Part shown: positions 1 through 55,879 of the stretch, one piece after another | Position numbering within the stretch: position 1 is the first letter of the stretch | Layout of the letters: every line of letters starts with the position of its first letter | From: a virus | Lineage: Duplodnaviria; Caudoviricetes | Virus record (IMG/VR): IMGVR_UViG_3300036761_000980 | Coordinates: 1-55,879 of that record | Direction: 5' to 3' (one strand) | DNA: 55,879 nucleotides | The notes under the pieces: generated by a model | Seen by the model: the letters and a program-made list of their open reading frames with translations, nothing else | Told to the model about the DNA's origin: nothing | Database searches by the model: none | Translations under genes and position numbers: made by a program

Positions 1-3000
1 TATCCTTATGGTACATCAACAGCTGGTCTTATAGAAAATAATTTTATTTATAACACTGGTTATTGTGCAATTGATGTTGGTGCAACAAATGTAATAGTAA
101 GAAATAATTTCATAGATTCGTTTTGTATAACTACTTCAGATGGCGGCGGTATATATTCAGGTTCAGCTAGTGGTTATCCAAATCAGACATTTAATGCAAA
201 TATAATTCTAAATGGTATAGGAGCATTTGGCGGTATACCATTACCAGCAACTTATGGCGCCGCAATGGGTATATATGAAGACTTTGGCTCAAGCGCTGGC
301 GTAATAGTTACTAATAATACTATTGCTTATTGTAGATCTGGAGGTATTTTTGATCATGCAAGTCAAAATATGACTATAATAGGTAATACGGTATATGCTT
401 GTGATGAAGGAGTTCATTTTCAAGAAACTCCAGGTATTGGGTTAGCAATAAGAAACATTACAATGAATAATAATAAATTTATTGCTATATCCTCTACTCA
501 ATATACTATGTATGCAAGAACAAATAGTAATACTGCTGATTTTAATTTATGGGGCACATTTGATTATAATTACTATGCGAGGCCCATATCTGAAGGATCA
601 ACTATAGAAGAAGTTCATGGAACAAATAATTGGACTCCTGTAAATAAGACAGTCGCGCAGTGGATAACCCTTGCTGCACAAGATTCTCATTCATATGCAA
701 ATATGGGCGGCAGTATTACTAATCCATCACAGCTTCATTTTATATACAATGAAACAAGCTCGCCAAAATCATATATACTATCTACTACAATGAAAGATGT
801 AGCAAACACGTCTTATTCAGGAACAATATCATTAGCATCATGGACATCACTAATACTTATCGGGCCTATAGGATCTACTGTAACACCATCATCGCCATCA
901 TTAACCCAATCGTTGACGCCAAGTAAGACGCCAAGTTTAACGCCAAGTAAGACGCCAAGTTTAACGCCAATACTAACCCAATCATTAACACCAAGTAAAA
1001 CACCAAGCATATCGATAAGTAAGACTCCAAGTAAGACGCCAAGTTTAACTCCAAGTAAGACTCCAAGTAAGACAATATCTGTTATATCTTCAGGTAGATA
1101 TATAGCAACTGCCGCTAATGGAGGAAGTGACAGTAACACAGGAACATCTGGTTCGCCATGGCTTACTCTTTCTTACGCATGTGCTCATAGTGTTTCAGGT
1201 GATATAATTCATGTAAGGGCAGGAACATATGCGCTTACTTCTAGTGTTACTGTACCTGTTGGAATAAGTATAGAAGGGGAAGGTCCCACAACGGCGCCTA
1301 CTTCAATTATTACATCAAATATTTCTGCTCAATATTCATATACTTTAAAATTAAATTCAGGGTCCGAGGGTACTAATGGTAATCAGCATATTTCCAATAT
1401 AAAAATGGATGGTCTTAATCTTACAGGATGGGCTGCTATAGGTATAAACGCTAGGAGTAATGTAAAGATATATAATTGTACATTTATTAATTTTTATGGA
1501 GAGGGGGTTATGTTTAATGGTGGTACTGCTTATTTAAACAATGCGCCTGGAACATATCCTACTGGAAATGAATTCCATGATAATATTGTAACTAACTGCT
1601 CGTATTATAATGGCGGAGATGATTACGGTTCTGGTAATTTAATGATAGGTGGGCAGAGTGGAATGCTTATCTATAATAATAGTATTGTACAAACAGGAAG
1701 GGGAACGGGATTAAACGGTTATTGTATTAAGCATTATAGTGGTGGTTACAATAAAGGCATTAAACTTTATAATAACTATCTTGAGACAGCTCCTGCTGCT
1801 GGCCCAGAACCTGCTTATGCTTGGGGATTTGTACTTGAGCAATGGGCTATGCGTGGTGGTTGGGAAATATATGGAAATACAATAAAAGGATGTTTAGATT
1901 TATCTAACGCAATGAAGGGTGCATATTCATTTGCTGTTGATATCCACGATAATACTTTTGGATATGATACACAGCCTCTTGGTTTAGATACTGAAGGTGA
2001 CGTTGCGATACGATTTGAATTGAATATGGAGCGATCAAATATTTATAGGAACCGCTTCAAAAATTCAATGGCTAGTATTTATATAAGTTGTGGAAGTAGT
2101 TTTACATTAAGAGATTTATATATTTATTATAATATATTTGAAAATCTGGGGAATAATCTTAGCGGACATGGATGGGCATTGAGATTCAACACATATACAG
2201 CGAACGATTTATCAAACACAGTTACTAATTGGAATTTCTGGAATAACGTGATGATTGGTGGCGTTTCTAATTCAACAGCATCAGGTATTCAATTACCTCA
2301 TGGTGTAGCATCAAACTTTAGTATAAGAAATAATATAATTGAAAATTTTGATCAAGGACCCGTTCAATTGCCACAATATGGAACGGCTACTTCTATTTCC
2401 ATTGAAAATAATGTCTTTTATAACAATGGAAATAGCAACAATCCAACTGGAGGTATATCATATACAAATGCCAATAATTTAAAGGTTAATCCATTATTTG
2501 TTTCAGCCACAGATTTTCATTTACAGGCAGGATCGCCAGCTATTAACACAGGTATAAGCGTCGGTTTGACGACAGATTATGCTGGCAATTCTGTAAGTAG
2601 TCCGCCTGAAATAGGGGCATATGAATATGTTGGTATAATACCATCTCAATCATTAACACCAAGTAAGACGCCAAGTATATCGATAAGTAAGACGCCAAGT
2701 TTGACGCCAAGTTTGACGCCAAGTAAAACGCCAACTTTAACACCAAGTAAGACAATATCCGTTATATCTGGAAATGTATATTATGTAAAAAATACAGGTA
2801 ACGATTCTAATAGCGGTTTGTCGGATGCGTTAGCGTGGCAGACTATAAATAAAATTAATAATCATAATTTTGTCGCAGGTGATCAGATTTTATTTAATCG
2901 CGGTGATGTATGGAGAGAGCAATTACGGTTTCAATCTGTGAATGGTACATCTAGTAGTAGAATTACAATTGGAGCTTATGGATCTGGAAATAAACCTAAG

Positions 3001-4404
3001 TTATTAGGAAGTGTAAATGGTGATGTTAACGGTTATTGGACATCATTGGGAAGTAATAAATGGGCATCGCCAAGTAATAGTTTTTCGTCAGAATCATTTA
3101 TTTTATTTTATGACACTAATTTAGCTACCTCCAAAGCTAGTATAAATAAAACCAGTTCATCAGCATTAACCGCCAATTGGGATATGTGGTATGATCCTGT
3201 TGGTCGAAGAGTTGTGGTATATCAAAGTAATGGCAGTCCTGATACGCAAGCAAATGGTATTGAAATAGCTGGTATTTTTAATATAACCACGCAGGGCAGT
3301 GTACTTACAATCAATTGGTGTAATTATATTACAATTGACAATATAGATGTTAGATATAGTAATGAATCTGGATATAATATGTGGGGTGAAAATATAGGCA
3401 ACGGGACATGTACATATATTACATATTCAAACTGTGAATTACATTACACATGGGATAAAGGTTATAATCTTGTTTACGGTGATAACATATTGTTAGATCA
3501 TTGTATTGCGGATCATTGTGGATATATTGGATATAATCCTACCGAAGCTGAAACCGTATATTCATGGGGAGAATCGGTATGGGTTCAATTAATAACCAAC
3601 CCAACTGTACGTTATACTGAAATAGCCTATCCGCATAATAATGGAATCGATATATGGGGTTGTAGTAATGCATTAGTAGAAAATTGTTACTGTCATGATG
3701 TAGATACGGTTGCAGGTGAGTATGCCGCTTTCGGTGGGCTTTATGAATCGGGTGTATATATCGACGGAACAGACAATGTGACAATTAGATATAATAATAT
3801 TAAAAATCTTCCAGTAGGTATAGCAATTGGAGCAGAAACTCCATCATATACTTCAAATAATATATTATGTTATTATAATATTGCCATTAATAATGACCAA
3901 AATTATGATGTAAATTGTACTCAAGCAGTAAGTAATATTGTTACTAATCTAAAATTTTATAATAATATTTCCTACAATGATGTAAATCAGTTATACAAAA
4001 GATCCAATTGGTCAGGTTTTTGGATTCAATATTGTACTACTGTTGATTTTAAAAATAATATAATTTATAATAAATTATCTGGAGCAAATTATCTATGGAG
4101 AATATATGCAACTGCATTAAGCGTAACCAGTGATTATAATGATTTTTATTTAACAACTGCATCTCAAAGTTATCAATTTGGAAATAATTATTATGGCGCT
4201 CTTACAGCATATAAAACAGGAAGTGGACAAGAAAGTCATTCTATATCTACTGACCCGCTCTTTGCGTCATCAACTGATTATCATTTACAATCAAATTCTT
4301 TGGCTATCAATGCAGGAGTACATATTAGTACTCCAGTGATATTAACAGATTATGATGGAATTACTATAGGTAATCCACCAGAAATAGGAGTATATGAATA
4401 TTAA
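1..4404 (+). CDS. Large multi-module right-handed beta-helix (pectin-lyase-like) protein with TPS linkers; 5'-truncated, probably virion-associated
   Basis: Frame is open from base 1 (YPYGTSTAGLIENN...SDGGGIY), so the start lies upstream of the window. Three Asn/Ile-rich parallel beta-helix modules; modules 2 and 3 start with YIA/YYV..G.DSN.G motifs and end with DFHLQ.GSPAINxG...PEIGAYEY. Confidence 0.8.
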   Translation, partial: YPYGTSTAGLIENNFIYNTGYCAIDVGATNVIVRNNFIDSFCITTSDGGGIYSGSASGYPNQTFNANIILNGIGAFGGIPLPATYGAAMGIYEDFGSSAGVIVTNNTIAYCRSGGIFDHASQNMTIIGNTVYACDEGVHFQETPGIGLAIRNITMNNNKFIAISSTQYTMYARTNSNTADFNLWGTFDYNYYARPISEGSTIEEVHGTNNWTPVNKTVAQWITLAAQDSHSYANMGGSITNPSQLHFIYNETSSPKSYILSTTMKDVANTSYSGTISLASWTSLILIGPIGSTVTPSSPSLTQSLTPSKTPSLTPSKTPSLTPILTQSLTPSKTPSISISKTPSKTPSLTPSKTPSKTISVISSGRYIATAANGGSDSNTGTSGSPWLTLSYACAHSVSGDIIHVRAGTYALTSSVTVPVGISIEGEGPTTAPTSIITSNISAQYSYTLKLNSGSEGTNGNQHISNIKMDGLNLTGWAAIGINARSNVKIYNCTFINFYGEGVMFNGGTAYLNNAPGTYPTGNEFHDNIVTNCSYYNGGDDYGSGNLMIGGQSGMLIYNNSIVQTGRGTGLNGYCIKHYSGGYNKGIKLYNNYLETAPAAGPEPAYAWGFVLEQWAMRGGWEIYGNTIKGCLDLSNAMKGAYSFAVDIHDNTFGYDTQPLGLDTEGDVAIRFELNMERSNIYRNRFKNSMASIYISCGSSFTLRDLYIYYNIFENLGNNLSGHGWALRFNTYTANDLSNTVTNWNFWNNVMIGGVSNSTASGIQLPHGVASNFSIRNNIIENFDQGPVQLPQYGTATSISIENNVFYNNGNSNNPTGGISYTNANNLKVNPLFVSATDFHLQAGSPAINTGISVGLTTDYAGNSVSSPPEIGAYEYVGIIPSQSLTPSKTPSISISKTPSLTPSLTPSKTPTLTPSKTISVISGNVYYVKNTGNDSNSGLSDALAWQTINKINNHNFVAGDQILFNRGDVWREQLRFQSVNGTSSSRITIGAYGSGNKPKLLGSVNGDVNGYWTSLGSNKWASPSNSFSSESFILFYDTNLATSKASINKTSSSALTANWDMWYDPVGRRVVVYQSNGSPDTQANGIEIAGIFNITTQGSVLTINWCNYITIDNIDVRYSNESGYNMWGENIGNGTCTYITYSNCELHYTWDKGYNLVYGDNILLDHCIADHCGYIGYNPTEAETVYSWGESVWVQLITNPTVRYTEIAYPHNNGIDIWGCSNALVENCYCHDVDTVAGEYAAFGGLYESGVYIDGTDNVTIRYNNIKNLPVGIAIGAETPSYTSNNILCYYNIAINNDQNYDVNCTQAVSNIVTNLKFYNNISYNDVNQLYKRSNWSGFWIQYCTTVDFKNNIIYNKLSGANYLWRIYATALSVTSDYNDFYLTTASQSYQFGNNYYGALTAYKTGSGQESHSISTDPLFASSTDYHLQSNSLAINAGVHISTPVILTDYDGITIGNPPEIGVYEY
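883..1077 (+). repeat. TPS(K/L) low-complexity linker repeat 1
   Basis: 12-nt unit ACNCCAAGT(AAG/TTA) repeated; near-identical block recurs at ~2641-2760. Confidence 0.9.
2641..2760 (+). repeat. TPS(K/L) linker repeat 2, a copy of linker 1
   Basis: QSLTPSKTPSISISKTPS...KTISVIS is shared with the first linker at protein and DNA level. Confidence 0.9.
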
Positions 4405-4419
4405 TATTTAAATAACAAA

Positions 4420-4683
4420 ATGGGAGACATTAAAATAAAAATAACTGACATTACAATACCTAACGACTTTAATATATTTTATAAAGCAGGTATTACTCCA
4501 TATCCTTTTGATAGTGGATATACTGACTATGGTGTTATATTTAGTGGAGGAACAGAAACCATAGATTTAATTGGGGATTTTATTTATGGCGAAGAATATT
4601 GGATCATGGGAAAAGAAGTGTTATATCCAGAACGATGGATGGTTAAAAATATATTAATAAATGATGCAATCGCTTACCAATGA
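4420..4683 (+). CDS. Hypothetical protein, probably structural
   Basis: 87-aa ORF with A-rich leader in the structural block; contains SGYT and SGGT. Confidence 0.6.
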   Translation: MGDIKIKITDITIPNDFNIFYKAGITPYPFDSGYTDYGVIFSGGTETIDLIGDFIYGEEYWIMGKEVLYPERWMVKNILINDAIAYQ

Positions 4684-4978
4684 ATGTGATATGAGCCCTC
4701 AAGTACAAATGAGTTTAGGAACTAATTATTCGTTTAATGTTGTTGCATACGCAGTACATAGTGGAGGTAATAGATTAATTAGGCTTTCAACAGCGGACAT
4801 TATATTAACGGTAGATGCCATAGAAACAATATTACAAACAGGAGCGCCATTAGATAAAACGGGTCAAAGTTTTACTGGAACGCTAGCAGGAGGATCAACA
4901 TGGAATATGAACGATATAGGAGAAGTTACATTTAGAAATGCTGTAGCTGATGATTCTGATACTATGATATGTTATTAA
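4661..4978 (+). CDS. Hypothetical protein; start uncertain
   Basis: 105-aa ORF overlapping the previous gene. Confidence 0.5.
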   Translation: MMQSLTNECDMSPQVQMSLGTNYSFNVVAYAVHSGGNRLIRLSTADIILTVDAIETILQTGAPLDKTGQSFTGTLAGGSTWNMNDIGEVTFRNAVADDSDTMICY

Positions 4979-5020
4979 AAAACAATATAGGATAATAATT
5001 ATATAATAACTAAAAAAATA

Positions 5021-6352
5021 ATGCCACTTCAAGTAACCATAATAGTAAATCCATCAAACACAGAGGCAGGCAGCTTTGATATTTATCAATTTATATATGA
5101 TAGTAATGGCGATCCACAAGCTGATCCCTTTTTATTAGAATCTAATGTGCCGATATCAAGTTTAATTGATCCTGGATATATTGTTATAGTAGATGAAAAC
5201 GCATATGGAATTAGACTAGTAAGTAATAATGATCGTGGTTTTGATTGTGAAGTAACATCTATAGATGAATTTTTTTCAAATGTAAAAATTGTTAATAATT
5301 TTCCTCCACTATATGGAAATATTAGTATAACTGGAGCGGCATTTGGGGGTTATTCATTAACTCCTCCGCCGCCACAAAACGCGTCTCCATATTATTATCG
5401 TATAGATACAGGAACCACAGTAGAAGATACAGCAAGCGTGGATATTAACAATGAGTCTATTAATACATTATCATATGTATTAACAATTAGAGATAGTGAG
5501 TCGTCATCGTCTTTCATTTATTCTAGCGACATTCCTCCAACTACTGGTATAACTATTAATATCGATAATACATTTTTATCATCTGCTAGACAATATGTGA
5601 TATCATTGGGAACATATATGTTGCCGTCAAAAACGCCATCAAAAACGCCGTCATTAACACCATCATTAACACCAAGTATAACAATCACGCCATCATTAAC
5701 ACCAAGCATAACGATTACTCCATCATTAACACCAAGCATAACGATTACGCCAAGTTTAACGCCAAGTAAAACGCCATCATTAACGCCAGGCGAAACACCT
5801 TCAATAACACCAAGTGAAACGCCTTCGTTAACGCCAAGTGAAACACCTTCGTTAACGCCAAGTGAAACACCAAGCATAACGCCAAGCGAGACTCCGACGC
5901 CAAGTATGACGCCATCATTAACGCCAAGCGAGACTCCGACGCCAAGCATGACGCCATCATTAACGCCAAGCGAGACTCCAACGCCAACAATAACGCCATC
6001 AACATCACCGCCGCCAGTAGGTAATTTTATTCTAGATTCAGCATATGGCATCAAATTTTCTGGTGTAACTGGAACTGGAATACCGTCATTTAGTTATCCA
6101 GTAACAAGTGGGAATACAACATTAACATATACGGGAACGATATCTGAACAAGATTTATCGGTAGAAGTATATGGAAATCCAGCTCCAAGCGGAGATAAAT
6201 ATTTGATACTAAGGGTTAATGGTTCTCAAATTGATACTGAAACGATTACTAATGGAGATACAACTGAGACAACTAGCGTGACTAAATCACTTCATTTGAC
6301 AGAGACAAGTGCACCGACGGAGATTATTATTAGAATAAATAATAGTGTATAA
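5021..6352 (+). CDS. Ser/Thr/Pro-rich (TPSxTPS) linker protein, probably virion surface
   Basis: 443 aa; beta-rich ends flanking ~130 aa of TPS repeats. Confidence 0.75.
   Translation: MPLQVTIIVNPSNTEAGSFDIYQFIYDSNGDPQADPFLLESNVPISSLIDPGYIVIVDENAYGIRLVSNNDRGFDCEVTSIDEFFSNVKIVNNFPPLYGNISITGAAFGGYSLTPPPPQNASPYYYRIDTGTTVEDTASVDINNESINTLSYVLTIRDSESSSSFIYSSDIPPTTGITINIDNTFLSSARQYVISLGTYMLPSKTPSKTPSLTPSLTPSITITPSLTPSITITPSLTPSITITPSLTPSKTPSLTPGETPSITPSETPSLTPSETPSLTPSETPSITPSETPTPSMTPSLTPSETPTPSMTPSLTPSETPTPTITPSTSPPPVGNFILDSAYGIKFSGVTGTGIPSFSYPVTSGNTTLTYTGTISEQDLSVEVYGNPAPSGDKYLILRVNGSQIDTETITNGDTTETTSVTKSLHLTETSAPTEIIIRINNSV
5623..6016 (+). repeat. TPS(L/I/E/M) mucin-like repeat tract
   Basis: Tandem 12- to 30-nt units visible in DNA. 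Confidence 0.9.
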
Positions 6353-6391
6353 CAAAGAGATTAGAAAAAATTTAATACATATTTATAAGAA

Positions 6392-8425
6392 ATGAGTTTT
6401 TTACAAGCAAATAGTTCAGGAATTTTACCAGCAAGAATTACCAATTACGGTAGAAAAAAAATTGCGCAAGGTAATTTTAATATTGCATATTTTCAAATCG
6501 GTGATTCTGAATTTGATTATACGTTTTCCGAATTTGATGGTTTAAATAATCCACCACAAAAAGTGCTTATGCCTCTTGATAAAGATTCTCAAGTAAAATA
6601 TCCATATAAGGTCTCAGAATCTACATTAACAGGAACAACATATGGAATTCCATTACAATTTTCAGAAACAAAAATAGTTACAAATAATATGGGCCCAGCA
6701 GGCTATGTTTCCGAATATATCGCGTTTGATAGTGGTACGGGAGCTGGAACAAGAGTTGTAACCCCATATCAAGTTGTTGGTATATCACAAATAAATGGGT
6801 CAAACCAAATAGCCGTTTCAGACGGAACAGTGTTTAATGATACAGAGTATATTACGATCATAATGGATTATTTGGGGTCAAATGATGTAATAAGAGCCAG
6901 TACAACATCTTTAGTTTATAAAATAACAGGAATTGCAGGTAATGTATTATCATTAGATAGAAATATGCCAAATTTATCATCTTTAGGTTCTATAGATGTT
7001 ACAATTATATCCAATGAATATTCAGGAAATACATTAGTGTGCGGTGAAATTGTAAATAATGAGGAACAACAAAACTCATGGAATTTGGCAAATGTTTGGA
7101 GTAAAAAACCAGCTGGTTTAGATGTTACTACAGAAGACGAAAAATTATCAGGATATACAAGTAATGTTTTTGTATCAACAAAAGAATTTTTTGGGTATAA
7201 TACATCGTCAGGACAAACAAGTAATACAGGAACGACTATTACAAATTCCTTTGGAGACGCTATTATGGTATTACCAGAAGAACAACATTCTTTAAGTATT
7301 TTACATTTTTCTAAGCCCGGAAATATTTTAATTGATCCATATCTAGCATTTAAATATGAGGATTATATCGCGCATTCAACGGTAGATGATATTGAATATT
7401 TTCAAGTTTATATTCCTTTTATGCATTATGATAGAAATACCGGAACAACTATTGGCGGTCTATTTTTAATGGATTCAACAGATTATTACATTAATTCATC
7501 GGCAATGGATACCCGAAATAATCAAATGAAATATAGGTATTTACTAGATGAAAATAACAATAGAGTCGGTAAGATTTTTGTAAATCATAAAGTCATTGTT
7601 TTTGATGATCAAGAAATAGTTGCAATATTAGATTATAAATCAAATAGAAGATATACATTACCAATTCCAAGAATTTCATTGGTTCCAACAGATTCAAAAT
7701 GTGATGAAAATCACGATTTAACTCCATTATTAGGTGGAACGGGAGATACTGTTTTTGTTACTTATCTTCTTCAATATAGTAGTGAATTACAATACAATGG
7801 TTTACATTGTAATCATTATTCTAAAATTGTGGGAACAGAGCAAACTGGAGATGTTTCAATTAAATTTGGAGATAATTGTTTTACATTTATGAAGACATCA
7901 TTTGCTGATAGTACAAATGGGTATATCGCAGACGCATTTAAAATTTTAGTACAAAAAGTCGCCACAGGTCAACAGCCAGATCCTACATTATGGAAAATTA
8001 TAGATTTTACGAGTCAAATACCTAATTATGGCGGAGGTATTATCGATCCTGATGATTTAAGAAATGCAAGATTCATTATAACTAATACGGATTATGAAGG
8101 CGGCTCGTCATATGACTTAGAAAGCTATATTGGGTCATTACCTGATGAACCATCTACCTTACCTGAATTTGGCGATGAGCAACCATTTACAGGTAGCGTT
8201 AAATTAGTAAGAGCGTCAGATATTGAAGTATTAAGATTTTTGGTTAATTTGCCTTCAACTGATTTTATGACAACCCAAAATCCGTCATATGTTTCAGGCG
8301 TTCCTAAAAGATTTACTGAAGTCGCTTTGTTAGATGAGAATAAATATGTGTTGGTTATGGCAAAGACATCTAGCCCTGTGGTTAGAGTGGGCACACAAGT
8401 AGTGGCAGTTAAAATTGACATCTAA
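6392..8425 (+). CDS. Putative virion structural (baseplate/tail-collar-like) protein
   Basis: N-terminal ITNYGRKKIAQG..I.YFQIGDSE and C-terminal TEVALLDEN..LVMAK resemble tail-collar/baseplate motifs; ATATTTAT 5 nt before ATG. Confidence 0.6.
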   Translation: MSFLQANSSGILPARITNYGRKKIAQGNFNIAYFQIGDSEFDYTFSEFDGLNNPPQKVLMPLDKDSQVKYPYKVSESTLTGTTYGIPLQFSETKIVTNNMGPAGYVSEYIAFDSGTGAGTRVVTPYQVVGISQINGSNQIAVSDGTVFNDTEYITIIMDYLGSNDVIRASTTSLVYKITGIAGNVLSLDRNMPNLSSLGSIDVTIISNEYSGNTLVCGEIVNNEEQQNSWNLANVWSKKPAGLDVTTEDEKLSGYTSNVFVSTKEFFGYNTSSGQTSNTGTTITNSFGDAIMVLPEEQHSLSILHFSKPGNILIDPYLAFKYEDYIAHSTVDDIEYFQVYIPFMHYDRNTGTTIGGLFLMDSTDYYINSSAMDTRNNQMKYRYLLDENNNRVGKIFVNHKVIVFDDQEIVAILDYKSNRRYTLPIPRISLVPTDSKCDENHDLTPLLGGTGDTVFVTYLLQYSSELQYNGLHCNHYSKIVGTEQTGDVSIKFGDNCFTFMKTSFADSTNGYIADAFKILVQKVATGQQPDPTLWKIIDFTSQIPNYGGGIIDPDDLRNARFIITNTDYEGGSSYDLESYIGSLPDEPSTLPEFGDEQPFTGSVKLVRASDIEVLRFLVNLPSTDFMTTQNPSYVSGVPKRFTEVALLDENKYVLVMAKTSSPVVRVGTQVVAVKIDI

Positions 8426-8478
8426 CTCTTTACAAAATAAAAAATATTCATTATCTATTGATTTATATACTGAATTAA

Positions 8479-9087
8479 ATGGAAAATGAATTAAAATTGA
8501 GAAATAAACCTAAGATTCTCGGATTAGATATTTCAACAAAAGTAATCGGTTGGGCGATATTTGATATGAATACTTCTACATTGCTAGAAGCAAGTCATTT
8601 TAGTCCCAAGATTAAGCCTGAGCCCGAAGATAAAATTGAGATTCTCGTTCGGAAAGCCGAAGCGTTTAAACATCATCTTGAAAAATATAAGGATTATGGT
8701 ATTGTGAGAATTATAATTGAAGAACCAATTTTGCAATCCAATAACATATATACTGTTGGAACACTTATAAGATATAATTCAATGATTCTTAAAGAATGTT
8801 GGGATATCTTTGGTATTGTTCCCTCATTTATTAGCACGTATAACGCCCGCAGATTCGCCTTTCCTGATTTGTTTCGTGATAATGGTAAAGGAAAAAATGT
8901 ATTATTTGGTGGTTTTCCAAAAGATACAGATAAAAAACATGTGATTTGGGAACATGTTAATACCATTTGTCCAGAAGTTAATTGGATATATGACAAAAAT
9001 GGAAAGCTCAAAACCTCAAACTATGATATCAGTGATTCCATCACCTGCATTATTGGGCATATAAACATGTTAAAAGCGTCAAAATAA
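8479..9087 (+). CDS. ruvC: RuvC-like Holliday junction resolvase
   Basis: ILGLDIS...GWA, IIIEE and C-terminal DISDS acidic motifs of the RNase H/RuvC fold. Confidence 0.8.
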   Translation: MENELKLRNKPKILGLDISTKVIGWAIFDMNTSTLLEASHFSPKIKPEPEDKIEILVRKAEAFKHHLEKYKDYGIVRIIIEEPILQSNNIYTVGTLIRYNSMILKECWDIFGIVPSFISTYNARRFAFPDLFRDNGKGKNVLFGGFPKDTDKKHVIWEHVNTICPEVNWIYDKNGKLKTSNYDISDSITCIIGHINMLKASK

Positions 9088-9096
9088 TTGTATATT

Positions 9097-10128
9097 TTAA
9101 TGTTTATTTCTTTTAACATACCTATTAGTGTAACTGCAAAGAGGTTGTAAATTGGTATGATGATTTAAATTAATAACATCTTCAATTGTTATAGCGGATG
9201 AAATAGGAATTATATGATCTAAATCCCACCCATAATTAATTTCGCCATTATATTTACCATGATTTTCCCAAGTCATCCAATCTTCAAATTGTGATTCAAT
9301 ATGATTTTTAAATTCTTCAAAGGAGCATCCTAATATTTCAACTGTTTTATTTGGCTTCTTAAAACCATTTTGTCTAAAACATATAGCAATACTACTTCTA
9401 ACGCAACTAGATAATTTGAATATAGGATCTTTTTTAATTCTTTCCCTTCTTTTTTCATTTAAAGTTTTTTTATTAGATTTTCGATATTCTTTTTTTTGTT
9501 CTTTTATAGTTTCTTTATGTTTTTCTTGATAAATTTTTATAATGTCTTTATTTTTTCCATAATATTCTTTTTTATATATTTTCTGTTTTTCTTTTATTTT
9601 TTCTTTATTAGCTTCACGATATTTTCTTTGGGCTTCTTTTATTTCTTCTTTATTTTCAATATAATGTTTTTTTCTAAGTTCATCGATTCTTTCTTTATTC
9701 TTTTTATCATATAATTTGCGGCGTTCTATTTTATGCTCTTTTCTTTTTTTGTTTCTTTTAATTTTTTCTTCTTCAATTATTTGGGCGTTTTTTTCTATAT
9801 ATTCTTTTCGTTTTTCTCTATTCTTTTCTCTGGTTTTTTTATTATACTCTTCTTTATATTTTTCATGAGTTTTTTTACAATATATACTAACTTTTTCTTT
9901 ATTATTTCTATTCCATTCCGTCTTTTTTTCTTTTATTGATTCTTTATTTTTTTCGTAATATTCTTTTCTTAATTCTTTATTTTCTTCACGATATTTTTTT
10001 GTTTGATTTTTTATTTTTTCTTTATTTTTTTCGTGATATTCTTTCTGATATTTTTTAGTATGTTCTTTTCTTTGTATTTTTTCTTCATCTGTTAATGTAT
10101 TATATTCCTTTTTTTCTTGTGACATCAT
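9097..10128 (-). CDS. Free-standing HNH endonuclease with long Lys/Glu/Tyr helical repeat N-terminus
   Basis: C-terminal MTWENHG...WDLDHIIP...HHTNLQPL...N motif; lies against the local gene orientation. Confidence 0.85.
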   Translation of the reverse strand: MMSQEKKEYNTLTDEEKIQRKEHTKKYQKEYHEKNKEKIKNQTKKYREENKELRKEYYEKNKESIKEKKTEWNRNNKEKVSIYCKKTHEKYKEEYNKKTREKNREKRKEYIEKNAQIIEEEKIKRNKKRKEHKIERRKLYDKKNKERIDELRKKHYIENKEEIKEAQRKYREANKEKIKEKQKIYKKEYYGKNKDIIKIYQEKHKETIKEQKKEYRKSNKKTLNEKRRERIKKDPIFKLSSCVRSSIAICFRQNGFKKPNKTVEILGCSFEEFKNHIESQFEDWMTWENHGKYNGEINYGWDLDHIIPISSAITIEDVINLNHHTNLQPLCSYTNRYVKRNKH

Positions 10129-10280
10129 AATTCTTTATTTTTAAAATAATCGATTATTAATCTTTCAATGAAAGCCGATTTGTTGTTCGTTTCTTCGTCT
10201 ACTTTCTTTATCAGTTCTCTTGAGATAGTGATTCCCAATTTTCCTTTTTTGTCTTCTGTTTTTAATTTTGGTCTTCCCAT
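10125..10280 (-). CDS. Small ribbon-helix-helix-like protein (51 aa, not in ORF track)
   Basis: Manual translation MGRPKLKTEDKKGKLGITISRELIKKVDEETNNKSAFIERLIIDYFKNKEL; alternating beta strand then two helices with NKS..I; ATGA overlap with the HNH gene. Confidence 0.8.
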   Translation of the reverse strand: MGRPKLKTEDKKGKLGITISRELIKKVDEETNNKSAFIERLIIDYFKNKEL

Positions 10281-10400
10281 AATATGTTTTATTTAATAAT
10301 AAATATCACGAAAATTTAAAAAATCCGATATAAATCCGATTTTTTACAATTATTTTATGTATATTTGATTTGTCATTTGATTAATTATAATTTTGTTTTT

Positions 10401-10436
10401 AAAAGAGCGGGAAGTTGGTGTCTTCCCGCTTTTTTT
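10401..10436 (+). terminator. Intrinsic terminator
   Basis: AGCGGGAAG-ttggtgt-CTTCCCGCT stem followed by a T tract; A-rich upstream so possibly bidirectional. Confidence 0.8.
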
Positions 10437-10468
10437 ATCGTATATTTTTTTTTCTCATTTCTTTTTCA

Positions 10469-10476
10469 TATATTTG
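10469..10476 (+). promoter_or_regulatory. Bacteroidota-type -7 element (TAnnTTTG) upstream of primase
   Basis: TATATTTG 7 nt before the ATG at 10484. Confidence 0.55.
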
Positions 10477-10483
10477 TGCCATT

Positions 10484-11425
10484 ATGATCGAATCCATGGT
10501 AGAATATGAACCGATAATTGATATACTTGAAGATATTTTCGGGAATTTTAAGAGTCATAACGAATCCGCAGGTCAACTAAGCGTAGATTGTCCTGTGTGT
10601 TCTTATGAAATAAAAGGTCTTGATAAAGGAGACGGTAAAGGAAATCTCGAAATAAATTACCATCAAGGGATATATCACTGCTGGTCATGTGGAGAAACCC
10701 ACGACACGCATGGAAGATTACATTGGTTAATAAAAAAATACGGATCACGCCAACAGCTCAAGAAATTCGATTTATTAATGCCTGAAGAACCAGGTGAAGT
10801 ACAAAAGAAAATATATGAGAGAGTAAGATTACCAAAAGAAAATATTTTATTTGAAACAGCAAGTGCAGGAATAAAATTAACCCATCATTATAAAAAGGCA
10901 TACAATTATCTCAAACAACGAAATGTAACTGATGAGATGATTAAAAGATATAGGATCGGTTTTTGTTATCAAGGTAAATACGCTAATAGAATCATTATTC
11001 CATCATATGATGCGGATGAAATTTTAAATTATTTCGTTGCCAGATCATACTTACCGAATTCTTATAGGAAATATGATAATCCTAAAGCAGAAAAACAAAT
11101 AATAATTTTTAATGAATATCTCATCAATTGGAGCGAGCCAATATACCTGGTGGAAGGGCCCTTCGATAGTATATTTGTTCCTAATTCAATCCCAATGTTA
11201 GGTAAAAAGTTAAGTGATTTGTTATTTGACAGATTATATGAAAGGGCGAAGAAAATTATTATTGTTCTCGATGGGGACGCCCATGAAGACGCAAAAAAAC
11301 TATATTATAGATTAGATGGAGGGAGATTGTTTAATAAAATTTGGATAACTAAACTTCCAGTAGATAAAGACATAGCCGACCTCTGCGGGGATTTAACAGA
11401 ATATCCGCCATATCAATTTAATTAA
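10484..11425 (+). CDS. DNA primase (Zn finger + TOPRIM)
   Basis: CPVC...HCWSC zinc finger, RIIIP, KY.NP, LVEG.FD and LDGD motifs. The track start at 10415 lies inside the terminator, so ATG 10484 (or 10496) is preferred. Confidence 0.9.
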   Translation: MIESMVEYEPIIDILEDIFGNFKSHNESAGQLSVDCPVCSYEIKGLDKGDGKGNLEINYHQGIYHCWSCGETHDTHGRLHWLIKKYGSRQQLKKFDLLMPEEPGEVQKKIYERVRLPKENILFETASAGIKLTHHYKKAYNYLKQRNVTDEMIKRYRIGFCYQGKYANRIIIPSYDADEILNYFVARSYLPNSYRKYDNPKAEKQIIIFNEYLINWSEPIYLVEGPFDSIFVPNSIPMLGKKLSDLLFDRLYERAKKIIIVLDGDAHEDAKKLYYRLDGGRLFNKIWITKLPVDKDIADLCGDLTEYPPYQFN

Positions 11426-11527
11426 TTATTATGACAATGAAAAACTACAAAGAATTAATGAACGAAAGATATGATTTATATTTTTCTCTAAGATTTCGTC
11501 CCGAACAAAGAAATTAATTATATAACA

Positions 11528-11710
11528 ATGGAAACAGCAAAAGAATTAGCTTTTAAAGCGTGGAGAGACGCAACAGAAGGTAAAATACCAACCAAGGAGC
11601 ATTTTGAAAACTGGTGGTCTCAATGGGTTTATGTTAAAGATCATAAAGATAGTTTAGAACCGAAGCATAATGTTTATGTTGATGGCCATCGATATATAAA
11701 ATTAGATTAA
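11528..11710 (+). CDS. Hypothetical protein
   Basis: 60-aa ORF with ATG and A-rich leader. Confidence 0.6.
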   Translation: METAKELAFKAWRDATEGKIPTKEHFENWWSQWVYVKDHKDSLEPKHNVYVDGHRYIKLD

Positions 11711-11721
11711 TAAAATATAAA

Positions 11722-11880
11722 ATGGAAACGAACTTAAAATTTAGAGTGTATTATGATGACAGTATTGATAATGTGATTATCGATATTGCAAAAAGATTAG
11801 AACAATTTGGATTAAGAATAAAATGGATTCAAGCCGAAAATGACGGCTTTGATGACTACGAGATAGAAAAAATAGAATAA
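11722..11880 (+). CDS. Hypothetical protein (52 aa, not in ORF track)
   Basis: Manual translation METNLKFRVYYDDSIDNVIIDIAKRLEQFGLRIKWIQAENDGFDDYEIEKIE. Confidence 0.6.
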   Translation: METNLKFRVYYDDSIDNVIIDIAKRLEQFGLRIKWIQAENDGFDDYEIEKIE

Positions 11881-11901
11881 AAGTAGTAAAATTACTACTT
11901 T
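11880..11901. promoter_or_regulatory. Inverted repeat, candidate operator upstream of RHH-HNH cassette 2
   Basis: AAAGTAGTAA-aa-TTACTACTTT, perfect 10-bp arms, 14 nt upstream of ATATTTAT. Confidence 0.55.
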
Positions 11902-11928
11902 AAAGAAAAAGATAGATATTTATATAAT

Positions 11929-12090
11929 ATGGGAAGAATTAAGATTGATGATAGAAAAAAGAAACGGAAAATTTCGGTTTCAATAGATCCTGAAATTATT
12001 GTTTTGTTAAAAGAAAAATCTATTAACACATCTTCTCTAATAAATAAACTATTAAAGAAGTATATTGAAAATGGAAACAAAAATTTGTAA
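11929..12090 (+). CDS. Small CcdA-like ribbon-helix-helix protein (53 aa, not in ORF track)
   Basis: MGRIKIDDRKKKRKISVSIDPEIIVLLKEKSINTSSLINKLLKKYIENGNKNL; resembles the CcdA N-terminal pattern; overlaps the HNH start. Confidence 0.82.
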   Translation: MGRIKIDDRKKKRKISVSIDPEIIVLLKEKSINTSSLINKLLKKYIENGNKNL

Positions 12091-12949
12091 TAAATGTGGA
12101 AACAAAAAAGAAATTATAGAGTTTAAGAAAGATACGAGAAATAATGACGGATATGGTAGAATTTGTAAAAAGTGTCATAATATTGAAAGTAAATTGTACA
12201 GAGAAAAAAATCGTAAAGAAATTTTAGAAAAACAAAAAGAACATTATCATAAAAATATTGAAAAATCAAGAGAAAAATCAAGGTTTTATTATCAAAAAAA
12301 TCCCGAAACTAAAAAGAAATATGTTGACAAAAATAGAAGCATAATAAATAAACAAGTATCAAAATGGAAAAAAGAAAATTTAGAAAAAGTTTCAGAATAT
12401 TCAAAAAAATCTTATAGAAAAAATATTGAACACAAGAAAGAGTATATTAATAAGAATCGTCAGGAAATAAATAAAAGAAATACGAGGTGGAGAAAAAATA
12501 ATAAAGAAAAGATACAAAAATTAGGAAAAAAATATCGTGAAGAACATAAAGAATATATAAAAAATTATAATCTACAAAATAAAGAAAAAATTAACGAACA
12601 AAAGCGAATAAAACGAAATAAAAGATTAATAAATGATCCTCTTTATAAATTGACAAGAAATATCAGATGTCGAATTTATATGTTTTTTAAAAAAAGGAAT
12701 ATTACAAAAAGAAATAAAACGTTTGAAATTGTAGGATGTACGCCACAAGAATTACGAAATCATATAGAAAATCAATTTACCGAAGGAATGAACTGGAATA
12801 ATTATGGGGTCTATGGCTGGCATGTGGATCATAGAATTCCGTTAGATGCAGGAAAAAATGAAGAAGAAATTTATAAATTATGTCATCATAAAAATTTACA
12901 GCCTTTATGGGCAAACGAGAACTTAAAAAAGTCAAATAAAATATTATAA
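12071..12949 (+). CDS. Free-standing HNH endonuclease with N-terminal Zn ribbon and helical repeats
   Basis: CNKC...CKKC; C-terminal MNWNNYG..WHVDHRIP...CHHKNLQPLWA.EN..K; paralogous to 9097..10128. ATG 12071 preferred over TTG 12065. Confidence 0.85.
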   Translation: METKICNKCGNKKEIIEFKKDTRNNDGYGRICKKCHNIESKLYREKNRKEILEKQKEHYHKNIEKSREKSRFYYQKNPETKKKYVDKNRSIINKQVSKWKKENLEKVSEYSKKSYRKNIEHKKEYINKNRQEINKRNTRWRKNNKEKIQKLGKKYREEHKEYIKNYNLQNKEKINEQKRIKRNKRLINDPLYKLTRNIRCRIYMFFKKRNITKRNKTFEIVGCTPQELRNHIENQFTEGMNWNNYGVYGWHVDHRIPLDAGKNEEEIYKLCHHKNLQPLWANENLKKSNKIL

Positions 12950-12950
12950 A

Positions 12951-13805
12951 ATGGAATTAAAAGAAATATCGAAAGAAATCAAAACGATTTTAGAAGAAAA
13001 CCGAAGACAACATCGGATAAGCTTCGTAGAAGCCAAACATATTTACTATATGATGGATTCGGAGGGCAAAATGAGAAGTGGATTTCCTTCCGTATCTAAA
13101 GTAATTAAGAATTTTTTCAAGCCATTCGATGCTCAAGGAATATCGATGAAAATGGCCAAAGGCGATCCGGAAGTACAGAAACAATTATTAGCAGAGTGGG
13201 CTCAGTCTGGAAAGGATTCCGTTAATCTTGGTAGTAGGGTTCACTATGAGTTAGAAAAATATATAATTGATCAATATGGTAACTATAAAGAAGTTAGACA
13301 GCCCGAATTCGTTATCACCGAAGAACAGAGAATAAAAAGCGATAAGATGATTCAAGCTGGAAAAGATTTTATTAAATTGATGCATGATAGAGGGGGTGTT
13401 CTTCTTGATACAGAAGCCACACTAGGAAATCCAGAAGAAGGATTCGTTGGGTCCCCTGATAATATATGGTTAATGATGAATAAAGATCAGTCGGATTTTG
13501 GGTTTGTGATAACCGATCATAAGAGTGGACAGCCAAAAAACTTTGAAGTATTTCCTTATACAGGTAAACTTTATAGCCCTTTCGAACAATTCCACGATAA
13601 CACATTGGGGCACTATTATTTACAAATACCATTATATGGCAGACTACTAATTAAGATGTTGAAAGGTTCAAAATATGAGGATAAGAAATTTCTTGGAGGA
13701 GTAATTGCTTTAATGAAAGAAGACGCCACCTTTGCTGAGTATAAGGTGCCGCAACCAATCACATCAACAATATTAACAATGGATTTAAAACCTTTTTTAA
13801 AATAA
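12951..13805 (+). CDS. PD-(D/E)XK exonuclease (RecB/Cas4-like, no Fe-S cysteines)
   Basis: PSVS, GS.VH..LE, E...G.PD...ITDHKS, Y.LQ..LY motifs. Confidence 0.8.
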   Translation: MELKEISKEIKTILEENRRQHRISFVEAKHIYYMMDSEGKMRSGFPSVSKVIKNFFKPFDAQGISMKMAKGDPEVQKQLLAEWAQSGKDSVNLGSRVHYELEKYIIDQYGNYKEVRQPEFVITEEQRIKSDKMIQAGKDFIKLMHDRGGVLLDTEATLGNPEEGFVGSPDNIWLMMNKDQSDFGFVITDHKSGQPKNFEVFPYTGKLYSPFEQFHDNTLGHYYLQIPLYGRLLIKMLKGSKYEDKKFLGGVIALMKEDATFAEYKVPQPITSTILTMDLKPFLK

Positions 13806-13808
13806 AAT

Positions 13809-14630
13809 ATGATACGAAAACTAGTCCATATTTCCGATATCCACATCCATACAACTCAGTATCATGATCTATATAGAAAGCAATTCGAATTACTTTTAGA
13901 TCAACTGAATGATGAGTTTTATGGTGGGGGTGATAATGAGGATTTACACGCCTTCGACTTTAGAATTGTAATTACAGGTGATATCTTTCATCAGAAGATC
14001 AACATCTCCAATGAACAGCTTATGTTGGCAAGTTGGTTTATTGATCGATTAACTGATATAGGCCGAGTTGTTATCATTCCTGGTAACCATGATTTCTTGG
14101 AAAATAATATGGAACGATTGGATAGTATAACGCCAGTCGTGGAATTATTGAATAAGCCTGGTGAAGTACATTATTATAAAGATAGTGGAGTGTATCAGGA
14201 TGAAAACATAAATTGGGTTGTTTATTCATTATATCAACATAATGTGAGACCTGAATTCAAAAAGGAAGATGGGTTTTATGTTGGATTATTTCACGGGCCA
14301 ATTCAGGGGATGTCAACCGATTTGGGATTTACATTTGATGATGCATATGACAGAATGAATTTTGTAGATCTCAATCTTTTACTAGCGGGAGATATACATA
14401 AACGCCAAACTTTTAAATTACCTAATGGTGGTGATGCAGTTATGATAGGTTCATTTTTACAAAATAATTTTGGAGAGGATGTTAAACATCACGGATACGG
14501 GATCTTCGATATGGAAACCAAAAAATACACATTCCATGATTTACCAAATGATCAACCATTTTTACATTATAGAATAAATGACATTAAAGACATTGAAACC
14601 GAAAGCGAACAACTCGTTAATCTTGGATGA
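13809..14630 (+). CDS. Mre11/SbcD/T4 gp47-like metallophosphoesterase nuclease subunit
   Basis: DIH, GDIFH, GNHD, FHG and GDIH motifs. Confidence 0.9.
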   Translation: MIRKLVHISDIHIHTTQYHDLYRKQFELLLDQLNDEFYGGGDNEDLHAFDFRIVITGDIFHQKINISNEQLMLASWFIDRLTDIGRVVIIPGNHDFLENNMERLDSITPVVELLNKPGEVHYYKDSGVYQDENINWVVYSLYQHNVRPEFKKEDGFYVGLFHGPIQGMSTDLGFTFDDAYDRMNFVDLNLLLAGDIHKRQTFKLPNGGDAVMIGSFLQNNFGEDVKHHGYGIFDMETKKYTFHDLPNDQPFLHYRINDIKDIETESEQLVNLG

Positions 14631-14946
14631 TGAGTTTCTTCAATATTGTGAATTAAATAATATTGAGGATATTCAGAAGTTGGCGAAAGAAACTTTTAAA
14701 AAGGGATTTGATTTACTGAAGTACGGAGATATGCCAGTAAATAGATTAACGCCTTCAGATAAGATTGAGAAAAAGCCCGCAAAATCTGAGTATATTGAGA
14801 AAGAAGATGTTGTTATTAAGGAAACAAAATCTGATCCTATTGTTTTTTCGCATCCAAGTTCAATATTACCAATGGAGGAGATTAAAAAAGAAATAAAACA
14901 GAAAATTGATAAGATAGTGGAAAAAAGTAACCTTTATGATGAGTAA
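14578..14946 (+). CDS. Hypothetical protein
   Basis: 122-aa ORF overlapping the gp47-like gene; start uncertain. Confidence 0.6.
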   Translation: MTLKTLKPKANNSLILDDEFLQYCELNNIEDIQKLAKETFKKGFDLLKYGDMPVNRLTPSDKIEKKPAKSEYIEKEDVVIKETKSDPIVFSHPSSILPMEEIKKEIKQKIDKIVEKSNLYDE

Positions 14947-15006
14947 AGTGGAAAATAATTTCTTTTTCTGAATTTTTTTACTTATTATTGGAAAATAATC
15001 TTCCAT

Positions 15007-15249
15007 ATGGACGAATTAGAAAAACTTAAAGAGGAAAACGAAGATCTGAAAACAAAGTTAACAGATTTATTATTCGAAATGAACTATAATAAACAAACTG
15101 AGCTTATTGAATTTCTCAGGGAGATATATGATAGTGTCATAATGGAAATGGAAGAAATAGATATATCATCTAGGGATGAGATCCTTTTTAGTTTGAAGAA
15201 AAATATTGAAGAATTTGCTAAAAATAATAAAATCAATATAAATGGATAA
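15007..15249 (+). CDS. Hypothetical acidic coiled-coil protein
   Basis: 80-aa ORF in an operon-like array. Confidence 0.6.
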   Translation: MDELEKLKEENEDLKTKLTDLLFEMNYNKQTELIEFLREIYDSVIMEMEEIDISSRDEILFSLKKNIEEFAKNNKINING

Positions 15250-15550
15250 ATTAATTTTATGGATGTTGATGGCATATGGAATGTCAACAATTATTGTTTA
15301 CGGACATATATTCGATAGACCTCGTGATTGGGTGATTAGTAAATCATCTTTTTGGGGGTCATTTTTTACATGTATGTTATGTATTCCAGTATGGTGTGGA
15401 TTTTTCTTATCATTTGCGTTGGGTGGGCTCACCAATGCTTATTTTGACACTGGCAACTTTACATTCTTCTTTGATGGGATGTTTACCGCTGGGTCAGTTT
15501 GGGCCATAAACGCTTTCGTCGAGTTCTTCGAGGAAAGTAGAATTAAATAA
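15242..15550 (+). CDS. Small membrane protein, DUF1360-like
   Basis: Three hydrophobic segments; IF..PR..and C..C...W pattern. Confidence 0.55.
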   Translation: MDKLILWMLMAYGMSTIIVYGHIFDRPRDWVISKSSFWGSFFTCMLCIPVWCGFFLSFALGGLTNAYFDTGNFTFFFDGMFTAGSVWAINAFVEFFEESRIK

Positions 15551-15556
15551 TTAAAA

Positions 15557-16282
15557 ATGAATTTATTTGAAGATTGGAAGTACGAATACAGAGATTTGCC
15601 TAATGAAAGTTTTGATGATTATGTGATCAAAAAAAAGGTTGTAGAAATTGCTCCACAGTTGTTGGGACTTAATTTAAAAATAAATGAAAATCATAACGGA
15701 AAGGGAATAGATTTAATATGTGTTGATAATCCCGAAATTGGTGTGGAAGTTGAGCGTGGAGGATGGTTTGGTGATTTTTGGAAAGATTTGTATTATAGTA
15801 CCGAAGTTATGAAATGGGGATTTTCGACACTTAATATGCCAGACCGAAAATTAAGATATTGGATGGAACGATATCTATGGAGAAAACAAATGATAGAAAA
15901 TCCTGGATTCAGAAATACAATTTTCATAAGATCGAGCTGGGAATTATATCAAATGAATGTTGTACGGCCAGAAACAGTCCTTAATCCTGACAAAATTTTT
16001 CGAAAAAGAGAAAAAGTAAAAAATAATACAAAAATAGAAGGATGGGTATCATTTAAACATGAGGATGTTGAGACATTTAATTTATATAACGATTTATACA
16101 TTTTAGAATCTGAAGAAAATGGTGAATATCCTGCGTTATCAGAAGAGCGAAGACGAGAGTTAGAAATCGAAAAAAGTGAAGTAGATGAATTAGTGCAAGC
16201 TGAGAAGCGTAAAAGAGCGACAGAAAGATTAAAAGAATTACATAAACAAAAAAATAAAGATGAAGATGAAAGTAAAAATTAA
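15557..16282 (+). CDS. Hypothetical protein, possible PD-(D/E)XK-fold nuclease
   Basis: GIDLIC...GVEVE pattern; charged C-terminal helix. Confidence 0.45.
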   Translation: MNLFEDWKYEYRDLPNESFDDYVIKKKVVEIAPQLLGLNLKINENHNGKGIDLICVDNPEIGVEVERGGWFGDFWKDLYYSTEVMKWGFSTLNMPDRKLRYWMERYLWRKQMIENPGFRNTIFIRSSWELYQMNVVRPETVLNPDKIFRKREKVKNNTKIEGWVSFKHEDVETFNLYNDLYILESEENGEYPALSEERRRELEIEKSEVDELVQAEKRKRATERLKELHKQKNKDEDESKN

Positions 16283-16523
16283 CGGGAAGATTTTCACTGC
16301 CAAGCAGGTGGAAATCAATAATATCAAAAAATTGAGAATAAAAAGGGATTTAGATGACTTTGATATTTTATTTTTCAAAGAATGGATGATGATGAAAACA
16401 GATTATAAAGAAGATATTCCGTTCATATCTAAACTATCACGAGGAAAACTAATAGACTGCTTTCCATGTGATCTTGGCGAAAATTATGTTCTATTAGTTC
16501 ACAATGATATTAAAGAAATATAA
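16260..16523 (+). CDS. Hypothetical protein
   Basis: 87-aa ORF overlapping the previous gene. Confidence 0.55.
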   Translation: MKMKVKINGKIFTAKQVEINNIKKLRIKRDLDDFDILFFKEWMMMKTDYKEDIPFISKLSRGKLIDCFPCDLGENYVLLVHNDIKEI

Positions 16524-16525
16524 AA

Positions 16526-18868
16526 ATGAATTACAAAAATCCCTTCATCAAGGTCGAATGGGAAGACACGCCCGAGAATTTGACTCAGGAAAGAATTAAG
16601 CGAGTAAAAGAATATTTCAAAAAGAAGTATAATGCTGCCGATGTAAAAATTGTCACGAAAGTCGCCAGTAATAATTCTAATACTAAGTTGAAGTCATTGG
16701 ATGTGAGTGATAATATAACAGATCCTCAGTATCAAAAAAATCTGGTTAAAGATTTTATTACGGAGAACAAAATTGATATTAAATGGGAAATGATTGACCG
16801 TCTTGATAATAAGATCAATGGCGAGATAGATAAATTGGCGCAGAATAAAGTTCGTTATAATAAATGGTATATTAAGAAAATCGAATTTTCAAATTTTCTT
16901 TCGTTTGGTGATGATAATGTTCTTGATATAGATAAACTCGAAGGTGTGACAACTATTGAAGGAAATCCGAAAAACTTCTCAGGAAAATCTACCGTATCTA
17001 CAGATTTACTTATGTATCTGTTCTTTAACTCAACAACAAAGGGTAAAACCGCTCTTGAGGTCTTTAATAAATTCAGAGATTGTGATGTGGTAAAAGTTAA
17101 AGGATATATTGTAATTGATGAGGGAGAATATATTATTGAAAGAACGATCACGAGAAAGAAAAGTAAAACTGGGGAATTTTCCACAAAGAGTGAATTGGAG
17201 TTCTATAAAATGTCAGCGGATGGTAATCCTATTAATTTGGCAGGTGAGCAAAGAAGAGAAACCGAAGTATTTATTACTTCAGCAATTGGAACTGAAGAAG
17301 ATTTCCTGGCGACTATTTTAACTACAGGGCGCAATCTTGAAGATATGATTGAATTCAAGCCAACGGCAAGAGGAGCAATCTTAACAAGATTTATGGGATT
17401 AGAAAGTTTAAAGGTAAAAAAAGAGGCGTGTAAAACTATGTATAATGAGTGGAGTAAAAAACTCGTCTCAAATACCTATAATATAGTACAATTGACGACT
17501 GACAATGAGAATCACAACAATTACATCGACGATGCAAGCGTGCAGATAGTGAAACTTGGAAATGATTTAGAAAATTATGATGCGACATTAAAAGAATTAG
17601 AAACAAAACGCGATACTGCTCTACAATCAAAAAACAATGATATTGATAAGGAACTAATTAATACAAATCCAACTTTACTGAAGAGAGAAATAGATGAATT
17701 AAAAAATAAACAAACCGTTAGTAAAACGCAGGCCGAAGCAATTAAAGTTATTGAACCGTCGAAATATTATTCAGAAGACGATCATGAAAAATTAAAAAAA
17801 GAAATAAATGATGCGATTTTTAACGATAAATTAAATTCAGATTCTATTACAAGAAATGAAAATATTGTAAAGCAATTAGAGACTGGAAGTGTGTGCCCTA
17901 CATGTAAAAGGCCATTGGCGGATGTTGATCATTCTAAAGAAATATCCGAAGGTAAAACCCTTATTCAATCTTTATATGCGATCAATCTTGAAAATAAAAC
18001 GAAGATTGAGTCGTTAAAAGAGAATGAATTAGTATTTAGTAAATTAAAAACTGAATATGATGAATATGAAAGAAACAAACTCCGGAAAGCAAAATATGAA
18101 TTAGAGGTTGAACAGAAACAACTCGAAATTGATCGTAGTCAGACCAGGTTAAATAATTATGATAACAATAAACTTAAGCTCGAGCATAATCAGAAAATTG
18201 ATGGTGAGATAATTATATTGAAGACCAAAATTGACACTATTAATGCAAATATTCGAATTACAACAGCAAGTATCGAAAAATATAAAACTGAAATTATTAA
18301 TGTGAAGGAAAAGATTAAACTAAACCTTGAGTTAATTAAGAAGATTAAATCTGAAGAAGAATTAATATCAGTTTTCAAAGTTTATTTGATGATCTTTGGT
18401 AAAAATGGTATTTCAAAGGTTATTTTGAGGAATATGATGCCGCTTTTGAATCAGGAGTTACATAGACTCCTTGCCGATAGTTGTAATTTCACCGTAGAAT
18501 TGAATATAAACGACAAAAACGAGCTGGAGTTCCTGATGATAGATAACGAAACAAGGATCGTTAAACCTCTTAATAGTGGGTCTGGTTACGAAAAAACAAT
18601 TGCATCTCTAGCAATCCGTAGCGTTTTGACAAAAGTGTCGTCTTTACCAAAACCGAATATTGTTGTTATGGATGAAATTTTTAAAGGTGTAGCAGATGAG
18701 AACCTTGAGTTAATTGGGGAATTTTTCAAAAAAATTAAAAACTATTTCGAACATATTTTTGTTATTTCCCATAACCCCTTAATTCGTAACTGGTCGGATA
18801 ATTTGATAATGGTTAAAAAAGATGACAATGTGTCTTCTATTGAATCAGTAACAATGAAAATTTCGTGA
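16526..18868 (+). CDS. Rad50/SbcC/T4 gp46-like ATPase subunit
   Basis: NFLSFG, Walker A-like NFSGKST, CPTC zinc hook within coiled coil, SGYEK signature, VVMDE Walker B, ISH H-loop. Confidence 0.92.
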   Translation: MNYKNPFIKVEWEDTPENLTQERIKRVKEYFKKKYNAADVKIVTKVASNNSNTKLKSLDVSDNITDPQYQKNLVKDFITENKIDIKWEMIDRLDNKINGEIDKLAQNKVRYNKWYIKKIEFSNFLSFGDDNVLDIDKLEGVTTIEGNPKNFSGKSTVSTDLLMYLFFNSTTKGKTALEVFNKFRDCDVVKVKGYIVIDEGEYIIERTITRKKSKTGEFSTKSELEFYKMSADGNPINLAGEQRRETEVFITSAIGTEEDFLATILTTGRNLEDMIEFKPTARGAILTRFMGLESLKVKKEACKTMYNEWSKKLVSNTYNIVQLTTDNENHNNYIDDASVQIVKLGNDLENYDATLKELETKRDTALQSKNNDIDKELINTNPTLLKREIDELKNKQTVSKTQAEAIKVIEPSKYYSEDDHEKLKKEINDAIFNDKLNSDSITRNENIVKQLETGSVCPTCKRPLADVDHSKEISEGKTLIQSLYAINLENKTKIESLKENELVFSKLKTEYDEYERNKLRKAKYELEVEQKQLEIDRSQTRLNNYDNNKLKLEHNQKIDGEIIILKTKIDTINANIRITTASIEKYKTEIINVKEKIKLNLELIKKIKSEEELISVFKVYLMIFGKNGISKVILRNMMPLLNQELHRLLADSCNFTVELNINDKNELEFLMIDNETRIVKPLNSGSGYEKTIASLAIRSVLTKVSSLPKPNIVVMDEIFKGVADENLELIGEFFKKIKNYFEHIFVISHNPLIRNWSDNLIMVKKDDNVSSIESVTMKIS

Positions 18869-18895
18869 TTCTTTAGAAAAACGAAATTTTTGTAT

Positions 18896-18903
18896 TATAT
18901 TTG
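18896..18903 (+). promoter_or_regulatory. Bacteroidota-type -7 element upstream of the sigma factor
   Basis: TATATTTG in the intergenic gap. Confidence 0.55.
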
Positions 18904-18929
18904 TATAAATTAAATTTAAATATATATCT

Positions 18930-19739
18930 ATGCAGAAATCAAGAATCGTTAATTCAGATGAGGTTCAAAATTATTTAAAAGATTTAAAGAAAATTCCAGT
19001 AATCACACATGAAAGACAAGATGAGATTTTTAAACAACTAAAAGACAAGAACATAACGGAAAAAGAAAAAGAAAAAATATACAACGAATTAGTTGTGGGA
19101 AATTTAAGGTTTGTGGTCTCAATAGCGAAGCAATATCAGGCTCAAGGACTCGATTTATTGGATTTAATTTCTGAAGGTAATATCGGATTGCTTAAGTCCG
19201 TCGATAGGTTCGATCCATCAAGTGGTTTAAAGTTTATTTCATATGCTGTGTGGTGGATTAAACAATCTATAATGGCTTCATTAAATGAAAATTCAAGAAC
19301 TATTCGTATACCCTCTAATTTAATACAGGAGTCTCAAAAAACGCATAAGAAAGACGATTGTAGTGGATATAGCGATAATATAAATACAAATGTATCTGAA
19401 GTATCCTATACATTGCCATATTGTGTTCATCTGAATCAAGAAATAAATGAAGAAGGCGACGAGTTAATTGATATCATCAGGGACCCAAATGAACACAATC
19501 CTGAAGATGTGTTTATCTCTTCAGACGAAATTAAAAAAAGAGTTTCAGCGATATTAAGCGTCTTGGATGAAAGAGAAAAAATTATAATTGAGAAATATTT
19601 TGGATTAAATGGATCACAATCCAATTTGGATGATCTTGGTGAAGAATTTCAATGTACTAAAGAGAGAATCAGACAATTAAAGGATAAAAGTTTAAAAAAA
19701 TTACGTAACGAGAGTTATTCACTTTTAAAATATTTATAA
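18930..19739 (+). CDS. Phage-encoded RpoD/RpoS-like sigma-70 factor
   Basis: NLRFVVSIAKQY, DLISEGNIGL, KFISYAVWWIKQ, RTIRIP (region 2) and TKERIRQL (region 4 HTH); no region 1.1. Confidence 0.93.
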   Translation: MQKSRIVNSDEVQNYLKDLKKIPVITHERQDEIFKQLKDKNITEKEKEKIYNELVVGNLRFVVSIAKQYQAQGLDLLDLISEGNIGLLKSVDRFDPSSGLKFISYAVWWIKQSIMASLNENSRTIRIPSNLIQESQKTHKKDDCSGYSDNINTNVSEVSYTLPYCVHLNQEINEEGDELIDIIRDPNEHNPEDVFISSDEIKKRVSAILSVLDEREKIIIEKYFGLNGSQSNLDDLGEEFQCTKERIRQLKDKSLKKLRNESYSLLKYL

Positions 19740-20692
19740 TGAGTAAATTTGCTGATAGCCTTTTAGAATTTTGGCTAAAAATATGGATGGTTATAAAACC
19801 TGCAATATCCATATATGGAACAATAAATTTTTTTAGAAGCAAAACATTTTTAATAATAGTGGTCGTAGTAATAGCGTTAGGATTTGGGAGATCCTGCGCT
19901 AAAGTGCGAGATTTGGAGCGACAGAATCATATAAAAGAACAAAATATTATTGCTCTGAGGGATACTGTTAGAATGGAAAGGACAAAGTCGGGAACATTAG
20001 AAGCCACCGTTGCTGGATTTATTTCAAGTGAAAAGGATCTTAAAAAATTAAATGCCGACTTATATAAGGAAGTTAAAGACCAAAAAGGAAATGTCATATC
20101 ATTAAATAAAATTGTATTTCAGTTAAAACAGGACACATCTCAATTAAGATCTCATATAAATTATCTCGAATCAATAATGAGTAAACCCATTCAAATAAAT
20201 GATAGCACATATTGTATTCCATGGGAATTGGAATATAACTGGAACCCCACTAATTTTGATATATATAAAGGGGAAACCACAATAGGTATTGCGGCAAAGA
20301 AATTAACGCCAAAGTTATTATTAGATAACACTAAAACATATAATAAACAATTTGATACACAATTCAATTCTTCATTTGAATTAAAGCATCGCCGAACTGA
20401 AATTTTAGAAAGAACAACTCAAATAGATTTAACTTTTGGGCAAGAAGTCGTGGATAAACAATTGAGAGTTTTTGTGACAACAAAATATCCAGGATTTACC
20501 GCCACATCGTTGAAAGGGTGGATGGTAGACCCAAATACCGATCCAGATATAAAAAGATTAATGAAAAAGAAGAAATGGATACCAAATACATGGTCTGTAG
20601 GTGGTGGTCCGTCTTTTGGATATAACATTTTATCAGGTAAGCCATATTTAGGTATAGGGGTTAATATAAACTATAATATATTACAATGGTAA
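19739..20692 (+). CDS. Membrane-anchored coiled-coil protein (spanin-like candidate)
   Basis: Hydrophobic segment ending GRSC, coiled coil, C-terminal amphipathic beta strands. Confidence 0.5.
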   Translation: MSKFADSLLEFWLKIWMVIKPAISIYGTINFFRSKTFLIIVVVVIALGFGRSCAKVRDLERQNHIKEQNIIALRDTVRMERTKSGTLEATVAGFISSEKDLKKLNADLYKEVKDQKGNVISLNKIVFQLKQDTSQLRSHINYLESIMSKPIQINDSTYCIPWELEYNWNPTNFDIYKGETTIGIAAKKLTPKLLLDNTKTYNKQFDTQFNSSFELKHRRTEILERTTQIDLTFGQEVVDKQLRVFVTTKYPGFTATSLKGWMVDPNTDPDIKRLMKKKKWIPNTWSVGGGPSFGYNILSGKPYLGIGVNINYNILQW

Positions 20693-20695
20693 ATT

Positions 20696-21046
20696 ATGGC
20701 GCAAACATCACAAGAATTTTTCGAAAAAAATATGAAATGGTTCGCATTGGCGTTCTTAATATTATTTCTATTTAAATCGGTACAGAGTTGTAATCGTAAT
20801 ATGAGTACAACTATGGCAATAAAAAAAGATAAATATACTATTGACTCTTTAAGTAAAGATGTGTATAATTTAAAGAGTGAAAATAAAGAACTGAAACTCC
20901 AATTAAGTTTTCAAAAAGAAAAAGTTGGAGAAGCTAATAAACGAGCGGAAGCGATTCAATCAGTTGCAGAAAAAATAAAATCCAATACTACTACAACCGT
21001 CAATGTTCGTGGAGCTCAGATTGATACCATAAAAAAGAAAAAGTAA
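20696..21046 (+). CDS. Small membrane/lipoprotein with coiled coil
   Basis: Hydrophobic stretch followed by VQSC (possible lipobox). Confidence 0.55.
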   Translation: MAQTSQEFFEKNMKWFALAFLILFLFKSVQSCNRNMSTTMAIKKDKYTIDSLSKDVYNLKSENKELKLQLSFQKEKVGEANKRAEAIQSVAEKIKSNTTTTVNVRGAQIDTIKKKK

Positions 21047-22386
21047 TGAAATGGTTTAAAAATTTAAGTAGAGACAATTTACTGTATGGCGGATTAATAA
21101 TCACTTTTATAATTCTTTATGGAGCAACAGCATTCGTATCTTGGTATCATGCTATAGATTTATTCCTTATTGGTAACGCTATGATGTTATCAATTATATT
21201 AAGTTTTGTTGCCGAAGTTGGTCAAGCATCAGCGTTATTCAGTATACTTCTCACAAAAAATAAGCATAAATTTCTGACATGGTCTGTTATGATCATTTTA
21301 ACAACATTACAGGTAATAGGTAATGTCTATGCTACTTACGATTATATTAATCAAAATGGTGGGAAAGGCGTTGCGGAATTTGCTGCCTCTATTTTAAAGC
21401 CATTTGGGCTGGCGGATATGGACCCTGAAACATTTAAAGTTATTATTGCTTGGATATTAGGGGCATTGCTTCCAATTATCGCATTGTCAATGACAGCGCT
21501 TGTTGCTCAGAATATGATATTAAGGGCCGAAGAGGCTAAAACAAAATTCGATAATGAGAGTCAACCAGAGCCAATTGACGCTAAGGATATTATGAGTGAA
21601 GTTTCAAAAATAAGACCGACTCAAGAAGAATTGGATGAATTAGAAATTCTATTGAGTAGAAAAGAACCAATAAAAAAATCACCAGTTGAAGAAGGTGATA
21701 TAAATAAAAACGATATTCTTGGCCGCACAAAAGAAGAAATTAATCTTTATAATGATTTAATAAAAGGGGAGCAAGGGGCGCTATGGGCTGATGATTTTAT
21801 TGTAACTCAAAAAGAAAGAAATGTCGGAGAAAAAATTATTTCTGAGGAAAACGAATTTGAAAGTGGCCCCGATACGCCCGACGAATTTTACGATGAGGAA
21901 CAAGAAGAAGATCTACCTACCGATCAACTAACTAAGGAAGAAATTGAAAATTCATTATTAGGTATTGAATTTACCCCGTCCATATCAGATGAAGACATTA
22001 ATGAAATGAATCAGGATGAATATGAGAGAAAAAATTCACATCAACAGGAATCAGATGATATGGATGAAGATATAGCGTCTTTAACTCCAGATATTCAAGA
22101 AAAAGGAGATTCTAGCGGTGAACCTGGCACGCCAGGATGGCCAGGGATCAATTATTCAAATGATAGTCCATCTGAACCTGAAAGTATAATAACACATACA
22201 AATGGATTGGTTGAAGGAATGGGTAGTACTAAAATGGATGGCAATTCAGGTAACGGTGATCTACCAAGTGATAGTCCAGGCCTATCAGGTAGTGCCGAAA
22301 TAAGCCCAGAAGCTCAAAAAACACAAGAAGAAGAACGTTTGGAACGACTCCGAGCTATAGCACGAGAGAATTTAAAAAAAAAATAA
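21046..22386 (+). CDS. Multi-pass membrane protein with long acidic C-terminal tail
   Basis: About four N-terminal TM segments; ends at an A10 run (LKKK*). Confidence 0.7.
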   Translation: MKWFKNLSRDNLLYGGLIITFIILYGATAFVSWYHAIDLFLIGNAMMLSIILSFVAEVGQASALFSILLTKNKHKFLTWSVMIILTTLQVIGNVYATYDYINQNGGKGVAEFAASILKPFGLADMDPETFKVIIAWILGALLPIIALSMTALVAQNMILRAEEAKTKFDNESQPEPIDAKDIMSEVSKIRPTQEELDELEILLSRKEPIKKSPVEEGDINKNDILGRTKEEINLYNDLIKGEQGALWADDFIVTQKERNVGEKIISEENEFESGPDTPDEFYDEEQEEDLPTDQLTKEEIENSLLGIEFTPSISDEDINEMNQDEYERKNSHQQESDDMDEDIASLTPDIQEKGDSSGEPGTPGWPGINYSNDSPSEPESIITHTNGLVEGMGSTKMDGNSGNGDLPSDSPGLSGSAEISPEAQKTQEEERLERLRAIARENLKKK

Positions 22387-22415
22387 TCGACCACAGCCTC
22401 CCAGAGATAAACGAA

Positions 22416-22796
22416 ATGTTTACTTCTGGTGAGGATTTTCCACAGACATCTCCCGATCCATCACAAACGACAACTCCGATATGTACTCCATCAATTACGT
22501 TGACACCCACTCCATCAATTACGTTGACACCCACTCCATCAATTACGTTGACACCCACTCCATCAATTACACCGACATCCACCCCCTTATTTACCCCTCT
22601 AATTACGCCTTCGCTTACATCATCTGTTGAAATAATATATGTCGAATCTGATGATGTAAATCCATTACATATTCATTATGAAAAGGATTCGGCTACTGTT
22701 GTCAATGAAGATGATGTAGAAAAAATAAAACGGGATTTCAAGCCCAAAAAAACCTATTTAAGAGATGTTAGAAGTTCAAAGCGTAGACATACTTAA
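22416..22796 (+). CDS. TPTPS-repeat ORF, possibly the -1 frameshift extension of the upstream gene
   Basis: Frame is open back through 22371 and is -1 relative to the upstream gene. Confidence 0.6.
   Translation: MFTSGEDFPQTSPDPSQTTTPICTPSITLTPTPSITLTPTPSITLTPTPSITPTSTPLFTPLITPSLTSSVEIIYVESDDVNPLHIHYEKDSATVVNEDDVEKIKRDFKPKKTYLRDVRSSKRRHT
22485..22570 (+). repeat. Perfect 24-bp tandem repeat x3.6
   Basis: ACTCCATCAATTACGTTGACACCC three times plus 14 nt. Confidence 0.95.
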
Positions 22797-23385
22797 TGAT
22801 GTTAAATTAAACATCAGTAAAAGAAAAACCAAAAAGACTCAAATTTTTCTATATGACACTCAAAGACGATTTGACGACTTTATGATGAAAATAAGATATC
22901 GTAAAAATGAGAAATATGATGAAATACCTCATTATGTAATTACTAAAACTGGAAAAGTATATAAGTTATTTGATACTAATTATGCTTCAAAAACTTTTGG
23001 ATTAAAAGATCTCGATAAGAAACAAATAAAGATCGCGCTAGAAAATCTAGGATGGTTAAATAAGAATACAATAACTGGTGTTTTATATAATTGGATTGGT
23101 GATCCATATAGGGCCGAGCCATTTATAAAAAAATGGAGGGATTATTATTTTTGGGACCCCTATTCCGAGGAACAACTTAATGCTTTAGTTTTATTATGTA
23201 AAGAACTATGTATTGAGCATAATATACCGTATCATACTGTTCCATCACAAGGATATTTGAGTAAAGCAATAAAATTCACTGGGATAGTGTGTAAATCAAA
23301 CTTTCTAAATATTTATACAGATATGAACCCATCATTCGATTTTAATATATTTTATAAAGATGACAACAGAGAAAAAAACAGATAG
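22765..23385 (+). CDS. N-acetylmuramoyl-L-alanine amidase (Amidase_2)-like protein with degenerate Zn ligands
   Basis: PHYVI...G.VY, I.I.LEN.G, YSEEQL.AL..L..L, D.NP pattern; IFLYDT replaces the usual I.LH.T. Confidence 0.65.
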   Translation: MLEVQSVDILNDVKLNISKRKTKKTQIFLYDTQRRFDDFMMKIRYRKNEKYDEIPHYVITKTGKVYKLFDTNYASKTFGLKDLDKKQIKIALENLGWLNKNTITGVLYNWIGDPYRAEPFIKKWRDYYFWDPYSEEQLNALVLLCKELCIEHNIPYHTVPSQGYLSKAIKFTGIVCKSNFLNIYTDMNPSFDFNIFYKDDNREKNR

Positions 23386-23995
23386 CTACGACGAAATAAA
23401 AGGTATGCTTAATAGAATTAGAAAAATTCAAGCTATGCCTAAATATGGAATGATTCAAGAACAAACATATCAAGGTGAAACTGAAGAGCCTCAAGATTCA
23501 AGGGGACAGCTCACAGATCCATATGGTTATGGAGCGGGAACAAAGAAACCAATTCCACGAAGCGTAGGAACAGAACCAGAAAAATCTTCCACAACGTCTT
23601 TTCAACAATCGAGAAGAGATAATGAAGAAGTATCGGTAATTAATAATGTTGATGTTGAAATTCATTCAGAAGATCCGGAAGAAAGAGTATTAGAGGATGA
23701 TGAAAAAGGAACAATTTCACAATTAATTGACGATTTTAAAGCTGAAGTTTCGGAGATCGCCGAATTTGATGGTTTGCATATATATCCAGATACTGCAGTT
23801 TTAAATGGGAAAATTGGAGGAAAAAATATTAATTTTTCATTTTCAGCAGGAGACGATAATGGATTTTATTTAGGCTCGCCATCATTATTAAAAATAGATG
23901 GTGAAGTACTTGAACTAATTAACAGATTAAAGGCATTTGAGCCAAAATTTGTAAATACAATAAATGATTTATTAGTGAACAGGAGAGATATGTAA
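23360..23995 (+). CDS. Hypothetical protein, possibly head-associated
   Basis: 211-aa ORF; ATATTTAT at 23309-23316 upstream. Confidence 0.65.
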   Translation: MTTEKKTDSYDEIKGMLNRIRKIQAMPKYGMIQEQTYQGETEEPQDSRGQLTDPYGYGAGTKKPIPRSVGTEPEKSSTTSFQQSRRDNEEVSVINNVDVEIHSEDPEERVLEDDEKGTISQLIDDFKAEVSEIAEFDGLHIYPDTAVLNGKIGGKNINFSFSAGDDNGFYLGSPSLLKIDGEVLELINRLKAFEPKFVNTINDLLVNRRDM

Positions 23996-24234
23996 TGGCA
24001 ATTGATTCATCTGATAGAAGAGAAATGGAAGCGATTGCTAGAAGAGAAATGAAAAGTTTTCTCGATAGCACCCAAGCTCATAATGTAATAATAAAGGCCA
24101 TTCAAAATGAATTAGGTACAAAGAAGATTGACGATAAAATCGTCGACCTAGCCACAAAGGTTGTTGTTGAATTATTCAAAACATTGTGGCAAAGGAAATC
24201 TTTTTGGGAATCATCACTTAAAAATGTAAAATAA
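23995..24234 (+). CDS. Hypothetical protein
   Basis: TAATG-coupled 79-aa ORF. Confidence 0.65.
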   Translation: MAIDSSDRREMEAIARREMKSFLDSTQAHNVIIKAIQNELGTKKIDDKIVDLATKVVVELFKTLWQRKSFWESSLKNVK

Positions 24235-25139
24235 TGACAAATAAATTAAAAGGCGGATTATCGGATAATATGTCACTCGAAGACATAGCAAGAAAGCATA
24301 ATGTTTTTCTTGGCACTATTAAACAGGCAGTGGAAGCTGGCGTTAAAGTTGAAATGGAGCATACAAACGATAAAACTCAAGCTGAAGAAATCGCGAGAGA
24401 TCATGTAAGTGAAGATCCCGAATATTATAAAAAATTGAAGAAAATGGAAGCAAAAGAACAGACAATGTCTGACGCTTCAGGATCATATGAAGCCCCATTA
24501 ACTACAACGATATTAAAAAGAGATATTCATAAATTACGTAATTTTAATGAACAAATGGATGCGGGTGTATCAGCGGGGGCAATGTATGATGGACCAATTG
24601 GGACAGCAGGAGCGTCAAGTCCAATGGATAAAACAAAAAAACGTAGAAAAGATCCTTTAGAATTAGATGAAAAAAGCGAATCAGCAAGTATAACAGCAGC
24701 ATCAACTAAGGATATGATATCGACTAAGAAAGGATTTCCAAGATTTGGGGGCCCAAAAGCAAAATTTGTTCAGATAGATGCTAAATGCAAAAAATTTCCA
24801 TATTGTAATCAGGGTAATAGTGGTAAGAAATTTAAATTTATTAGTGAGATTGACGGAATGAAAAAAGCGATGGAAGATGCGGCAAAAAAATATGGAATAA
24901 CAGTTGAAGAAGTGAAGAAAATAATCATAAAGGAAGCTCTTCCAGTGGGTATGTTGGATGACCCAGGCAATCGAAAAGCAATGAAATCATGGACAGATAA
25001 AAGTGAGAAGTCAATCTATCACATATCAACAAAACATCCAATTGATATTAAAATAGATGATGAGGTTGAATTAGCTAAATTAAAAATGATTTTCTATAAG
25101 TATGATATTAATTTTCATGAGCACATAATTAAAAAATAA
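24234..25139 (+). CDS. DUF5661-like phage protein
   Basis: GVKVEMEHT.D...AEEIARDH..E.P.YY.KLKKME motif recognised by eye. Confidence 0.6.
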   Translation: MTNKLKGGLSDNMSLEDIARKHNVFLGTIKQAVEAGVKVEMEHTNDKTQAEEIARDHVSEDPEYYKKLKKMEAKEQTMSDASGSYEAPLTTTILKRDIHKLRNFNEQMDAGVSAGAMYDGPIGTAGASSPMDKTKKRRKDPLELDEKSESASITAASTKDMISTKKGFPRFGGPKAKFVQIDAKCKKFPYCNQGNSGKKFKFISEIDGMKKAMEDAAKKYGITVEEVKKIIIKEALPVGMLDDPGNRKAMKSWTDKSEKSIYHISTKHPIDIKIDDEVELAKLKMIFYKYDINFHEHIIKK

Positions 25140-25155
25140 TTGAATATTTATTGAT

Positions 25156-26439
25156 ATGAAGATAAAAGAACTAGACGCAATGATTAATCAAGTATTAGAA
25201 CAAGAAGCTAAGAAATTGATTATGGAGCAAATATCAGAGACAGATCATATGATTGATGCTGTTAAAAATTTTCAAACATTATCTCCTTTACTTGATAAAA
25301 TATCAAATATTGAAAATATCGGAAATGGAAAATTTGGAGTTCTTATTAGTATTGATAACATCACACCTGAAGAATTAGTTGATTGTTGCGGAGGATCATC
25401 TTTAGAAGAGGCAGAAACAAGTTTAATGCAAGGTCTTCATCATGATTTAGAGGATAATCAAATTGGAAACGCTATGGATGTAGATATTGATACTCAAGGT
25501 GACGAAAATTCATTAGAATTAAAAATAAAAATAACAGCAATTAAAAATACTTCACAGGGAGATACTGAAATGAATGAAAAAAAAGAAGTGATATTAGGTG
25601 ATAAAGAAATTTGTCAAAAATGTAATAAAGAGGTTTGTGAATGTAATAATGAAGTAAAAGAAATTGAAGTTGATGAAGAAGCAAAAAAATGGATTCAGAA
25701 AGCATTTAATAAAATAGAAAAAAAGGGCACCGAAGGTAAATGCACTGGTAAAAAATACGGAAGTTCAACATGTCCTCCAGGCTCAAAAGCGTATAATATG
25801 GCTAAAACATTAAGAAAAATAAACGAAACAACTATGAAAAAAACAATAACTCTTACCACAGCAGGAATGGCTGGCTTATTAAAGAAAATAATAAATGAAG
25901 TCACCGCTCCAAAGATGGATGCCACAACTGCGAAAGCAATTAAAGATAGCGGCGATCAAAATAACGATGCATTAAAAGCTGTTGAGAAAAAAATAAAAGA
26001 TTATCTAACATTTAAAGGTAACGATAATCCAGAATTTCCACATCAAATTGGCGGAGAAAAAGTCGCAAGACAGAATTCAAAAGAAGAAGATGAGGTTGTT
26101 GACGATAATAGAGGCGGCACCCCATCAGATTTGGTATATGACCACGAACCATCTGAAGATTTTAAGAAAAGAGCCGAAATGGCATTGGTCGGAGATTCAA
26201 AAATGGGCAATCCATCAGATGCAGTAAACGCAATAAAAACCGATGTTGGTAATAAAATGGTTAAACGCGGTAAAAGAGCTCAAGAACTTAGAAGAAAAGA
26301 GCCAATTTATAAGAAATCAGCAGTTCCAGTAGATGAAAAGTCAGGAAATGAGCCAGAAAGAGGATTAAAGAACCCAGTTGTTGGTAAAGAAATTGAAAGA
26401 ATGAAACAAATGTCTTCATATAATAAGAAAACGCAATAA
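25156..26439 (+). CDS. Hypothetical charged protein, possibly internal head protein
   Basis: 427 aa; ATATTTAT 4 nt before ATG; recurring LEQ/MEQ/INE motifs reminiscent of prohead-protease substrates. Confidence 0.65.
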   Translation: MKIKELDAMINQVLEQEAKKLIMEQISETDHMIDAVKNFQTLSPLLDKISNIENIGNGKFGVLISIDNITPEELVDCCGGSSLEEAETSLMQGLHHDLEDNQIGNAMDVDIDTQGDENSLELKIKITAIKNTSQGDTEMNEKKEVILGDKEICQKCNKEVCECNNEVKEIEVDEEAKKWIQKAFNKIEKKGTEGKCTGKKYGSSTCPPGSKAYNMAKTLRKINETTMKKTITLTTAGMAGLLKKIINEVTAPKMDATTAKAIKDSGDQNNDALKAVEKKIKDYLTFKGNDNPEFPHQIGGEKVARQNSKEEDEVVDDNRGGTPSDLVYDHEPSEDFKKRAEMALVGDSKMGNPSDAVNAIKTDVGNKMVKRGKRAQELRRKEPIYKKSAVPVDEKSGNEPERGLKNPVVGKEIERMKQMSSYNKKTQ

Positions 26440-26478
26440 CTCTTTTTTTTAAGTCTTTTTATCCGTATATTTAATAAT

Positions 26479-26934
26479 ATGGAGAAAGATAATGAAGCAC
26501 GTTTAACATTCGAAACCTACAAAGAACAAATTGATACATGGTATCGAGCTCATAATATTATTCGGGAAAAATCTGAATTATATTATGATTTTTTATCTTC
26601 ATTACTTGATCTGATTGATGAAACATATTTGGGGTCTGATGTTTTAGTGTCTGATGATGATATTATAAATCATTTTAATTGGTGCTTTAATAAAATAACA
26701 AATAATTTTGAGCAAGAAAGAATTCATTTTATCGTCAAAAGCAATCATTATGAATATTTATGGTCTTTATTATATAAAGGTTATTATAAATCATTTAATG
26801 AACAAAAATATAGAATATTATCAGAATATTTTAAAGAATTATTTATATTTAATAAATTAAAAAAACCCCTTGAACTAGAATCATTTATAGAAATATATAA
26901 AATATTTGATCAAAACTTGAAAAAGATAAATTAA
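26479..26934 (+). CDS. Hypothetical protein
   Basis: 151-aa ORF. Confidence 0.65.
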   Translation: MEKDNEARLTFETYKEQIDTWYRAHNIIREKSELYYDFLSSLLDLIDETYLGSDVLVSDDDIINHFNWCFNKITNNFEQERIHFIVKSNHYEYLWSLLYKGYYKSFNEQKYRILSEYFKELFIFNKLKKPLELESFIEIYKIFDQNLKKIN

Positions 26935-26963
26935 TTCGTTATATTAGATTAAAATTATAAATT

Positions 26964-27152
26964 ATGGAAACATTAGCAAAAATAAAAGAATTGGTTGAAT
27001 TAATGACAGCCGACACCTCTAAGGTGTATACTAAAGGAAATCGTAGTGCTGCTATTAGAGCACGAAAATATGCCCAAGAAATAAAAACACTAGTCGGAAC
27101 CTTTCGTAAGGAAGTTCTAGAAGAAGTAAAAAAACATGAAGGAGAAAATTGA
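26964..27152 (+). CDS. Histone H1-like (Hc1 family) small DNA-binding protein
   Basis: KGNRSAAIRARK...EIK.L...FRK matches the Hc1 / Bacteroidota histone-H1-like pattern GNKAA..RARK. Confidence 0.75.
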   Translation: METLAKIKELVELMTADTSKVYTKGNRSAAIRARKYAQEIKTLVGTFRKEVLEEVKKHEGEN

Positions 27153-27330
27153 ATTATTTGTTTTTGTCTTATCTGTAATATACTGCATTAAATTTATAAT
27201 TGAATTTGCAATTATATTGGGACAAGATGATCCCGCGCCATTGAAAATTAGCGTAATAGAAAAAGTGTTTTTATATTTGGCATCGTCATTTGTAATAACG
27301 GGGATCGTATCAATGATATTTTTAAAATGA
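27136..27330 (+). CDS. Small two-TM membrane protein
   Basis: Two hydrophobic segments. Confidence 0.6.
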   Translation: MKEKIELFVFVLSVIYCIKFIIEFAIILGQDDPAPLKISVIEKVFLYLASSFVITGIVSMIFLK

Positions 27331-27779
27331 GAACCGCAGTGTTTGACACAATAAGTGCACTAAGGCCATTTTTTTTCTCACTTAGGGAGATTAAAGAAAA
27401 TATTAGTCTTGATATTAAAATTCCGTCACGCTGGAAGTATGATTTTATAATAGATGAAACTCAAATTCAAATTAAAGTTCAAGACGAAAATGATCGAAAT
27501 AAATTAGTTTCGATAATTGGATTAGCCACGAAAGAAGGATATGATGGAGTTTTTATCATTGCTAAAAAAATTATTAAGAATAATCAAGAGGAAGAAGAAA
27601 AAATTAAATTATTTAATGATAAAGTTGAAGAGTTAAAGGCGTTATTTTTAAACTCATCATTAGATAAATTAAAAGATATATCATTTAAACCAAGCAAGAA
27701 TGTCTTACGAGATACAGAGAGCGCTAGAAAAATTGAACTCGGAGATGCAGAAGGATCAGATGCAAACGGATCTAATTAA
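27327..27779 (+). CDS. Hypothetical protein
   Basis: ATGA-coupled 150-aa ORF. Confidence 0.65.
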   Translation: MRTAVFDTISALRPFFFSLREIKENISLDIKIPSRWKYDFIIDETQIQIKVQDENDRNKLVSIIGLATKEGYDGVFIIAKKIIKNNQEEEEKIKLFNDKVEELKALFLNSSLDKLKDISFKPSKNVLRDTESARKIELGDAEGSDANGSN

Positions 27780-27912
27780 ACAAAAACAGATTGAGGAAAT
27801 TAAATCCTTAGATAAATCAAAAATGTTTATCCCGCCGCCTAAAAAGAAAATGTCCCTTTTAAAAAAAATATTAATTGCATTTGGATATGGAGAAAAGGGG
27901 CGAAATATTTAA
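27700..27912 (+). CDS. Hypothetical protein
   Basis: 70-aa ORF overlapping neighbours. Confidence 0.55.
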   Translation: MSYEIQRALEKLNSEMQKDQMQTDLIKQKQIEEIKSLDKSKMFIPPPKKKMSLLKKILIAFGYGEKGRNI

Positions 27913-28120
27913 TCAATTAGCTATAATAGCGGATTTACTTGAGAATATAAATTTAGAGTCCGAATCTAAGAGTGTTGTTCTTATACTTAGTAATGATGAT
28001 TTTGAAAAATTATTTAAGAAGATTATCAAAAAAGCAAAAACGCAATCAGATATGAATGAAACCACATTCTCACTAAAGATAGGAGATATAGATTTTATTT
28101 TTAATAAGAGTAATGTCTAA
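27887..28120 (+). CDS. Hypothetical protein
   Basis: ATG start (MEKRGEIF...) preferred over the track TTG start at 27875. Confidence 0.55.
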   Translation: MEKRGEIFNQLAIIADLLENINLESESKSVVLILSNDDFEKLFKKIIKKAKTQSDMNETTFSLKIGDIDFIFNKSNV

Positions 28121-28760
28121 ATAATTCAGTTCTTTTATATCCCTTAGATTCTAATAATGTATAGAGGTTACTTCTTTGATATGTTGTAATATCTTTAACA
28201 AAGATAAAATTTCCTTTTCCTCTTTTATTTATATCTTCGCGCACAATTTCAAATAGTCGATCAGTATCAGCAATATTTTTATTCCCAAATAATCTGATGT
28301 CATTTTCAACCTGTAAGAAAAGTTTATTATTTAATGTAAATATTTGAGCGATATCTTCTACTTTAAGAATAATTTCCATCATTTCATGATATCTAATTCT
28401 TTTTTTTGAATCAAAATCATATATTTTTTCTTCATTCCAATATGGAATTATTTCTTTAATTCTAAATTTATCATTTATGGCTGGAGTTTCTATGGATATT
28501 AATTCGGCTTTTATATTTCTTCCCAATTCATCTTTAATATATGTGGGTTTCGACCATTTATTATTCGGAAATATTAATCCCAGTTCAAAAACAAGTTCTC
28601 GTTTTCTTTTCCCTCCTTGTAATTTAACAAATGGCGGTCTCTGTTGAGTTTTAAATTCATGCCAATAATTATAAACGGTATTTTTCTTCTGGCATTTATA
28701 TAAAATTCTTAATTTTTTCTTGTTACAAAAAAGAATAATAAAATATTTTCCACCTATCAT
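28101..28760 (-). CDS. Hypothetical protein
   Basis: 219-aa ORF. Confidence 0.7.
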   Translation of the reverse strand: MIGGKYFIILFCNKKKLRILYKCQKKNTVYNYWHEFKTQQRPPFVKLQGGKRKRELVFELGLIFPNNKWSKPTYIKDELGRNIKAELISIETPAINDKFRIKEIIPYWNEEKIYDFDSKKRIRYHEMMEIILKVEDIAQIFTLNNKLFLQVENDIRLFGNKNIADTDRLFEIVREDINKRGKGNFIFVKDITTYQRSNLYTLLESKGYKRTELFRHYSY

Positions 28761-28921
28761 TTAAATATATGTATTATATTTATTACAAATGTATAAAGTC
28801 CATATATACCCAAGAGAAACCAAATGAGTATCACCCAAGTAATTCCTTTATCTAATAAATTAAATTCTTTCTTGGATTCTTGTTGAGTAAGCGTTTTCTT
28901 TTTACAATTTTTACATGCCAT
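28757..28921 (-). CDS. Small single-TM protein with N-terminal CxxC (54 aa, not in ORF track)
   Basis: MACKNCKKKTLTQQESKKEFNLLDKGITWVILIWFLLGIYGLYTFVINIIHIFK; ATGA overlap with the next gene. Confidence 0.65.
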   Translation of the reverse strand: MACKNCKKKTLTQQESKKEFNLLDKGITWVILIWFLLGIYGLYTFVINIIHIFK

Positions 28922-28943
28922 ATGTGTAATATACGATATTAAT

Positions 28944-28974
28944 TTTGTTTTCTCAAGAATTTTCCATATATTTG
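28944..28974 (+). promoter_or_regulatory. Bacteroidota primary-sigma promoter (-33 TTTG, -7 TAnnTTTG)
   Basis: TTTG 28944-47, 19-nt spacer, TATATTTG 28967-74. Confidence 0.7.
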
Positions 28975-28990
28975 AATAAATAATAAAATT

Positions 28991-29368
28991 ATGAAAAAGT
29001 TACAGAATTTATCAGATGTAAACACAAACACGCAAGAAGGACGATACTTGATGGCAGCATTAGCCAAACTTACCGGAGAAAGTCAAACAGATAAAACACC
29101 CGATGAAGTAATGGAACAATGTTATCTATTGCAGGAAAAAATCTTTGAGGACGCGATGGATATTCCTAATTTTGAAATACAGGAAAAAACATTCACAAAA
29201 GAACTTGAGATATTAATCAATAAAAAATCTCTTGAAAATGGTAGCGATACTCCCGATTTTATTCTGGCAAAATATTTATCATCTTGTCTGATAAACTTTA
29301 ATAACATATTAAAGGAAAGAGAAGAATGGTACGGAAGAAAATTAGTACATAAACCATTAACTAATTGA
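28991..29368 (+). CDS. Hypothetical phage protein
   Basis: C-terminal LIN..SLENGSDTPDFILA.YL motif familiar from phage hypotheticals. Confidence 0.7.
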   Translation: MKKLQNLSDVNTNTQEGRYLMAALAKLTGESQTDKTPDEVMEQCYLLQEKIFEDAMDIPNFEIQEKTFTKELEILINKKSLENGSDTPDFILAKYLSSCLINFNNILKEREEWYGRKLVHKPLTN

Positions 29369-29375
29369 TTATCAA

Positions 29376-30218
29376 GTGATTTCATACATAGGCGGTAAGG
29401 CACGTATCGGTAAATGGATTGTTCCGTTTATACCGAAAAATATTGAAACATTCGCGGAACCCTTTTCCGGAATGATGTGGGTATTCTTTAATATGGACAT
29501 AGAAAAGTACCCAGACTTAAAGACAGTCGTTTATAATGACTTTAATAAGTTAAATGCGAACCTTTTTAGATGTTCTAAACAATATGACCGATTATGGGAT
29601 GAATTAGCTAAATATCCATGTCAGCAATTGGGCGTTGTAGATACACCTCCTGAATATGCGCCATTATTTAGGAAATGTCAGAAAGAAGTGTTTGATCCGA
29701 ATTTGATAATTCCCAATGAGGCTGATTTTGAAATTGCAGGTAAATATGTTTATGCTTTAACTCAGGTATTTTCGGGGTCTAAACCATCGTCATCGCCTTA
29801 TATGGATTATAAAGGAAAATATCGTTGTAAGGTTTTAATTTTTATGGATAAATTGAAAAATCCAAAATTTAGAGAACACCTCGATAAAATAACATTTATC
29901 GAACACAAAGATTTTCAAGAAGTTATTGAAAAATACGATACTCCTACCACATATTTCTATGTGGATAGTCCATATTATGGAACAGAAATGTTATATTCTG
30001 CTCATGATTTTGTTAAATCCGATCATGAAAGATTAGCAAATTGTCTTAAAAAAATTAAAGGAAAATTTGGGATGTCATATTACGAGTTTCCGCAATTATT
30101 AGAATGGTTTCCAAAAGATCAATATCATTGGGAACATCAGGAATTTGCAAAAGCATCTGCGGCGGCAAAAGGTAAGAAGCAAACAAAAGGAACAGAATTA
30201 CTAATTATGAATTACTAG
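29376..30218 (+). CDS. dam: Dam-like (D12 class) DNA adenine methyltransferase
   Basis: YIGGK, EPFSG, YNDFN, catalytic DSPY (DPPY variant), DH.RL motifs; GTG start. Confidence 0.88.
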   Translation: MISYIGGKARIGKWIVPFIPKNIETFAEPFSGMMWVFFNMDIEKYPDLKTVVYNDFNKLNANLFRCSKQYDRLWDELAKYPCQQLGVVDTPPEYAPLFRKCQKEVFDPNLIIPNEADFEIAGKYVYALTQVFSGSKPSSSPYMDYKGKYRCKVLIFMDKLKNPKFREHLDKITFIEHKDFQEVIEKYDTPTTYFYVDSPYYGTEMLYSAHDFVKSDHERLANCLKKIKGKFGMSYYEFPQLLEWFPKDQYHWEHQEFAKASAAAKGKKQTKGTELLIMNY

Positions 30219-30236
30219 TCATCTATTTATATTAAA

Positions 30237-30530
30237 ATGGTAAAGCCACGAGAAATGTCACCAGAAGTTTTAATTTATGTTCAAAATTTAAAGCATTATC
30301 TTACCACTAATGTAGTAGCACAGAAATATTTTAATATAAAAGGTAATGAAGAAACTTTTTTTAATTATTTGAGCGAGGAATCACAAAAAAATTTTGAAGA
30401 ACACGGAGAGCCGCAATTATCATTAGATCAATTTGAAGAACTTAGAAAAAAAATACATGGAAGTCATTATGGCGAAGCTGTCGGACTTTTTATTTCTTTA
30501 GGCGAATACGGATATATATCATTTAATTAA
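30237..30530 (+). CDS. Hypothetical protein
   Basis: 97-aa ORF; CTATTTAT 6 nt before ATG. Confidence 0.65.
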   Translation: MVKPREMSPEVLIYVQNLKHYLTTNVVAQKYFNIKGNEETFFNYLSEESQKNFEEHGEPQLSLDQFEELRKKIHGSHYGEAVGLFISLGEYGYISFN

Positions 30531-30546
30531 TTTAAAATTATAATTT

Positions 30547-31617
30547 ATGAGAAAAATACCATTGGAATTTTCATTATATGACAATGTTTATGGCGGAAGC
30601 CTTCCTGATGATCAATATTATGTAATATTATTTGATGCAATTCCATCAAAGTATTCAACAAGGAATATATATTCAACATCACTTATTGATGAAATGAAAA
30701 AGATAGGATTTATCGAAGAATGCCGGCTTATGACATCAAAAAGAAATTTCGACAAGTCAAATGAATCATTATATGTAAATAAGAATTTACACATAATAAT
30801 GAACGTTCAATGCGATACTTCAAGGAGTCCGGATTTAATAACTACTGAGTTTCTTTATAATATACAATTAGGCGAATTGTTTCAACAAATAGACATAAAT
30901 ATTTTAAAGAATCATCAAAAAACGCTTAAAAAATCAAGTATTCAACTTGTTAAGAGTGACATGGGGCATTTAGATACTGAAGAATACGATTTAACAATTC
31001 CTGAATTGGATCTTGAATTAAATTATGGAAAAGATTTTATTAAAATTCACAATACAATAGTAAAACGATTAAACACCAATGGCGATAAGGGTATTATTCT
31101 TTTACATGGAGCGCCAGGAAGCGGAAAAACAACGTTTTTGAAATATCTTACCAGAGAAATCAAAGATAAAAATATTTTGTTTATACCGCCTTCAATGGCT
31201 GAAATGTTATCAGAGCCATCAATTATTCCATTTTTAATGGATAATAGAAATAGTATATTATTAATTGAAGATGCAGAGAAAGTTATTGCTGATAGAGAAG
31301 GAAAAGGATCGCCAGCTGGAGTATCAAATCTTTTAAATTTAACTGATGGTATTTTGGGTGATTGTTTAAACATTCAAGTGATAGCCACTTTTAATATGAA
31401 AAGAGAACGAATTGATCCTGCATTATTGCGAAAAGGCCGTCTTTTATGCGAATGGCATTTTAAGGAATTATCTATTGGTGATAGTAATATATTATTAAAA
31501 AAAATATTTCCAGGTGAGAATTATACCACCAATAAGCCAATGTTATTATCGGATATATACGGATTTGAAGATGATGACTTTTCGATAAAAAGAGATGAGG
31601 TAATTGGATTTAAATGA
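30547..31617 (+). CDS. AAA+ ATPase
   Basis: GAPGSGKT Walker A, LLIED Walker B, LLN.TDG, IDPALLR.GR. Confidence 0.9.
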   Translation: MRKIPLEFSLYDNVYGGSLPDDQYYVILFDAIPSKYSTRNIYSTSLIDEMKKIGFIEECRLMTSKRNFDKSNESLYVNKNLHIIMNVQCDTSRSPDLITTEFLYNIQLGELFQQIDINILKNHQKTLKKSSIQLVKSDMGHLDTEEYDLTIPELDLELNYGKDFIKIHNTIVKRLNTNGDKGIILLHGAPGSGKTTFLKYLTREIKDKNILFIPPSMAEMLSEPSIIPFLMDNRNSILLIEDAEKVIADREGKGSPAGVSNLLNLTDGILGDCLNIQVIATFNMKRERIDPALLRKGRLLCEWHFKELSIGDSNILLKKIFPGENYTTNKPMLLSDIYGFEDDDFSIKRDEVIGFK

Positions 31618-31898
31618 AAACCGTTGTTATTTTCACATTAAACAGTTGCTCTCATTGTCAAGAATTAAAACAAGAATTAACGAAATTATCAATACCATTT
31701 GATGATGTGGAAATAACCTTAAATAGGAAACTATGGGATTACGTTATTTCTCAAACAGGGTATGATCTTCTTCCAACAGTATTTATTAAAGACGGTAATG
31801 ATGATAGTGGCCTTATTTACACACCTGGACGAGATTTTCAAAGTAATGATGAAATAATAGAAATAATAAAGAATCAATACATAGAAAAAGGGAGTTAA
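31614..31898 (+). CDS. Glutaredoxin-like protein
   Basis: CSHC active site and LPTVFI cis-Pro motif. Confidence 0.85.
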   Translation: MKTVVIFTLNSCSHCQELKQELTKLSIPFDDVEITLNRKLWDYVISQTGYDLLPTVFIKDGNDDSGLIYTPGRDFQSNDEIIEIIKNQYIEKGS

Positions 31899-31913
31899 AA
31901 CTTCCTTTTTTTT
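31885..31913 (+). terminator. Intrinsic terminator
   Basis: AAAAAGGGAGT-taaa-ACTTCCTTTTT hairpin followed by T tract. Confidence 0.7.
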
Positions 31914-31932
31914 GCAAAGAACGATTATAAAA

Positions 31933-31963
31933 CTATTTATCTGAAAGTAACTTCAGATAAATG
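31933..31963 (+). promoter_or_regulatory. TATTTAT motif embedded in an 11-bp hairpin covering the fibre-gene start codon
   Basis: ATTTATCTGAA (31935-45) / TTCAGATAAAT (31952-62); ATG at 31961. Confidence 0.65.
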
Positions 31964-34900
31964 GCATTACAAAAGATAAATTGGACGCAAATTGATTCCG
32001 CCCATGTCCCCTCTGGTTTAACTATAGATTTAGGTTCAATACCCACACCAATTGATGGGACGTATACCGAAACCTTATTTATTGGGGAAGATGGTAATGA
32101 AGAAGTACTACATAACTTTTTTTGGTATCTTACTGGTTGTACAGGTAATACCGGAGCATCAGGAGATAGATATAGAACAACATCAACAACACAGCTAACA
32201 ATATCGGGGGGAACACAAACATTAATAGTTGGAACAGGATTATCATATATTCCAGGGCAGTCATTAATCATCGCAAAAGATGGTTACAATTATATGGAAG
32301 GTACTGTTGTCTCGTACACTGGGTCAACAGGAGAAATGATTGGGAATATAACATCATTTAGCGGATCTGGAACATATAATAGTTGGTATGTCAATTTAGG
32401 CGGAGCACAAGGAGCGGATGGAACTTCGGGTACAAGCGGAATATCTGGAACTAGCGGTTCTTCTGGAAGCTCAGGAACATCGGGTTCTAGCGGTTCTTCT
32501 GGAACAAGAGGAACATCCGGATCTTCAGGCTCATCAGGAACATCGGGTTCTCGTGGTACATCCGGATCTTCAGGTTCGTCTGGAACAAGTGGTACATCTG
32601 GTTCATCTGGAACAAGAGGAACATCAGGAACTTCAGGTTCTAGCGGATCATCTGGAACAAAAGGCACGTCTGGAACTTCGGGTTCTAGCGGGTCATCTGG
32701 GTCAAAAGGAACTTCAGGATCAAGTGGTTCGTCTGGAACAAGTGGATTATCCGGAACTTCAGGATCAAGTGGTTCTTCTGGAACAAGTGGATTATCCGGA
32801 ACTTCAGGATCAAGTGGTTCGTCTGGAATTTCAGGATCAAATGGAACATCTGGAACTTCAGGATCGAGCGGGTCTTCAGGGTCATCTGGTACATCTGGAA
32901 TAGATGGTTCTTCTGGAACATCTGGTACAAGTGGTTCGTCTGGCAGTTCTGGAACATCTGGAACATCTGGAACATCTGGAAGTTCTGGAACATCTGGAAT
33001 ATCAGGTACAAGCGGGTCATCGGGTAGTTCTGGAACATCTGGTACAAGCGGTTCGTCGGGTAGTTCTGGAACATCTGGTACAAGCGGGTCATCGGGATCA
33101 AGCGGTACATCAGGATCAAGCGGCACATCAGGTACAAGTGGGTCATCTGGCACAGCGGGCTCAAGTGGATCATCAGGTACGTCGGGGCAAGATGGGACAA
33201 ATTTTGGTACAAGCGGAACATCTGGAACATCTGGAACATCTGGTACAAGTGGTACATCTGGAACGTCAGGTGAACAGGGAATTATTGGGCCCCCAGGATT
33301 AGCTGGAACAAGTGGAACATCAGGAATAGATGGTTCTTCAGGAACATCAGGAATAGATGGTTCTTCTGGAACATCTGGCAGTTCTGGATCATCAGGTACA
33401 TCTGGAACATCTGGCACAACGGGCACATCAGGTACAAGCGGTTCATCTGGCACAGCGGGTTCAAGTGGATCATCGGGTACATCAGGGCAAGATGGTACAA
33501 ACTTTGGCACGAGCGGCACAAGTGGCACATCTGGAATAGATGGATCATCAGGATCAAGTGGAACATCAGGATCATCAGGATCAAGTGGAACATCAGGTGA
33601 GCAAGGAGTTATTGGCCCTCCAGGATTATCTGGATCACATGGAACATCGGGTTCAAGTGGTTCTTCAGGAACATCTGGAATAGACGGATCATCTGGCACA
33701 TCTGGAATAGATGGATCACACGGGACATCTGGTACATCTGGAATAGATGGGTCTAGCGGCACATCAGGATCTTCAGGATCATCGGGTGTTGGTACATCTG
33801 GTACATCTGGTACATCTGGTACAAGTGGAACATCTGGAATAGACGGATCATCGGGATCAAGCGGAACATCAGGAGAACAAGGAGTTATTGGACCACCAGG
33901 ATTATCAGGAACATCGGGTTCAAGTGGTTCTTCAGGAACATCTGGAGTAGATGGATCATCTGGTACATCTGGTACAGATGGAACTAGTGGGTCATCTGGA
34001 TCATCTGGATCATCAGGTGTTGGAACATCTGGAACATCTGGAACATCTGGAATAGATGGTTCATCTGGCACATCTGGAATAGACGGGTCGTCTGGAACAT
34101 CTGGTATAGATGGATCATCTGGAACATCTGGAATAGACGGATCATCTGGAACAAGCGGAACTTCGGGATTTGGGTCATCTGGCACATCTGGGTCATCAGG
34201 TGTTGGTACATCAGGTACAAGCGGAACATCAGGTGAGCCAGGAATTATTGGGCCGCCAGGAGTGCCAGGAACTAGCGGAACATCGGGTTCTTCAGGATCA
34301 TATGGTACTAGCGGAACATCGGGTTCAAGTGGATCTTCTGGAACATCTGGAATAGACGGATCATCTGGAACATCTGGAATAGAGGGGTCGTCTGGAACAT
34401 CTGGTATAGATGGATCATCTGGAACATCTGGAATAGACGGATCATCTGGAACATCTGGATCATCTGGATCATCGGGTGTTGGGACATCTGGGACATCTGG
34501 AACATCTGGCACATCTGGAACAAGTGGGTCATCTGGATCAAGCGGGACATCAGGTGATCAAGGAATTATTGGTCCACCAGGAGTGTCAGGAACATCTGGA
34601 ACTTCAGGGTCTTCGGGAACATCTGGTTCTAGTGGATCATCAGGAATATCTGGATCTAGTGGAACTTCTGGCACTGACGGAACATCTGGTTCTAGTGGTT
34701 CTTCGGGAACATCAGGGTCATCAGGGTCATCTGGAGTAGGTACGTCAGGAACAAGTGGAACATCAGGTGAGCAGGGAGTTATCGGTCCTCCAGGATTATC
34801 TGGATCGCATGGAACATCTGGCTCAAGTGGTTCTTCAGGCACATCTGGAACAAGCGGAACATCTGGAACTTCAGGTTCTAGTGGATCATCAGGAATTGAT

Positions 34901-37900
34901 GGATCTTCGGGCTCATCTGGAACATCAGGTACAAGTGGGTCTTCAGGTTCAGCTGGAACTAGTGGATCGTCTGGATCGTCAGGTGTTGGAACGTCTGGAA
35001 CGTCTGGAACGTCTGGAACGTCTGGAACGTCTGGAATAGATGGATCTTCAGGAACAAGTGGGTCTTCAGGTTCATCTGGAACATCGGGTACAAGTGGGTC
35101 TTCAGGCTCATATGGAACAAGCGGAACTTCAGGATCAAGTGGATCGTCTGGCACAAATGGAACATCGGGTTCTAGTGGATCATCTGGAACATCAGGTTCT
35201 AGCGGATCATCAGGTATAAATGGTTCATCAGGCTCATCGGGAAGTTCTGGCTCAAGTGGGTCTTCAGGATCAAGCGGCTCAAGTGGATCATCAGGATCAA
35301 GTGGATCTTCAGGATCAAGTGGATCTTCAGGATCAAGCGGATCTTCAGGAACCAGTGGATTATCAGGAACATTTGGTACTTCAGGTACTAGTGGTTCATC
35401 TGGGTCATATGGAACGAGCGGGACATCTGGAACTTCAGGAACATCAGGAATTTCGGGGTCTTCAGGAACTTCAGGATCAAAGGGAACTTCAGGAACAAGC
35501 GGAACGTCTGGTACAAGCGGATTACATGGATTATCTGGATCACATGGAACATCTGGTTCAAGTGGTTCTTCAGGAACATCAGGAACATCAGGAATTGATG
35601 GATCAAGTGGGACATCTGGTCCAGGTGGTTCTTCAGGAACATCTGGAATAGATGGATCATATGGAACATCAGGGACATCAGGAGCGTCAGGTTCATCTGG
35701 AGAGTCTGGATCGCATGGAACATCAGGAACATCAGGAGCATCAGGTTCATCTGGAGAATCTGGATCGCATGGAACATCTGGAACATCTGGAACAAGTGGT
35801 ATTTCAGGAGATAAGTATCAAACAACGTCATCTACATGTTTAACTATATCTGGTATAACACAAACACTCACGGTTTTAAGTGGATTATCATATAGCGCTG
35901 GACAATCATTAATTATTGGATTTGACGGGTCAAATTATATGACTGGTACGGTTACATCATATAATCCATCAACAGGAGCAATGGTTGGAAATATTTTATC
36001 TACTGTTGGTTCTGGATTTTATTGCGATTGGGATGTAAACTTAGGAGGGGCTCAAGGCGCTGATGGATCGCATGGAACATCTGGAACTTCTGGTACAAGC
36101 GGATCATCAGGTTCTTCTGGTACAAGCGGATCATCAGGCTCTTCTGGCACAAGTGGATCATCAGGTAGTTCCGGAACATCTGGCACAAGTGGTACATCTG
36201 GAATAGACGGATCATCTGGTACATCAGGATCTAGTGGTTCTTCAGGTTCAAGTGGCGCTGGGGTATCGGGTACAACTGATAATGATTTTTATTATGATAT
36301 TGATACAGATACATTATATGTACCAAATATAACTTTAAATGGTTCGATTATAATTGCAACTAATCTTCCTGTTGGAGATGATAATGGAACTAAAATAGGT
36401 TTAAGTGGTGATACATTTTATGTTGTGACAGGAATTACAACAGGATCATCAGGAACTTCAGGTACATCTGGAGCGTCAGGTTCATCAGGAGAATCTGGAT
36501 CACATGGAACTTCAGGAACTTCAGGAGCATCAGGTTCATCAGGGGAATCTGGGTCGCATGGCACATCTGGAACATCTGGTTCAAGCGGAAGTTCTGGATC
36601 AACAGGTACAAGTGGTTCTAGTGGATCTTCAGGAACGAGTGGTACATCAGGTATATCGGGCACAAGTGGCTCTTCTGGCTCTTCAGGCACAAGTGGAACA
36701 TCCGGATCAAGTGGAAGTTCAGGAACAAGTGGAACTAGTGGTTCATCAGGTAGTTCTGGAACATCTGGCACTTCTGGAACCAGCGGAGCATCAGGAACAA
36801 GTGGTTCTTCTGGATCATCTGGTACTAGTGGATCATCAGGTAGCTCAGGTACAAGCGGATCTTCTGGATCATCAGGCACATCTGGCACTAGCGGATCATC
36901 AGGAAGTTCAGGAACAAGTGGTACATCGGGAACAAGTGGTTCTTCTGGAACATCAGGATCGAGCGGGTCATCTGGAACTTCAGGCACAAGTGGTTCATCT
37001 GGTTCTTATGGTACAAGCGGAACATCTGGTACAAGTGGATCATCAGGATCTTCTGGAACATCTGGAAGTTCGGGATCATCTGGAACATCTGGTACAAGTG
37101 GATCATCAGGTTCTTCTGGCACAAGCGGAGGTTCAGGATCATCTGGGACAAGTGGAACATCTGGAACCAGTGGTTCATCTGGTAGTTCTGGGACAAGTGG
37201 AACATCAGGTTCGTCTGGCAGTTCTGGAACATCTGGTTCATCTGGTAGTTCAGGAACATCAGGTACAAGTGGTTCATCTGGTAGTTCTGGAACAAGCGGT
37301 AGTTCAGGATCTTCTGGCACAAGTGGAACATCTGGTACTAGTGGTTCATCGGGTTCATCTGGAACTAGTGGAACTTCTGGAACATCAGGTATATCGGGCA
37401 CAAGTGGTTCTTCTGGCTCTTCAGGTACAAGCGGGACATCAGGATCAAGTGGAAGTTCAGGTACAAGCGGGACATCAGGATCAAGTGGAAGTTCAGGCAC
37501 AAGTGGGACATCAGGATCAAGTGGAAGTTCAGGCACAAGTGGGACATCAGGAATATCTGGAACAAGCGGTAGTTCAGGATCTTCTGGCACTTCTGGTACG
37601 AGCGGATCTTCTGGTTCATCTGGAACAAGCGGTAGTTCAGGATCTTCTGGTACTTCAGGCACAAGTGGTGGTTCAGGTTCATCTGGAACAAGTGGAACAT
37701 CTGGAACTAGTGGTTCATCAGGTTCATCAGGAACATCAGGCACAAGCGGTTCATCTGGAAGCTCAGGCACAAGCGGAACATCTGGATCAAGTGGATCTTC
37801 AGGAACATCAGGTACAAGCGGTAGTTCAGGTTCGTCTGGTACTTCAGGCACAAGTGGTTCATCAGGTTCATCTGGAACATCGGGTTCGTCTGGTAGTTCT

Positions 37901-39676
37901 GGAACAAGCGGTAGTTCAGGATCTTCTGGTACAAGTGGCGGTTCGGGTTCATCTGGAACATCAGGTACAAGCGGATCATCTGGAACATCTGGTACGAGTG
38001 GCACATCTGGAACATCTGGTACGAGTGGCACATCTGGAAGTTCGGGATCATCTGGAACATCTGGCACAAGTGGATCTAGCGGGTCTTCTGGAACAAGTGG
38101 ATCTTCTGGTACATCTGGAACAAGTGGTTCATCAGGATCAAGTGGCACATCTGGAAGTTCAGGATCATCAGGCACATCTGGAAATTCTGGATCATCTGGC
38201 ACAAGTGGATCTTCTGGTAGTTCTGGAACATCTGGAACAAGTGGGTCTTCTGGGTCATCTGGAACAAGTGGATCGTCTGGAAGCTCAGGAACATCTGGCA
38301 CAAGTGGATCTTCTGGAAGTTCAGGGTCATCTGGCATAAGTGGATCTTCTGGAACTAGTGGGTCAAGTGGATCTTCAGGAACTAGTGGAAATTCTGGATC
38401 ATCAGGAACATCTGGCACTAGTGGATCGTCTGGTACTTCAGGAACATCTGGTACTTCTGGTACAAGCGGATCTAGCGGGTCTTCCGGTACAAGCGGTAGT
38501 TCAGGAACATCTGGAACAAGCGGCACATCTGGATCTAGTGGTTCATCAGGAACAAGCGGATCGTCTGGTAGTTCTGGAACATCTGGCACTTCAGGGACAT
38601 CTGGTATTTCTGGTACAAGCGGATCTAGCGGGTCTTCTGGCACAAGCGGTAGTTCAGGATCATCTGGTACTTCAGGAGTGAGTGGAACATCAGGTTCATC
38701 GGGTAGTTCAGGCACAAGTGGGTCAAGTGGTTCATCTGGAACAAGCGGATCATCTGGTAGTTCTGGAACATCTGGAACAAGCGGTACATCTGGATCTAGT
38801 GGTTCATCTGGAACAAGCGGATCATCTGGTAGTTCTGGAACATCTGGAACAAGCGGCACATCTGGATCTAGTGGTTCATCAGGAACAAGCGGATCATCAG
38901 GTAGTTCCGGAACATCTGGCACAAGTGGTACATCTGGAATAGACGGATCATCTGGTACATCAGGATCTAGTGGTTCTTCAGGTTCAAGTGGTGCGGGTGT
39001 ATCAGGTATAACCGATAGTGATTTTTATTATGACATCGATACAAATACATTATATACTCCTAATATAACATTAAATGGTTCAACTATAATTGCAACTAAT
39101 CTTCCTGTTGGATCCGATAATGGGACTAAAATAAGTTTAAGTGGTGATACATTTTATGTTGTAACAGGAATTACGACTGGTACATCTGGAACATCTGGAA
39201 CTTCAGGAGCATCGGGTTCATCTGGAGAATCTGGATCACATGGAACATCTGGAACTTCAGGTACAAGTGGATCAAGCGGCTCGAGTGGTTATAGTGGTAC
39301 AACATATTCTGGATTTTATTATTTTAATGGATGTTTATACGCTGATTGTGTAATTATAAATGGATCATATAAAATAAATTCAGTAATATTAACAGGTCTT
39401 ACTAGTACAGGATCAACAATTACATTAATATCAAAAACATATTGTAGCGGGGCGTTTTTTGATTATTATGTACAAGATGGGTCTAATATGAGAATAGGTA
39501 CAGTAATGAGTGTTTGGGATGGTACAAATATATCATATACTGATTATTCAACTACGGATATTGGAGATTCATCGCCAGTCTCATTCACTGCTAGTATAGA
39601 TGGATCTAATGTAAAATTAGAAGCAGAGATATCATCTGGAACTTGGACAATAAAACTCGGTATTAGATTAATATAA
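31961..39676 (+). CDS. Giant Gly-Ser-Thr (G-X-Y) collagen-like fibre protein, 2571 aa
   Basis: Roughly 2000 residues of GTS/GSS triplets with Gly every third residue, interspersed GEQGVIGPPG motifs, two duplicated globular modules and a beta-rich C-terminal domain. Confidence 0.85.
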   Translation: MALQKINWTQIDSAHVPSGLTIDLGSIPTPIDGTYTETLFIGEDGNEEVLHNFFWYLTGCTGNTGASGDRYRTTSTTQLTISGGTQTLIVGTGLSYIPGQSLIIAKDGYNYMEGTVVSYTGSTGEMIGNITSFSGSGTYNSWYVNLGGAQGADGTSGTSGISGTSGSSGSSGTSGSSGSSGTRGTSGSSGSSGTSGSRGTSGSSGSSGTSGTSGSSGTRGTSGTSGSSGSSGTKGTSGTSGSSGSSGSKGTSGSSGSSGTSGLSGTSGSSGSSGTSGLSGTSGSSGSSGISGSNGTSGTSGSSGSSGSSGTSGIDGSSGTSGTSGSSGSSGTSGTSGTSGSSGTSGISGTSGSSGSSGTSGTSGSSGSSGTSGTSGSSGSSGTSGSSGTSGTSGSSGTAGSSGSSGTSGQDGTNFGTSGTSGTSGTSGTSGTSGTSGEQGIIGPPGLAGTSGTSGIDGSSGTSGIDGSSGTSGSSGSSGTSGTSGTTGTSGTSGSSGTAGSSGSSGTSGQDGTNFGTSGTSGTSGIDGSSGSSGTSGSSGSSGTSGEQGVIGPPGLSGSHGTSGSSGSSGTSGIDGSSGTSGIDGSHGTSGTSGIDGSSGTSGSSGSSGVGTSGTSGTSGTSGTSGIDGSSGSSGTSGEQGVIGPPGLSGTSGSSGSSGTSGVDGSSGTSGTDGTSGSSGSSGSSGVGTSGTSGTSGIDGSSGTSGIDGSSGTSGIDGSSGTSGIDGSSGTSGTSGFGSSGTSGSSGVGTSGTSGTSGEPGIIGPPGVPGTSGTSGSSGSYGTSGTSGSSGSSGTSGIDGSSGTSGIEGSSGTSGIDGSSGTSGIDGSSGTSGSSGSSGVGTSGTSGTSGTSGTSGSSGSSGTSGDQGIIGPPGVSGTSGTSGSSGTSGSSGSSGISGSSGTSGTDGTSGSSGSSGTSGSSGSSGVGTSGTSGTSGEQGVIGPPGLSGSHGTSGSSGSSGTSGTSGTSGTSGSSGSSGIDGSSGSSGTSGTSGSSGSAGTSGSSGSSGVGTSGTSGTSGTSGTSGIDGSSGTSGSSGSSGTSGTSGSSGSYGTSGTSGSSGSSGTNGTSGSSGSSGTSGSSGSSGINGSSGSSGSSGSSGSSGSSGSSGSSGSSGSSGSSGSSGSSGSSGTSGLSGTFGTSGTSGSSGSYGTSGTSGTSGTSGISGSSGTSGSKGTSGTSGTSGTSGLHGLSGSHGTSGSSGSSGTSGTSGIDGSSGTSGPGGSSGTSGIDGSYGTSGTSGASGSSGESGSHGTSGTSGASGSSGESGSHGTSGTSGTSGISGDKYQTTSSTCLTISGITQTLTVLSGLSYSAGQSLIIGFDGSNYMTGTVTSYNPSTGAMVGNILSTVGSGFYCDWDVNLGGAQGADGSHGTSGTSGTSGSSGSSGTSGSSGSSGTSGSSGSSGTSGTSGTSGIDGSSGTSGSSGSSGSSGAGVSGTTDNDFYYDIDTDTLYVPNITLNGSIIIATNLPVGDDNGTKIGLSGDTFYVVTGITTGSSGTSGTSGASGSSGESGSHGTSGTSGASGSSGESGSHGTSGTSGSSGSSGSTGTSGSSGSSGTSGTSGISGTSGSSGSSGTSGTSGSSGSSGTSGTSGSSGSSGTSGTSGTSGASGTSGSSGSSGTSGSSGSSGTSGSSGSSGTSGTSGSSGSSGTSGTSGTSGSSGTSGSSGSSGTSGTSGSSGSYGTSGTSGTSGSSGSSGTSGSSGSSGTSGTSGSSGSSGTSGGSGSSGTSGTSGTSGSSGSSGTSGTSGSSGSSGTSGSSGSSGTSGTSGSSGSSGTSGSSGSSGTSGTSGTSGSSGSSGTSGTSGTSGISGTSGSSGSSGTSGTSGSSGSSGTSGTSGSSGSSGTSGTSGSSGSSGTSGTSGISGTSGSSGSSGTSGTSGSSGSSGTSGSSGSSGTSGTSGGSGSSGTSGTSGTSGSSGSSGTSGTSGSSGSSGTSGTSGSSGSSGTSGTSGSSGSSGTSGTSGSSGSSGTSGSSGSSGTSGSSGSSGTSGGSGSSGTSGTSGSSGTSGTSGTSGTSGTSGTSGSSGSSGTSGTSGSSGSSGTSGSSGTSGTSGSSGSSGTSGSSGSSGTSGNSGSSGTSGSSGSSGTSGTSGSSGSSGTSGSSGSSGTSGTSGSSGSSGSSGISGSSGTSGSSGSSGTSGNSGSSGTSGTSGSSGTSGTSGTSGTSGSSGSSGTSGSSGTSGTSGTSGSSGSSGTSGSSGSSGTSGTSGTSGISGTSGSSGSSGTSGSSGSSGTSGVSGTSGSSGSSGTSGSSGSSGTSGSSGSSGTSGTSGTSGSSGSSGTSGSSGSSGTSGTSGTSGSSGSSGTSGSSGSSGTSGTSGTSGIDGSSGTSGSSGSSGSSGAGVSGITDSDFYYDIDTNTLYTPNITLNGSTIIATNLPVGSDNGTKISLSGDTFYVVTGITTGTSGTSGTSGASGSSGESGSHGTSGTSGTSGSSGSSGYSGTTYSGFYYFNGCLYADCVIINGSYKINSVILTGLTSTGSTITLISKTYCSGAFFDYYVQDGSNMRIGTVMSVWDGTNISYTDYSTTDIGDSSPVSFTASIDGSNVKLEAEISSGTWTIKLGIRLI
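32419..39290 (+). repeat. 9-nt-period GTS/GSS coding repeat with internal segmental duplications
   Basis: GGAACATCT/GGTTCATCT-type units; ~95 bp identical at 36161-36255 and 38897-38991. Confidence 0.95.
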
Positions 39677-39677
39677 A

Positions 39678-42449
39678 ATGGCAAATTACGGAGTAGTTAT
39701 TGATCAAAATGCACCACATCTAGTGGAATTAAAACCTCGAACAGTAGAAGGTGGATATGGATTATTATATAACTGGTATGTAGTAAAAGTGACTCCAGTT
39801 TCTATTGCGCCCGCAGGATGGCATGTGCCAACAATAACAGAACTGCAAACATTATCAACATTTCTGGGTGGAGATGCAATTTCAGGAGGAAAATTAAAAG
39901 AAACGGGTTTGGATCACTGGGATACACCAAATACAGGAGCAGATAATTCCTCAGGATTTACAGCTCTCGGTGCAGGAGCTAGAGATGTTGATGGTACATT
40001 TTGCTGCATTAAAGAGATATTTGGAGTATGGGCATCAACGGAAACAGGAGGTGATGGTGATTGTTTAGCATTACAAAAATATGATGATGCTACTATAATT
40101 ACGACAGTTGCCAAAAAAACTGGTATCTCTATTCGTTTAATTAAAAATAATTCTATCGATCCCGGTACAGTAACAGATATTGATGGTAATGTTTATCCTA
40201 CTGTCAAAATTGGTACTCAGGTATGGATGGCATTAAATTTGAAAGTTACAAAATATAATGATGGGACTTCGATTCCGGAAATTACTGATAATGCTGCATG
40301 GTCAGGAGATACCGCAGGTGCACTATGTGCATATGATAATAACTGGGATTATGTGTGGAATCGTTATCTAATTTATTTATTACCTAACGCTCCCGTGATT
40401 GAAAATCAATCATTTCAGATATACGAAGAACAATCATCTGGAACAACAGTTGGTCATGTTATTTCTACCGATCCAAATAATATTACATACTCAATAACTG
40501 CAGGAAATACTGGAAATGCATTTATAATTAATGCATCAACTGGATATTTAACAACAAATACAGTATTAGATTTTGAAACCCTTAGTGGATATTCATTAAC
40601 AATAGAGGTTGTAAATAATTCATTTCCATCTTTATCAGATACAGCTATTGTTAGTGTTGAAGTATTAAAATTATATCATGTATGCGTCGATAATGGATTA
40701 CATTTCAATGGTTATTCCGAAGATTTAATTGGATTATTAACTGTTGGCGTTGTTCATGCAACAACTGGAACCCTTACAGATTATGTAATAGAATGGCATT
40801 TAAACACTATAAGTGGATCAACTGTATTTATTACTGGCAATAGCGGAAATACGGATCCTTCTATCCAGTCGTTCCACCCAATAAATTCCGAATTAGTTCA
40901 AGCGGGTGAATTATATCCTGTTGTGCGTTATGCTAATGTTAATGGAATATTATATAGTGCTTATTCTAATCTTGGTTATTTATATTCGCCTGATTTATTG
41001 ACTTGTTTACCATCAATTACTGTTGTTTCAATGACTTGTTCAAATGGATCCGCAGGTTTATTTGGACATACTGTTCAATATATAAATACTACGCAACCAA
41101 GTCAACTCGCCAATAGATCATTGACATATGGATTAAATCTTGATAGTTCTTCGAAACAAATAAGTTACCAATTTTATGGATTTGCTATAGCTGACAGAAT
41201 AACTACGTCATATTGTACAACTGGCGGTACGAAAACAGTAATAGATGACTGGGTTGTAGGATTGGATTGCACTGGAAATACGTTTAATTCTTTACCTAAA
41301 TTATACACCAATCAATGGATAAAGAGATCTTTAAGTCTGACTGGATTTACATATCAAAGCGGTGATTATTTATTATTCGATACGTTCCCGTCATATAACG
41401 CTCCTGGAAATACTGATACTAACTGGCGATTAAGTATAAAATGTTTTAGTGGTGATAATTTAATTGATTTTGGATTCCAACCAAATACTGTTAATGATAT
41501 TGATACTGGAGCAACAATGAATTTAGTATGGAATACAGGTAATTGTTCTTATGATTTAACAGTTATAACAGGTGTACCAAGAGTTCCATTATCATATAAT
41601 AGTGATATGTACCATTATACAGAAGCTGGGGCCGGTGGTTCTTACGAGTGGACGACTGGCCAAACTATTTCTGTTCTTCAATATACAGGAAGTTCATTAA
41701 CTTGGGTGCCATATACTGCATATGGTAGTCCTTATTTACTTAATGGTGTATTAAATATAAAATTAACTGGTGGTACTCATAATCTTCTTTATACGTTTAC
41801 AGATGCGATGGATTATAATCATTATAAAACTGGATATACAACAAATATTACAAGTTCTCATTGGACTGATTGGACATCAGATGTAAATAGTTTAAATCAT
41901 TATAAATTTATAAATGATGTATTTAAAGTTTCAATGACAAGTGGTGACACTTTTTATACCTATGGATTATATGTTGATAGCCAATCAGTATTCACATTTG
42001 ATGATGTAAATAAAACAATTTCAATTGCACTTGTTCCTCAAACTGGTGTATATACTGGAGTTGCTTGTGATAAATCATCTGATAATTTTAATTGGATTAT
42101 AACTTATACGAATAATTTATACTCTGGAACAACTTGGGATTTAAATACAATTTGGGGTACTCAAAATCCATTCCCATTTATGTATCTTACTTATTGGCCA
42201 TATGTTTATACGGAAGCAACTATGCAAACATATATGTTTCTTTATAATAACTTATTGGATACAAGCACGCCATTAAGTCCTGAATGGTTCTTATCTTCTG
42301 GAGTTTGGTATTTCTGGAAAGTTTGCCTCAATTTAAAGATTGATAATGTGGTAGATCCATTAAATAATTATAGTGTATATAGTGGATTAAATTCAGATGG
42401 TAGTGTAAGTAGTCCAGTTGTTTGGACATTAATTAAAAGAGTACCGTAA
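39678..42449 (+). CDS. Virion adhesin-like protein: FISUMP (Fibrobacter succinogenes major paralogous) domain + cadherin-like domain + unknown
   Basis: YGLLYNW, P.GWHVPT, GGKLK, SGFTAL, DIDGNVYPTVKIGTQVWMA.NL; cadherin-like YSI..GN...F.I...TG.L.....LDFE...YSLTIEV. Confidence 0.8.
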   Translation: MANYGVVIDQNAPHLVELKPRTVEGGYGLLYNWYVVKVTPVSIAPAGWHVPTITELQTLSTFLGGDAISGGKLKETGLDHWDTPNTGADNSSGFTALGAGARDVDGTFCCIKEIFGVWASTETGGDGDCLALQKYDDATIITTVAKKTGISIRLIKNNSIDPGTVTDIDGNVYPTVKIGTQVWMALNLKVTKYNDGTSIPEITDNAAWSGDTAGALCAYDNNWDYVWNRYLIYLLPNAPVIENQSFQIYEEQSSGTTVGHVISTDPNNITYSITAGNTGNAFIINASTGYLTTNTVLDFETLSGYSLTIEVVNNSFPSLSDTAIVSVEVLKLYHVCVDNGLHFNGYSEDLIGLLTVGVVHATTGTLTDYVIEWHLNTISGSTVFITGNSGNTDPSIQSFHPINSELVQAGELYPVVRYANVNGILYSAYSNLGYLYSPDLLTCLPSITVVSMTCSNGSAGLFGHTVQYINTTQPSQLANRSLTYGLNLDSSSKQISYQFYGFAIADRITTSYCTTGGTKTVIDDWVVGLDCTGNTFNSLPKLYTNQWIKRSLSLTGFTYQSGDYLLFDTFPSYNAPGNTDTNWRLSIKCFSGDNLIDFGFQPNTVNDIDTGATMNLVWNTGNCSYDLTVITGVPRVPLSYNSDMYHYTEAGAGGSYEWTTGQTISVLQYTGSSLTWVPYTAYGSPYLLNGVLNIKLTGGTHNLLYTFTDAMDYNHYKTGYTTNITSSHWTDWTSDVNSLNHYKFINDVFKVSMTSGDTFYTYGLYVDSQSVFTFDDVNKTISIALVPQTGVYTGVACDKSSDNFNWIITYTNNLYSGTTWDLNTIWGTQNPFPFMYLTYWPYVYTEATMQTYMFLYNNLLDTSTPLSPEWFLSSGVWYFWKVCLNLKIDNVVDPLNNYSVYSGLNSDGSVSSPVVWTLIKRVP

Positions 42450-42533
42450 TAGTATTAACTTATTCTGTAATTTGTAAAATCATAATTGATAATTAATTCA
42501 TTTACTATATTTATATATTAGTTATGTTATTAT

Positions 42534-45506
42534 ATGAGTAATGAATTTGTAGCCCGTAATGGTGTAATCATTAAATCAATTGCAACTGGTACAACCGAAA
42601 CTAAGATTTTAGTAGTGGATGATACTGGACTTATGAAATTAAGAACATCAATTTCTTTAGGCGGAACATCTGGAACAAGCGGAACATCTGGAACTTCAGG
42701 TTCAAGTGGTTCATCTGGAACAAGCGGATCGTCTGGTTCATCTGGTACATCTGGCGGTTCTGGTTCTTCAGGTACAAGCGGAACTTCAGGTTCGAGTGGT
42801 TCATCTGGCACAAGCGGATCATCTGGTTCATCTGGCACAAGCGGATCATCTGGTTCATCTGGAACAAGCGGAAGTTCAGGTTCTAGTGGTTCATCTGGAA
42901 CAAGAGGAACATCTGGTAGTTCTGGATCTTCTGGAACTTCTGGAACTAGTGGGACATCTGGTAGTTCTGGATCTTCTGGAACTAGTGGGACATCTGGTAA
43001 TTCTGGATCTTCTGGAACTAGTGGGACGTCTGGTAGTTCTGGATCTTCTGGAACTAGTGGAACATCTGGTAGTTCTGGAACATCACCAACTGGAGGAACT
43101 GGAGGTGATTCACTTTGGTATCTTATACCAGAAACTACTACAATAGCTCCTATAGCTAATGAGTCAATTCAAGTTAAAAATATTACTATTGGAGTAGAAA
43201 GTGATAACATGATTAAAGGTCTGGATTCGGAGACAGGAGGGAATCTTCAAATTTATGGAGGGGATAGTTTAATTGACATAGATGGTAGTAAAGGAGGAGA
43301 TGTTTGGATTGTAGGCGGATCTTCCAGTAATACCACTGGAGAAACAGGAGGAGATGTTTGGATTATAGGTGGATTTTCGCCAAATCCTGATCTATATAAT
43401 AGGTCTAATGTTTTTATAAGTAATGATATAGCGTACCTTCGATTTAAAACTATAGAAAATAATCAGATATGGTTTAGCCCAGGCGGAGAAGGTAGCGGCG
43501 CTGGTCAGAATTTTTATCTTGCAGGGGGAAATAGTGAATCAGATCCCGCAGGCGACATAATAATAAAAGGAGGAGATCAAATAGAAGCAACTACTGGCGG
43601 CCGCGGCGGAAATGTTATTATTTCTGGTGGAACTACTAGCAATGCTGGTGAACTTTATGGTGGAGACATTTATATTATTGGGGGAACGAGAGCAAATTCC
43701 GATATAAATAATAGGTCTAAAGTTTATATTGGTAATGAAAAATGGAGCCTTGAACTTAAAACTATGTATCTACCTGAAGTACTTGGAGATTATGGTGGTG
43801 AAACGATATGGCTTAGCCCAAGAGATCAAGATACGGGTAATACGCTTAATGGATATAGTTTTATACTTCAAGGAGGAAATAATAATAATGATCTAATACC
43901 CGAAATGCTTGATCCTATGGATGCAGGATCTATATTGGTAGTCGGAGGATCTCAAGGAGCAAGTAGTGGAGGTAAAGGTGGAGATGTTATAATTCAAGGC
44001 GGACTCACTACAGCTAGTAGTCCTACTGGAACTTCAGGTGGACATGTTTATATTCAAGGTGGATCTGGTAACACTATTGGAGGACGTGTTTATATTATTG
44101 GAGGCACTACTAATGCTGAAGGGGGATCAGGTTTAGGAGGTGATGTTGTATTTCAGCGTGGATATGGCGTAAGTGTTGGAGGAGAATTTTTATTTGAAAA
44201 TCTACCAGAAGCAACTGAAGGAGATCCTTATGTTGTTTCTTATAATTCATCAAGTGGTAGAATAAGTTATAGAGCAATATCTGGCGTTACTGAATTACTT
44301 TGGTATGAATCAGGTGTAAATTTAATATCTCCTGTAACTGCTTCTAATGGTATTGGTGTTGGTGATGTTCGGATCGGTGGCACTGGCGGAGGTAATCAAA
44401 TTTATGGAATAGAAGGTACTGGCGGTGAACCTGGCGGTAGTTTGATTGTGCATGGAGGAGATGCTTCATCTAGTGGAGCTGGGGGTGGATTCCTTGAGCT
44501 TCGTGCTGGAGATACTTTAATTAATGATCAACTTGATGGTGGATATGTTGAGATTCATGGTGGACATAATAATAATGGTACTGCTGGTACTGGGGGACGT
44601 GTTTATATTACGGGTGGAGGTGTTAGTAGTAGTAATGGATATGGTGGAGATATAATTATTTCACCTGGAATATGTGATAATAATAGTACCCTTAGTATGG
44701 GTGATGTTTTTCTCGGAACTAATCCCAATGATCCCGAAGCCTTTACCATAAAAATAGAGGATTTACCTGATGGACAGGTATTAATAGCATTAGAAGATGA
44801 TTATACACACGATTTTATAATTCGAGGAGCAAACACTTCTGGTAATACTCTAAATGACAATGGAGGTAACTTATATTTACTTGGAGGCGACGAATATACA
44901 ACCAATTCTGGCACTGGAGGTAGAGGTGGTGATGTTTATATTACTGGAGGAACAACAAATAGTCATTTTGCAATAGGTGGAAGTATTAATATTTTTGGTG
45001 GAGATAGTGAAAATGCTATGGGTGGTGATGTTTTTATAGCTGGGGGGCATGGCACTAGTGGTTATGGAAATGTGTATATTGCAAATCCTGTCGATGAAGG
45101 TGGATCATTACCAGTTGATTATGGCACTAATCTTCTTAATGTTTTATATGATGACGAGTCGGGGAAATTATCATATAAACAACCAACCGAACAGGTAGTT
45201 ACTTTTAATACAGGAACAACAACGATTGATTGGACAGTTTCAGAATATGCATATCTCGAACTAACTGATAATGTTTCTCTAATTCTCTTTACTAATCCAA
45301 ATAAAATAGGTGAATATTTCTTAAATATTAAACATATTGGTGACTCTTGGGAAGTAAGTGAATGGGATAGTGACATTTGGTGGCCACAAGGTGTATATCC
45401 CGTATTGTCAGATACCGAAAATGATATTGATCATTTTAGATTTTATTGGAATGGTAGTATTTATCTTGGCCTACTTATGTCTAAGTTTAGATCTATGTTA
45501 ACATAA
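42534..45506 (+). CDS. Second Gly-Ser-Thr fibre protein with GGDVxIxGG repeats (tail fibre-like)
   Basis: ~140 aa GTS/GSS tract, many GG(D/N)(V/I)xIxGG repeats, C-terminal IDW...W....WP.G..P.LS....ID.F.F module typical of fibre tips. Confidence 0.8.
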   Translation: MSNEFVARNGVIIKSIATGTTETKILVVDDTGLMKLRTSISLGGTSGTSGTSGTSGSSGSSGTSGSSGSSGTSGGSGSSGTSGTSGSSGSSGTSGSSGSSGTSGSSGSSGTSGSSGSSGSSGTRGTSGSSGSSGTSGTSGTSGSSGSSGTSGTSGNSGSSGTSGTSGSSGSSGTSGTSGSSGTSPTGGTGGDSLWYLIPETTTIAPIANESIQVKNITIGVESDNMIKGLDSETGGNLQIYGGDSLIDIDGSKGGDVWIVGGSSSNTTGETGGDVWIIGGFSPNPDLYNRSNVFISNDIAYLRFKTIENNQIWFSPGGEGSGAGQNFYLAGGNSESDPAGDIIIKGGDQIEATTGGRGGNVIISGGTTSNAGELYGGDIYIIGGTRANSDINNRSKVYIGNEKWSLELKTMYLPEVLGDYGGETIWLSPRDQDTGNTLNGYSFILQGGNNNNDLIPEMLDPMDAGSILVVGGSQGASSGGKGGDVIIQGGLTTASSPTGTSGGHVYIQGGSGNTIGGRVYIIGGTTNAEGGSGLGGDVVFQRGYGVSVGGEFLFENLPEATEGDPYVVSYNSSSGRISYRAISGVTELLWYESGVNLISPVTASNGIGVGDVRIGGTGGGNQIYGIEGTGGEPGGSLIVHGGDASSSGAGGGFLELRAGDTLINDQLDGGYVEIHGGHNNNGTAGTGGRVYITGGGVSSSNGYGGDIIISPGICDNNSTLSMGDVFLGTNPNDPEAFTIKIEDLPDGQVLIALEDDYTHDFIIRGANTSGNTLNDNGGNLYLLGGDEYTTNSGTGGRGGDVYITGGTTNSHFAIGGSINIFGGDSENAMGGDVFIAGGHGTSGYGNVYIANPVDEGGSLPVDYGTNLLNVLYDDESGKLSYKQPTEQVVTFNTGTTTIDWTVSEYAYLELTDNVSLILFTNPNKIGEYFLNIKHIGDSWEVSEWDSDIWWPQGVYPVLSDTENDIDHFRFYWNGSIYLGLLMSKFRSMLT

Positions 45507-45548
45507 TAACCATTTCTTTTTATAATAATTTTTTCGTATATTTACGAT

Positions 45549-46778
45549 ATGAAAATATTATTAATTCAAAAATTTTCAATTATAGAGCCTCTTGGTTTAA
45601 TGGTTATTGGAAAAGCAATGATGGATGAGGGACACGATGTTCATTATTATCTTTATCATGGAAAAAGAATACCTCTTTATAATATTGATTTAAGAGATTT
45701 TAATTTGGTGGGATTTAGTACATATACAGGTAATCATATTGAAGTATATGAGGCTTGTAAAGAAGCAAAAAAATATGGTGTAATAACAGTAATTGGAGGC
45801 CCACATGCATCTTTTTTCTATAAAGAATGTAAAGAATATGCTGATTATGTATTCAGAGGTGAAAGTGTATTATCTTTTCCAAATATGGATGATAAAAAAA
45901 TCTATCCATTAGTTAATCCTGATTTGTTAATTCCTGATAGAGAAAATTTTTATTATTATTCGCCGATTCATAGAGATAATCGCATAAAAAATATAATGAC
46001 ATCTTTTGGTTGTCCATTTAGTTGTACATATTGTTATAATTCTCTATACAAAGAACTATATCCTGATGGTAAAGTACGATTAAGAACGGTTGACTCGATT
46101 ATTAAAGAAGCAAATTCATTAGATGCAGAATTAATATATTTCCAAGATGATTTTTTTGGATATAATAAGAAATGGTTAAAAGAATTTAATGAAAAATGGG
46201 GTAAAAGGCCATATCATGCCCAAATGAGAATTGAAACTCTTGATGATGAGAAACTTGATTTATTGATTGATAGTGGGTGCGTTGGTGCCACAATTGCAAT
46301 TGAAACATATGACGAAGAATATAGAGAAAAGGTATTAAAAAGAAAAATGCGAAATGATGTAATTCTTGTAAATTGTAGAAGATTATTGGACGCAGGAATA
46401 AAATTAAGAACAGAACAAATGCTCGGACTTCCAAATACAACATTTGAAGATGAATTAAATTTATTAAAATTAAATTGTCATATTAATCCAACAATTGCGT
46501 GGACAAGTATATTTCAACCATATCGTGGTACAGAATTAGGGGAATATTGCGTTAATAATAATTTATACAACGGAAATAATGAAGATGTTGATGATTCATT
46601 TTTTAAAAATACTGTACTAAATTACCCTAAAGAACGGAAAGAAGAAATAGTAAAATTACAACAAATATTTGCTTTATGCTCGCATATACCAAATGGATGG
46701 GAATATGCCGACCAAATAATAAAACATAATAACGATAATTTAAAAGAACACTTATATTCAATATTGTATAGAACATGA
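45549..46778 (+). CDS. B12-binding radical SAM enzyme (class B methyltransferase-like)
   Basis: EPLGL, VGFS, GGPHA, GE cobalamin-binding domain; GCPFSCTYC CxxxCxxC; FQDD.F. Confidence 0.9.
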   Translation: MKILLIQKFSIIEPLGLMVIGKAMMDEGHDVHYYLYHGKRIPLYNIDLRDFNLVGFSTYTGNHIEVYEACKEAKKYGVITVIGGPHASFFYKECKEYADYVFRGESVLSFPNMDDKKIYPLVNPDLLIPDRENFYYYSPIHRDNRIKNIMTSFGCPFSCTYCYNSLYKELYPDGKVRLRTVDSIIKEANSLDAELIYFQDDFFGYNKKWLKEFNEKWGKRPYHAQMRIETLDDEKLDLLIDSGCVGATIAIETYDEEYREKVLKRKMRNDVILVNCRRLLDAGIKLRTEQMLGLPNTTFEDELNLLKLNCHINPTIAWTSIFQPYRGTELGEYCVNNNLYNGNNEDVDDSFFKNTVLNYPKERKEEIVKLQQIFALCSHIPNGWEYADQIIKHNNDNLKEHLYSILYRT

Positions 46779-49501
46779 AAATATTAGCGCATTGTTCATT
46801 TATAGGCACAACAGGATATGCTAACCACACTAGATCATTTTTTTGTGCATTAAACAAATATCATACTGTTAAAGTACGAAATTTAACTATTGGCAATGGA
46901 TGGAAAGGAATGAACAACACCCCGCACGACGATGAACCATATATTACAAAGGAAATGAAGGATATGTTAATTCTTCAAACTCTTTTCAATAATGATAAGT
47001 CCAGAACGGATTATCCGATGTATGATTATAAGGGTGATTTTAAACCTGATGTACATATCATATTACAAGATATGGATAATTATTATTTTTATGAAAATTA
47101 TGACGGATACAAAATAGGATTTTGTGTTTATGAATCAACAAGATATCCTGATCATTTTTTTCAGCGTTTATCATATTTTGACGAAATGTATGTTCCAACG
47201 CAATGGCAATTTGATTCTCTGGTTGAACAAGGATATCCCATTGAGAAGATTAAAATTGTTACCGAAGGTGTAGATATCGATGTGTTTAAACCTGCAAAAA
47301 AAATTATTAAAAAAGATAAATTTAGATTTTTATTATTTGGTAGATGGGATTATAGAAAATCAACAACTGAAATTATTAAAGCGTTTGGAGAAACATTTAA
47401 AGGTAATAATAATGTAGAACTTGTTTGTTCTGTTGAAAACCCATATCCAAGTGATGAAACACGATCTACCGCCGATAGAATTAAAAAATATAATGTTGAT
47501 TATGATAACATAAAATTTCTTGATTTTGTAAGTAGAAAAGAATATGTTGATTATTTGCAGCAAGGAGATGTTTTTGTTTCATGTGCGAGGAGTGAAGGAT
47601 GGGGATTACCTCTTTGTGAATCAATGAGTTGTGGTACTCCATCAATTTATTCAAATTGGGGAGCACAACTTCAATTTGCCAGAGATAAAGGTATTCCTGT
47701 TAAAATTTCACATATTAGACCCGCAAATATTGGTGATAAAGAAGTTGGCGGCGAATATTGTGAGCCAGATTTTGAAGATCTAGTTGTTCAAATGAAAAAC
47801 GCATATGAGAATTATAATGATTATAAAAAGAAAAGTTTAGAAGAATCAACATTAATACATAATGAATTTAATTGGGATAAAGTTGCAAAAGACGCTTCTA
47901 AAATCTTAGAAAAAAAAACCGATCCGTTTATTTTTGTTACAGCGGGAAATTTAGAATATATGCCGACGATTGAAAAATTAGTGGAATCCCTGAATGAATT
48001 TTCTAAAAATAAGGTTTTAGTATATGGAGTGGATTGTGATGTTCCATTCGAGTCGCCAAATATGATTAAACGAAGAATAAACCCATCTAAACACTCCAAA
48101 TATGATAGATGGTACTGGAAGCAGTATGCGTGTATCGAGTCATTAAATGAGAACTATGATCGTTTTATGTGGATCGATGGGGATGTTGTTGTAAATTATA
48201 ATATCGATACTATTGAGAAATATTTTCCACAAATTGAAAATTATCCATTATCCGATATTCATATACCAGAAGAATTTTCAGGATATTATATAGATGAAAA
48301 TAATAATAATAAAAACCAATTATTTAATGAAAATCTATGTAAATTATGGAATATAAACATTTCAAAGCCATATATGCATATCTGTATGTTTATTTATAAT
48401 AAAAATTGTAAATGGTGGTTTAATGAAATAATCAAGGAATACTTGACAGTTGATTTAAAATTATATGAAACATATTTCCTATGGAACGATGAGAGCATTG
48501 ATAATGGATTAAGGTGGAAATATGGATTTAAAAAACATCTTCCGTTATCTAATTTTGACACATCAGGGTATGATGGCGATGATGGATTTACTAAAGGAGT
48601 AATAAATGATTTTTATAAATTTTGGAACGAACCTGGCCCTCAAAATTTTGATAAAGTTTATGGATATAAATTTATTCCCAAGGATAAAGATCAAATAATT
48701 TATTTTCATGGGAATAAAGATCGTGAAGTTTCAGATAAAATGATTGAATTTATTAAATTTAAAAGAGATAATAATTTCTATCAATCTGAATATTTCTATA
48801 CCGATATTTATAACCTTAAAAATCTTGGAGAAATTAAAGATTTTGAAGGCGGCACAATGGATATTGCAAATAAATGTGGATGGGATTATGCGGTTTATCA
48901 TGAAATATATAATTTAAGGGATTATTACCTCAATCGAGAGAAAAGAATACGCGATGGTGATATTGTTGTTGATTTAGGCGGTAATATCGGTGTATTCACC
49001 AGATGGGCGTATAAAGAGGGGGCGAGTAAGGTAATTACATTTGAGCCCGATAAAAGATATTTTGAATTACTTCAATTAAACTCCGATCCTCGCACTGTAT
49101 TATTTAATGCCGCAATGAGTGATTCAATTGGTACAACCACATTATATGAAAGTGATCATCTTGGAGGATCAAATATTTTAGGGATACTAAATTGTACAAG
49201 AAGTTATAGTGTTAGAACATATACATTAGATTATCTATTTGAAACAGAATTAATTAATAAAATAGATTTTTTAAAAGTTGATATTGAAGGCGCCGAACAT
49301 CAGGTTTTTAAGGGAATATCGGATGAAAATTTAATGAAGATAAAAGCAATAGGAATGGAATATCATAATTGGGGCGGCGTCGATTATACGGAGGAACAAA
49401 GAACAGAGTTTATTAAAAGATTGAATAAATTAGGATTTAATTCACATATTTTATTTCTGGGATCAAATAATGTGCTACAAATGTTATATTTTTGGAGATG
49501 A
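46775..49501 (+). CDS. Three-domain fusion: GT4-like glycosyltransferase + GT-A-like (DxD) domain + FkbM methyltransferase
   Basis: TGYA, GRWDYRK, RSEGWGLPLCESMSCG.P; WKQ...WIDGD.V, YFHGNK; VVDLGGNIG, FEP, LKVDIEGAE. Confidence 0.88.
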   Translation: MKILAHCSFIGTTGYANHTRSFFCALNKYHTVKVRNLTIGNGWKGMNNTPHDDEPYITKEMKDMLILQTLFNNDKSRTDYPMYDYKGDFKPDVHIILQDMDNYYFYENYDGYKIGFCVYESTRYPDHFFQRLSYFDEMYVPTQWQFDSLVEQGYPIEKIKIVTEGVDIDVFKPAKKIIKKDKFRFLLFGRWDYRKSTTEIIKAFGETFKGNNNVELVCSVENPYPSDETRSTADRIKKYNVDYDNIKFLDFVSRKEYVDYLQQGDVFVSCARSEGWGLPLCESMSCGTPSIYSNWGAQLQFARDKGIPVKISHIRPANIGDKEVGGEYCEPDFEDLVVQMKNAYENYNDYKKKSLEESTLIHNEFNWDKVAKDASKILEKKTDPFIFVTAGNLEYMPTIEKLVESLNEFSKNKVLVYGVDCDVPFESPNMIKRRINPSKHSKYDRWYWKQYACIESLNENYDRFMWIDGDVVVNYNIDTIEKYFPQIENYPLSDIHIPEEFSGYYIDENNNNKNQLFNENLCKLWNINISKPYMHICMFIYNKNCKWWFNEIIKEYLTVDLKLYETYFLWNDESIDNGLRWKYGFKKHLPLSNFDTSGYDGDDGFTKGVINDFYKFWNEPGPQNFDKVYGYKFIPKDKDQIIYFHGNKDREVSDKMIEFIKFKRDNNFYQSEYFYTDIYNLKNLGEIKDFEGGTMDIANKCGWDYAVYHEIYNLRDYYLNREKRIRDGDIVVDLGGNIGVFTRWAYKEGASKVITFEPDKRYFELLQLNSDPRTVLFNAAMSDSIGTTTLYESDHLGGSNILGILNCTRSYSVRTYTLDYLFETELINKIDFLKVDIEGAEHQVFKGISDENLMKIKAIGMEYHNWGGVDYTEEQRTEFIKRLNKLGFNSHILFLGSNNVLQMLYFWR

Positions 49502-50160
49502 GTACACTGGATATAATAGCAAATTCATATGGAACAGATAAATCTTCCTATATGCACAATTATTGTGTTAAATATGAAAAATATTTACCATTTAATAGAT
49601 ATGATAATTTAAAAATATTAGAAATTGGAGTATTCCGAGGAGAATCATTAAGAACATGGAAAGATTATTTTTATCGTTCACAAATTATCGGTATTGACAT
49701 ATTACCCGAATGTAAGAACTACAAAGAAGATAGAATTAATATTGAAATTGGATCACAAATAGATGGTAATTTTTTAACTGAAGTTTCAAAAAAACACGGG
49801 CCATTTGATATGATATTAGATGATGGATCACATATGAATTCACATGTAATATACTCATTTGAACATTTATTTCCATCAATTACAACTGGCGGAGTTTATA
49901 TTATTGAAGATTGTACCACATCATATTGGAGTGATTTTGAAGGAGGATATTTGAAAGAAGGAACATCAATGGAATATTTTAAAAAATTAACCGATGATAT
50001 AAATTTTAGAGGATTACAATATGATGTAAACGGAAAGTTTCATCGGTACAGAAAAGAATTGGATCTTATTCCACTTTCACAAGAGCAACAACCATCCTGT
50101 AGAGTAGACATAGAATCAATAATTTTTTTAAACGGAATAATCATAATAACAAAACGATAA
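49498..50160 (+). CDS. Class I SAM-dependent (sugar) O-methyltransferase, MycE/TylE-like
   Basis: YGTDK...H.Y...Y, ILEIGV..GESL..W..YF, GIDI, DMILDDGSH, GGVYIIED. ATG 49498 gives an ATGA overlap. Confidence 0.85.
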   Translation: MSTLDIIANSYGTDKSSYMHNYCVKYEKYLPFNRYDNLKILEIGVFRGESLRTWKDYFYRSQIIGIDILPECKNYKEDRINIEIGSQIDGNFLTEVSKKHGPFDMILDDGSHMNSHVIYSFEHLFPSITTGGVYIIEDCTTSYWSDFEGGYLKEGTSMEYFKKLTDDINFRGLQYDVNGKFHRYRKELDLIPLSQEQQPSCRVDIESIIFLNGIIIITKR

Positions 50161-52310
50161 TGTCACAATTCAACGAAGATATTTTTGTAATCGATTCTTG
50201 GCCAAATAATGAGTCAAGAGAAAATGAGTTAATCACCTTAATAGAGAGATTAAGAATATATGATATACCTATTTTATTAGCTGGCCACTACCCAATTAAA
50301 CCTGAAATACAGAAAATGGTAGATTATTGCCTTTATGATAGAAACAATCCATTGTTAATTACTGATGAATTTGCGGATTTTGGCGTTAATAGTGTCAGGT
50401 GGTCAGATACGAAGGATTTTCGTATTGAAAATCTTCGTGAATATCATCATGATTATGCGGTATGGCAAACAATGAAAAATGCTTTTAATTTTTCTAAATA
50501 TCTTGGTAAAAAATATATTCATTTTATAGACGATGATAATTTACCGCATCCTATACAGTATCGCCAGACATTTTTAGAAAGAATTAGAGATTTCGATGTG
50601 GTTATTACTGAGTACGATGAAGGTTCGTCATTAATAACAAATGAAAAACCTTATTGTACAACATATATCTTTTCAATTAGAACAGATATCGCGGTGAAGG
50701 TATTTGACACAATAAAAACTAAAGATGAATTCTTTCGTAATAAGCCAGATAGATGGCAATTAGAGAAAAATTTTTTAAATTCGGCTCGAAAAATTACTAA
50801 TAGTATCTATGTTTGTAAATACATTCCCAATAATAATGAATTAAACAGACACGCAGTATGGGAAAGGCCAGGAATGGACAGAAATAGAATGGATATTCAA
50901 CTTTACTTAGCAGTTAACGATATTGATGATTTATATTTACATACTATTTCAGGCGGCGATTACTTAATAGAAGTGTCCTATGGAAATTATAAAAAATTTC
51001 ATAATGTAACGAAGAATAGTATGCTTGTTTATGAGTTAGGTAAATATCAGCAAGGGAATACAATATTTGTATATTATCAGGGCACGGAAATATATAATAA
51101 TCATTTAGATTATGATATTAATAAATTTCGAGGATTAAATAAAATAATAAGAAAAACGGAAACGCCAAAAGAAATGAATAACACACCCCCAGAAATAAAA
51201 ATAAATTTTCTTGACGGAGCATTTGTCGAAATTAAAGAACAGATGAACAGAATATATCGTGTTCAGTTTATTAATAAAAGAAATAATCAAATTGATTTCG
51301 AATTAGATTTAAAAAGTAATCATTGGGCCAGATGTAGTAAAAAATATTATATCAATTGGTTGATAAGAATACAAGGTATCGATAATGATTTTTATTCTGA
51401 GTATGAAATAAATTTAACAAATAAAAGAGTACTAATTAGTTTTGAATCCAAGTCAATAGGTGATACATTAGCATGGATTCCATATGTTGAAAAATTTAGA
51501 GTTGATCATAAATGTATTGTTATTTGTTCAACATTTCATAATAATTTATTTAAAAATCAATATCCTGAAATTGAATTTGTCGAACCAGGAACAACTGTGC
51601 ATAATGTATATGGACTCTATAGATTAGGAGTCTTTAAAAAAACTGGGTATAAACCAGATCCAAACTCACCTAATGAAGTTGATTATGAAAAACATTTAAC
51701 TGATCCAAAGAAAGAACCATTAACTAAAGTGGCATCAGATATATTGGGTTTAGATTATGTGGAAATCAAACCTAAATTACCTGTATTTACACAAGGAAAG
51801 AAAAAAATAGTTTCTATAGGCACCATCTCGACGGCGCAATGCAAATTCTGGAATAATCCCAATGGATGGCAAGAAGTTGTTAATTTTCTTATTGTAAATG
51901 GATATGAAGTTAAATTACTTTCTAGCGAGCCAGATGGATATATGGGCAATACGAATCCTAAAAATGTAACAAAAATACAAAATAAAAAACTTGAAGAAAT
52001 TTTAAAAATAATCCAAGAATCTGAATTGTTTATTGGTATTAGTAGCGGATTATCATGGTTGGCTTGGGGAACGGGAACTTCCACAATAATTATTTCAGGA
52101 TTTACTGATGATTATGTTGAACCACAAGAAGGTATAATAAGGATAATAAATAAAGAAGTTTGTCATGGATGCTGGGGAAAATATAATTTTGATCCCAGCG
52201 ATTGGCGATGGTGTCCAGTTCATAAAGGAACTGATAGGGAATTTGAATGTACTAAAGAAATTTCATCTAAATCTGTAATTTATGAGATAAAATTAATTCT
52301 AAAGTTATGA
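50160..52310 (+). CDS. TibC/Aah-like autotransporter O-heptosyltransferase domain fused to an N-terminal GT-like domain
   Basis: RVLISFES.SIGDTLAWIPYVEKF, STAQCKFWNNPNGW..V, FIGISSGLSWLAW, ISGFT, and CHGCW...FD..DW.WCP.H....FEC Fe-finger cysteines as in TibC. Confidence 0.85.
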   Translation: MSQFNEDIFVIDSWPNNESRENELITLIERLRIYDIPILLAGHYPIKPEIQKMVDYCLYDRNNPLLITDEFADFGVNSVRWSDTKDFRIENLREYHHDYAVWQTMKNAFNFSKYLGKKYIHFIDDDNLPHPIQYRQTFLERIRDFDVVITEYDEGSSLITNEKPYCTTYIFSIRTDIAVKVFDTIKTKDEFFRNKPDRWQLEKNFLNSARKITNSIYVCKYIPNNNELNRHAVWERPGMDRNRMDIQLYLAVNDIDDLYLHTISGGDYLIEVSYGNYKKFHNVTKNSMLVYELGKYQQGNTIFVYYQGTEIYNNHLDYDINKFRGLNKIIRKTETPKEMNNTPPEIKINFLDGAFVEIKEQMNRIYRVQFINKRNNQIDFELDLKSNHWARCSKKYYINWLIRIQGIDNDFYSEYEINLTNKRVLISFESKSIGDTLAWIPYVEKFRVDHKCIVICSTFHNNLFKNQYPEIEFVEPGTTVHNVYGLYRLGVFKKTGYKPDPNSPNEVDYEKHLTDPKKEPLTKVASDILGLDYVEIKPKLPVFTQGKKKIVSIGTISTAQCKFWNNPNGWQEVVNFLIVNGYEVKLLSSEPDGYMGNTNPKNVTKIQNKKLEEILKIIQESELFIGISSGLSWLAWGTGTSTIIISGFTDDYVEPQEGIIRIINKEVCHGCWGKYNFDPSDWRWCPVHKGTDREFECTKEISSKSVIYEIKLILKL

Positions 52311-52350
52311 TTTTTATAAAATTCTATATATTTATATATAAAAATATAAT

Positions 52351-52500
52351 ATGAAAGTTAAATCAATTTTAATATCAGAAAAAACACATGAAACATTAAA
52401 AAAATTTTGTAAGGAAAATTCGTTAATTTTAGGTAATTGGGTTGATAAGGTTATTTCAGAAGTAATAAAAGAAAAAGATGAAAAGAAAGATAGAAAATGA
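52351..52500 (+). CDS. Small ribbon-helix-helix-like protein (49 aa, not in ORF track)
   Basis: MKVKSILISEKTHETLKKFCKENSLILGNWVDKVISEVIKEKDEKKDRK; ATGA overlap with the downstream endonuclease. Confidence 0.78.
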   Translation: MKVKSILISEKTHETLKKFCKENSLILGNWVDKVISEVIKEKDEKKDRK

Positions 52501-53291
52501 ACGAATATATAAGATTATGTCCTTCTTGCGGAAAGGAAATAAAATATAAAAATAAAAGTCATTGTATTAGAGCAGATATAAAAAATTCAATATGTCAGGA
52601 ATGTCAACAAAAAAAATATCAATCAATTGAAAAATTTATAAGGAATTGTCCTATTTGTGATAAAGAAATAAAATATAAGGATAACATATCTTATGAACGA
52701 AGTATTAAAAAAGATCGGCCATGTTTATCTTGTTATTCTAAAATAGGAGAATATGAAAATAAAACAAATATAAGAAATTGTCCCATATGTAATAAAAAAA
52801 TAATCTATTCTAACAAATATAAATGTAATTACGCTAATTTAAAAAAATCGGAATGTCGTTCTTGTTCAAAATCAGGAGAAAAAGCTCCACTATATGGAAG
52901 AATAGGTGAAAAACACCATAACTTTGGTATAAAATTGACGGATGAACAAAAACAAAAAATGAGATTATCAAAAATGGCACATTTAAAAAAATGTTATGGG
53001 CAATTATCTCCGTTTTATAATCCTCTTGCTTGTCAATATTTTAATAAATTAATGGAAGAAACAAACACGCATATACAACATGCCGAAAACGGTGGTGAAT
53101 TTTATATTCCCGAATTAGGATATTGGGTGGATGGCTATGATGAAATTAATAATGCAATATATGAATTTGATGAAAGACATCATTTCGACGCTTTTGGTAA
53201 TTTAAAAGATAAAGACATACGCCGTCAAAATGAAATCGTGAAATTATTAAAATGTCAATTTCATAGAATAAAATTTAATATGGTATCATAA
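52497..53291 (+). CDS. Homing-endonuclease-like protein: tandem Zn ribbons + NUMOD3-like + PD-(D/E)XK/Vsr-like nuclease
   Basis: Three R.CP.C.K.I.Y...C..C repeats; G.KLTDEQKQKMRLS; GYWVDGYD...IYEFDERHH...D..RQ.EI. Confidence 0.75.
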   Translation: MNEYIRLCPSCGKEIKYKNKSHCIRADIKNSICQECQQKKYQSIEKFIRNCPICDKEIKYKDNISYERSIKKDRPCLSCYSKIGEYENKTNIRNCPICNKKIIYSNKYKCNYANLKKSECRSCSKSGEKAPLYGRIGEKHHNFGIKLTDEQKQKMRLSKMAHLKKCYGQLSPFYNPLACQYFNKLMEETNTHIQHAENGGEFYIPELGYWVDGYDEINNAIYEFDERHHFDAFGNLKDKDIRRQNEIVKLLKCQFHRIKFNMVS

Positions 53292-53303
53292 ATTAAGAAC
53301 TGT

Positions 53304-53486
53304 TTAGGGAACGGTTATCTCGTTTAATTTATTTACAATATTCTCAACCTCTTGTGCTGGCACAACTGTTGACGGCAATGGCGCTGGCTTTGATTTTATT
53401 TCACCATTTTCCACATATGTGATTCTTGCTGGTTGTTGTGCTGGTGATACTATTGTTTTTTTACCTTTACATCCGCATGGACTCAT
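53304..53486 (-). CDS. Small hypothetical protein with N-terminal CGC
   Basis: 60-aa ORF; ATATTTAT upstream on the minus strand (53501-53508). Confidence 0.6.
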   Translation of the reverse strand: MSPCGCKGKKTIVSPAQQPARITYVENGEIKSKPAPLPSTVVPAQEVENIVNKLNEITVP

Positions 53487-53508
53487 ATTAATCTTTTTTA
53501 ATAAATAT

Positions 53509-53540
53509 TTTGTTTTCTAATTTATTTTAGTTTATCTTTG
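53509..53540 (+). promoter_or_regulatory. Bacteroidota primary-sigma promoter
   Basis: TTTG 53509-12, 20-nt spacer, TATCTTTG 53533-40. Confidence 0.7.
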
Positions 53541-53578
53541 TACCAATATTAACAATATTAAACCTAAAAGTAAAGTAA

Positions 53579-54223
53579 ATGGACAAAGATTTTATTCCTG
53601 TAAAAAGTGTTTATAATAGCAACTATGAGGTCATCAAAAACATAATGACTTTATATAAGATTAATCGGTTTGATCTTGATTGTACCTATTCAAGAGGATT
53701 GTTTTGGAAAAATTTGCCTGAGCCAAGAATAAAAACGGATCTAGTCCCAATGACCGATGACACAATACAAGCAGATTCCGAACATCTACCATTTGAAGAT
53801 GGTAGTATGAAAACTATAATGTACGATCCTCCGTTCATAATATCTGGAAAATTATATAAAGAAAACAAAGAAGGTAGTTCAGTAATTGCTAAGAGGTTTG
53901 AAGGATATACAACATATGAAAAATTAACAACTAATTATTATAATACATTACAAGAACTTTATCGGATTTGTGAAAAAGATGGGTTAGTTGTAATGAAGAC
54001 AATGGACACAGTGAGTGGGGGCAAGAATCATTTTACACATGTAATGATTATGAATATGGCGATGAAAATCGGATTTTATCCAAGAGATCTTTTCGTTTTA
54101 GTAGCAAAAATGAGGATCAATTCCTTTGGTGGAAAATGGAATAAACAAGAACACGCCAGAAAACACAACAGTTTTTTCTGGATTTTAGAAAAAACAACAC
54201 CTAAAGTGAAATATTTGTTTTAA
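53579..54223 (+). CDS. Putative amino (N6A/N4C) DNA methyltransferase
   Basis: LDCTYSRG.FW SAM-binding-like motif, D..HLPF, catalytic DPPF, EL.RI...G. Confidence 0.75.
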   Translation: MDKDFIPVKSVYNSNYEVIKNIMTLYKINRFDLDCTYSRGLFWKNLPEPRIKTDLVPMTDDTIQADSEHLPFEDGSMKTIMYDPPFIISGKLYKENKEGSSVIAKRFEGYTTYEKLTTNYYNTLQELYRICEKDGLVVMKTMDTVSGGKNHFTHVMIMNMAMKIGFYPRDLFVLVAKMRINSFGGKWNKQEHARKHNSFFWILEKTTPKVKYLF

Positions 54224-54260
54224 AAATCATATTTATATAAAAAGTAAGATATTTATTAAT

Positions 54261-54422
54261 ATGGGAAGGGAAAAAATAAATCCTCGTAATAAAAAAGTCA
54301 GGGCGACAATTACTATTGATCCTAAAATCGAAAAAATGATTAAGGAATTACATATTAATTTGTCATCTCTGGCAAATGATTTACTATTGAAATATTTTGA
54401 CGAAAAAAAGACGATATACTAA
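54261..54422 (+). CDS. Small CcdA-like ribbon-helix-helix protein (53 aa, not in ORF track)
   Basis: MGREKINPRNKKVRATITIDPKIEKMIKELHINLSSLANDLLLKYFDEKKTIY; clear paralogue of 11929..12090; overlaps the GIY-YIG start. Confidence 0.82.
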   Translation: MGREKINPRNKKVRATITIDPKIEKMIKELHINLSSLANDLLLKYFDEKKTIY

Positions 54423-55080
54423 TCCAATATCCTGTATATATAAAATAACATATGACAAATACATTTATATTGGTAGTACGGCAATATTTTCTAAAAGAAA
54501 ATTTGAACATTTATGGATGTTAAAAAATAATATTCATACTAATCCAATACTTCAAAACATATATAACAAACATGGTAGAACTAGCATAGAAATTTCTATA
54601 GTTGAAGAAGTGCCTATTGAGAATTTAATTGAAAGTGAACAAAGATACATTGATCAATATAAAACAAGTACAGATTTGAGATTAATAAACATTTTATTGG
54701 TGGCGGGAAGTTCTTTAGGTTATAAGCAAAGTCAAGAAACCTGTGATAAAAAAAGAAAGTCTATGTTAGGTAAAAACAAAGGAGTCAAAAGAAGTGAGGA
54801 ATATTGTTTACAACAATCTATTCGTCAAAAAAATAGAGTAATAACTCAAGAATGGAAAGATAAAATTTCTAATACATTAAAAGGAAGGGCAAGTCCTAAC
54901 AAACCTAAAAAATTTATTATTTATAATAATATCACATATTCATATAAAGAGTTTGCAGAAATTGTTAATTGTAATTTAAGTAATCTATATTTAACGACGC
55001 AAAAATATACTGAGAAGAAATATGGATATAAATTTGTTGAAATTAAGCAGGATTCTGAGGTGTTCCAAGGTACATATTAA
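54397..55080 (+). CDS. GIY-YIG homing endonuclease with NUMOD3-like repeats
   Basis: CIYKI...YIGS, R..EH...L....H.N..LQ..YNKHG, E...I, N....AGSSLG.K.S.ET; TTG start; 3' end overlaps the convergent gene. Confidence 0.88.
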   Translation: MTKKRRYTNPISCIYKITYDKYIYIGSTAIFSKRKFEHLWMLKNNIHTNPILQNIYNKHGRTSIEISIVEEVPIENLIESEQRYIDQYKTSTDLRLINILLVAGSSLGYKQSQETCDKKRKSMLGKNKGVKRSEEYCLQQSIRQKNRVITQEWKDKISNTLKGRASPNKPKKFIIYNNITYSYKEFAEIVNCNLSNLYLTTQKYTEKKYGYKFVEIKQDSEVFQGTY

Positions 55081-55402
55081 CTCTATCACCTATTTTCCAA
55101 CCGCTGGCAGTACCTGCGGGGAACTCTATGACATGATCTCCCATTCCTGTATACCGAGGTAAGGTCATTCGGTGAGGGTCTTCTACGGGACAATTATGAT
55201 GAATCATACTGATTCGTTTATTAAGAACAAAAACAATATCTAATGGGACTAGGCAATTTTTCATCCAAAATGAATGATGTCCTTTTCCCATTTTAAATAC
55301 CATACATCCTTCAAGTTTATCTCTGCCCATCATACCCCTGGCAAACTCTTCGGGCTTCGATAGATATTCAGCGGAAAATTGTTTATCGTTTATAATAACC
55401 AT
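55043..55402 (-). CDS. DUF192-family protein
   Basis: RGMMGR..L.GCMVF, FWMKNC.VPLDIVF, VIEF.AG pattern; start reset to ATG 55402, 4 nt after ATATTTAT. Confidence 0.8.
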   Translation of the reverse strand: MVIINDKQFSAEYLSKPEEFARGMMGRDKLEGCMVFKMGKGHHSFWMKNCLVPLDIVFVLNKRISMIHHNCPVEDPHRMTLPRYTGMGDHVIEFPAGTASGWKIGDRVNMYLGTPQNPA

Positions 55403-55473
55403 ATTGATAAATATTTGGAAATATAAATAATTTTCCTTATATTTCATAGTATAAAATCAATAGAAGAAAATAT

Positions 55474-55879
55474 ATGAAAAAATTAATGGCGCCTATTAAG
55501 TTCTTCGGTGGTAAAAATCTTATGTTCAGTGAGATAATGAAATATTTTCCTAAACCAGAGGAATATAATTGTTACATCGAGAGCTTTGGTGGAAGTTTTG
55601 CTCTCGGTTTGAAAATTGATCCAATTCCCCCAATTCAAATGTATAATGACCTCGATCAGAATGTTTATTCATTATATAAAGTACTATCTGATCCCGATAT
55701 GTTCAAATCATTCAAAGATAAATGTGATTTGGTTCTCTATTCCGAAGATATTCGGTCCGAATTTAAAGAGAACCTGAAACGAGACGATCTTTCAATAATT
55801 GATCGGGCGTTTAATTTCTTCTACGTAAATAGGACATCACATAATGGCGTCGGTGGTTTTTCTAAGAACACATATGTCA
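55474..55879 (+). CDS. Second Dam-like DNA adenine methyltransferase, 3'-truncated (not in ORF track)
   Basis: MKKLMAPIKFFGGK...YIESFGGS...YNDLD.NVY.LYKVL, open to the window end. Confidence 0.85.
   Translation, partial: MKKLMAPIKFFGGKNLMFSEIMKYFPKPEEYNCYIESFGGSFALGLKIDPIPPIQMYNDLDQNVYSLYKVLSDPDMFKSFKDKCDLVLYSEDIRSEFKENLKRDDLSIIDRAFNFFYVNRTSHNGVGGFSKNTYV

Follow-up and report, generated by a model that had tools for sequence, protein, structure and literature searches.

Why should a gene for a protein of about 50 residues stand directly in front of homing-endonuclease-like genes whose folds are unrelated? The question is raised by the window, that is, the whole 55,879-nucleotide stretch of Caudoviricetes virus DNA that was analysed. 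A preliminary description had listed four small ORFs, each overlapping the start of a nuclease-like gene, and had read them as parts of a modular selfish element in which a dedicated RHH protein represses, neutralises or helps to target a swappable nuclease. All four ORFs (51, 53, 49 and 53 aa) were found where they had been placed, and all four overlap the nuclease-like start, by ATGA or by 20-26 nt. The pairing itself was thereby confirmed, while its earlier interpretation is supported in part. The small ORFs (S1 to S4) and their partners are as follows.

10125-10280, minus strand: S1, 51-aa RHH protein of the MGRPKL...KKGKLGITIS...NNKS subfamily (Pfam RHH_1, E 0.044)
9097-10128, minus strand: HNH endonuclease of cassette 1, 343 aa, with K-rich repeats and a C-terminal DH...N...N motif
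11929-12090, plus strand: S2, 53-aa RHH protein (Pfam CcdA, 23.2 bits against a cut-off of 22.4; PHROG Arc-like repressor, 3.9e-5)
12065-12949, plus strand: HNH endonuclease of cassette 2, with an N-terminal zinc ribbon, METKIC... (phrog_1035 endonuclease VII, 2.3e-15)
52351-52500, plus strand: S3, RHH-like protein of 49 aa, from a family other than that of S1, S2 and S4 (PHROG Arc-like, 0.008)
52497-53291, plus strand: S3 partner, 264 aa, with zinc ribbons and a NUMOD3 motif
54261-54422, plus strand: S4, 53-aa RHH protein (Pfam CcdA, E 9.3e-4)
54397-55080, plus strand: GIY-YIG homing endonuclease of cassette 4 with NUMOD3 (phrog_314, 8.9e-20; Pfam GIY-YIG and NUMOD3)

The three small proteins that open with MGR, S1, S2 and S4, are homologues. 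S2 and S4 share 51% identity across 47 aa (E 2.5e-12), and S1 is 35% identical to S2 (E 1.8e-7) and 34% identical to S4 (E 3e-6). No further copy was found among the 471 six-frame ORFs of at least 25 aa in the window, the next best scoring E 0.36. The idea of one RHH family in all cassettes thus held for these three and failed for S3, which shows no detectable sequence likeness to them (hhalign probability 11% against their family) and is analogous to them, as a member of a separate RHH-like family. Its own RHH matches are weak yet consistent: the family profile matches SvtR/56B 2kel (E 6.7e-4), and family members match Omega_Repress, ParG, RHH_7 and 56B_RHH.

That the small proteins are RHH proteins, as had been proposed, is supported by the Pfam and PHROG matches together with a structural model. 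The AF2 model of S2 (pLDDT 88) has an extended segment at 12-20 and helices at 21-30 and 34-47, giving the strand-helix-helix order, and essentially all of its top 49 VIA-align matches are RHH proteins (Z of 5.0 for the CopA_SO DBD, 4.8 for the PutA RHH and SvtR, 4.7 for omega, 4.2 for Arc and 4.1 for ParG). Across the RHH family, Pfam matches CcdA, through its N-terminal half only, in 44/73 members and BrnA in 20/73. In S2 the CcdA match is limited to positions 1-37 of 71 and the chain stops 5-8 residues past helix 2, so that no toxin-binding tail is present; the protein amounts to a minimal RHH plus a basic N-terminal arm, nothing more. A subgroup differs by a C-terminal extension of about 28 aa, seen in 79-aa forms that precede GIY-YIG genes (L020, L029, L035). 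The small genes are under purifying selection: third codon positions are the most variable, and the median dN/dS is 0.19 over 1003 pairs and 0.35 over 93 pairs of S1 relatives, of which 32 close ones occur in viral contigs. At E <=0.01, 106 database proteins are similar to the small ORFs.

Viral relatives extend the pairing well beyond this phage. We collected 117 RHH homologues from viral contigs by RHH similarity alone and tabulated their downstream genes, as had been suggested. Start and length of the RHH gene are conserved across the 117 loci, and a nuclease gene lies directly behind it in 108 of them, or 108 of the 115 that could be assessed. The partners are HNH (78), GIY-YIG (19), DUF7487-type (5), TnsA_N-like (4) and LAGLIDADG (2) nucleases; two of these five types are PD-(D/E)XK-type. 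Counted as distinct partner proteins, 72 of 77 are nucleases. The nuclease start overlaps the RHH stop in 100 loci and lies within 10 nt of it in 8. The RHH gene is thus paired with at least five unrelated homing-nuclease types in many uncultured relatives. Conversely, 37 of 42 HNH relatives have no RHH gene, and the RHH is optional for the HNH nuclease.

Within the window, the S1 and S3 stops overlap their partners' starts by ATGA. S2 overlaps the HNH start by 20-26 nt, depending on whether TTG 12065 or ATG 12071 is used, the HNH frame being +1 relative to S2, and between S4 and the GIY-YIG start (TTG at 54397) the overlap is 26 nt, with an A7 run (54403-54409) inside it. The earlier identification of two HNH enzymes and one GIY-YIG enzyme was upheld. 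The two HNH genes are paralogues (34% identity, E 7e-41), that of cassette 1 groups with the 78 RHH-linked HNH genes, and in the GIY-YIG protein Y15, Y24, I25, G26, R34, H38, E81 and N98 do not vary across 15 relatives. The S3 partner, described before as a zinc-ribbon PD-(D/E)XK enzyme, is less securely placed: its NUMOD3 match (E 9.5e-4) falls under the Pfam cut-off, NUMOD3 and DUF559 are found in the Atlas clusters nearest to it (scores 0.93-0.97), and a comparison with PDB sequences gave no match. Its C-terminus is suspected to hold a putative Vsr/DUF559-like PD-(D/E)XK nuclease domain. The claim that every free-standing homing endonuclease gene of the window is so preceded stood within a Pfam scan of 24 of the 52 ORFs of at least 60 aa, which yielded no further homing endonuclease. 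A 219-aa gene at 28101-28760 (minus strand) matched no family, and the ORF before it encodes 54 aa and is non-RHH.

The swappable nuclease of the preliminary description is borne out by comparison between loci. The partner type changes repeatedly along the RHH tree, and near-identical RHH genes precede HNH, PD-(D/E)XK or no nuclease, the swap boundaries lying just past the RHH stop. At the S1 site, the window carries HNH and six relatives (L011, L012, L014, L024, L029, L035) carry GIY-YIG behind a conserved RHH. At the S4 site, the GIY-YIG gene has an orthologue in L039, while in L003/L038 a LAGLIDADG gene follows an RHH 68% identical to S4. Whole units also come and go: at no fewer than four sites, RHH plus nuclease are found in one genome and missing from a syntenic one, and the empty sites that had been anticipated were found for cassette 2, which is wholly absent between the primase and exonuclease homologues of L002, L024, L042/L043 and L051.

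From cassette to cassette the leader DNA stays constant, whereas the nuclease does not. The leader features of the window are listed below.

10281-10345, minus strand: cassette 1 leader, promoter-like, with ATATTTAT at 10306-10299, 18 nt before the S1 ATG
10340-10332 and 10329-10321, minus strand: two direct copies of ATCGGATTT in the cassette 1 leader, candidate operator repeats
11882-11928, plus strand: cassette 2 leader, promoter-like, with ATATTTAT at 11916-11923, 5 nt before the S2 ATG
11882-11899, plus strand: palindrome AGTAGTAA-AA-TTACTACT, then TTT, in the cassette 2 leader, a putative operator or terminator hairpin
52328-52350, plus strand: cassette 3 leader, with ATATTTAT at 52328-52335, 15 nt before the S3 ATG
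54229-54260, plus strand: cassette 4 leader, with ATATTTAT at 54229-54236 and 54249-54256, the second 4 nt before the S4 ATG

The motif ATATTTAT does precede all four small ORFs, as had been reported, and the S2 and S4 upstream regions do share AGATATTTAT(A)TAATATGGGAAG. As a mark of the cassettes, however, ATATTTAT fell away: the window shows no enrichment of it, 18.6 sites being expected and 23 found, a count that 16 of 100 shuffles reach, and TATTTAT lies at most 25 nt upstream of seven other gene starts (6392, 19739, 25156, 30237, 31961, 42534 and, on the minus strand, 53486). The motif belongs to gene starts or promoters of the phage in general. Among unique leaders, TATTTAT occurs in 52/52 of the S2/S4-like and 20/21 of the S1-like; in the S2/S4-like group it stands 4-6 nt before the ATG in 48/52, and CTTTT precedes it by 13-14 nt in 43/52. 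A generic sigma-70 scan performed no better than on shuffles. Other repeated words are specific to subfamilies, in counts that come from related, non-independent sequences. ATCNGA-type repeats lie upstream of 8/20 S1-like genes against 10.5% of control windows, in two or more copies in 5/20 against 1.4%, and AGTANTA occurs in 22/52 S2/S4-like leaders against 5.4% of controls, TACTTTT being a further word of that subfamily. The candidate repeats, partly read by eye, are direct or inverted, or none were found; some palindromes followed by T runs, again by eye, may serve to terminate the gene upstream.

Taken together, these features would suit a self-regulating nuclease cassette. The RHH protein may be a promoter-proximal autoregulator of the Arc/CopG type acting on a translationally coupled nuclease, a reading to which we give about an even chance. 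Each unit is a compact mobile cassette in which a promoter-like leader, apparently leaving next to no 5' untranslated region, is followed by an RHH gene of about 50 aa and a homing-endonuclease ORF. Because the nuclease start codon lies inside the last RHH codons, translation of the nuclease would be coupled to that of the RHH. We infer that the transcript is leaderless and that the RHH dimer binds the repeats in its own leader, repressing the two-gene transcript; such autoregulation would hold nuclease levels down or set their timing, no matter which nuclease fills the slot. Since most HNH relatives do without the RHH, a regulator role fits better than that of a cofactor or an antidote.

Two selfish elements offer precedents. 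In a study of IS605-family transposons by Moon, Zedaveinyte, Wiegand and Sternberg, Arc, an RHH of about 50 aa encoded within an element with a homing-type nuclease (TnpB), proved to bind the promoter of its element and to repress it (Moon et al., bioRxiv 10.64898/2026.09.24.754181). In the portion of that work available to us, the setting is bacterial insertion sequences with TnpA/TnpB, often in divergent gene order, and an overlapping RHH-nuclease operon, nuclease-fold swapping or a phage context do not appear. In phage T4, I-TevI autorepresses its own promoter, its expression being damped by protein on an operator overlapping that promoter (PMC2988022). There the endonuclease is its own repressor through its DNA-binding domain, whereas here a separate RHH gene would act, and control would therefore be independent of the nuclease.

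Another reading takes the RHH and its promoter as a resident phage regulator, driving for example downstream replication or modification genes and not evolved for nuclease control; its 3' flank would be a landing pad for homing-endonuclease ORFs of any family, which would gain a promoter and a coupled start by inserting there. Throughout the L056-L116 lineage neither the RHH nor either flank changes, whereas between RHH and Dcm/FEN there stands an HNH ORF, a PD-(D/E)XK ORF or none; because the RHH stays as the nuclease ORF changes, it may serve the phage and not the nuclease. Dcm directly follows an RHH homologue in 3 loci, non-nuclease minus-strand genes do so in L004, L005 and L037, and small, non-nuclease-looking ORFs come next in 17 of 25 S3-like loci (judged by eye). 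We nevertheless consider this unlikely. A nuclease is present in nearly all assessable loci, both "FEN" cases turn out to be an HNH gene that has lost 653 bp internally, and the window carries its three S1/S2/S4-family copies at sites unrelated to one another, a nuclease accompanying each. Complete units, moreover, occur in some syntenic genomes and are lacking in others, and among 185,579 genomes of bacteria and archaea two pattern-limited scans found no RHH homologue.

The RHH could instead be a DNA-site accessory that acts at or near the homing site, helping to target the nuclease or shielding the carrier's own site. This would accord with the conserved RHH that stays at the S1 and S4 sites while the nuclease type differs, and with the relaxase accessory DNA binders among RHH proteins, TraM, NikA and ArtA being among the structural matches of the S2 model. 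It is quite unlikely, given that the nucleases bring DNA-binding modules of their own (among 77 partners, NUMOD3 in 14, NUMOD1 in 3, HTH_psq in 4 and I-HmuI NUMOD-like in 4, plus zinc ribbons), that recruitment would require contacts with unrelated folds, and that relatives work without the RHH.

An antitoxin-like neutraliser, binding and inhibiting the nuclease protein in type II style and so protecting the carrier genome until needed, is suggested by the best Pfam families, the antitoxin RHH domains CcdA and BrnA, by the overlapping, small-protein-first gene order, and by the extension of the 79-aa forms. CcdA, ParD and BrnA likewise have an N-terminal RHH DNA-binding domain and a small gene first in a two-gene operon; here, however, the C-terminal toxin-binding region is missing, and the partner is not CcdB, ParE or BrnT and varies in fold. 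One RHH type would have to face five unrelated nuclease folds, HNH relatives mostly lack it, and no fused RHH-nuclease forms were found, which is weak evidence. The toxin-antitoxin reading is thus very unlikely, and both this and the targeting role are less likely than autoregulation. That the ORFs, which are short and were missed by the first-stage ORF track, are chance untranslated frames in AT-rich leaders is hardly credible in view of their database relatives, conserved start and length, codon pattern and confident fold prediction.

Autoregulation has further parallels. C proteins of restriction-modification systems (C.PvuII, C.AhdI) are helix-turn-helix proteins encoded upstream of, and often overlapping, the endonuclease gene; they autoregulate from their own promoter and so govern when, and how much of, a dangerous nuclease is made, and some of their transcripts are leaderless. 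The likeness is a small DNA-binding protein gene immediately before the endonuclease gene; the difference is their HTH and protecting methylase, where the present cassettes have an RHH and a homing endonuclease drawn from five folds. P22 Arc/Mnt, CopG, omega and SvtR resemble the small proteins in RHH fold, size, basic N-terminal arm and promoter-proximal position, and omega binds short direct or inverted repeats (title of entry 2bnw), as the candidate repeats here would require. Their sequence similarity is marginal, however (profile against CopG, E 0.19), and their targets are genes for lysogeny, copy number or partition rather than for homing endonucleases. Aca repressors damp the strong promoter of phage acr operons with interchangeable cargo and are, like the RHH, a small constant marker that reveals variable partners; in contrast, they are mostly HTH, lie downstream of their cargo and accompany inhibitors, where the RHH lies upstream of a nuclease.

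The suggestion that the system is undescribed held for the phage cassette, since we found no literature description coupling an RHH gene to swappable nucleases. It needs qualifying by a remark in the IS605 study that Arc homologues from a clade related to IS605 are likewise neighbours of homing endonuclease genes (Moon et al., bioRxiv 10.64898/2026.09.24.754181). Recruitment of RHH proteins to this position may even be convergent, as suggested by the unrelated RHH-like family of S3 and by a third RHH-looking ORF, in L131, both of which also precede nucleases. The cassette-bearing genomes themselves are lytic-phage-like.

Our analysis confirmed four small open reading frames (ORFs) in the window, each overlapping the start of a nuclease-like gene, at the coordinates at which they had been described:

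10125-10280, minus strand: S1, with an MGR start, a homologue of S2 and S4
11929-12090, plus strand: S2, with an MGR start, a homologue of S1 and S4
52351-52500, plus strand: S3, of a separate ribbon-helix-helix (RHH)-like family
54261-54422, plus strand: S4, with an MGR start, a homologue of S1 and S2

The homology of S1, S2 and S4, noted previously together with their common MGR start, is clear (S2 and S4, 51% identity, E 2.5e-12; S1 and S2, 35%, E 1.8e-7), whereas S3 shows no similarity to them (profile-profile probability 11%). A profile of the three detected no further copy of this type among the window's 471 six-frame ORFs. The partners of S1 and S2 are HNH genes, as described, and are paralogous; that of S4 is the expected GIY-YIG/NUMOD3 gene. 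The S3 partner is a zinc-ribbon/NUMOD3 protein, for which the PD-(D/E)XK assignment is a suspicion; its nearest language-model clusters bear NUMOD3 and a predicted Vsr-like DUF559 nuclease domain. The HNH pair retains DH...N...N, and the GIY-YIG catalytic residues Y15, Y24-I25-G26, R34, H38, E81 and N98 are invariant across 15 sequences. A Pfam scan of 24 of the 52 larger ORFs revealed no extra homing endonucleases. Long lysine-rich repeats (KEYYEKNKEKIKE...) are present in both HNH genes (9097-10128 and 12065-12949).

The window is one contig of 55,879 bp and 33% GC, and looks like a lytic phage, encoding large structural proteins, a primase, a metallophosphoesterase, DNA methylases, a sigma-70-type factor and an amidase. 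Near-identical DNA is contained in sediment metagenome runs, with no RNA run among 24. Flavobacterium phages match 9000-14000 weakly and in the HNH region only (blastn). The 642-kb uncultured phage record LR756502.1 is 73.5% identical to positions 9138-9371, and therefore this HNH type occurs in very large phages too.

The small ORFs are genuine RHH genes, for S3 on thinner evidence. A database search by RHH profile yielded 106 proteins, 48-85 aa in length. S2 scores 23.2 bits against Pfam CcdA (cut-off 22.4) and is assigned by PHROGs to an Arc-like repressor; at E <= 0.01, CcdA matches 44 of the 73 family members, through profile positions 1-37 of 71 only, the N-terminal RHH half, and BrnA matches 20. 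Third codon positions are the most variable in the genes of both subfamilies, S1-like and S2/S4-like, with a median pairwise dN/dS of 0.35 (93 pairs) and 0.19 (1003 pairs), respectively. The AlphaFold model of S2, built on a 73-row alignment, has a pLDDT of 88 and consists of an extended segment (12-20) followed by two helices (21-30 and 34-47). Foldseek found no PDB match to this model at E <= 0.001. VIA-align against 48,161 PDB representative chains gave 102 with Z >= 2, and among the matches listed (the top ~49) almost all are RHH proteins, aligned over residues ~10-53 with Z of 3.1-5.0, including CopA_SO, PutA, SvtR, omega, AmrZ, NikR, Arc, RelB and ParG. Since S2 has just 53 residues, low absolute Z values are expected; for this predicted structure, it is the uniformity of the list and not the height of Z that carries the RHH argument. 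The RHH identity proposed in the preliminary description thus stands for the S1/S2/S4 family, by Pfam, PHROGs, AlphaFold and structural matches. For S3, the signals are a PHROG Arc-like match (0.008), a family-profile match to SvtR (E 6.7e-4), and scattered Omega, ParG, RHH_7 and 56B_RHH matches among its 17 remote homologues.

The S3 family differs in its neighbourhoods. By eye, the closest S3-like RHH genes of metagenome contigs (L163/L164, 78% identity; L165, 69%) overlap zinc-ribbon proteins resembling that of the window, and another (L166, 51%) lies upstream of a short protein, one motif of which looks like GIY-YIG. In a group with 47% identity, 17 of 25 loci have small downstream ORFs that are not nuclease-looking, again by eye, which shows that S3-like RHH families are not nuclease-specific. 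A single-sequence scan of viral contigs returned no S3 relatives. The separate S3 family suggests that nucleases acquired RHH regulators on more than one occasion.

Some S1-like RHH proteins, a subgroup of 75-81 aa (L020, L029, L035; P0088-P0106), have a conserved ~28-aa C-terminal extension with the pattern ...ITITNN.E.KYDENNN.IG.KTTKII.... These long forms lie upstream of GIY-YIG genes in all three loci examined, and the tail added by the extension could serve to bind a protein.

The proposal that homologues of the small ORFs lie directly upstream of nucleases was borne out in IMG/VR viral contigs, which were searched by RHH similarity alone, blind to the downstream gene. The 117 loci (5, 32, and the best 80 of 207) contain 117 plus-strand RHH ORFs recognised by the profile, in 116 of the loci, and a partner was defined as a gene starting -80 to +200 nt from the RHH stop. 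In this set, including the best 80 of 207, the partner is a nuclease for 108 of 117 RHH ORFs, or 108 of the 115 whose contig did not end: HNH in 78, GIY-YIG in 19, DUF7487-type PD-(D/E)XK in 5, TnsA_N-like/NUMOD in 4 and LAGLIDADG in 2. Of these 108 partners, 100 overlap the RHH stop and the other 8 lie within 10 nt of it. The locus counts are not independent events, because many loci are near-copies and two (L003/L038) are one contig. With identical partners removed from the same set (again including the best 80 of 207), 72 of 77 distinct proteins are nucleases by Pfam and PHROGs, with matches to phrog_1035 (50), GIY-YIG (13-14), DUF7487 (3), TnsA-like_N (3) and LAGLIDADG_3 (4, three being inteins). 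In the two cases of an apparent 'FEN' neighbour, an HNH gene has lost 653 bp internally, in a locus (L064) otherwise 99% identical to one with the HNH gene (L060). Three exceptions have a Dcm gene directly joined to the RHH.

A converse search from the HNH and GIY-YIG proteins, in which one pattern (MKMETKIC) favoured RHH-linked genes, gave 45 loci, or 42 after three without an ORF at the match (L120, L153, L158) were dropped, and an upstream RHH is present in just 5 of the 42. An HNH gene without an RHH lies next to an RHH-linked HNH gene in L046-L049. The RHH is therefore an optional accessory. Across 185,579 genomes of bacteria and archaea, two pattern-limited scans gave 143 and 600 pattern matches, none of them a relative, and the RHH family appears, as far as such scans of sequence reach, to be confined to phages. 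S2 had no tblastn match in 50,697 phage records, and there were no fused RHH-nuclease proteins among 8000 candidates, which is weak evidence.

Cassettes with a DUF7487 nuclease (L004, L005, L030, L031, L037) contain a second, divergent RHH paralogue across a common intergenic region, so that a back-to-back RHH pair flanks one control region; in L004/L005, a 256-aa protein without family assignment lies behind the second RHH. In another locus (L131:1319-1501), a 60-aa ORF of unrelated sequence with an RHH-looking pattern (…SSITMTPELWAKLDKIK…SAWIADKI…) overlaps an HNH start, and would be, judging from this pattern, a third independent pairing of a small ORF with an HNH gene.

The nuclease behind the RHH is swappable, as had been suggested, according to synteny at the S1 and S4 sites and to exchange boundaries in DNA. 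The S1 site lies between a RuvC-like gene and a primase, with the RHH divergent from the primase; the nuclease is HNH in the window and GIY-YIG in six other loci (L011, L012, L014, L024, L029, L035), with a 56-72% identical RHH. At the S4 site (methylase, RHH, nuclease and a convergent DUF192 gene), L039 has an orthologous GIY-YIG gene (67% identity), and L003/L038 have a LAGLIDADG gene after a 68% identical RHH. DNA alignments of another lineage place the boundaries right after the RHH stop and common METK... codons and right before the next gene, enclosing an HNH gene, a PD-(D/E)XK gene, or no ORF. The RHH tree of 68 sequences is short and poorly resolved, and both of its well-supported clades mix HNH- and GIY-YIG-linked members. 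The partner label changes 16 times on it, against a possible minimum of 7 and a shuffled mean of 25.3. When the 15 GIY-YIG-linked RHHs, a group named after inspection of the tree, are constrained to a single clade, the log-likelihood falls by 97.75 units (AU p 3.8e-11).

Whole cassettes are also present or absent, and the synteny comparison located the empty sites sought in relatives. The site of S2 and its HNH gene is empty in L002, L024, L042/L043 and L051, where primase and exonuclease are adjacent, and the RuvC-like gene directly adjoins the primase in L016-L018. Conversely, L001/L002 have a cassette behind the phosphoesterase, where the window has none. As is characteristic of homing-endonuclease genes, presence is sporadic and intergenic between otherwise syntenic genomes, and the GIY-YIG gene and the HNH pair belong to homing families and have intact catalytic motifs. 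The lineage with exchange behind a constant RHH (HNH, PD-(D/E)XK or no ORF) would also be consistent with a resident phage regulator that offers a landing pad for nucleases. This is rather unlikely given the three dispersed copies in the window and the whole-cassette polymorphisms.

Loss within a cassette was observed in one contig among those of four metagenome runs, whose cover is fragmentary. This contig (run X16), which comes from a strain with ~93% identity, connects position 12245 with 12885 at 11 nt of microhomology, a 639-nt internal HNH deletion that keeps the RHH end and echoes the HNH deletion in L064. A second joint (run X13, 11715 to 13023) has no more than 20 letters on one of its sides and was rejected as too weak.

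Within one phage lineage (L066, L068, L079 compared with L071, L072, L115), the Dcm gene that follows the cassette is interrupted by an intein (Hint and LAGLIDADG) exactly in the three loci without a free-standing nuclease, where the RHH is joined straight to the Dcm start (METKI...), and is intein-free in the loci bearing HNH or PD-(D/E)XK. This pattern may reflect competition or hand-over between the free-standing and the intein-borne endonuclease.

The leader, the DNA just upstream of the RHH ATG, contains ATATTTAT before all four ORFs of the window, as the preliminary description stated, but the window has no excess of this element (23 sites, with 18.6 expected). Since seven ordinary genes also have TATTTAT no more than 25 nt ahead of their starts, we take it and ATATTTAT to be an element that marks promoters or gene starts generally in this phage. 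Unique leaders closely resemble one another: TATTTAT is found in 52 of 52 of the S2/S4-like type, 4-6 nt before the ATG in 48, and in 20 of 21 of the S1-like type, mostly 15-16 nt before the ATG. The gap in the S2/S4-like type is so short that the transcripts are probably leaderless or nearly so. In 43 of the 52 S2/S4-like leaders, CTTTT lies 13-14 nt upstream of TATTTAT, a fixed, promoter-like spacing; TACTTTT is present in 41 of 52 (4.2% of controls) and AGTANTA in 22 of 52 (5.4% of controls). ATCNGA occurs in 8 of 20 S1-like leaders, compared with 10.5% of control windows and 1 of 52 S2/S4-like leaders, and in at least two copies in 5 of 20, compared with 1.4% of control windows. The leader sequences are mutually related, and their repeats are candidate operators, two of which lie in the window:

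10340-10321, minus strand: direct ATCGGATTT repeats in the S1 leader, candidate operator
11882-11899, plus strand: palindrome in the S2 leader, candidate operator

Terminators may account for some of the leader palindromes that are followed by T runs. Generic scans for sigma-70 promoters and for terminators did not rise above shuffles. An apparent compensatory change in a leader palindrome (L073 compared with L074) was discarded, the symmetry centres differing by eye. Several genes of the window, among them structural genes, have TATTTAT at a distance of 1-6 nt from their ATG (6380, 19731, 25145, 30224, 11917, 54250), which suggests that this phage commonly makes leaderless or near-leaderless transcripts.

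The small protein, of ~50 aa, consists of the RHH only, it comes first after a conserved promoter, and it is followed by five unrelated nuclease folds; most plausibly, therefore, it acts on its own leader. We hold with about even confidence that the RHH is an Arc/CopG-type autoregulator of a two-gene transcript, a reading favoured because the leader DNA is what the cassettes have in common. The RHH would bind this shared DNA, and the nuclease would be translationally coupled to the RHH. A function of the RHH in targeting or in shielding the site is unlikely; its constancy at the site fits such a function, but the nucleases bring their own DNA-binding modules. Least probable is the toxin-antitoxin-like neutraliser of the nuclease that had been proposed, since the CcdA-type C-terminal toxin-binding half is missing from S2 (the match ends at position 37 of 71, helix 2 at residue 47 and the protein at 53), the partners are diverse in fold (HNH, GIY-YIG, LAGLIDADG, DUF7487 and TnsA_N-like nucleases, with no CcdB, ParE or BrnT-like gene downstream) and many relatives lack an RHH.

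An extension of the autoregulator reading is possible, if doubtful: selection might act on a portable 'socket' made up of the promoter, the RHH gene and the initial nuclease codons (METK...). A nuclease ORF of any kind that recombined into it would at once be transcribed without a leader, translated in coupling with the RHH and placed under feedback control, and socket and cargo would spread both jointly, by whole-cassette homing, and apart, by cargo swapping. If so, the socket would be a general expression control for selfish nucleases in large lytic phages, based on at least two independently recruited RHH families, and the carrier's own site might be shielded as well.

In the textbook view, free-standing homing endonucleases are solitary genes. 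In gene arrangement and in its proposed role and logic, though not in fold, the RHH resembles the controller (C) proteins of restriction-modification systems, which are helix-turn-helix proteins. The proposed logic would also be that of the Arc repressor of IS605, and a remark in the report on that repressor, that homologues of Arc from one clade lie next to homing endonucleases, comes nearest to a description (Moon et al. 2026, bioRxiv 10.64898/2026.09.24.754181). The presumption that the system is undescribed stands to that extent: full-text literature searches covering Arc-like, CopG and repressor contexts returned no description of a phage cassette of an RHH with a homing endonuclease or HNH gene. 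Free-standing homing endonucleases of T4 are described as controlled through the choice of promoter, through RNA hairpins and through repression of a nuclease gene by its own product, as in I-TevI (PMC2988022). A separate RHH gene would replace this self-repression. The comparative evidence for homing-endonuclease genes associated with an RHH is solid, and autoregulation of the mobile element by the RHH is the mechanism we propose. A conserved regulator gene moving with five nuclease folds would add a new layer to the taming of selfish nucleases in phages, and RHH control would explain how nucleases are exchanged at one site without upsetting neighbour genes. The ~50-aa RHH, mostly overlooked by gene callers, would be a practical marker of mobile nuclease cassettes in metagenomic phages, including those with nucleases of families so far overlooked (DUF7487 and that of the S3 partner, for example), and the promoter-RHH pair is a possible compact autoregulated expression part.

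Two further features of the window were observed. An A7 run (54403-54409) falls within the 26 nt by which S4 overlaps the GIY-YIG gene. A programmed -1 frameshift there was rejected: the nuclease has its own start and its frame is +1 relative to S4, so that a -1 slip could not fuse the two, although dropping one A in the transcript would, from the sequence, fuse the frames. The sole other minus-strand unit within the plus-strand gene block (28101-28921) comprises a 54-aa ORF (28757-28921) with a CxxC motif and a hydrophobic stretch, in ATGA overlap with a 219-aa ORF (28101-28760). Neither ORF has a Pfam or PHROG match, and the unit could be another mobile two-gene insert.

Follow-up and report, generated by a model that had tools for sequence, protein, structure and literature searches.

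A phage gene block proposed to glycosylate its own Ser/Thr-rich collagen-like fibres

We analysed a 55,879-nucleotide stretch of viral DNA (Caudoviricetes; IMG/VR record IMGVR_UViG_3300036761_000980), hereafter the window, in which positions 31961–52310 hold a block of fibre and sugar-modifying genes. We consider it likely that these genes form a soluble cassette that glycosylates the phage's own (Gly-Thr/Ser-Ser)n fibres in the host cytoplasm, with subsequent extension and methylation of the glycan. The evidence lies in the genes present, the catalytic residues retained, domain fusions that recur, and the linkage of TibC-like enzymes to repeat genes in genomes.

Organization of the gene block

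The block consists of seven tightly packed ORFs, all on the + strand, and neighbouring genes either overlap or are separated by 1–84 nt (Table 1). The gene content listed for this interval in a first-pass annotation was recovered gene for gene. The block is best explained as late, structural-module genes. A membrane-span-type hydrophobic segment is present in none of the seven proteins, and genes for nucleotide-sugar synthesis were found neither in the window nor in 17 related loci.

Table 1. Proteins and domains encoded at positions 31961–52310 of the window
Feature	Position	Strand	Supporting match
Large fibre protein, 2571 aa	31961..39676	+	Pfam Collagen E 3.5e-262; PHROG tail-fibre families
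FISUMP/cadherin protein, 923 aa	39678..42449	+	Pfam Fib_succ_major E 1.6e-29, Cadherin E 5.8e-16; TIGR02145
Collagen and Gly-rich protein, 990 aa	42534..45506	+	Pfam Collagen E 2e-12
B12-binding radical SAM enzyme, 409 aa	45549..46778	+	Pfam B12-binding E 2e-13, Radical_SAM E 1e-17
GT4 domain, residues 1–385 of 908-aa fusion	46775..47929	+	Pfam Glycos_transf_1 E 2e-16; phrog_2170 E 3.8e-40
Middle domain, residues 386–700 of 908-aa fusion	47930..48874	+	Protein-atlas GT8 lead 0.91
FkbM-family methyltransferase domain, residues 701–908 of 908-aa fusion	48875..49501	+	Pfam Methyltransf_21 (FkbM) E 3e-17
MycE/TylE-like sugar O-methyltransferase, 222 aa	49492..50160	+	PDB 3ssm (MycE) E 2.6e-33; Pfam Methyltransf_24
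N-terminal domain, residues 1–334 of 716-aa protein	50160..51161	+	GT-A-fold AF2 model and structure matches
TibC/Aah-like (BAHT-family, GT9-related) domain of 716-aa protein	51162..52310	+	PDB 4rap; TIGR04414

Ser/Thr-rich collagen-like repeats

The 2571-aa fibre is proposed as the main acceptor of glycosylation. Its 698 GXY triplets, among them 296 GTS and 266 GSS, fall into five blocks. Two domains, one of 77 aa and one of 60 aa, each occur twice as interruptions, and a 123-aa C-terminal domain comes after the blocks; G-E-Q-G-I-I-G-P-P-G motifs are scattered between the repeats. The Y position is Ser in 600 of the 698 triplets, while X and Y together are 86% Ser/Thr and ~1% Pro; the whole protein contains 949 Ser and 389 Thr. 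S/T-collagen genes on other phage contigs encode the 77-aa domain too, conserved at 35–57% identity. That the repeat is a mere DNA microsatellite was rejected: tandem units are degenerate (67–97% matches), both Ser codon families are used (TCN 676, AGY 211), and 44 distinct 9-mers spell GTS and 51 spell GSS. Long antisense ORFs within the repeats were read as repeat by-products.

The 990-aa protein, a proposed second acceptor, carries 47 GTS/GSS triplets at residues ~43–185, then Gly-rich repeats of the form ‘GGDVxIxGG ... S/T loop ... GGxVxIxGG’ and a C-terminal domain; its C-terminal, Gly-rich part has no homologue in the other fetched loci. As described in PMC4358343, TibC modifies Ser adjoining Gly, but not Thr, and is active on peptides in vitro. 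Of the more than a thousand Ser/Thr sites that the first-pass annotation had inferred to be coated, Ser is therefore the likelier acceptor, with 142 candidates in the 990-aa protein beside those of the large fibre. Encoded between the two is the 923-aa protein, which combines FISUMP at its N terminus with a cadherin-like domain and probably serves in binding, in association with the fibre; no homologue of it was present in any fetched locus.

The conformation of the repeats affects the structure of the acceptor and the role of the glycan, leaving the enzymology unchanged. The fibres could be glycosylated with (GTS)n/(GSS)n serving as extended, mucin-like ‘bottle-brush’ spacers, the Gly periodicity arising from 9-nt repeat growth, a reading that we find unlikely but worth serious consideration. 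Since X and Y are mostly Ser/Thr with so little Pro and few charged pairs, the features that PMC11923368 describes as stabilising bacterial and viral collagens are absent here. Bacterial versions of the repeats are short tails of secreted or lipoprotein-like proteins ending in poly-Asp, and every tandem-repeat period in the fibre gene is a multiple of 9, both of which favour the spacer reading. On the other hand, the three-residue spacing of Gly is maintained through ~700 triplets although the DNA is degenerate and Ser is drawn from two codon families, and the G-E-Q-G-I-I-G-P-P-G motifs and conserved globular inserts recall interrupted collagens. Phage fibres are also typically trimeric; with the collagen triple-helix rise of ~0.29 nm per residue, the large fibre, if its repeats are triple-helical, would be ~0.6 micrometre long (694 triplets × 3 residues × ~0.29 nm). 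Moreover, glycosylated Thr is able to replace hydroxyproline, and Ac-(Gly-Pro-Thr)10-NH2 formed a triple helix only with galactosylated Thr (PMC11923368).

A TibC-like enzyme with an additional glycosyltransferase domain

Residues 335–716 of the 716-aa protein match TibC (4rap) over TibC residues 15–379 with E 3.7e-51, and the protein scores 263.3 bits against NCBIfam TIGR04414 (cut-off 200); Pfam TibC_1st found no match in it. Judged by the residue roles given for TibC in PMC4358343, the window enzyme retains the catalytic Asp (Asp435), the Lys/Thr/Trp donor contacts (Lys562, Thr558, Trp633) and all four iron-finger Cys (668, 671, 685 and 697). Asp110 and Trp305 are kept in all 145 clade relatives, Lys230 in 144, Thr226 as T or S in 145, and each iron-finger Cys in 141. 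The adenine-contacting Arg of TibC is replaced by Ile in the window enzyme and is Arg in 37 of the 145 relatives. We propose from these similarities that the domain is a protein O-glycosyltransferase and the initiating enzyme; the sugar transferred may be heptose or another. The TibC homology and the iron-finger cysteines had both been recognised in the first-pass annotation, which passed over the extra 334-aa N-terminal domain.

That domain was modelled with AF2 from a 29-sequence alignment (pLDDT 91.1). In the model, a beta-sandwich follows residues 2–236, which adopt a GT-A / nucleotide-diphospho-sugar-transferase fold and contain a DDD motif. Foldseek returned GT-A-fold matches at E about 1e-5, VIA-align gave Z 15.2 against mannosylglycerate synthase 2bo7 and Z ~14.5 against IspD/GlmU, and D126 is nearly invariant. 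The modelled fold points to what is probably a second-step glycosyltransferase. Across the 150 closest 50%-identity clusters, TibC-like domains are fused in many orders to GT4, this N-domain, FkbM, MycE-like or GT8-like modules; such fusions also occur in the cultured Microcystis phage Mel-JY01 and in the L007 locus.

Companion enzymes

Upstream of the TibC-like gene, ORF 46775–49501 encodes a 908-aa fusion of GT4, GT8-like and FkbM domains. The GT4 domain is found repeatedly fused to TibC-like domains. The middle 315 aa have no Pfam match, and protein-atlas features gave viral hypothetical families and GT8 at 0.91, a weak lead only; this is possibly a GT8-like GT-A glycosyltransferase. Two copies homologous to it are present in a 2859-aa fusion of L007. 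The FkbM domain scores 84.9 bits with TIGR01444 (cut-off 37.7). For the 222-aa methyltransferase, a further structure match is demethylmacrocin O-methyltransferase (8ia9, E 8.8e-28). The B12 radical SAM enzyme has a CxxxCxxC motif and AprD4 (6fd2, E 6.6e-15) as its closest solved structure, while every NCBIfam match fell far under its cut-off; we propose that it modifies either a sugar, by C-methylation or deoxygenation, or a peptide. No counterpart of its gene was present in the viral loci.

Linkage of TibC-like enzymes to S/T-collagen genes

Linkage was examined from the fibre, by searching DNA for the pattern GTSGTSGSSGSSGTSG, with (GPX)5 collagen as the control pattern, and from the enzyme, in 80 bacterial genome loci. 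The sequences in these tests are related and not independent of one another. The co-occurrence of GTS-repeat and TibC-like genes across phages, which the first-pass annotation had suggested looking for, proved strongly positive in both search directions and in two independent collections. Starting from the fibre, 53 distinct viral contigs had an S/T-collagen ORF, and in 14 of them the fetched locus included a TibC-like gene, versus 0/80 contigs without such an ORF (Fisher p 7.9e-7); the two positives of the (GPX)5 control set carry giant GTS/GSS genes too. A whole-record follow-up of 12 locus-negative records found the enzyme elsewhere in four, and in 3/5 of those at least 66% complete, as against 0/5 control records. 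It was wholly absent from two fairly complete records, G003 (84%) and G017 (98%). Among the 39 of 53 S/T-collagen contigs lacking a TibC-like gene in the locus, 34 had no glycosyltransferase detected by Pfam within 6 kb, and no S/T-collagen was seen near the enzyme in LR756504. Other collagen-modifying enzymes, 2OG-Fe(II) oxygenases and GT25, occur in four of the viral neighbourhoods.

The TibC-like family tree splits into clades A and B with support 100, and the window enzyme falls in clade A. An S/T-collagen ORF lies within 10 kb in 19/27 clade A loci versus 0/51 clade B loci (p 3.3e-12), a contrast that may reflect one evolutionary event. Clade B is the classical TibC type, whose members carry TibC_1st and adjoin AIDA autotransporters. 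Clade A bacterial members adjoin small (GTS)n/(GSS)n proteins with a signal peptide or lipobox amid housekeeping genes; two full-length clade A genome loci (L321 and L323) had no S/T-collagen nearby. Clade A-type enzymes adjoin GTS/GSS repeat genes in many phages and bacteria, and the clade is a branch not described before within a family already known to glycosylate proteins.

Alternative targets

The TibC-like enzyme could instead act on another virion segment, either the strand-loop-strand repeats in the Gly-rich part of the 990-aa protein or the S/T-rich fibre inserts. The motif to which classical BAHTs respond is a strand-loop-strand on a beta-helix (TIGR04414 name; PMC4358343), and ‘GGDVWIVGG-SSSNTTGET-GGDVWIIGG’-type units of the 990-aa protein recall the AIDA/TibA acceptor; the 60-aa and 77-aa inserts are shared with other S/T-collagen genes, including LR756501. 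We nevertheless regard this as improbable: the Gly-rich part lacks homologues in the other loci, what accompanies clade A enzymes in phages and bacteria alike is the GTS/GSS repeat, and outside the repeat the bacterial partners possess no more than a small domain.

It is very unlikely that the enzymes serve to alter glycans of the host envelope (LPS, capsule or S-layer), or build a free or lipid-linked methylated glycan, for instance in superinfection exclusion, their position beside the fibres being incidental. GT4, GT9, FkbM and MycE-like families are by their descriptions frequent in LPS, capsule and natural-product pathways, PHROGs classes the GT4 domain as ‘moron, auxiliary metabolic gene’, and phage glycosyltransferases are often read in this way in the literature (PMC10202952, PMC12619734). 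However, the block has no membrane-spanning segment, flippase, polymerase or polyprenyl-phosphate transferase, the closest characterised enzyme is a protein O-glycosyltransferase, and one would not expect a specific two-way link to S/T-collagen that neither other collagen loci nor clade B shows. We give hardly any credence to co-occurrence by descent alone, as markers of one aquatic phage group: besides the relatedness of the test sequences, several contigs share T4-like structural genes and the S/T-collagen label is clustered on the tree, but ordinary regions of bacterial chromosomes also hold the two together, reduced to a minimal module of enzyme and small repeat protein, phage pairs vary in orientation, spacing (39 bp to 12 kb) and fusion form, and the TibC-like sequences form 20 clusters at 60% identity.

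Relation to known systems

Closest is the BAHT family of autotransporter heptosyltransferases (E. coli TibC–TibA and Aah–AIDA-I), with which the window enzyme shares homology along the entire protomer, a score exceeding the NCBIfam equivalog cut-off, and the catalytic Asp, donor contacts and four-Cys iron finger; in both, a soluble enzyme is encoded beside a very long Ser-rich repetitive surface protein, with many sites expected to be modified. The window enzyme differs in its separate clade, the missing TibC_1st, the replaced adenine-contacting Arg, a (GTS)n collagen-like partner in place of an AIDA-type autotransporter, the frequent fusion of its clade to further GT/methyltransferase domains, and phage encoding.

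Mycobacteriophages encode glycosyltransferases for which modification of the phage's structural proteins is either presumed or demonstrated (Freeman et al. 2023, cited in PMC12619734), as proposed here. The targets described there are the capsid and tail-tube C-termini, rather than a repeat fibre with hundreds of proposed sites, and the initiating enzyme family is a different one. In chlorovirus PBCV-1, A064R, with two GT domains and a methyltransferase domain, and the separate second methyltransferase A061L together make methylated sugars on a virion protein (PMC9614988), a layout paralleled by the 908-aa fusion followed by the MycE-like enzyme; A064R domain 1 (2p73) is among the GT-A fold matches of the N-domain. 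PBCV-1 is, however, a eukaryotic virus with N-linked glycans on its capsid protein, there is no sequence-level relationship, and the system as described there includes no BAHT-type enzyme or collagen acceptor.

A further comparison, alongside animal collagen glycosylation, is Mimivirus L230 (PMC9614988), which acts on virus-encoded collagen-like proteins by hydroxylating Lys and adding glucose to hydroxylysine. The proposed action of a virus enzyme on virus collagen-like proteins is similar, and related phage loci carry a 2OG-Fe(II) oxygenase and GT25 beside collagen genes; unlike L230, the window has no oxygenase, its repeats are nearly without Lys or Pro, and Ser is the residue to which we propose the sugar is linked. 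Pro-poor, GXT-rich collagen-like regions occur in Bacillus anthracis BclA and Riftia cuticle collagen, where Thr-linked O-glycans, some methylated, replace hydroxyproline. The repeats proposed to be glycosylated here are likewise Pro-poor and collagen-like, but other transferases act there, and the acceptor is Thr at Y, where the window fibre mostly has Ser.

Proposed mechanism

In the fibre-glycosylation reading that we favour, modification would take place in the cytoplasm of the host, either ahead of virion assembly or while it proceeds. The TibC/Aah-type GT-B domain, a member of the distinct collagen-linked clade, would put the first sugar on Ser hydroxyls of G-X-Ser-Gly repeats, using a host-made nucleotide sugar: ADP-heptose if the host makes it, otherwise another. 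The GT-A domain fused to it, together with the GT4 and GT8-like domains, would then extend the glycan, and the FkbM-type and MycE-like methyltransferases would O-methylate its sugars, with the B12 radical SAM enzyme making a further carbon-level change alongside. The product would be a densely glycosylated fibre, whose glycans would stabilise a Pro-free helix and/or shield the fibre and mediate adhesion.

The TibC-like domain fits the autotransporter heptosyltransferase family

The last ORF of the cassette encodes a protein of two halves (see the table), the second of which scores 263.3 bits against TIGR04414, the Aah/TibC equivalog model (cut-off 200), over residues 341–712. Residues 335–716 align to the whole TibC protomer (E 3.7e-51). 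The defining residues of this autotransporter heptosyltransferase (BAHT) family were taken from the TibC structure paper and checked in the window and 144 close relatives (145 sequences). According to PMC4358343, Asp110 of TibC is the catalytic base and Thr226, Lys230 and Trp305 contact the donor, Trp305 binding heptose O4. Their equivalents in the window are Asp435, Thr558, Lys562 and Trp633. The catalytic Asp and the Trp are kept in 145/145 sequences and the Lys in 144/145; at the Thr226 position 132 sequences have T and 13 have S. The iron-finger cysteines reported by the first-pass annotation were recovered, four in all: TibC Cys339, 342, 358 and 370 align to Cys668, 671, 685 and 697 of the window, each being kept in 141/145 sequences, and iron binding is predicted.

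The same source describes Arg286 as contacting adenine N1, the basis of ADP-sugar specificity, and terms this contact weak. In the window Ile614 takes this place, and Arg is found there in only 37/145 sequences. TibC Pro300, linked to stereoselectivity, corresponds to Ser in the window, as it does in Aah (PMC4358343). The N-terminal beta-barrel family TibC_1st (PF21129) gave no match in the window at E <= 0.01, whereas proteins of the classical branch (clade B, see below) match it; phmmer aligns TibC residues 15–97 to residues 335–420 of the 716-aa protein. By these residues the catalytic machinery and architecture are BAHT-like, with less certainty for the donor nucleotide.

Coordinates of the cassette genes and of related genes in other loci
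Feature	Position	Strand	Description
2571-aa fibre ORF (first of seven)		+	698 Gly-X-Y triplets; GTS 296, GSS 266
Second ORF		+	FISUMP and cadherin domains
Third ORF (990 aa)		+	47 GTS/GSS triplets, then Gly-rich repeats
B12-binding-domain radical SAM protein	45549-46778	+	Pfam PF02310 (N-terminal) and PF04055
GT4 + 315-aa middle domain + FkbM methyltransferase	46775-49501	+	one joined ORF
MycE/TylE-like sugar O-methyltransferase	49492-50160	+	sequence match
Two-halved 716-aa protein	50160-52310	+	residues 1-334 N-domain; 335-716 TibC-like
Oxygenase or fusion genes in related phage loci	L037:4034-4630; L056:8577-9158; L200:6354-6962; L063:4510-7522; L200:6977-9361		
Small repeat proteins in bacterial loci	L316:11187-12065; L332:11267-11890; L329:8522-8917 and 11178-11786; L309:12022-13623		directly beside clade A genes

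The fibre repeats are collagen-like and almost free of proline

The product of the first ORF has the long Gly-X-Y periodicity of PF01391 (Pfam Collagen, E 3.5e-262). Ser occupies Y in 600/698 triplets, and the protein totals 949 Ser and 389 Thr; at the X and Y positions Pro accounts for about 1% and S+T for 86%. Two 77-aa and two 60-aa domain copies separate the triplet blocks, the longest of which has 852 residues, and a 123-aa C-terminal domain ends the protein. If triple-helical, the 694 long-run triplets would span roughly 0.6 micrometre at a rise of about 0.29 nm per residue. The repeats are not built on the known collagen stabilisers (Pro/Hyp, Lys-Gly-Asp/Glu salt bridges), so folding would need another stabiliser, for example glycans (PMC11923368).

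The repeat units are degenerate at the DNA level: both Ser codon families are used (TCN 676, AGY 211), and 44 and 51 different 9-mers spell GTS and GSS, respectively. The fibre repeat is under protein-level selection. Long ORFs of 611–740 aa run in other frames or antisense through the repeat gene (32290-34512, minus; 36504-38339, plus; 37006-38922, minus), with Pro/Asp/Val-rich or Glu/Leu/Gln/His-rich products. They arise from the 9-nt periodicity, and gene calling could mistake them for genes. In Microcystis phage Mel-JY01 (L001, PP395634.1) a plus-strand ORF at 1-3052 holds 202 GXY triplets and is open at the start of the record. It overlaps two minus-strand CDSs annotated as ‘hypothetical protein’ (1-651, 739-2298), apparently antisense artefacts of the repeat. 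A general role as conserved acceptor was considered for the Gly-rich repeats of the 990-aa protein and rejected, since they had no homologue in other loci.

Accessory enzymes and setting of the cassette

The N-domain of the 716-aa protein was modelled with AF2 from a 29-sequence alignment (28 homologues; pLDDT 91.1). In the model residues 2–236 adopt a GT-A/nucleotide-diphospho-sugar-transferase fold, followed by a beta-sandwich. Structural comparison gave Z 15.2 for mannosylglycerate synthase (2bo7; rmsd 3.5 Å, 179 residues aligned) and Z about 14.5 for the nucleotidyltransferases IspD and GlmU; Foldseek likewise gave GT-A-fold matches (E about 1e-5). An acidic DDD motif is found at positions 124–126, with D126 nearly invariant. 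The GT-A fold is common to nucleotidyltransferases, so the N-domain is a putative glycosyltransferase.

Three further enzymes named by the first-pass annotation were re-examined. The B12 radical SAM protein was confirmed: along with its two Pfam domains it carries the CxxxCxxC motif of class B radical SAM enzymes, read as CPFSCTYC. It is closest to the sugar-modifying AprD4 and falls below every NCBIfam subfamily cut-off; no counterpart was found in the viral loci. A homologue of 32% identity lies <10 kb from a TibC-like gene in L385, a clade B locus of an alphaproteobacterial MAG. The proposed fusion of GT4, a second glycosyltransferase and FkbM held at its GT4 and FkbM ends, whereas the 315-aa middle domain gave only a weak GT8 lead. 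The MycE-like enzyme, a predicted sugar O-methyltransferase, was borne out by matches to MycE (3ssm, E 2.6e-33 over residues 7–180) and demethylmacrocin O-methyltransferase (8ia9, E 8.8e-28); it lacks the oligomerisation domain that MycE carries at its N-terminus (chain residues 1–184).

The seven plus-strand ORFs follow one another from 31961 to 52310, spaced by 1, 84, 42, -4, -10 and -1 nt (negative values denote overlap), and G+C rises from about 0.29 to 0.47 across the repeat genes. A scan for promoter-like sites (93 vs 95 expected from shuffles) and terminators (3 vs 5.1 expected) did no better than shuffles, so operon structure is read from gene spacing only. Membrane-type hydrophobic segments are absent from all seven cassette proteins. 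Three of the proteins (TibC-like, radical SAM and FISUMP) have no family in PHROGs. Nucleotide-sugar synthesis genes were found neither in the window nor around 17 related enzymes.

The window, one viral record of 55.9 kb, carries phage replication and recombination genes (primase, SbcCD-like nuclease, sigma factor, Dam-type methylases, cell-wall amidase); no tRNA genes were found in it, and its SbcC has an identity of only about 24% to the closest isolates. A 5′-open ORF at 1-4404 (at least 1467 aa) with a right-handed beta-helix domain (PF13229, E 3.5e-16) is probably a tail spike or depolymerase. The region 3′ of the cassette (52497-55878) holds a Cys-rich NUMOD3-like protein, a DNA methyltransferase (phrog_24333) and a GIY-YIG homing endonuclease; a second Dam-type methylase there runs off the window.

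The TibC-like family splits into two clades

Scanning 1.84 billion cluster representatives revealed 1451 TibC-like clusters at E <= 1e-3 and 700 at <= 1e-30. None of the best 150 of the 1451 falls below 278 bits, which is far higher than the score of the window against TibC (177 bits). In 67 of these 150 the TibC-like domain stands alone; in the others it is fused in many orders to GT4, N-domain, FkbM, MycE-like and GT8-like modules, the same ones that the window encodes separately. A 1227-aa GT4 + N-domain + MycE-like + TibC-like protein of Mel-JY01, encoded beside a GTS-collagen gene, bears no annotation beyond ‘methyltransferase FkbM’, and one viral contig (L007) encodes a 2859-aa fusion. 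These recurrent fusions argue that the activities work on one product.

An unrooted tree of 106 non-identical TibC-like segments (FastTree and IQ-TREE quick) shows a two-way split with support of 100 by either method. Clade A includes the window and every enzyme reached via the fibre pattern described below (15/15 rows). The classical type is clade B, with Pfam TibC_1st in its members and AIDA-type autotransporters after them (Enterobacter, Kosakonia, Paraburkholderia, Succiniclasticum). Enterobacter's TibC-like protein (558 bits against TibC, 4rap) belongs to clade B, whereas the enzyme of the window belongs to clade A. A classical BAHT adjoins an AIDA-type autotransporter and the enzyme of the window does not; autotransporter, AIDA and ESPR domains were found nowhere in the window.

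TibC-like and S/T-collagen genes co-occur in viral contigs

Starting from the enzyme, we assembled 12 viral TibC-like loci, Mel-JY01, two huge-phage records and the window, which gave 13 non-identical rows. A gene was classed as S/T-rich collagen (S/T-collagen) if its ORF held 15 or more triplets in runs of at least 8, with S+T >=0.6. Such an ORF lay within the fetched flank in 7/10 clade A rows, and 2/3 exceptions were cut by the contig end. Clade B rows (n=3; huge phages, 32% identity) had S/T-collagen in 0/3, and the GTS pattern was nowhere in the whole records. These distant BAHT homologues of L011, L012 and L013 (viral contigs, of 329 kb for L011 and 255 kb for L013; 32% identity) were rejected as part of the system: they fall in clade B, no S/T-rich repeat gene is found in their fetched flanks, and the records are complete or near-complete and free of the GTS pattern.

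Starting from the fibre, the DNA pattern GTSGTSGSSGSSGTSG retrieved 76 full loci from 57 contigs, and a control pattern, (Gly-Pro-X)5, retrieved 80 loci from 76 contigs; control collagen loci were scanned only with the window's own domains. A TibC-like gene was present in the locus in 14/53 contigs with an S/T-collagen ORF vs 0/80 without (Fisher p 7.9e-7), which agrees with the co-occurrence of GTS-repeat and TibC-like genes across phages proposed in the first pass. Both control-pattern positives also hold giant GTS/GSS genes. The enzyme lies 39 bp to 12.4 kb from the fibre gene, in both orientations, and the enzymes form 20 clusters at 60% identity. When 12 locus-negative records were searched whole, the enzyme was found elsewhere in 4, among them 3 of the 5 records with a completeness of at least 66%; the same search of control records found it in 0/5. 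Three results speak against the link: two fairly complete S/T-collagen records had no enzyme, a TibC-like gene was absent nearby in 39/53 S/T-collagen contigs, and only 5 of these 39 loci had glycosyltransferases (Pfam scan, 177 neighbouring proteins). GT9 proteins of two loci (L064, L088) were rejected as TibC-like by BLASTP and left out of the positives. The GTS-repeat DNA pattern also occurs in L016 and L089, contigs labelled as giant-virus MAGs (GVMAG).

Bacterial clade A genes adjoin small repeat proteins

Searching species-representative genomes with a profile built from single-domain relatives gave 80 loci, two of which were dropped because their matches were under 300 residues. An S/T-collagen ORF lay within 10 kb in 19/27 clade A and 0/51 clade B genome loci (p 3.3e-12), a statistic of association and not of independence: relatives share traits, so the contrast between the clades may reflect a single evolutionary event. 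Contigs under 10 kb account for 6/8 clade A exceptions. The clade A bacteria are Methylococcales, Arenicellales, other Gammaproteobacteria and a Pseudobdellovibrionaceae MAG. Their genes are located among housekeeping genes and adjoin small signal-peptide/lipobox proteins whose repeat ends consist of (GTS)n, (GSS)n or (GTT)n, some with poly-Asp tails. This pair of a minimal enzyme and its putative acceptor mirrors the pair of BAHT and autotransporter.

Other collagen-modifying genes near related phage fibres

Prolyl-hydroxylase-type 2OG-Fe(II) oxygenases lie beside collagen-like genes in four related phage loci (L037, L056, L063, L200), proteins of about 200 aa with PF13640 among them, and two of the loci (L063, L200) also have GT25, the collagen galactosyltransferase family, in the neighbourhood. 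Related loci further hold GT2, GlcNAc-transferase and DXD glycosyltransferases, PIG-L deacetylase, and FkbM, FtsJ and CmcI-type methyltransferases, and their collagen-modifying genes adjoin tail sheath and fibre-chaperone genes. The phage contigs with such oxygenases have large GT4 + GT25 (+ OGFOD2-like) fusions as well. Tailed phages thus seem to have a second system for modifying collagen, one that resembles Mimivirus L230. A contig free of TibC-like genes (L066) has five consecutive radical SAM genes (1533-6160) within 6 kb of an S/T-collagen gene.

Discussion

PMC4358343 describes TibC as modifying Ser, not Thr, as acting on peptides in vitro, and as a cytoplasmic dodecameric ring suited to long substrates with many repeats. 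By analogy, the likeliest course is that Ser of the G-X-S-G repeats would be primed by the clade A enzyme. The glycan would then be extended by the GT-A, GT4 and GT8-like domains and tailored by the two methyltransferases and the radical SAM enzyme.

Three precedents make stabilisation or shielding of the fibre the probable purpose of such a modification. The triple helix of a Gly-Pro-Thr peptide forms only with galactosylated Thr (PMC11923368); a viral GT-GT-methyltransferase fusion, PBCV-1 A064R, builds methylated glycans together with A061L (PMC9614988); and Mimivirus, through L230, glycosylates its own collagen-like proteins (PMC9614988).

It is quite possible, if not quite probable, that clade A represents a widespread and unrecognised protein-glycosylation system of phages and bacteria with dedicated (Gly-Thr/Ser-Ser)n substrates. 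Hyperglycosylation of these, in phages with methylated oligosaccharides, would yield Pro-free glycan-stabilised collagen-like rods or bottle-brush fibres of up to about 0.6 micrometre, and many aquatic phages would carry a self-made glycan coat on their fibres. In a full-text literature search, with most subscription papers outside its scope, no publication was found on BAHTs encoded by phages or on a link between BAHTs and collagen. The idea is directly testable in a cultured carrier, Microcystis phage Mel-JY01, and in the minimal two-gene bacterial modules, and a clade A enzyme together with a GTS repeat gene offers a sequence rule by which glycosylated fibres could be predicted in metagenomes.

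Confirmation would extend BAHT glycosylation beyond autotransporters and make it a general means of decorating collagen-like repeats rich in Ser. Phage self-glycosylation would gain a second class, much larger than the mycobacteriophage case, and there would be an explanation for the stability of collagen-like fibres that are almost devoid of proline or charged residues.
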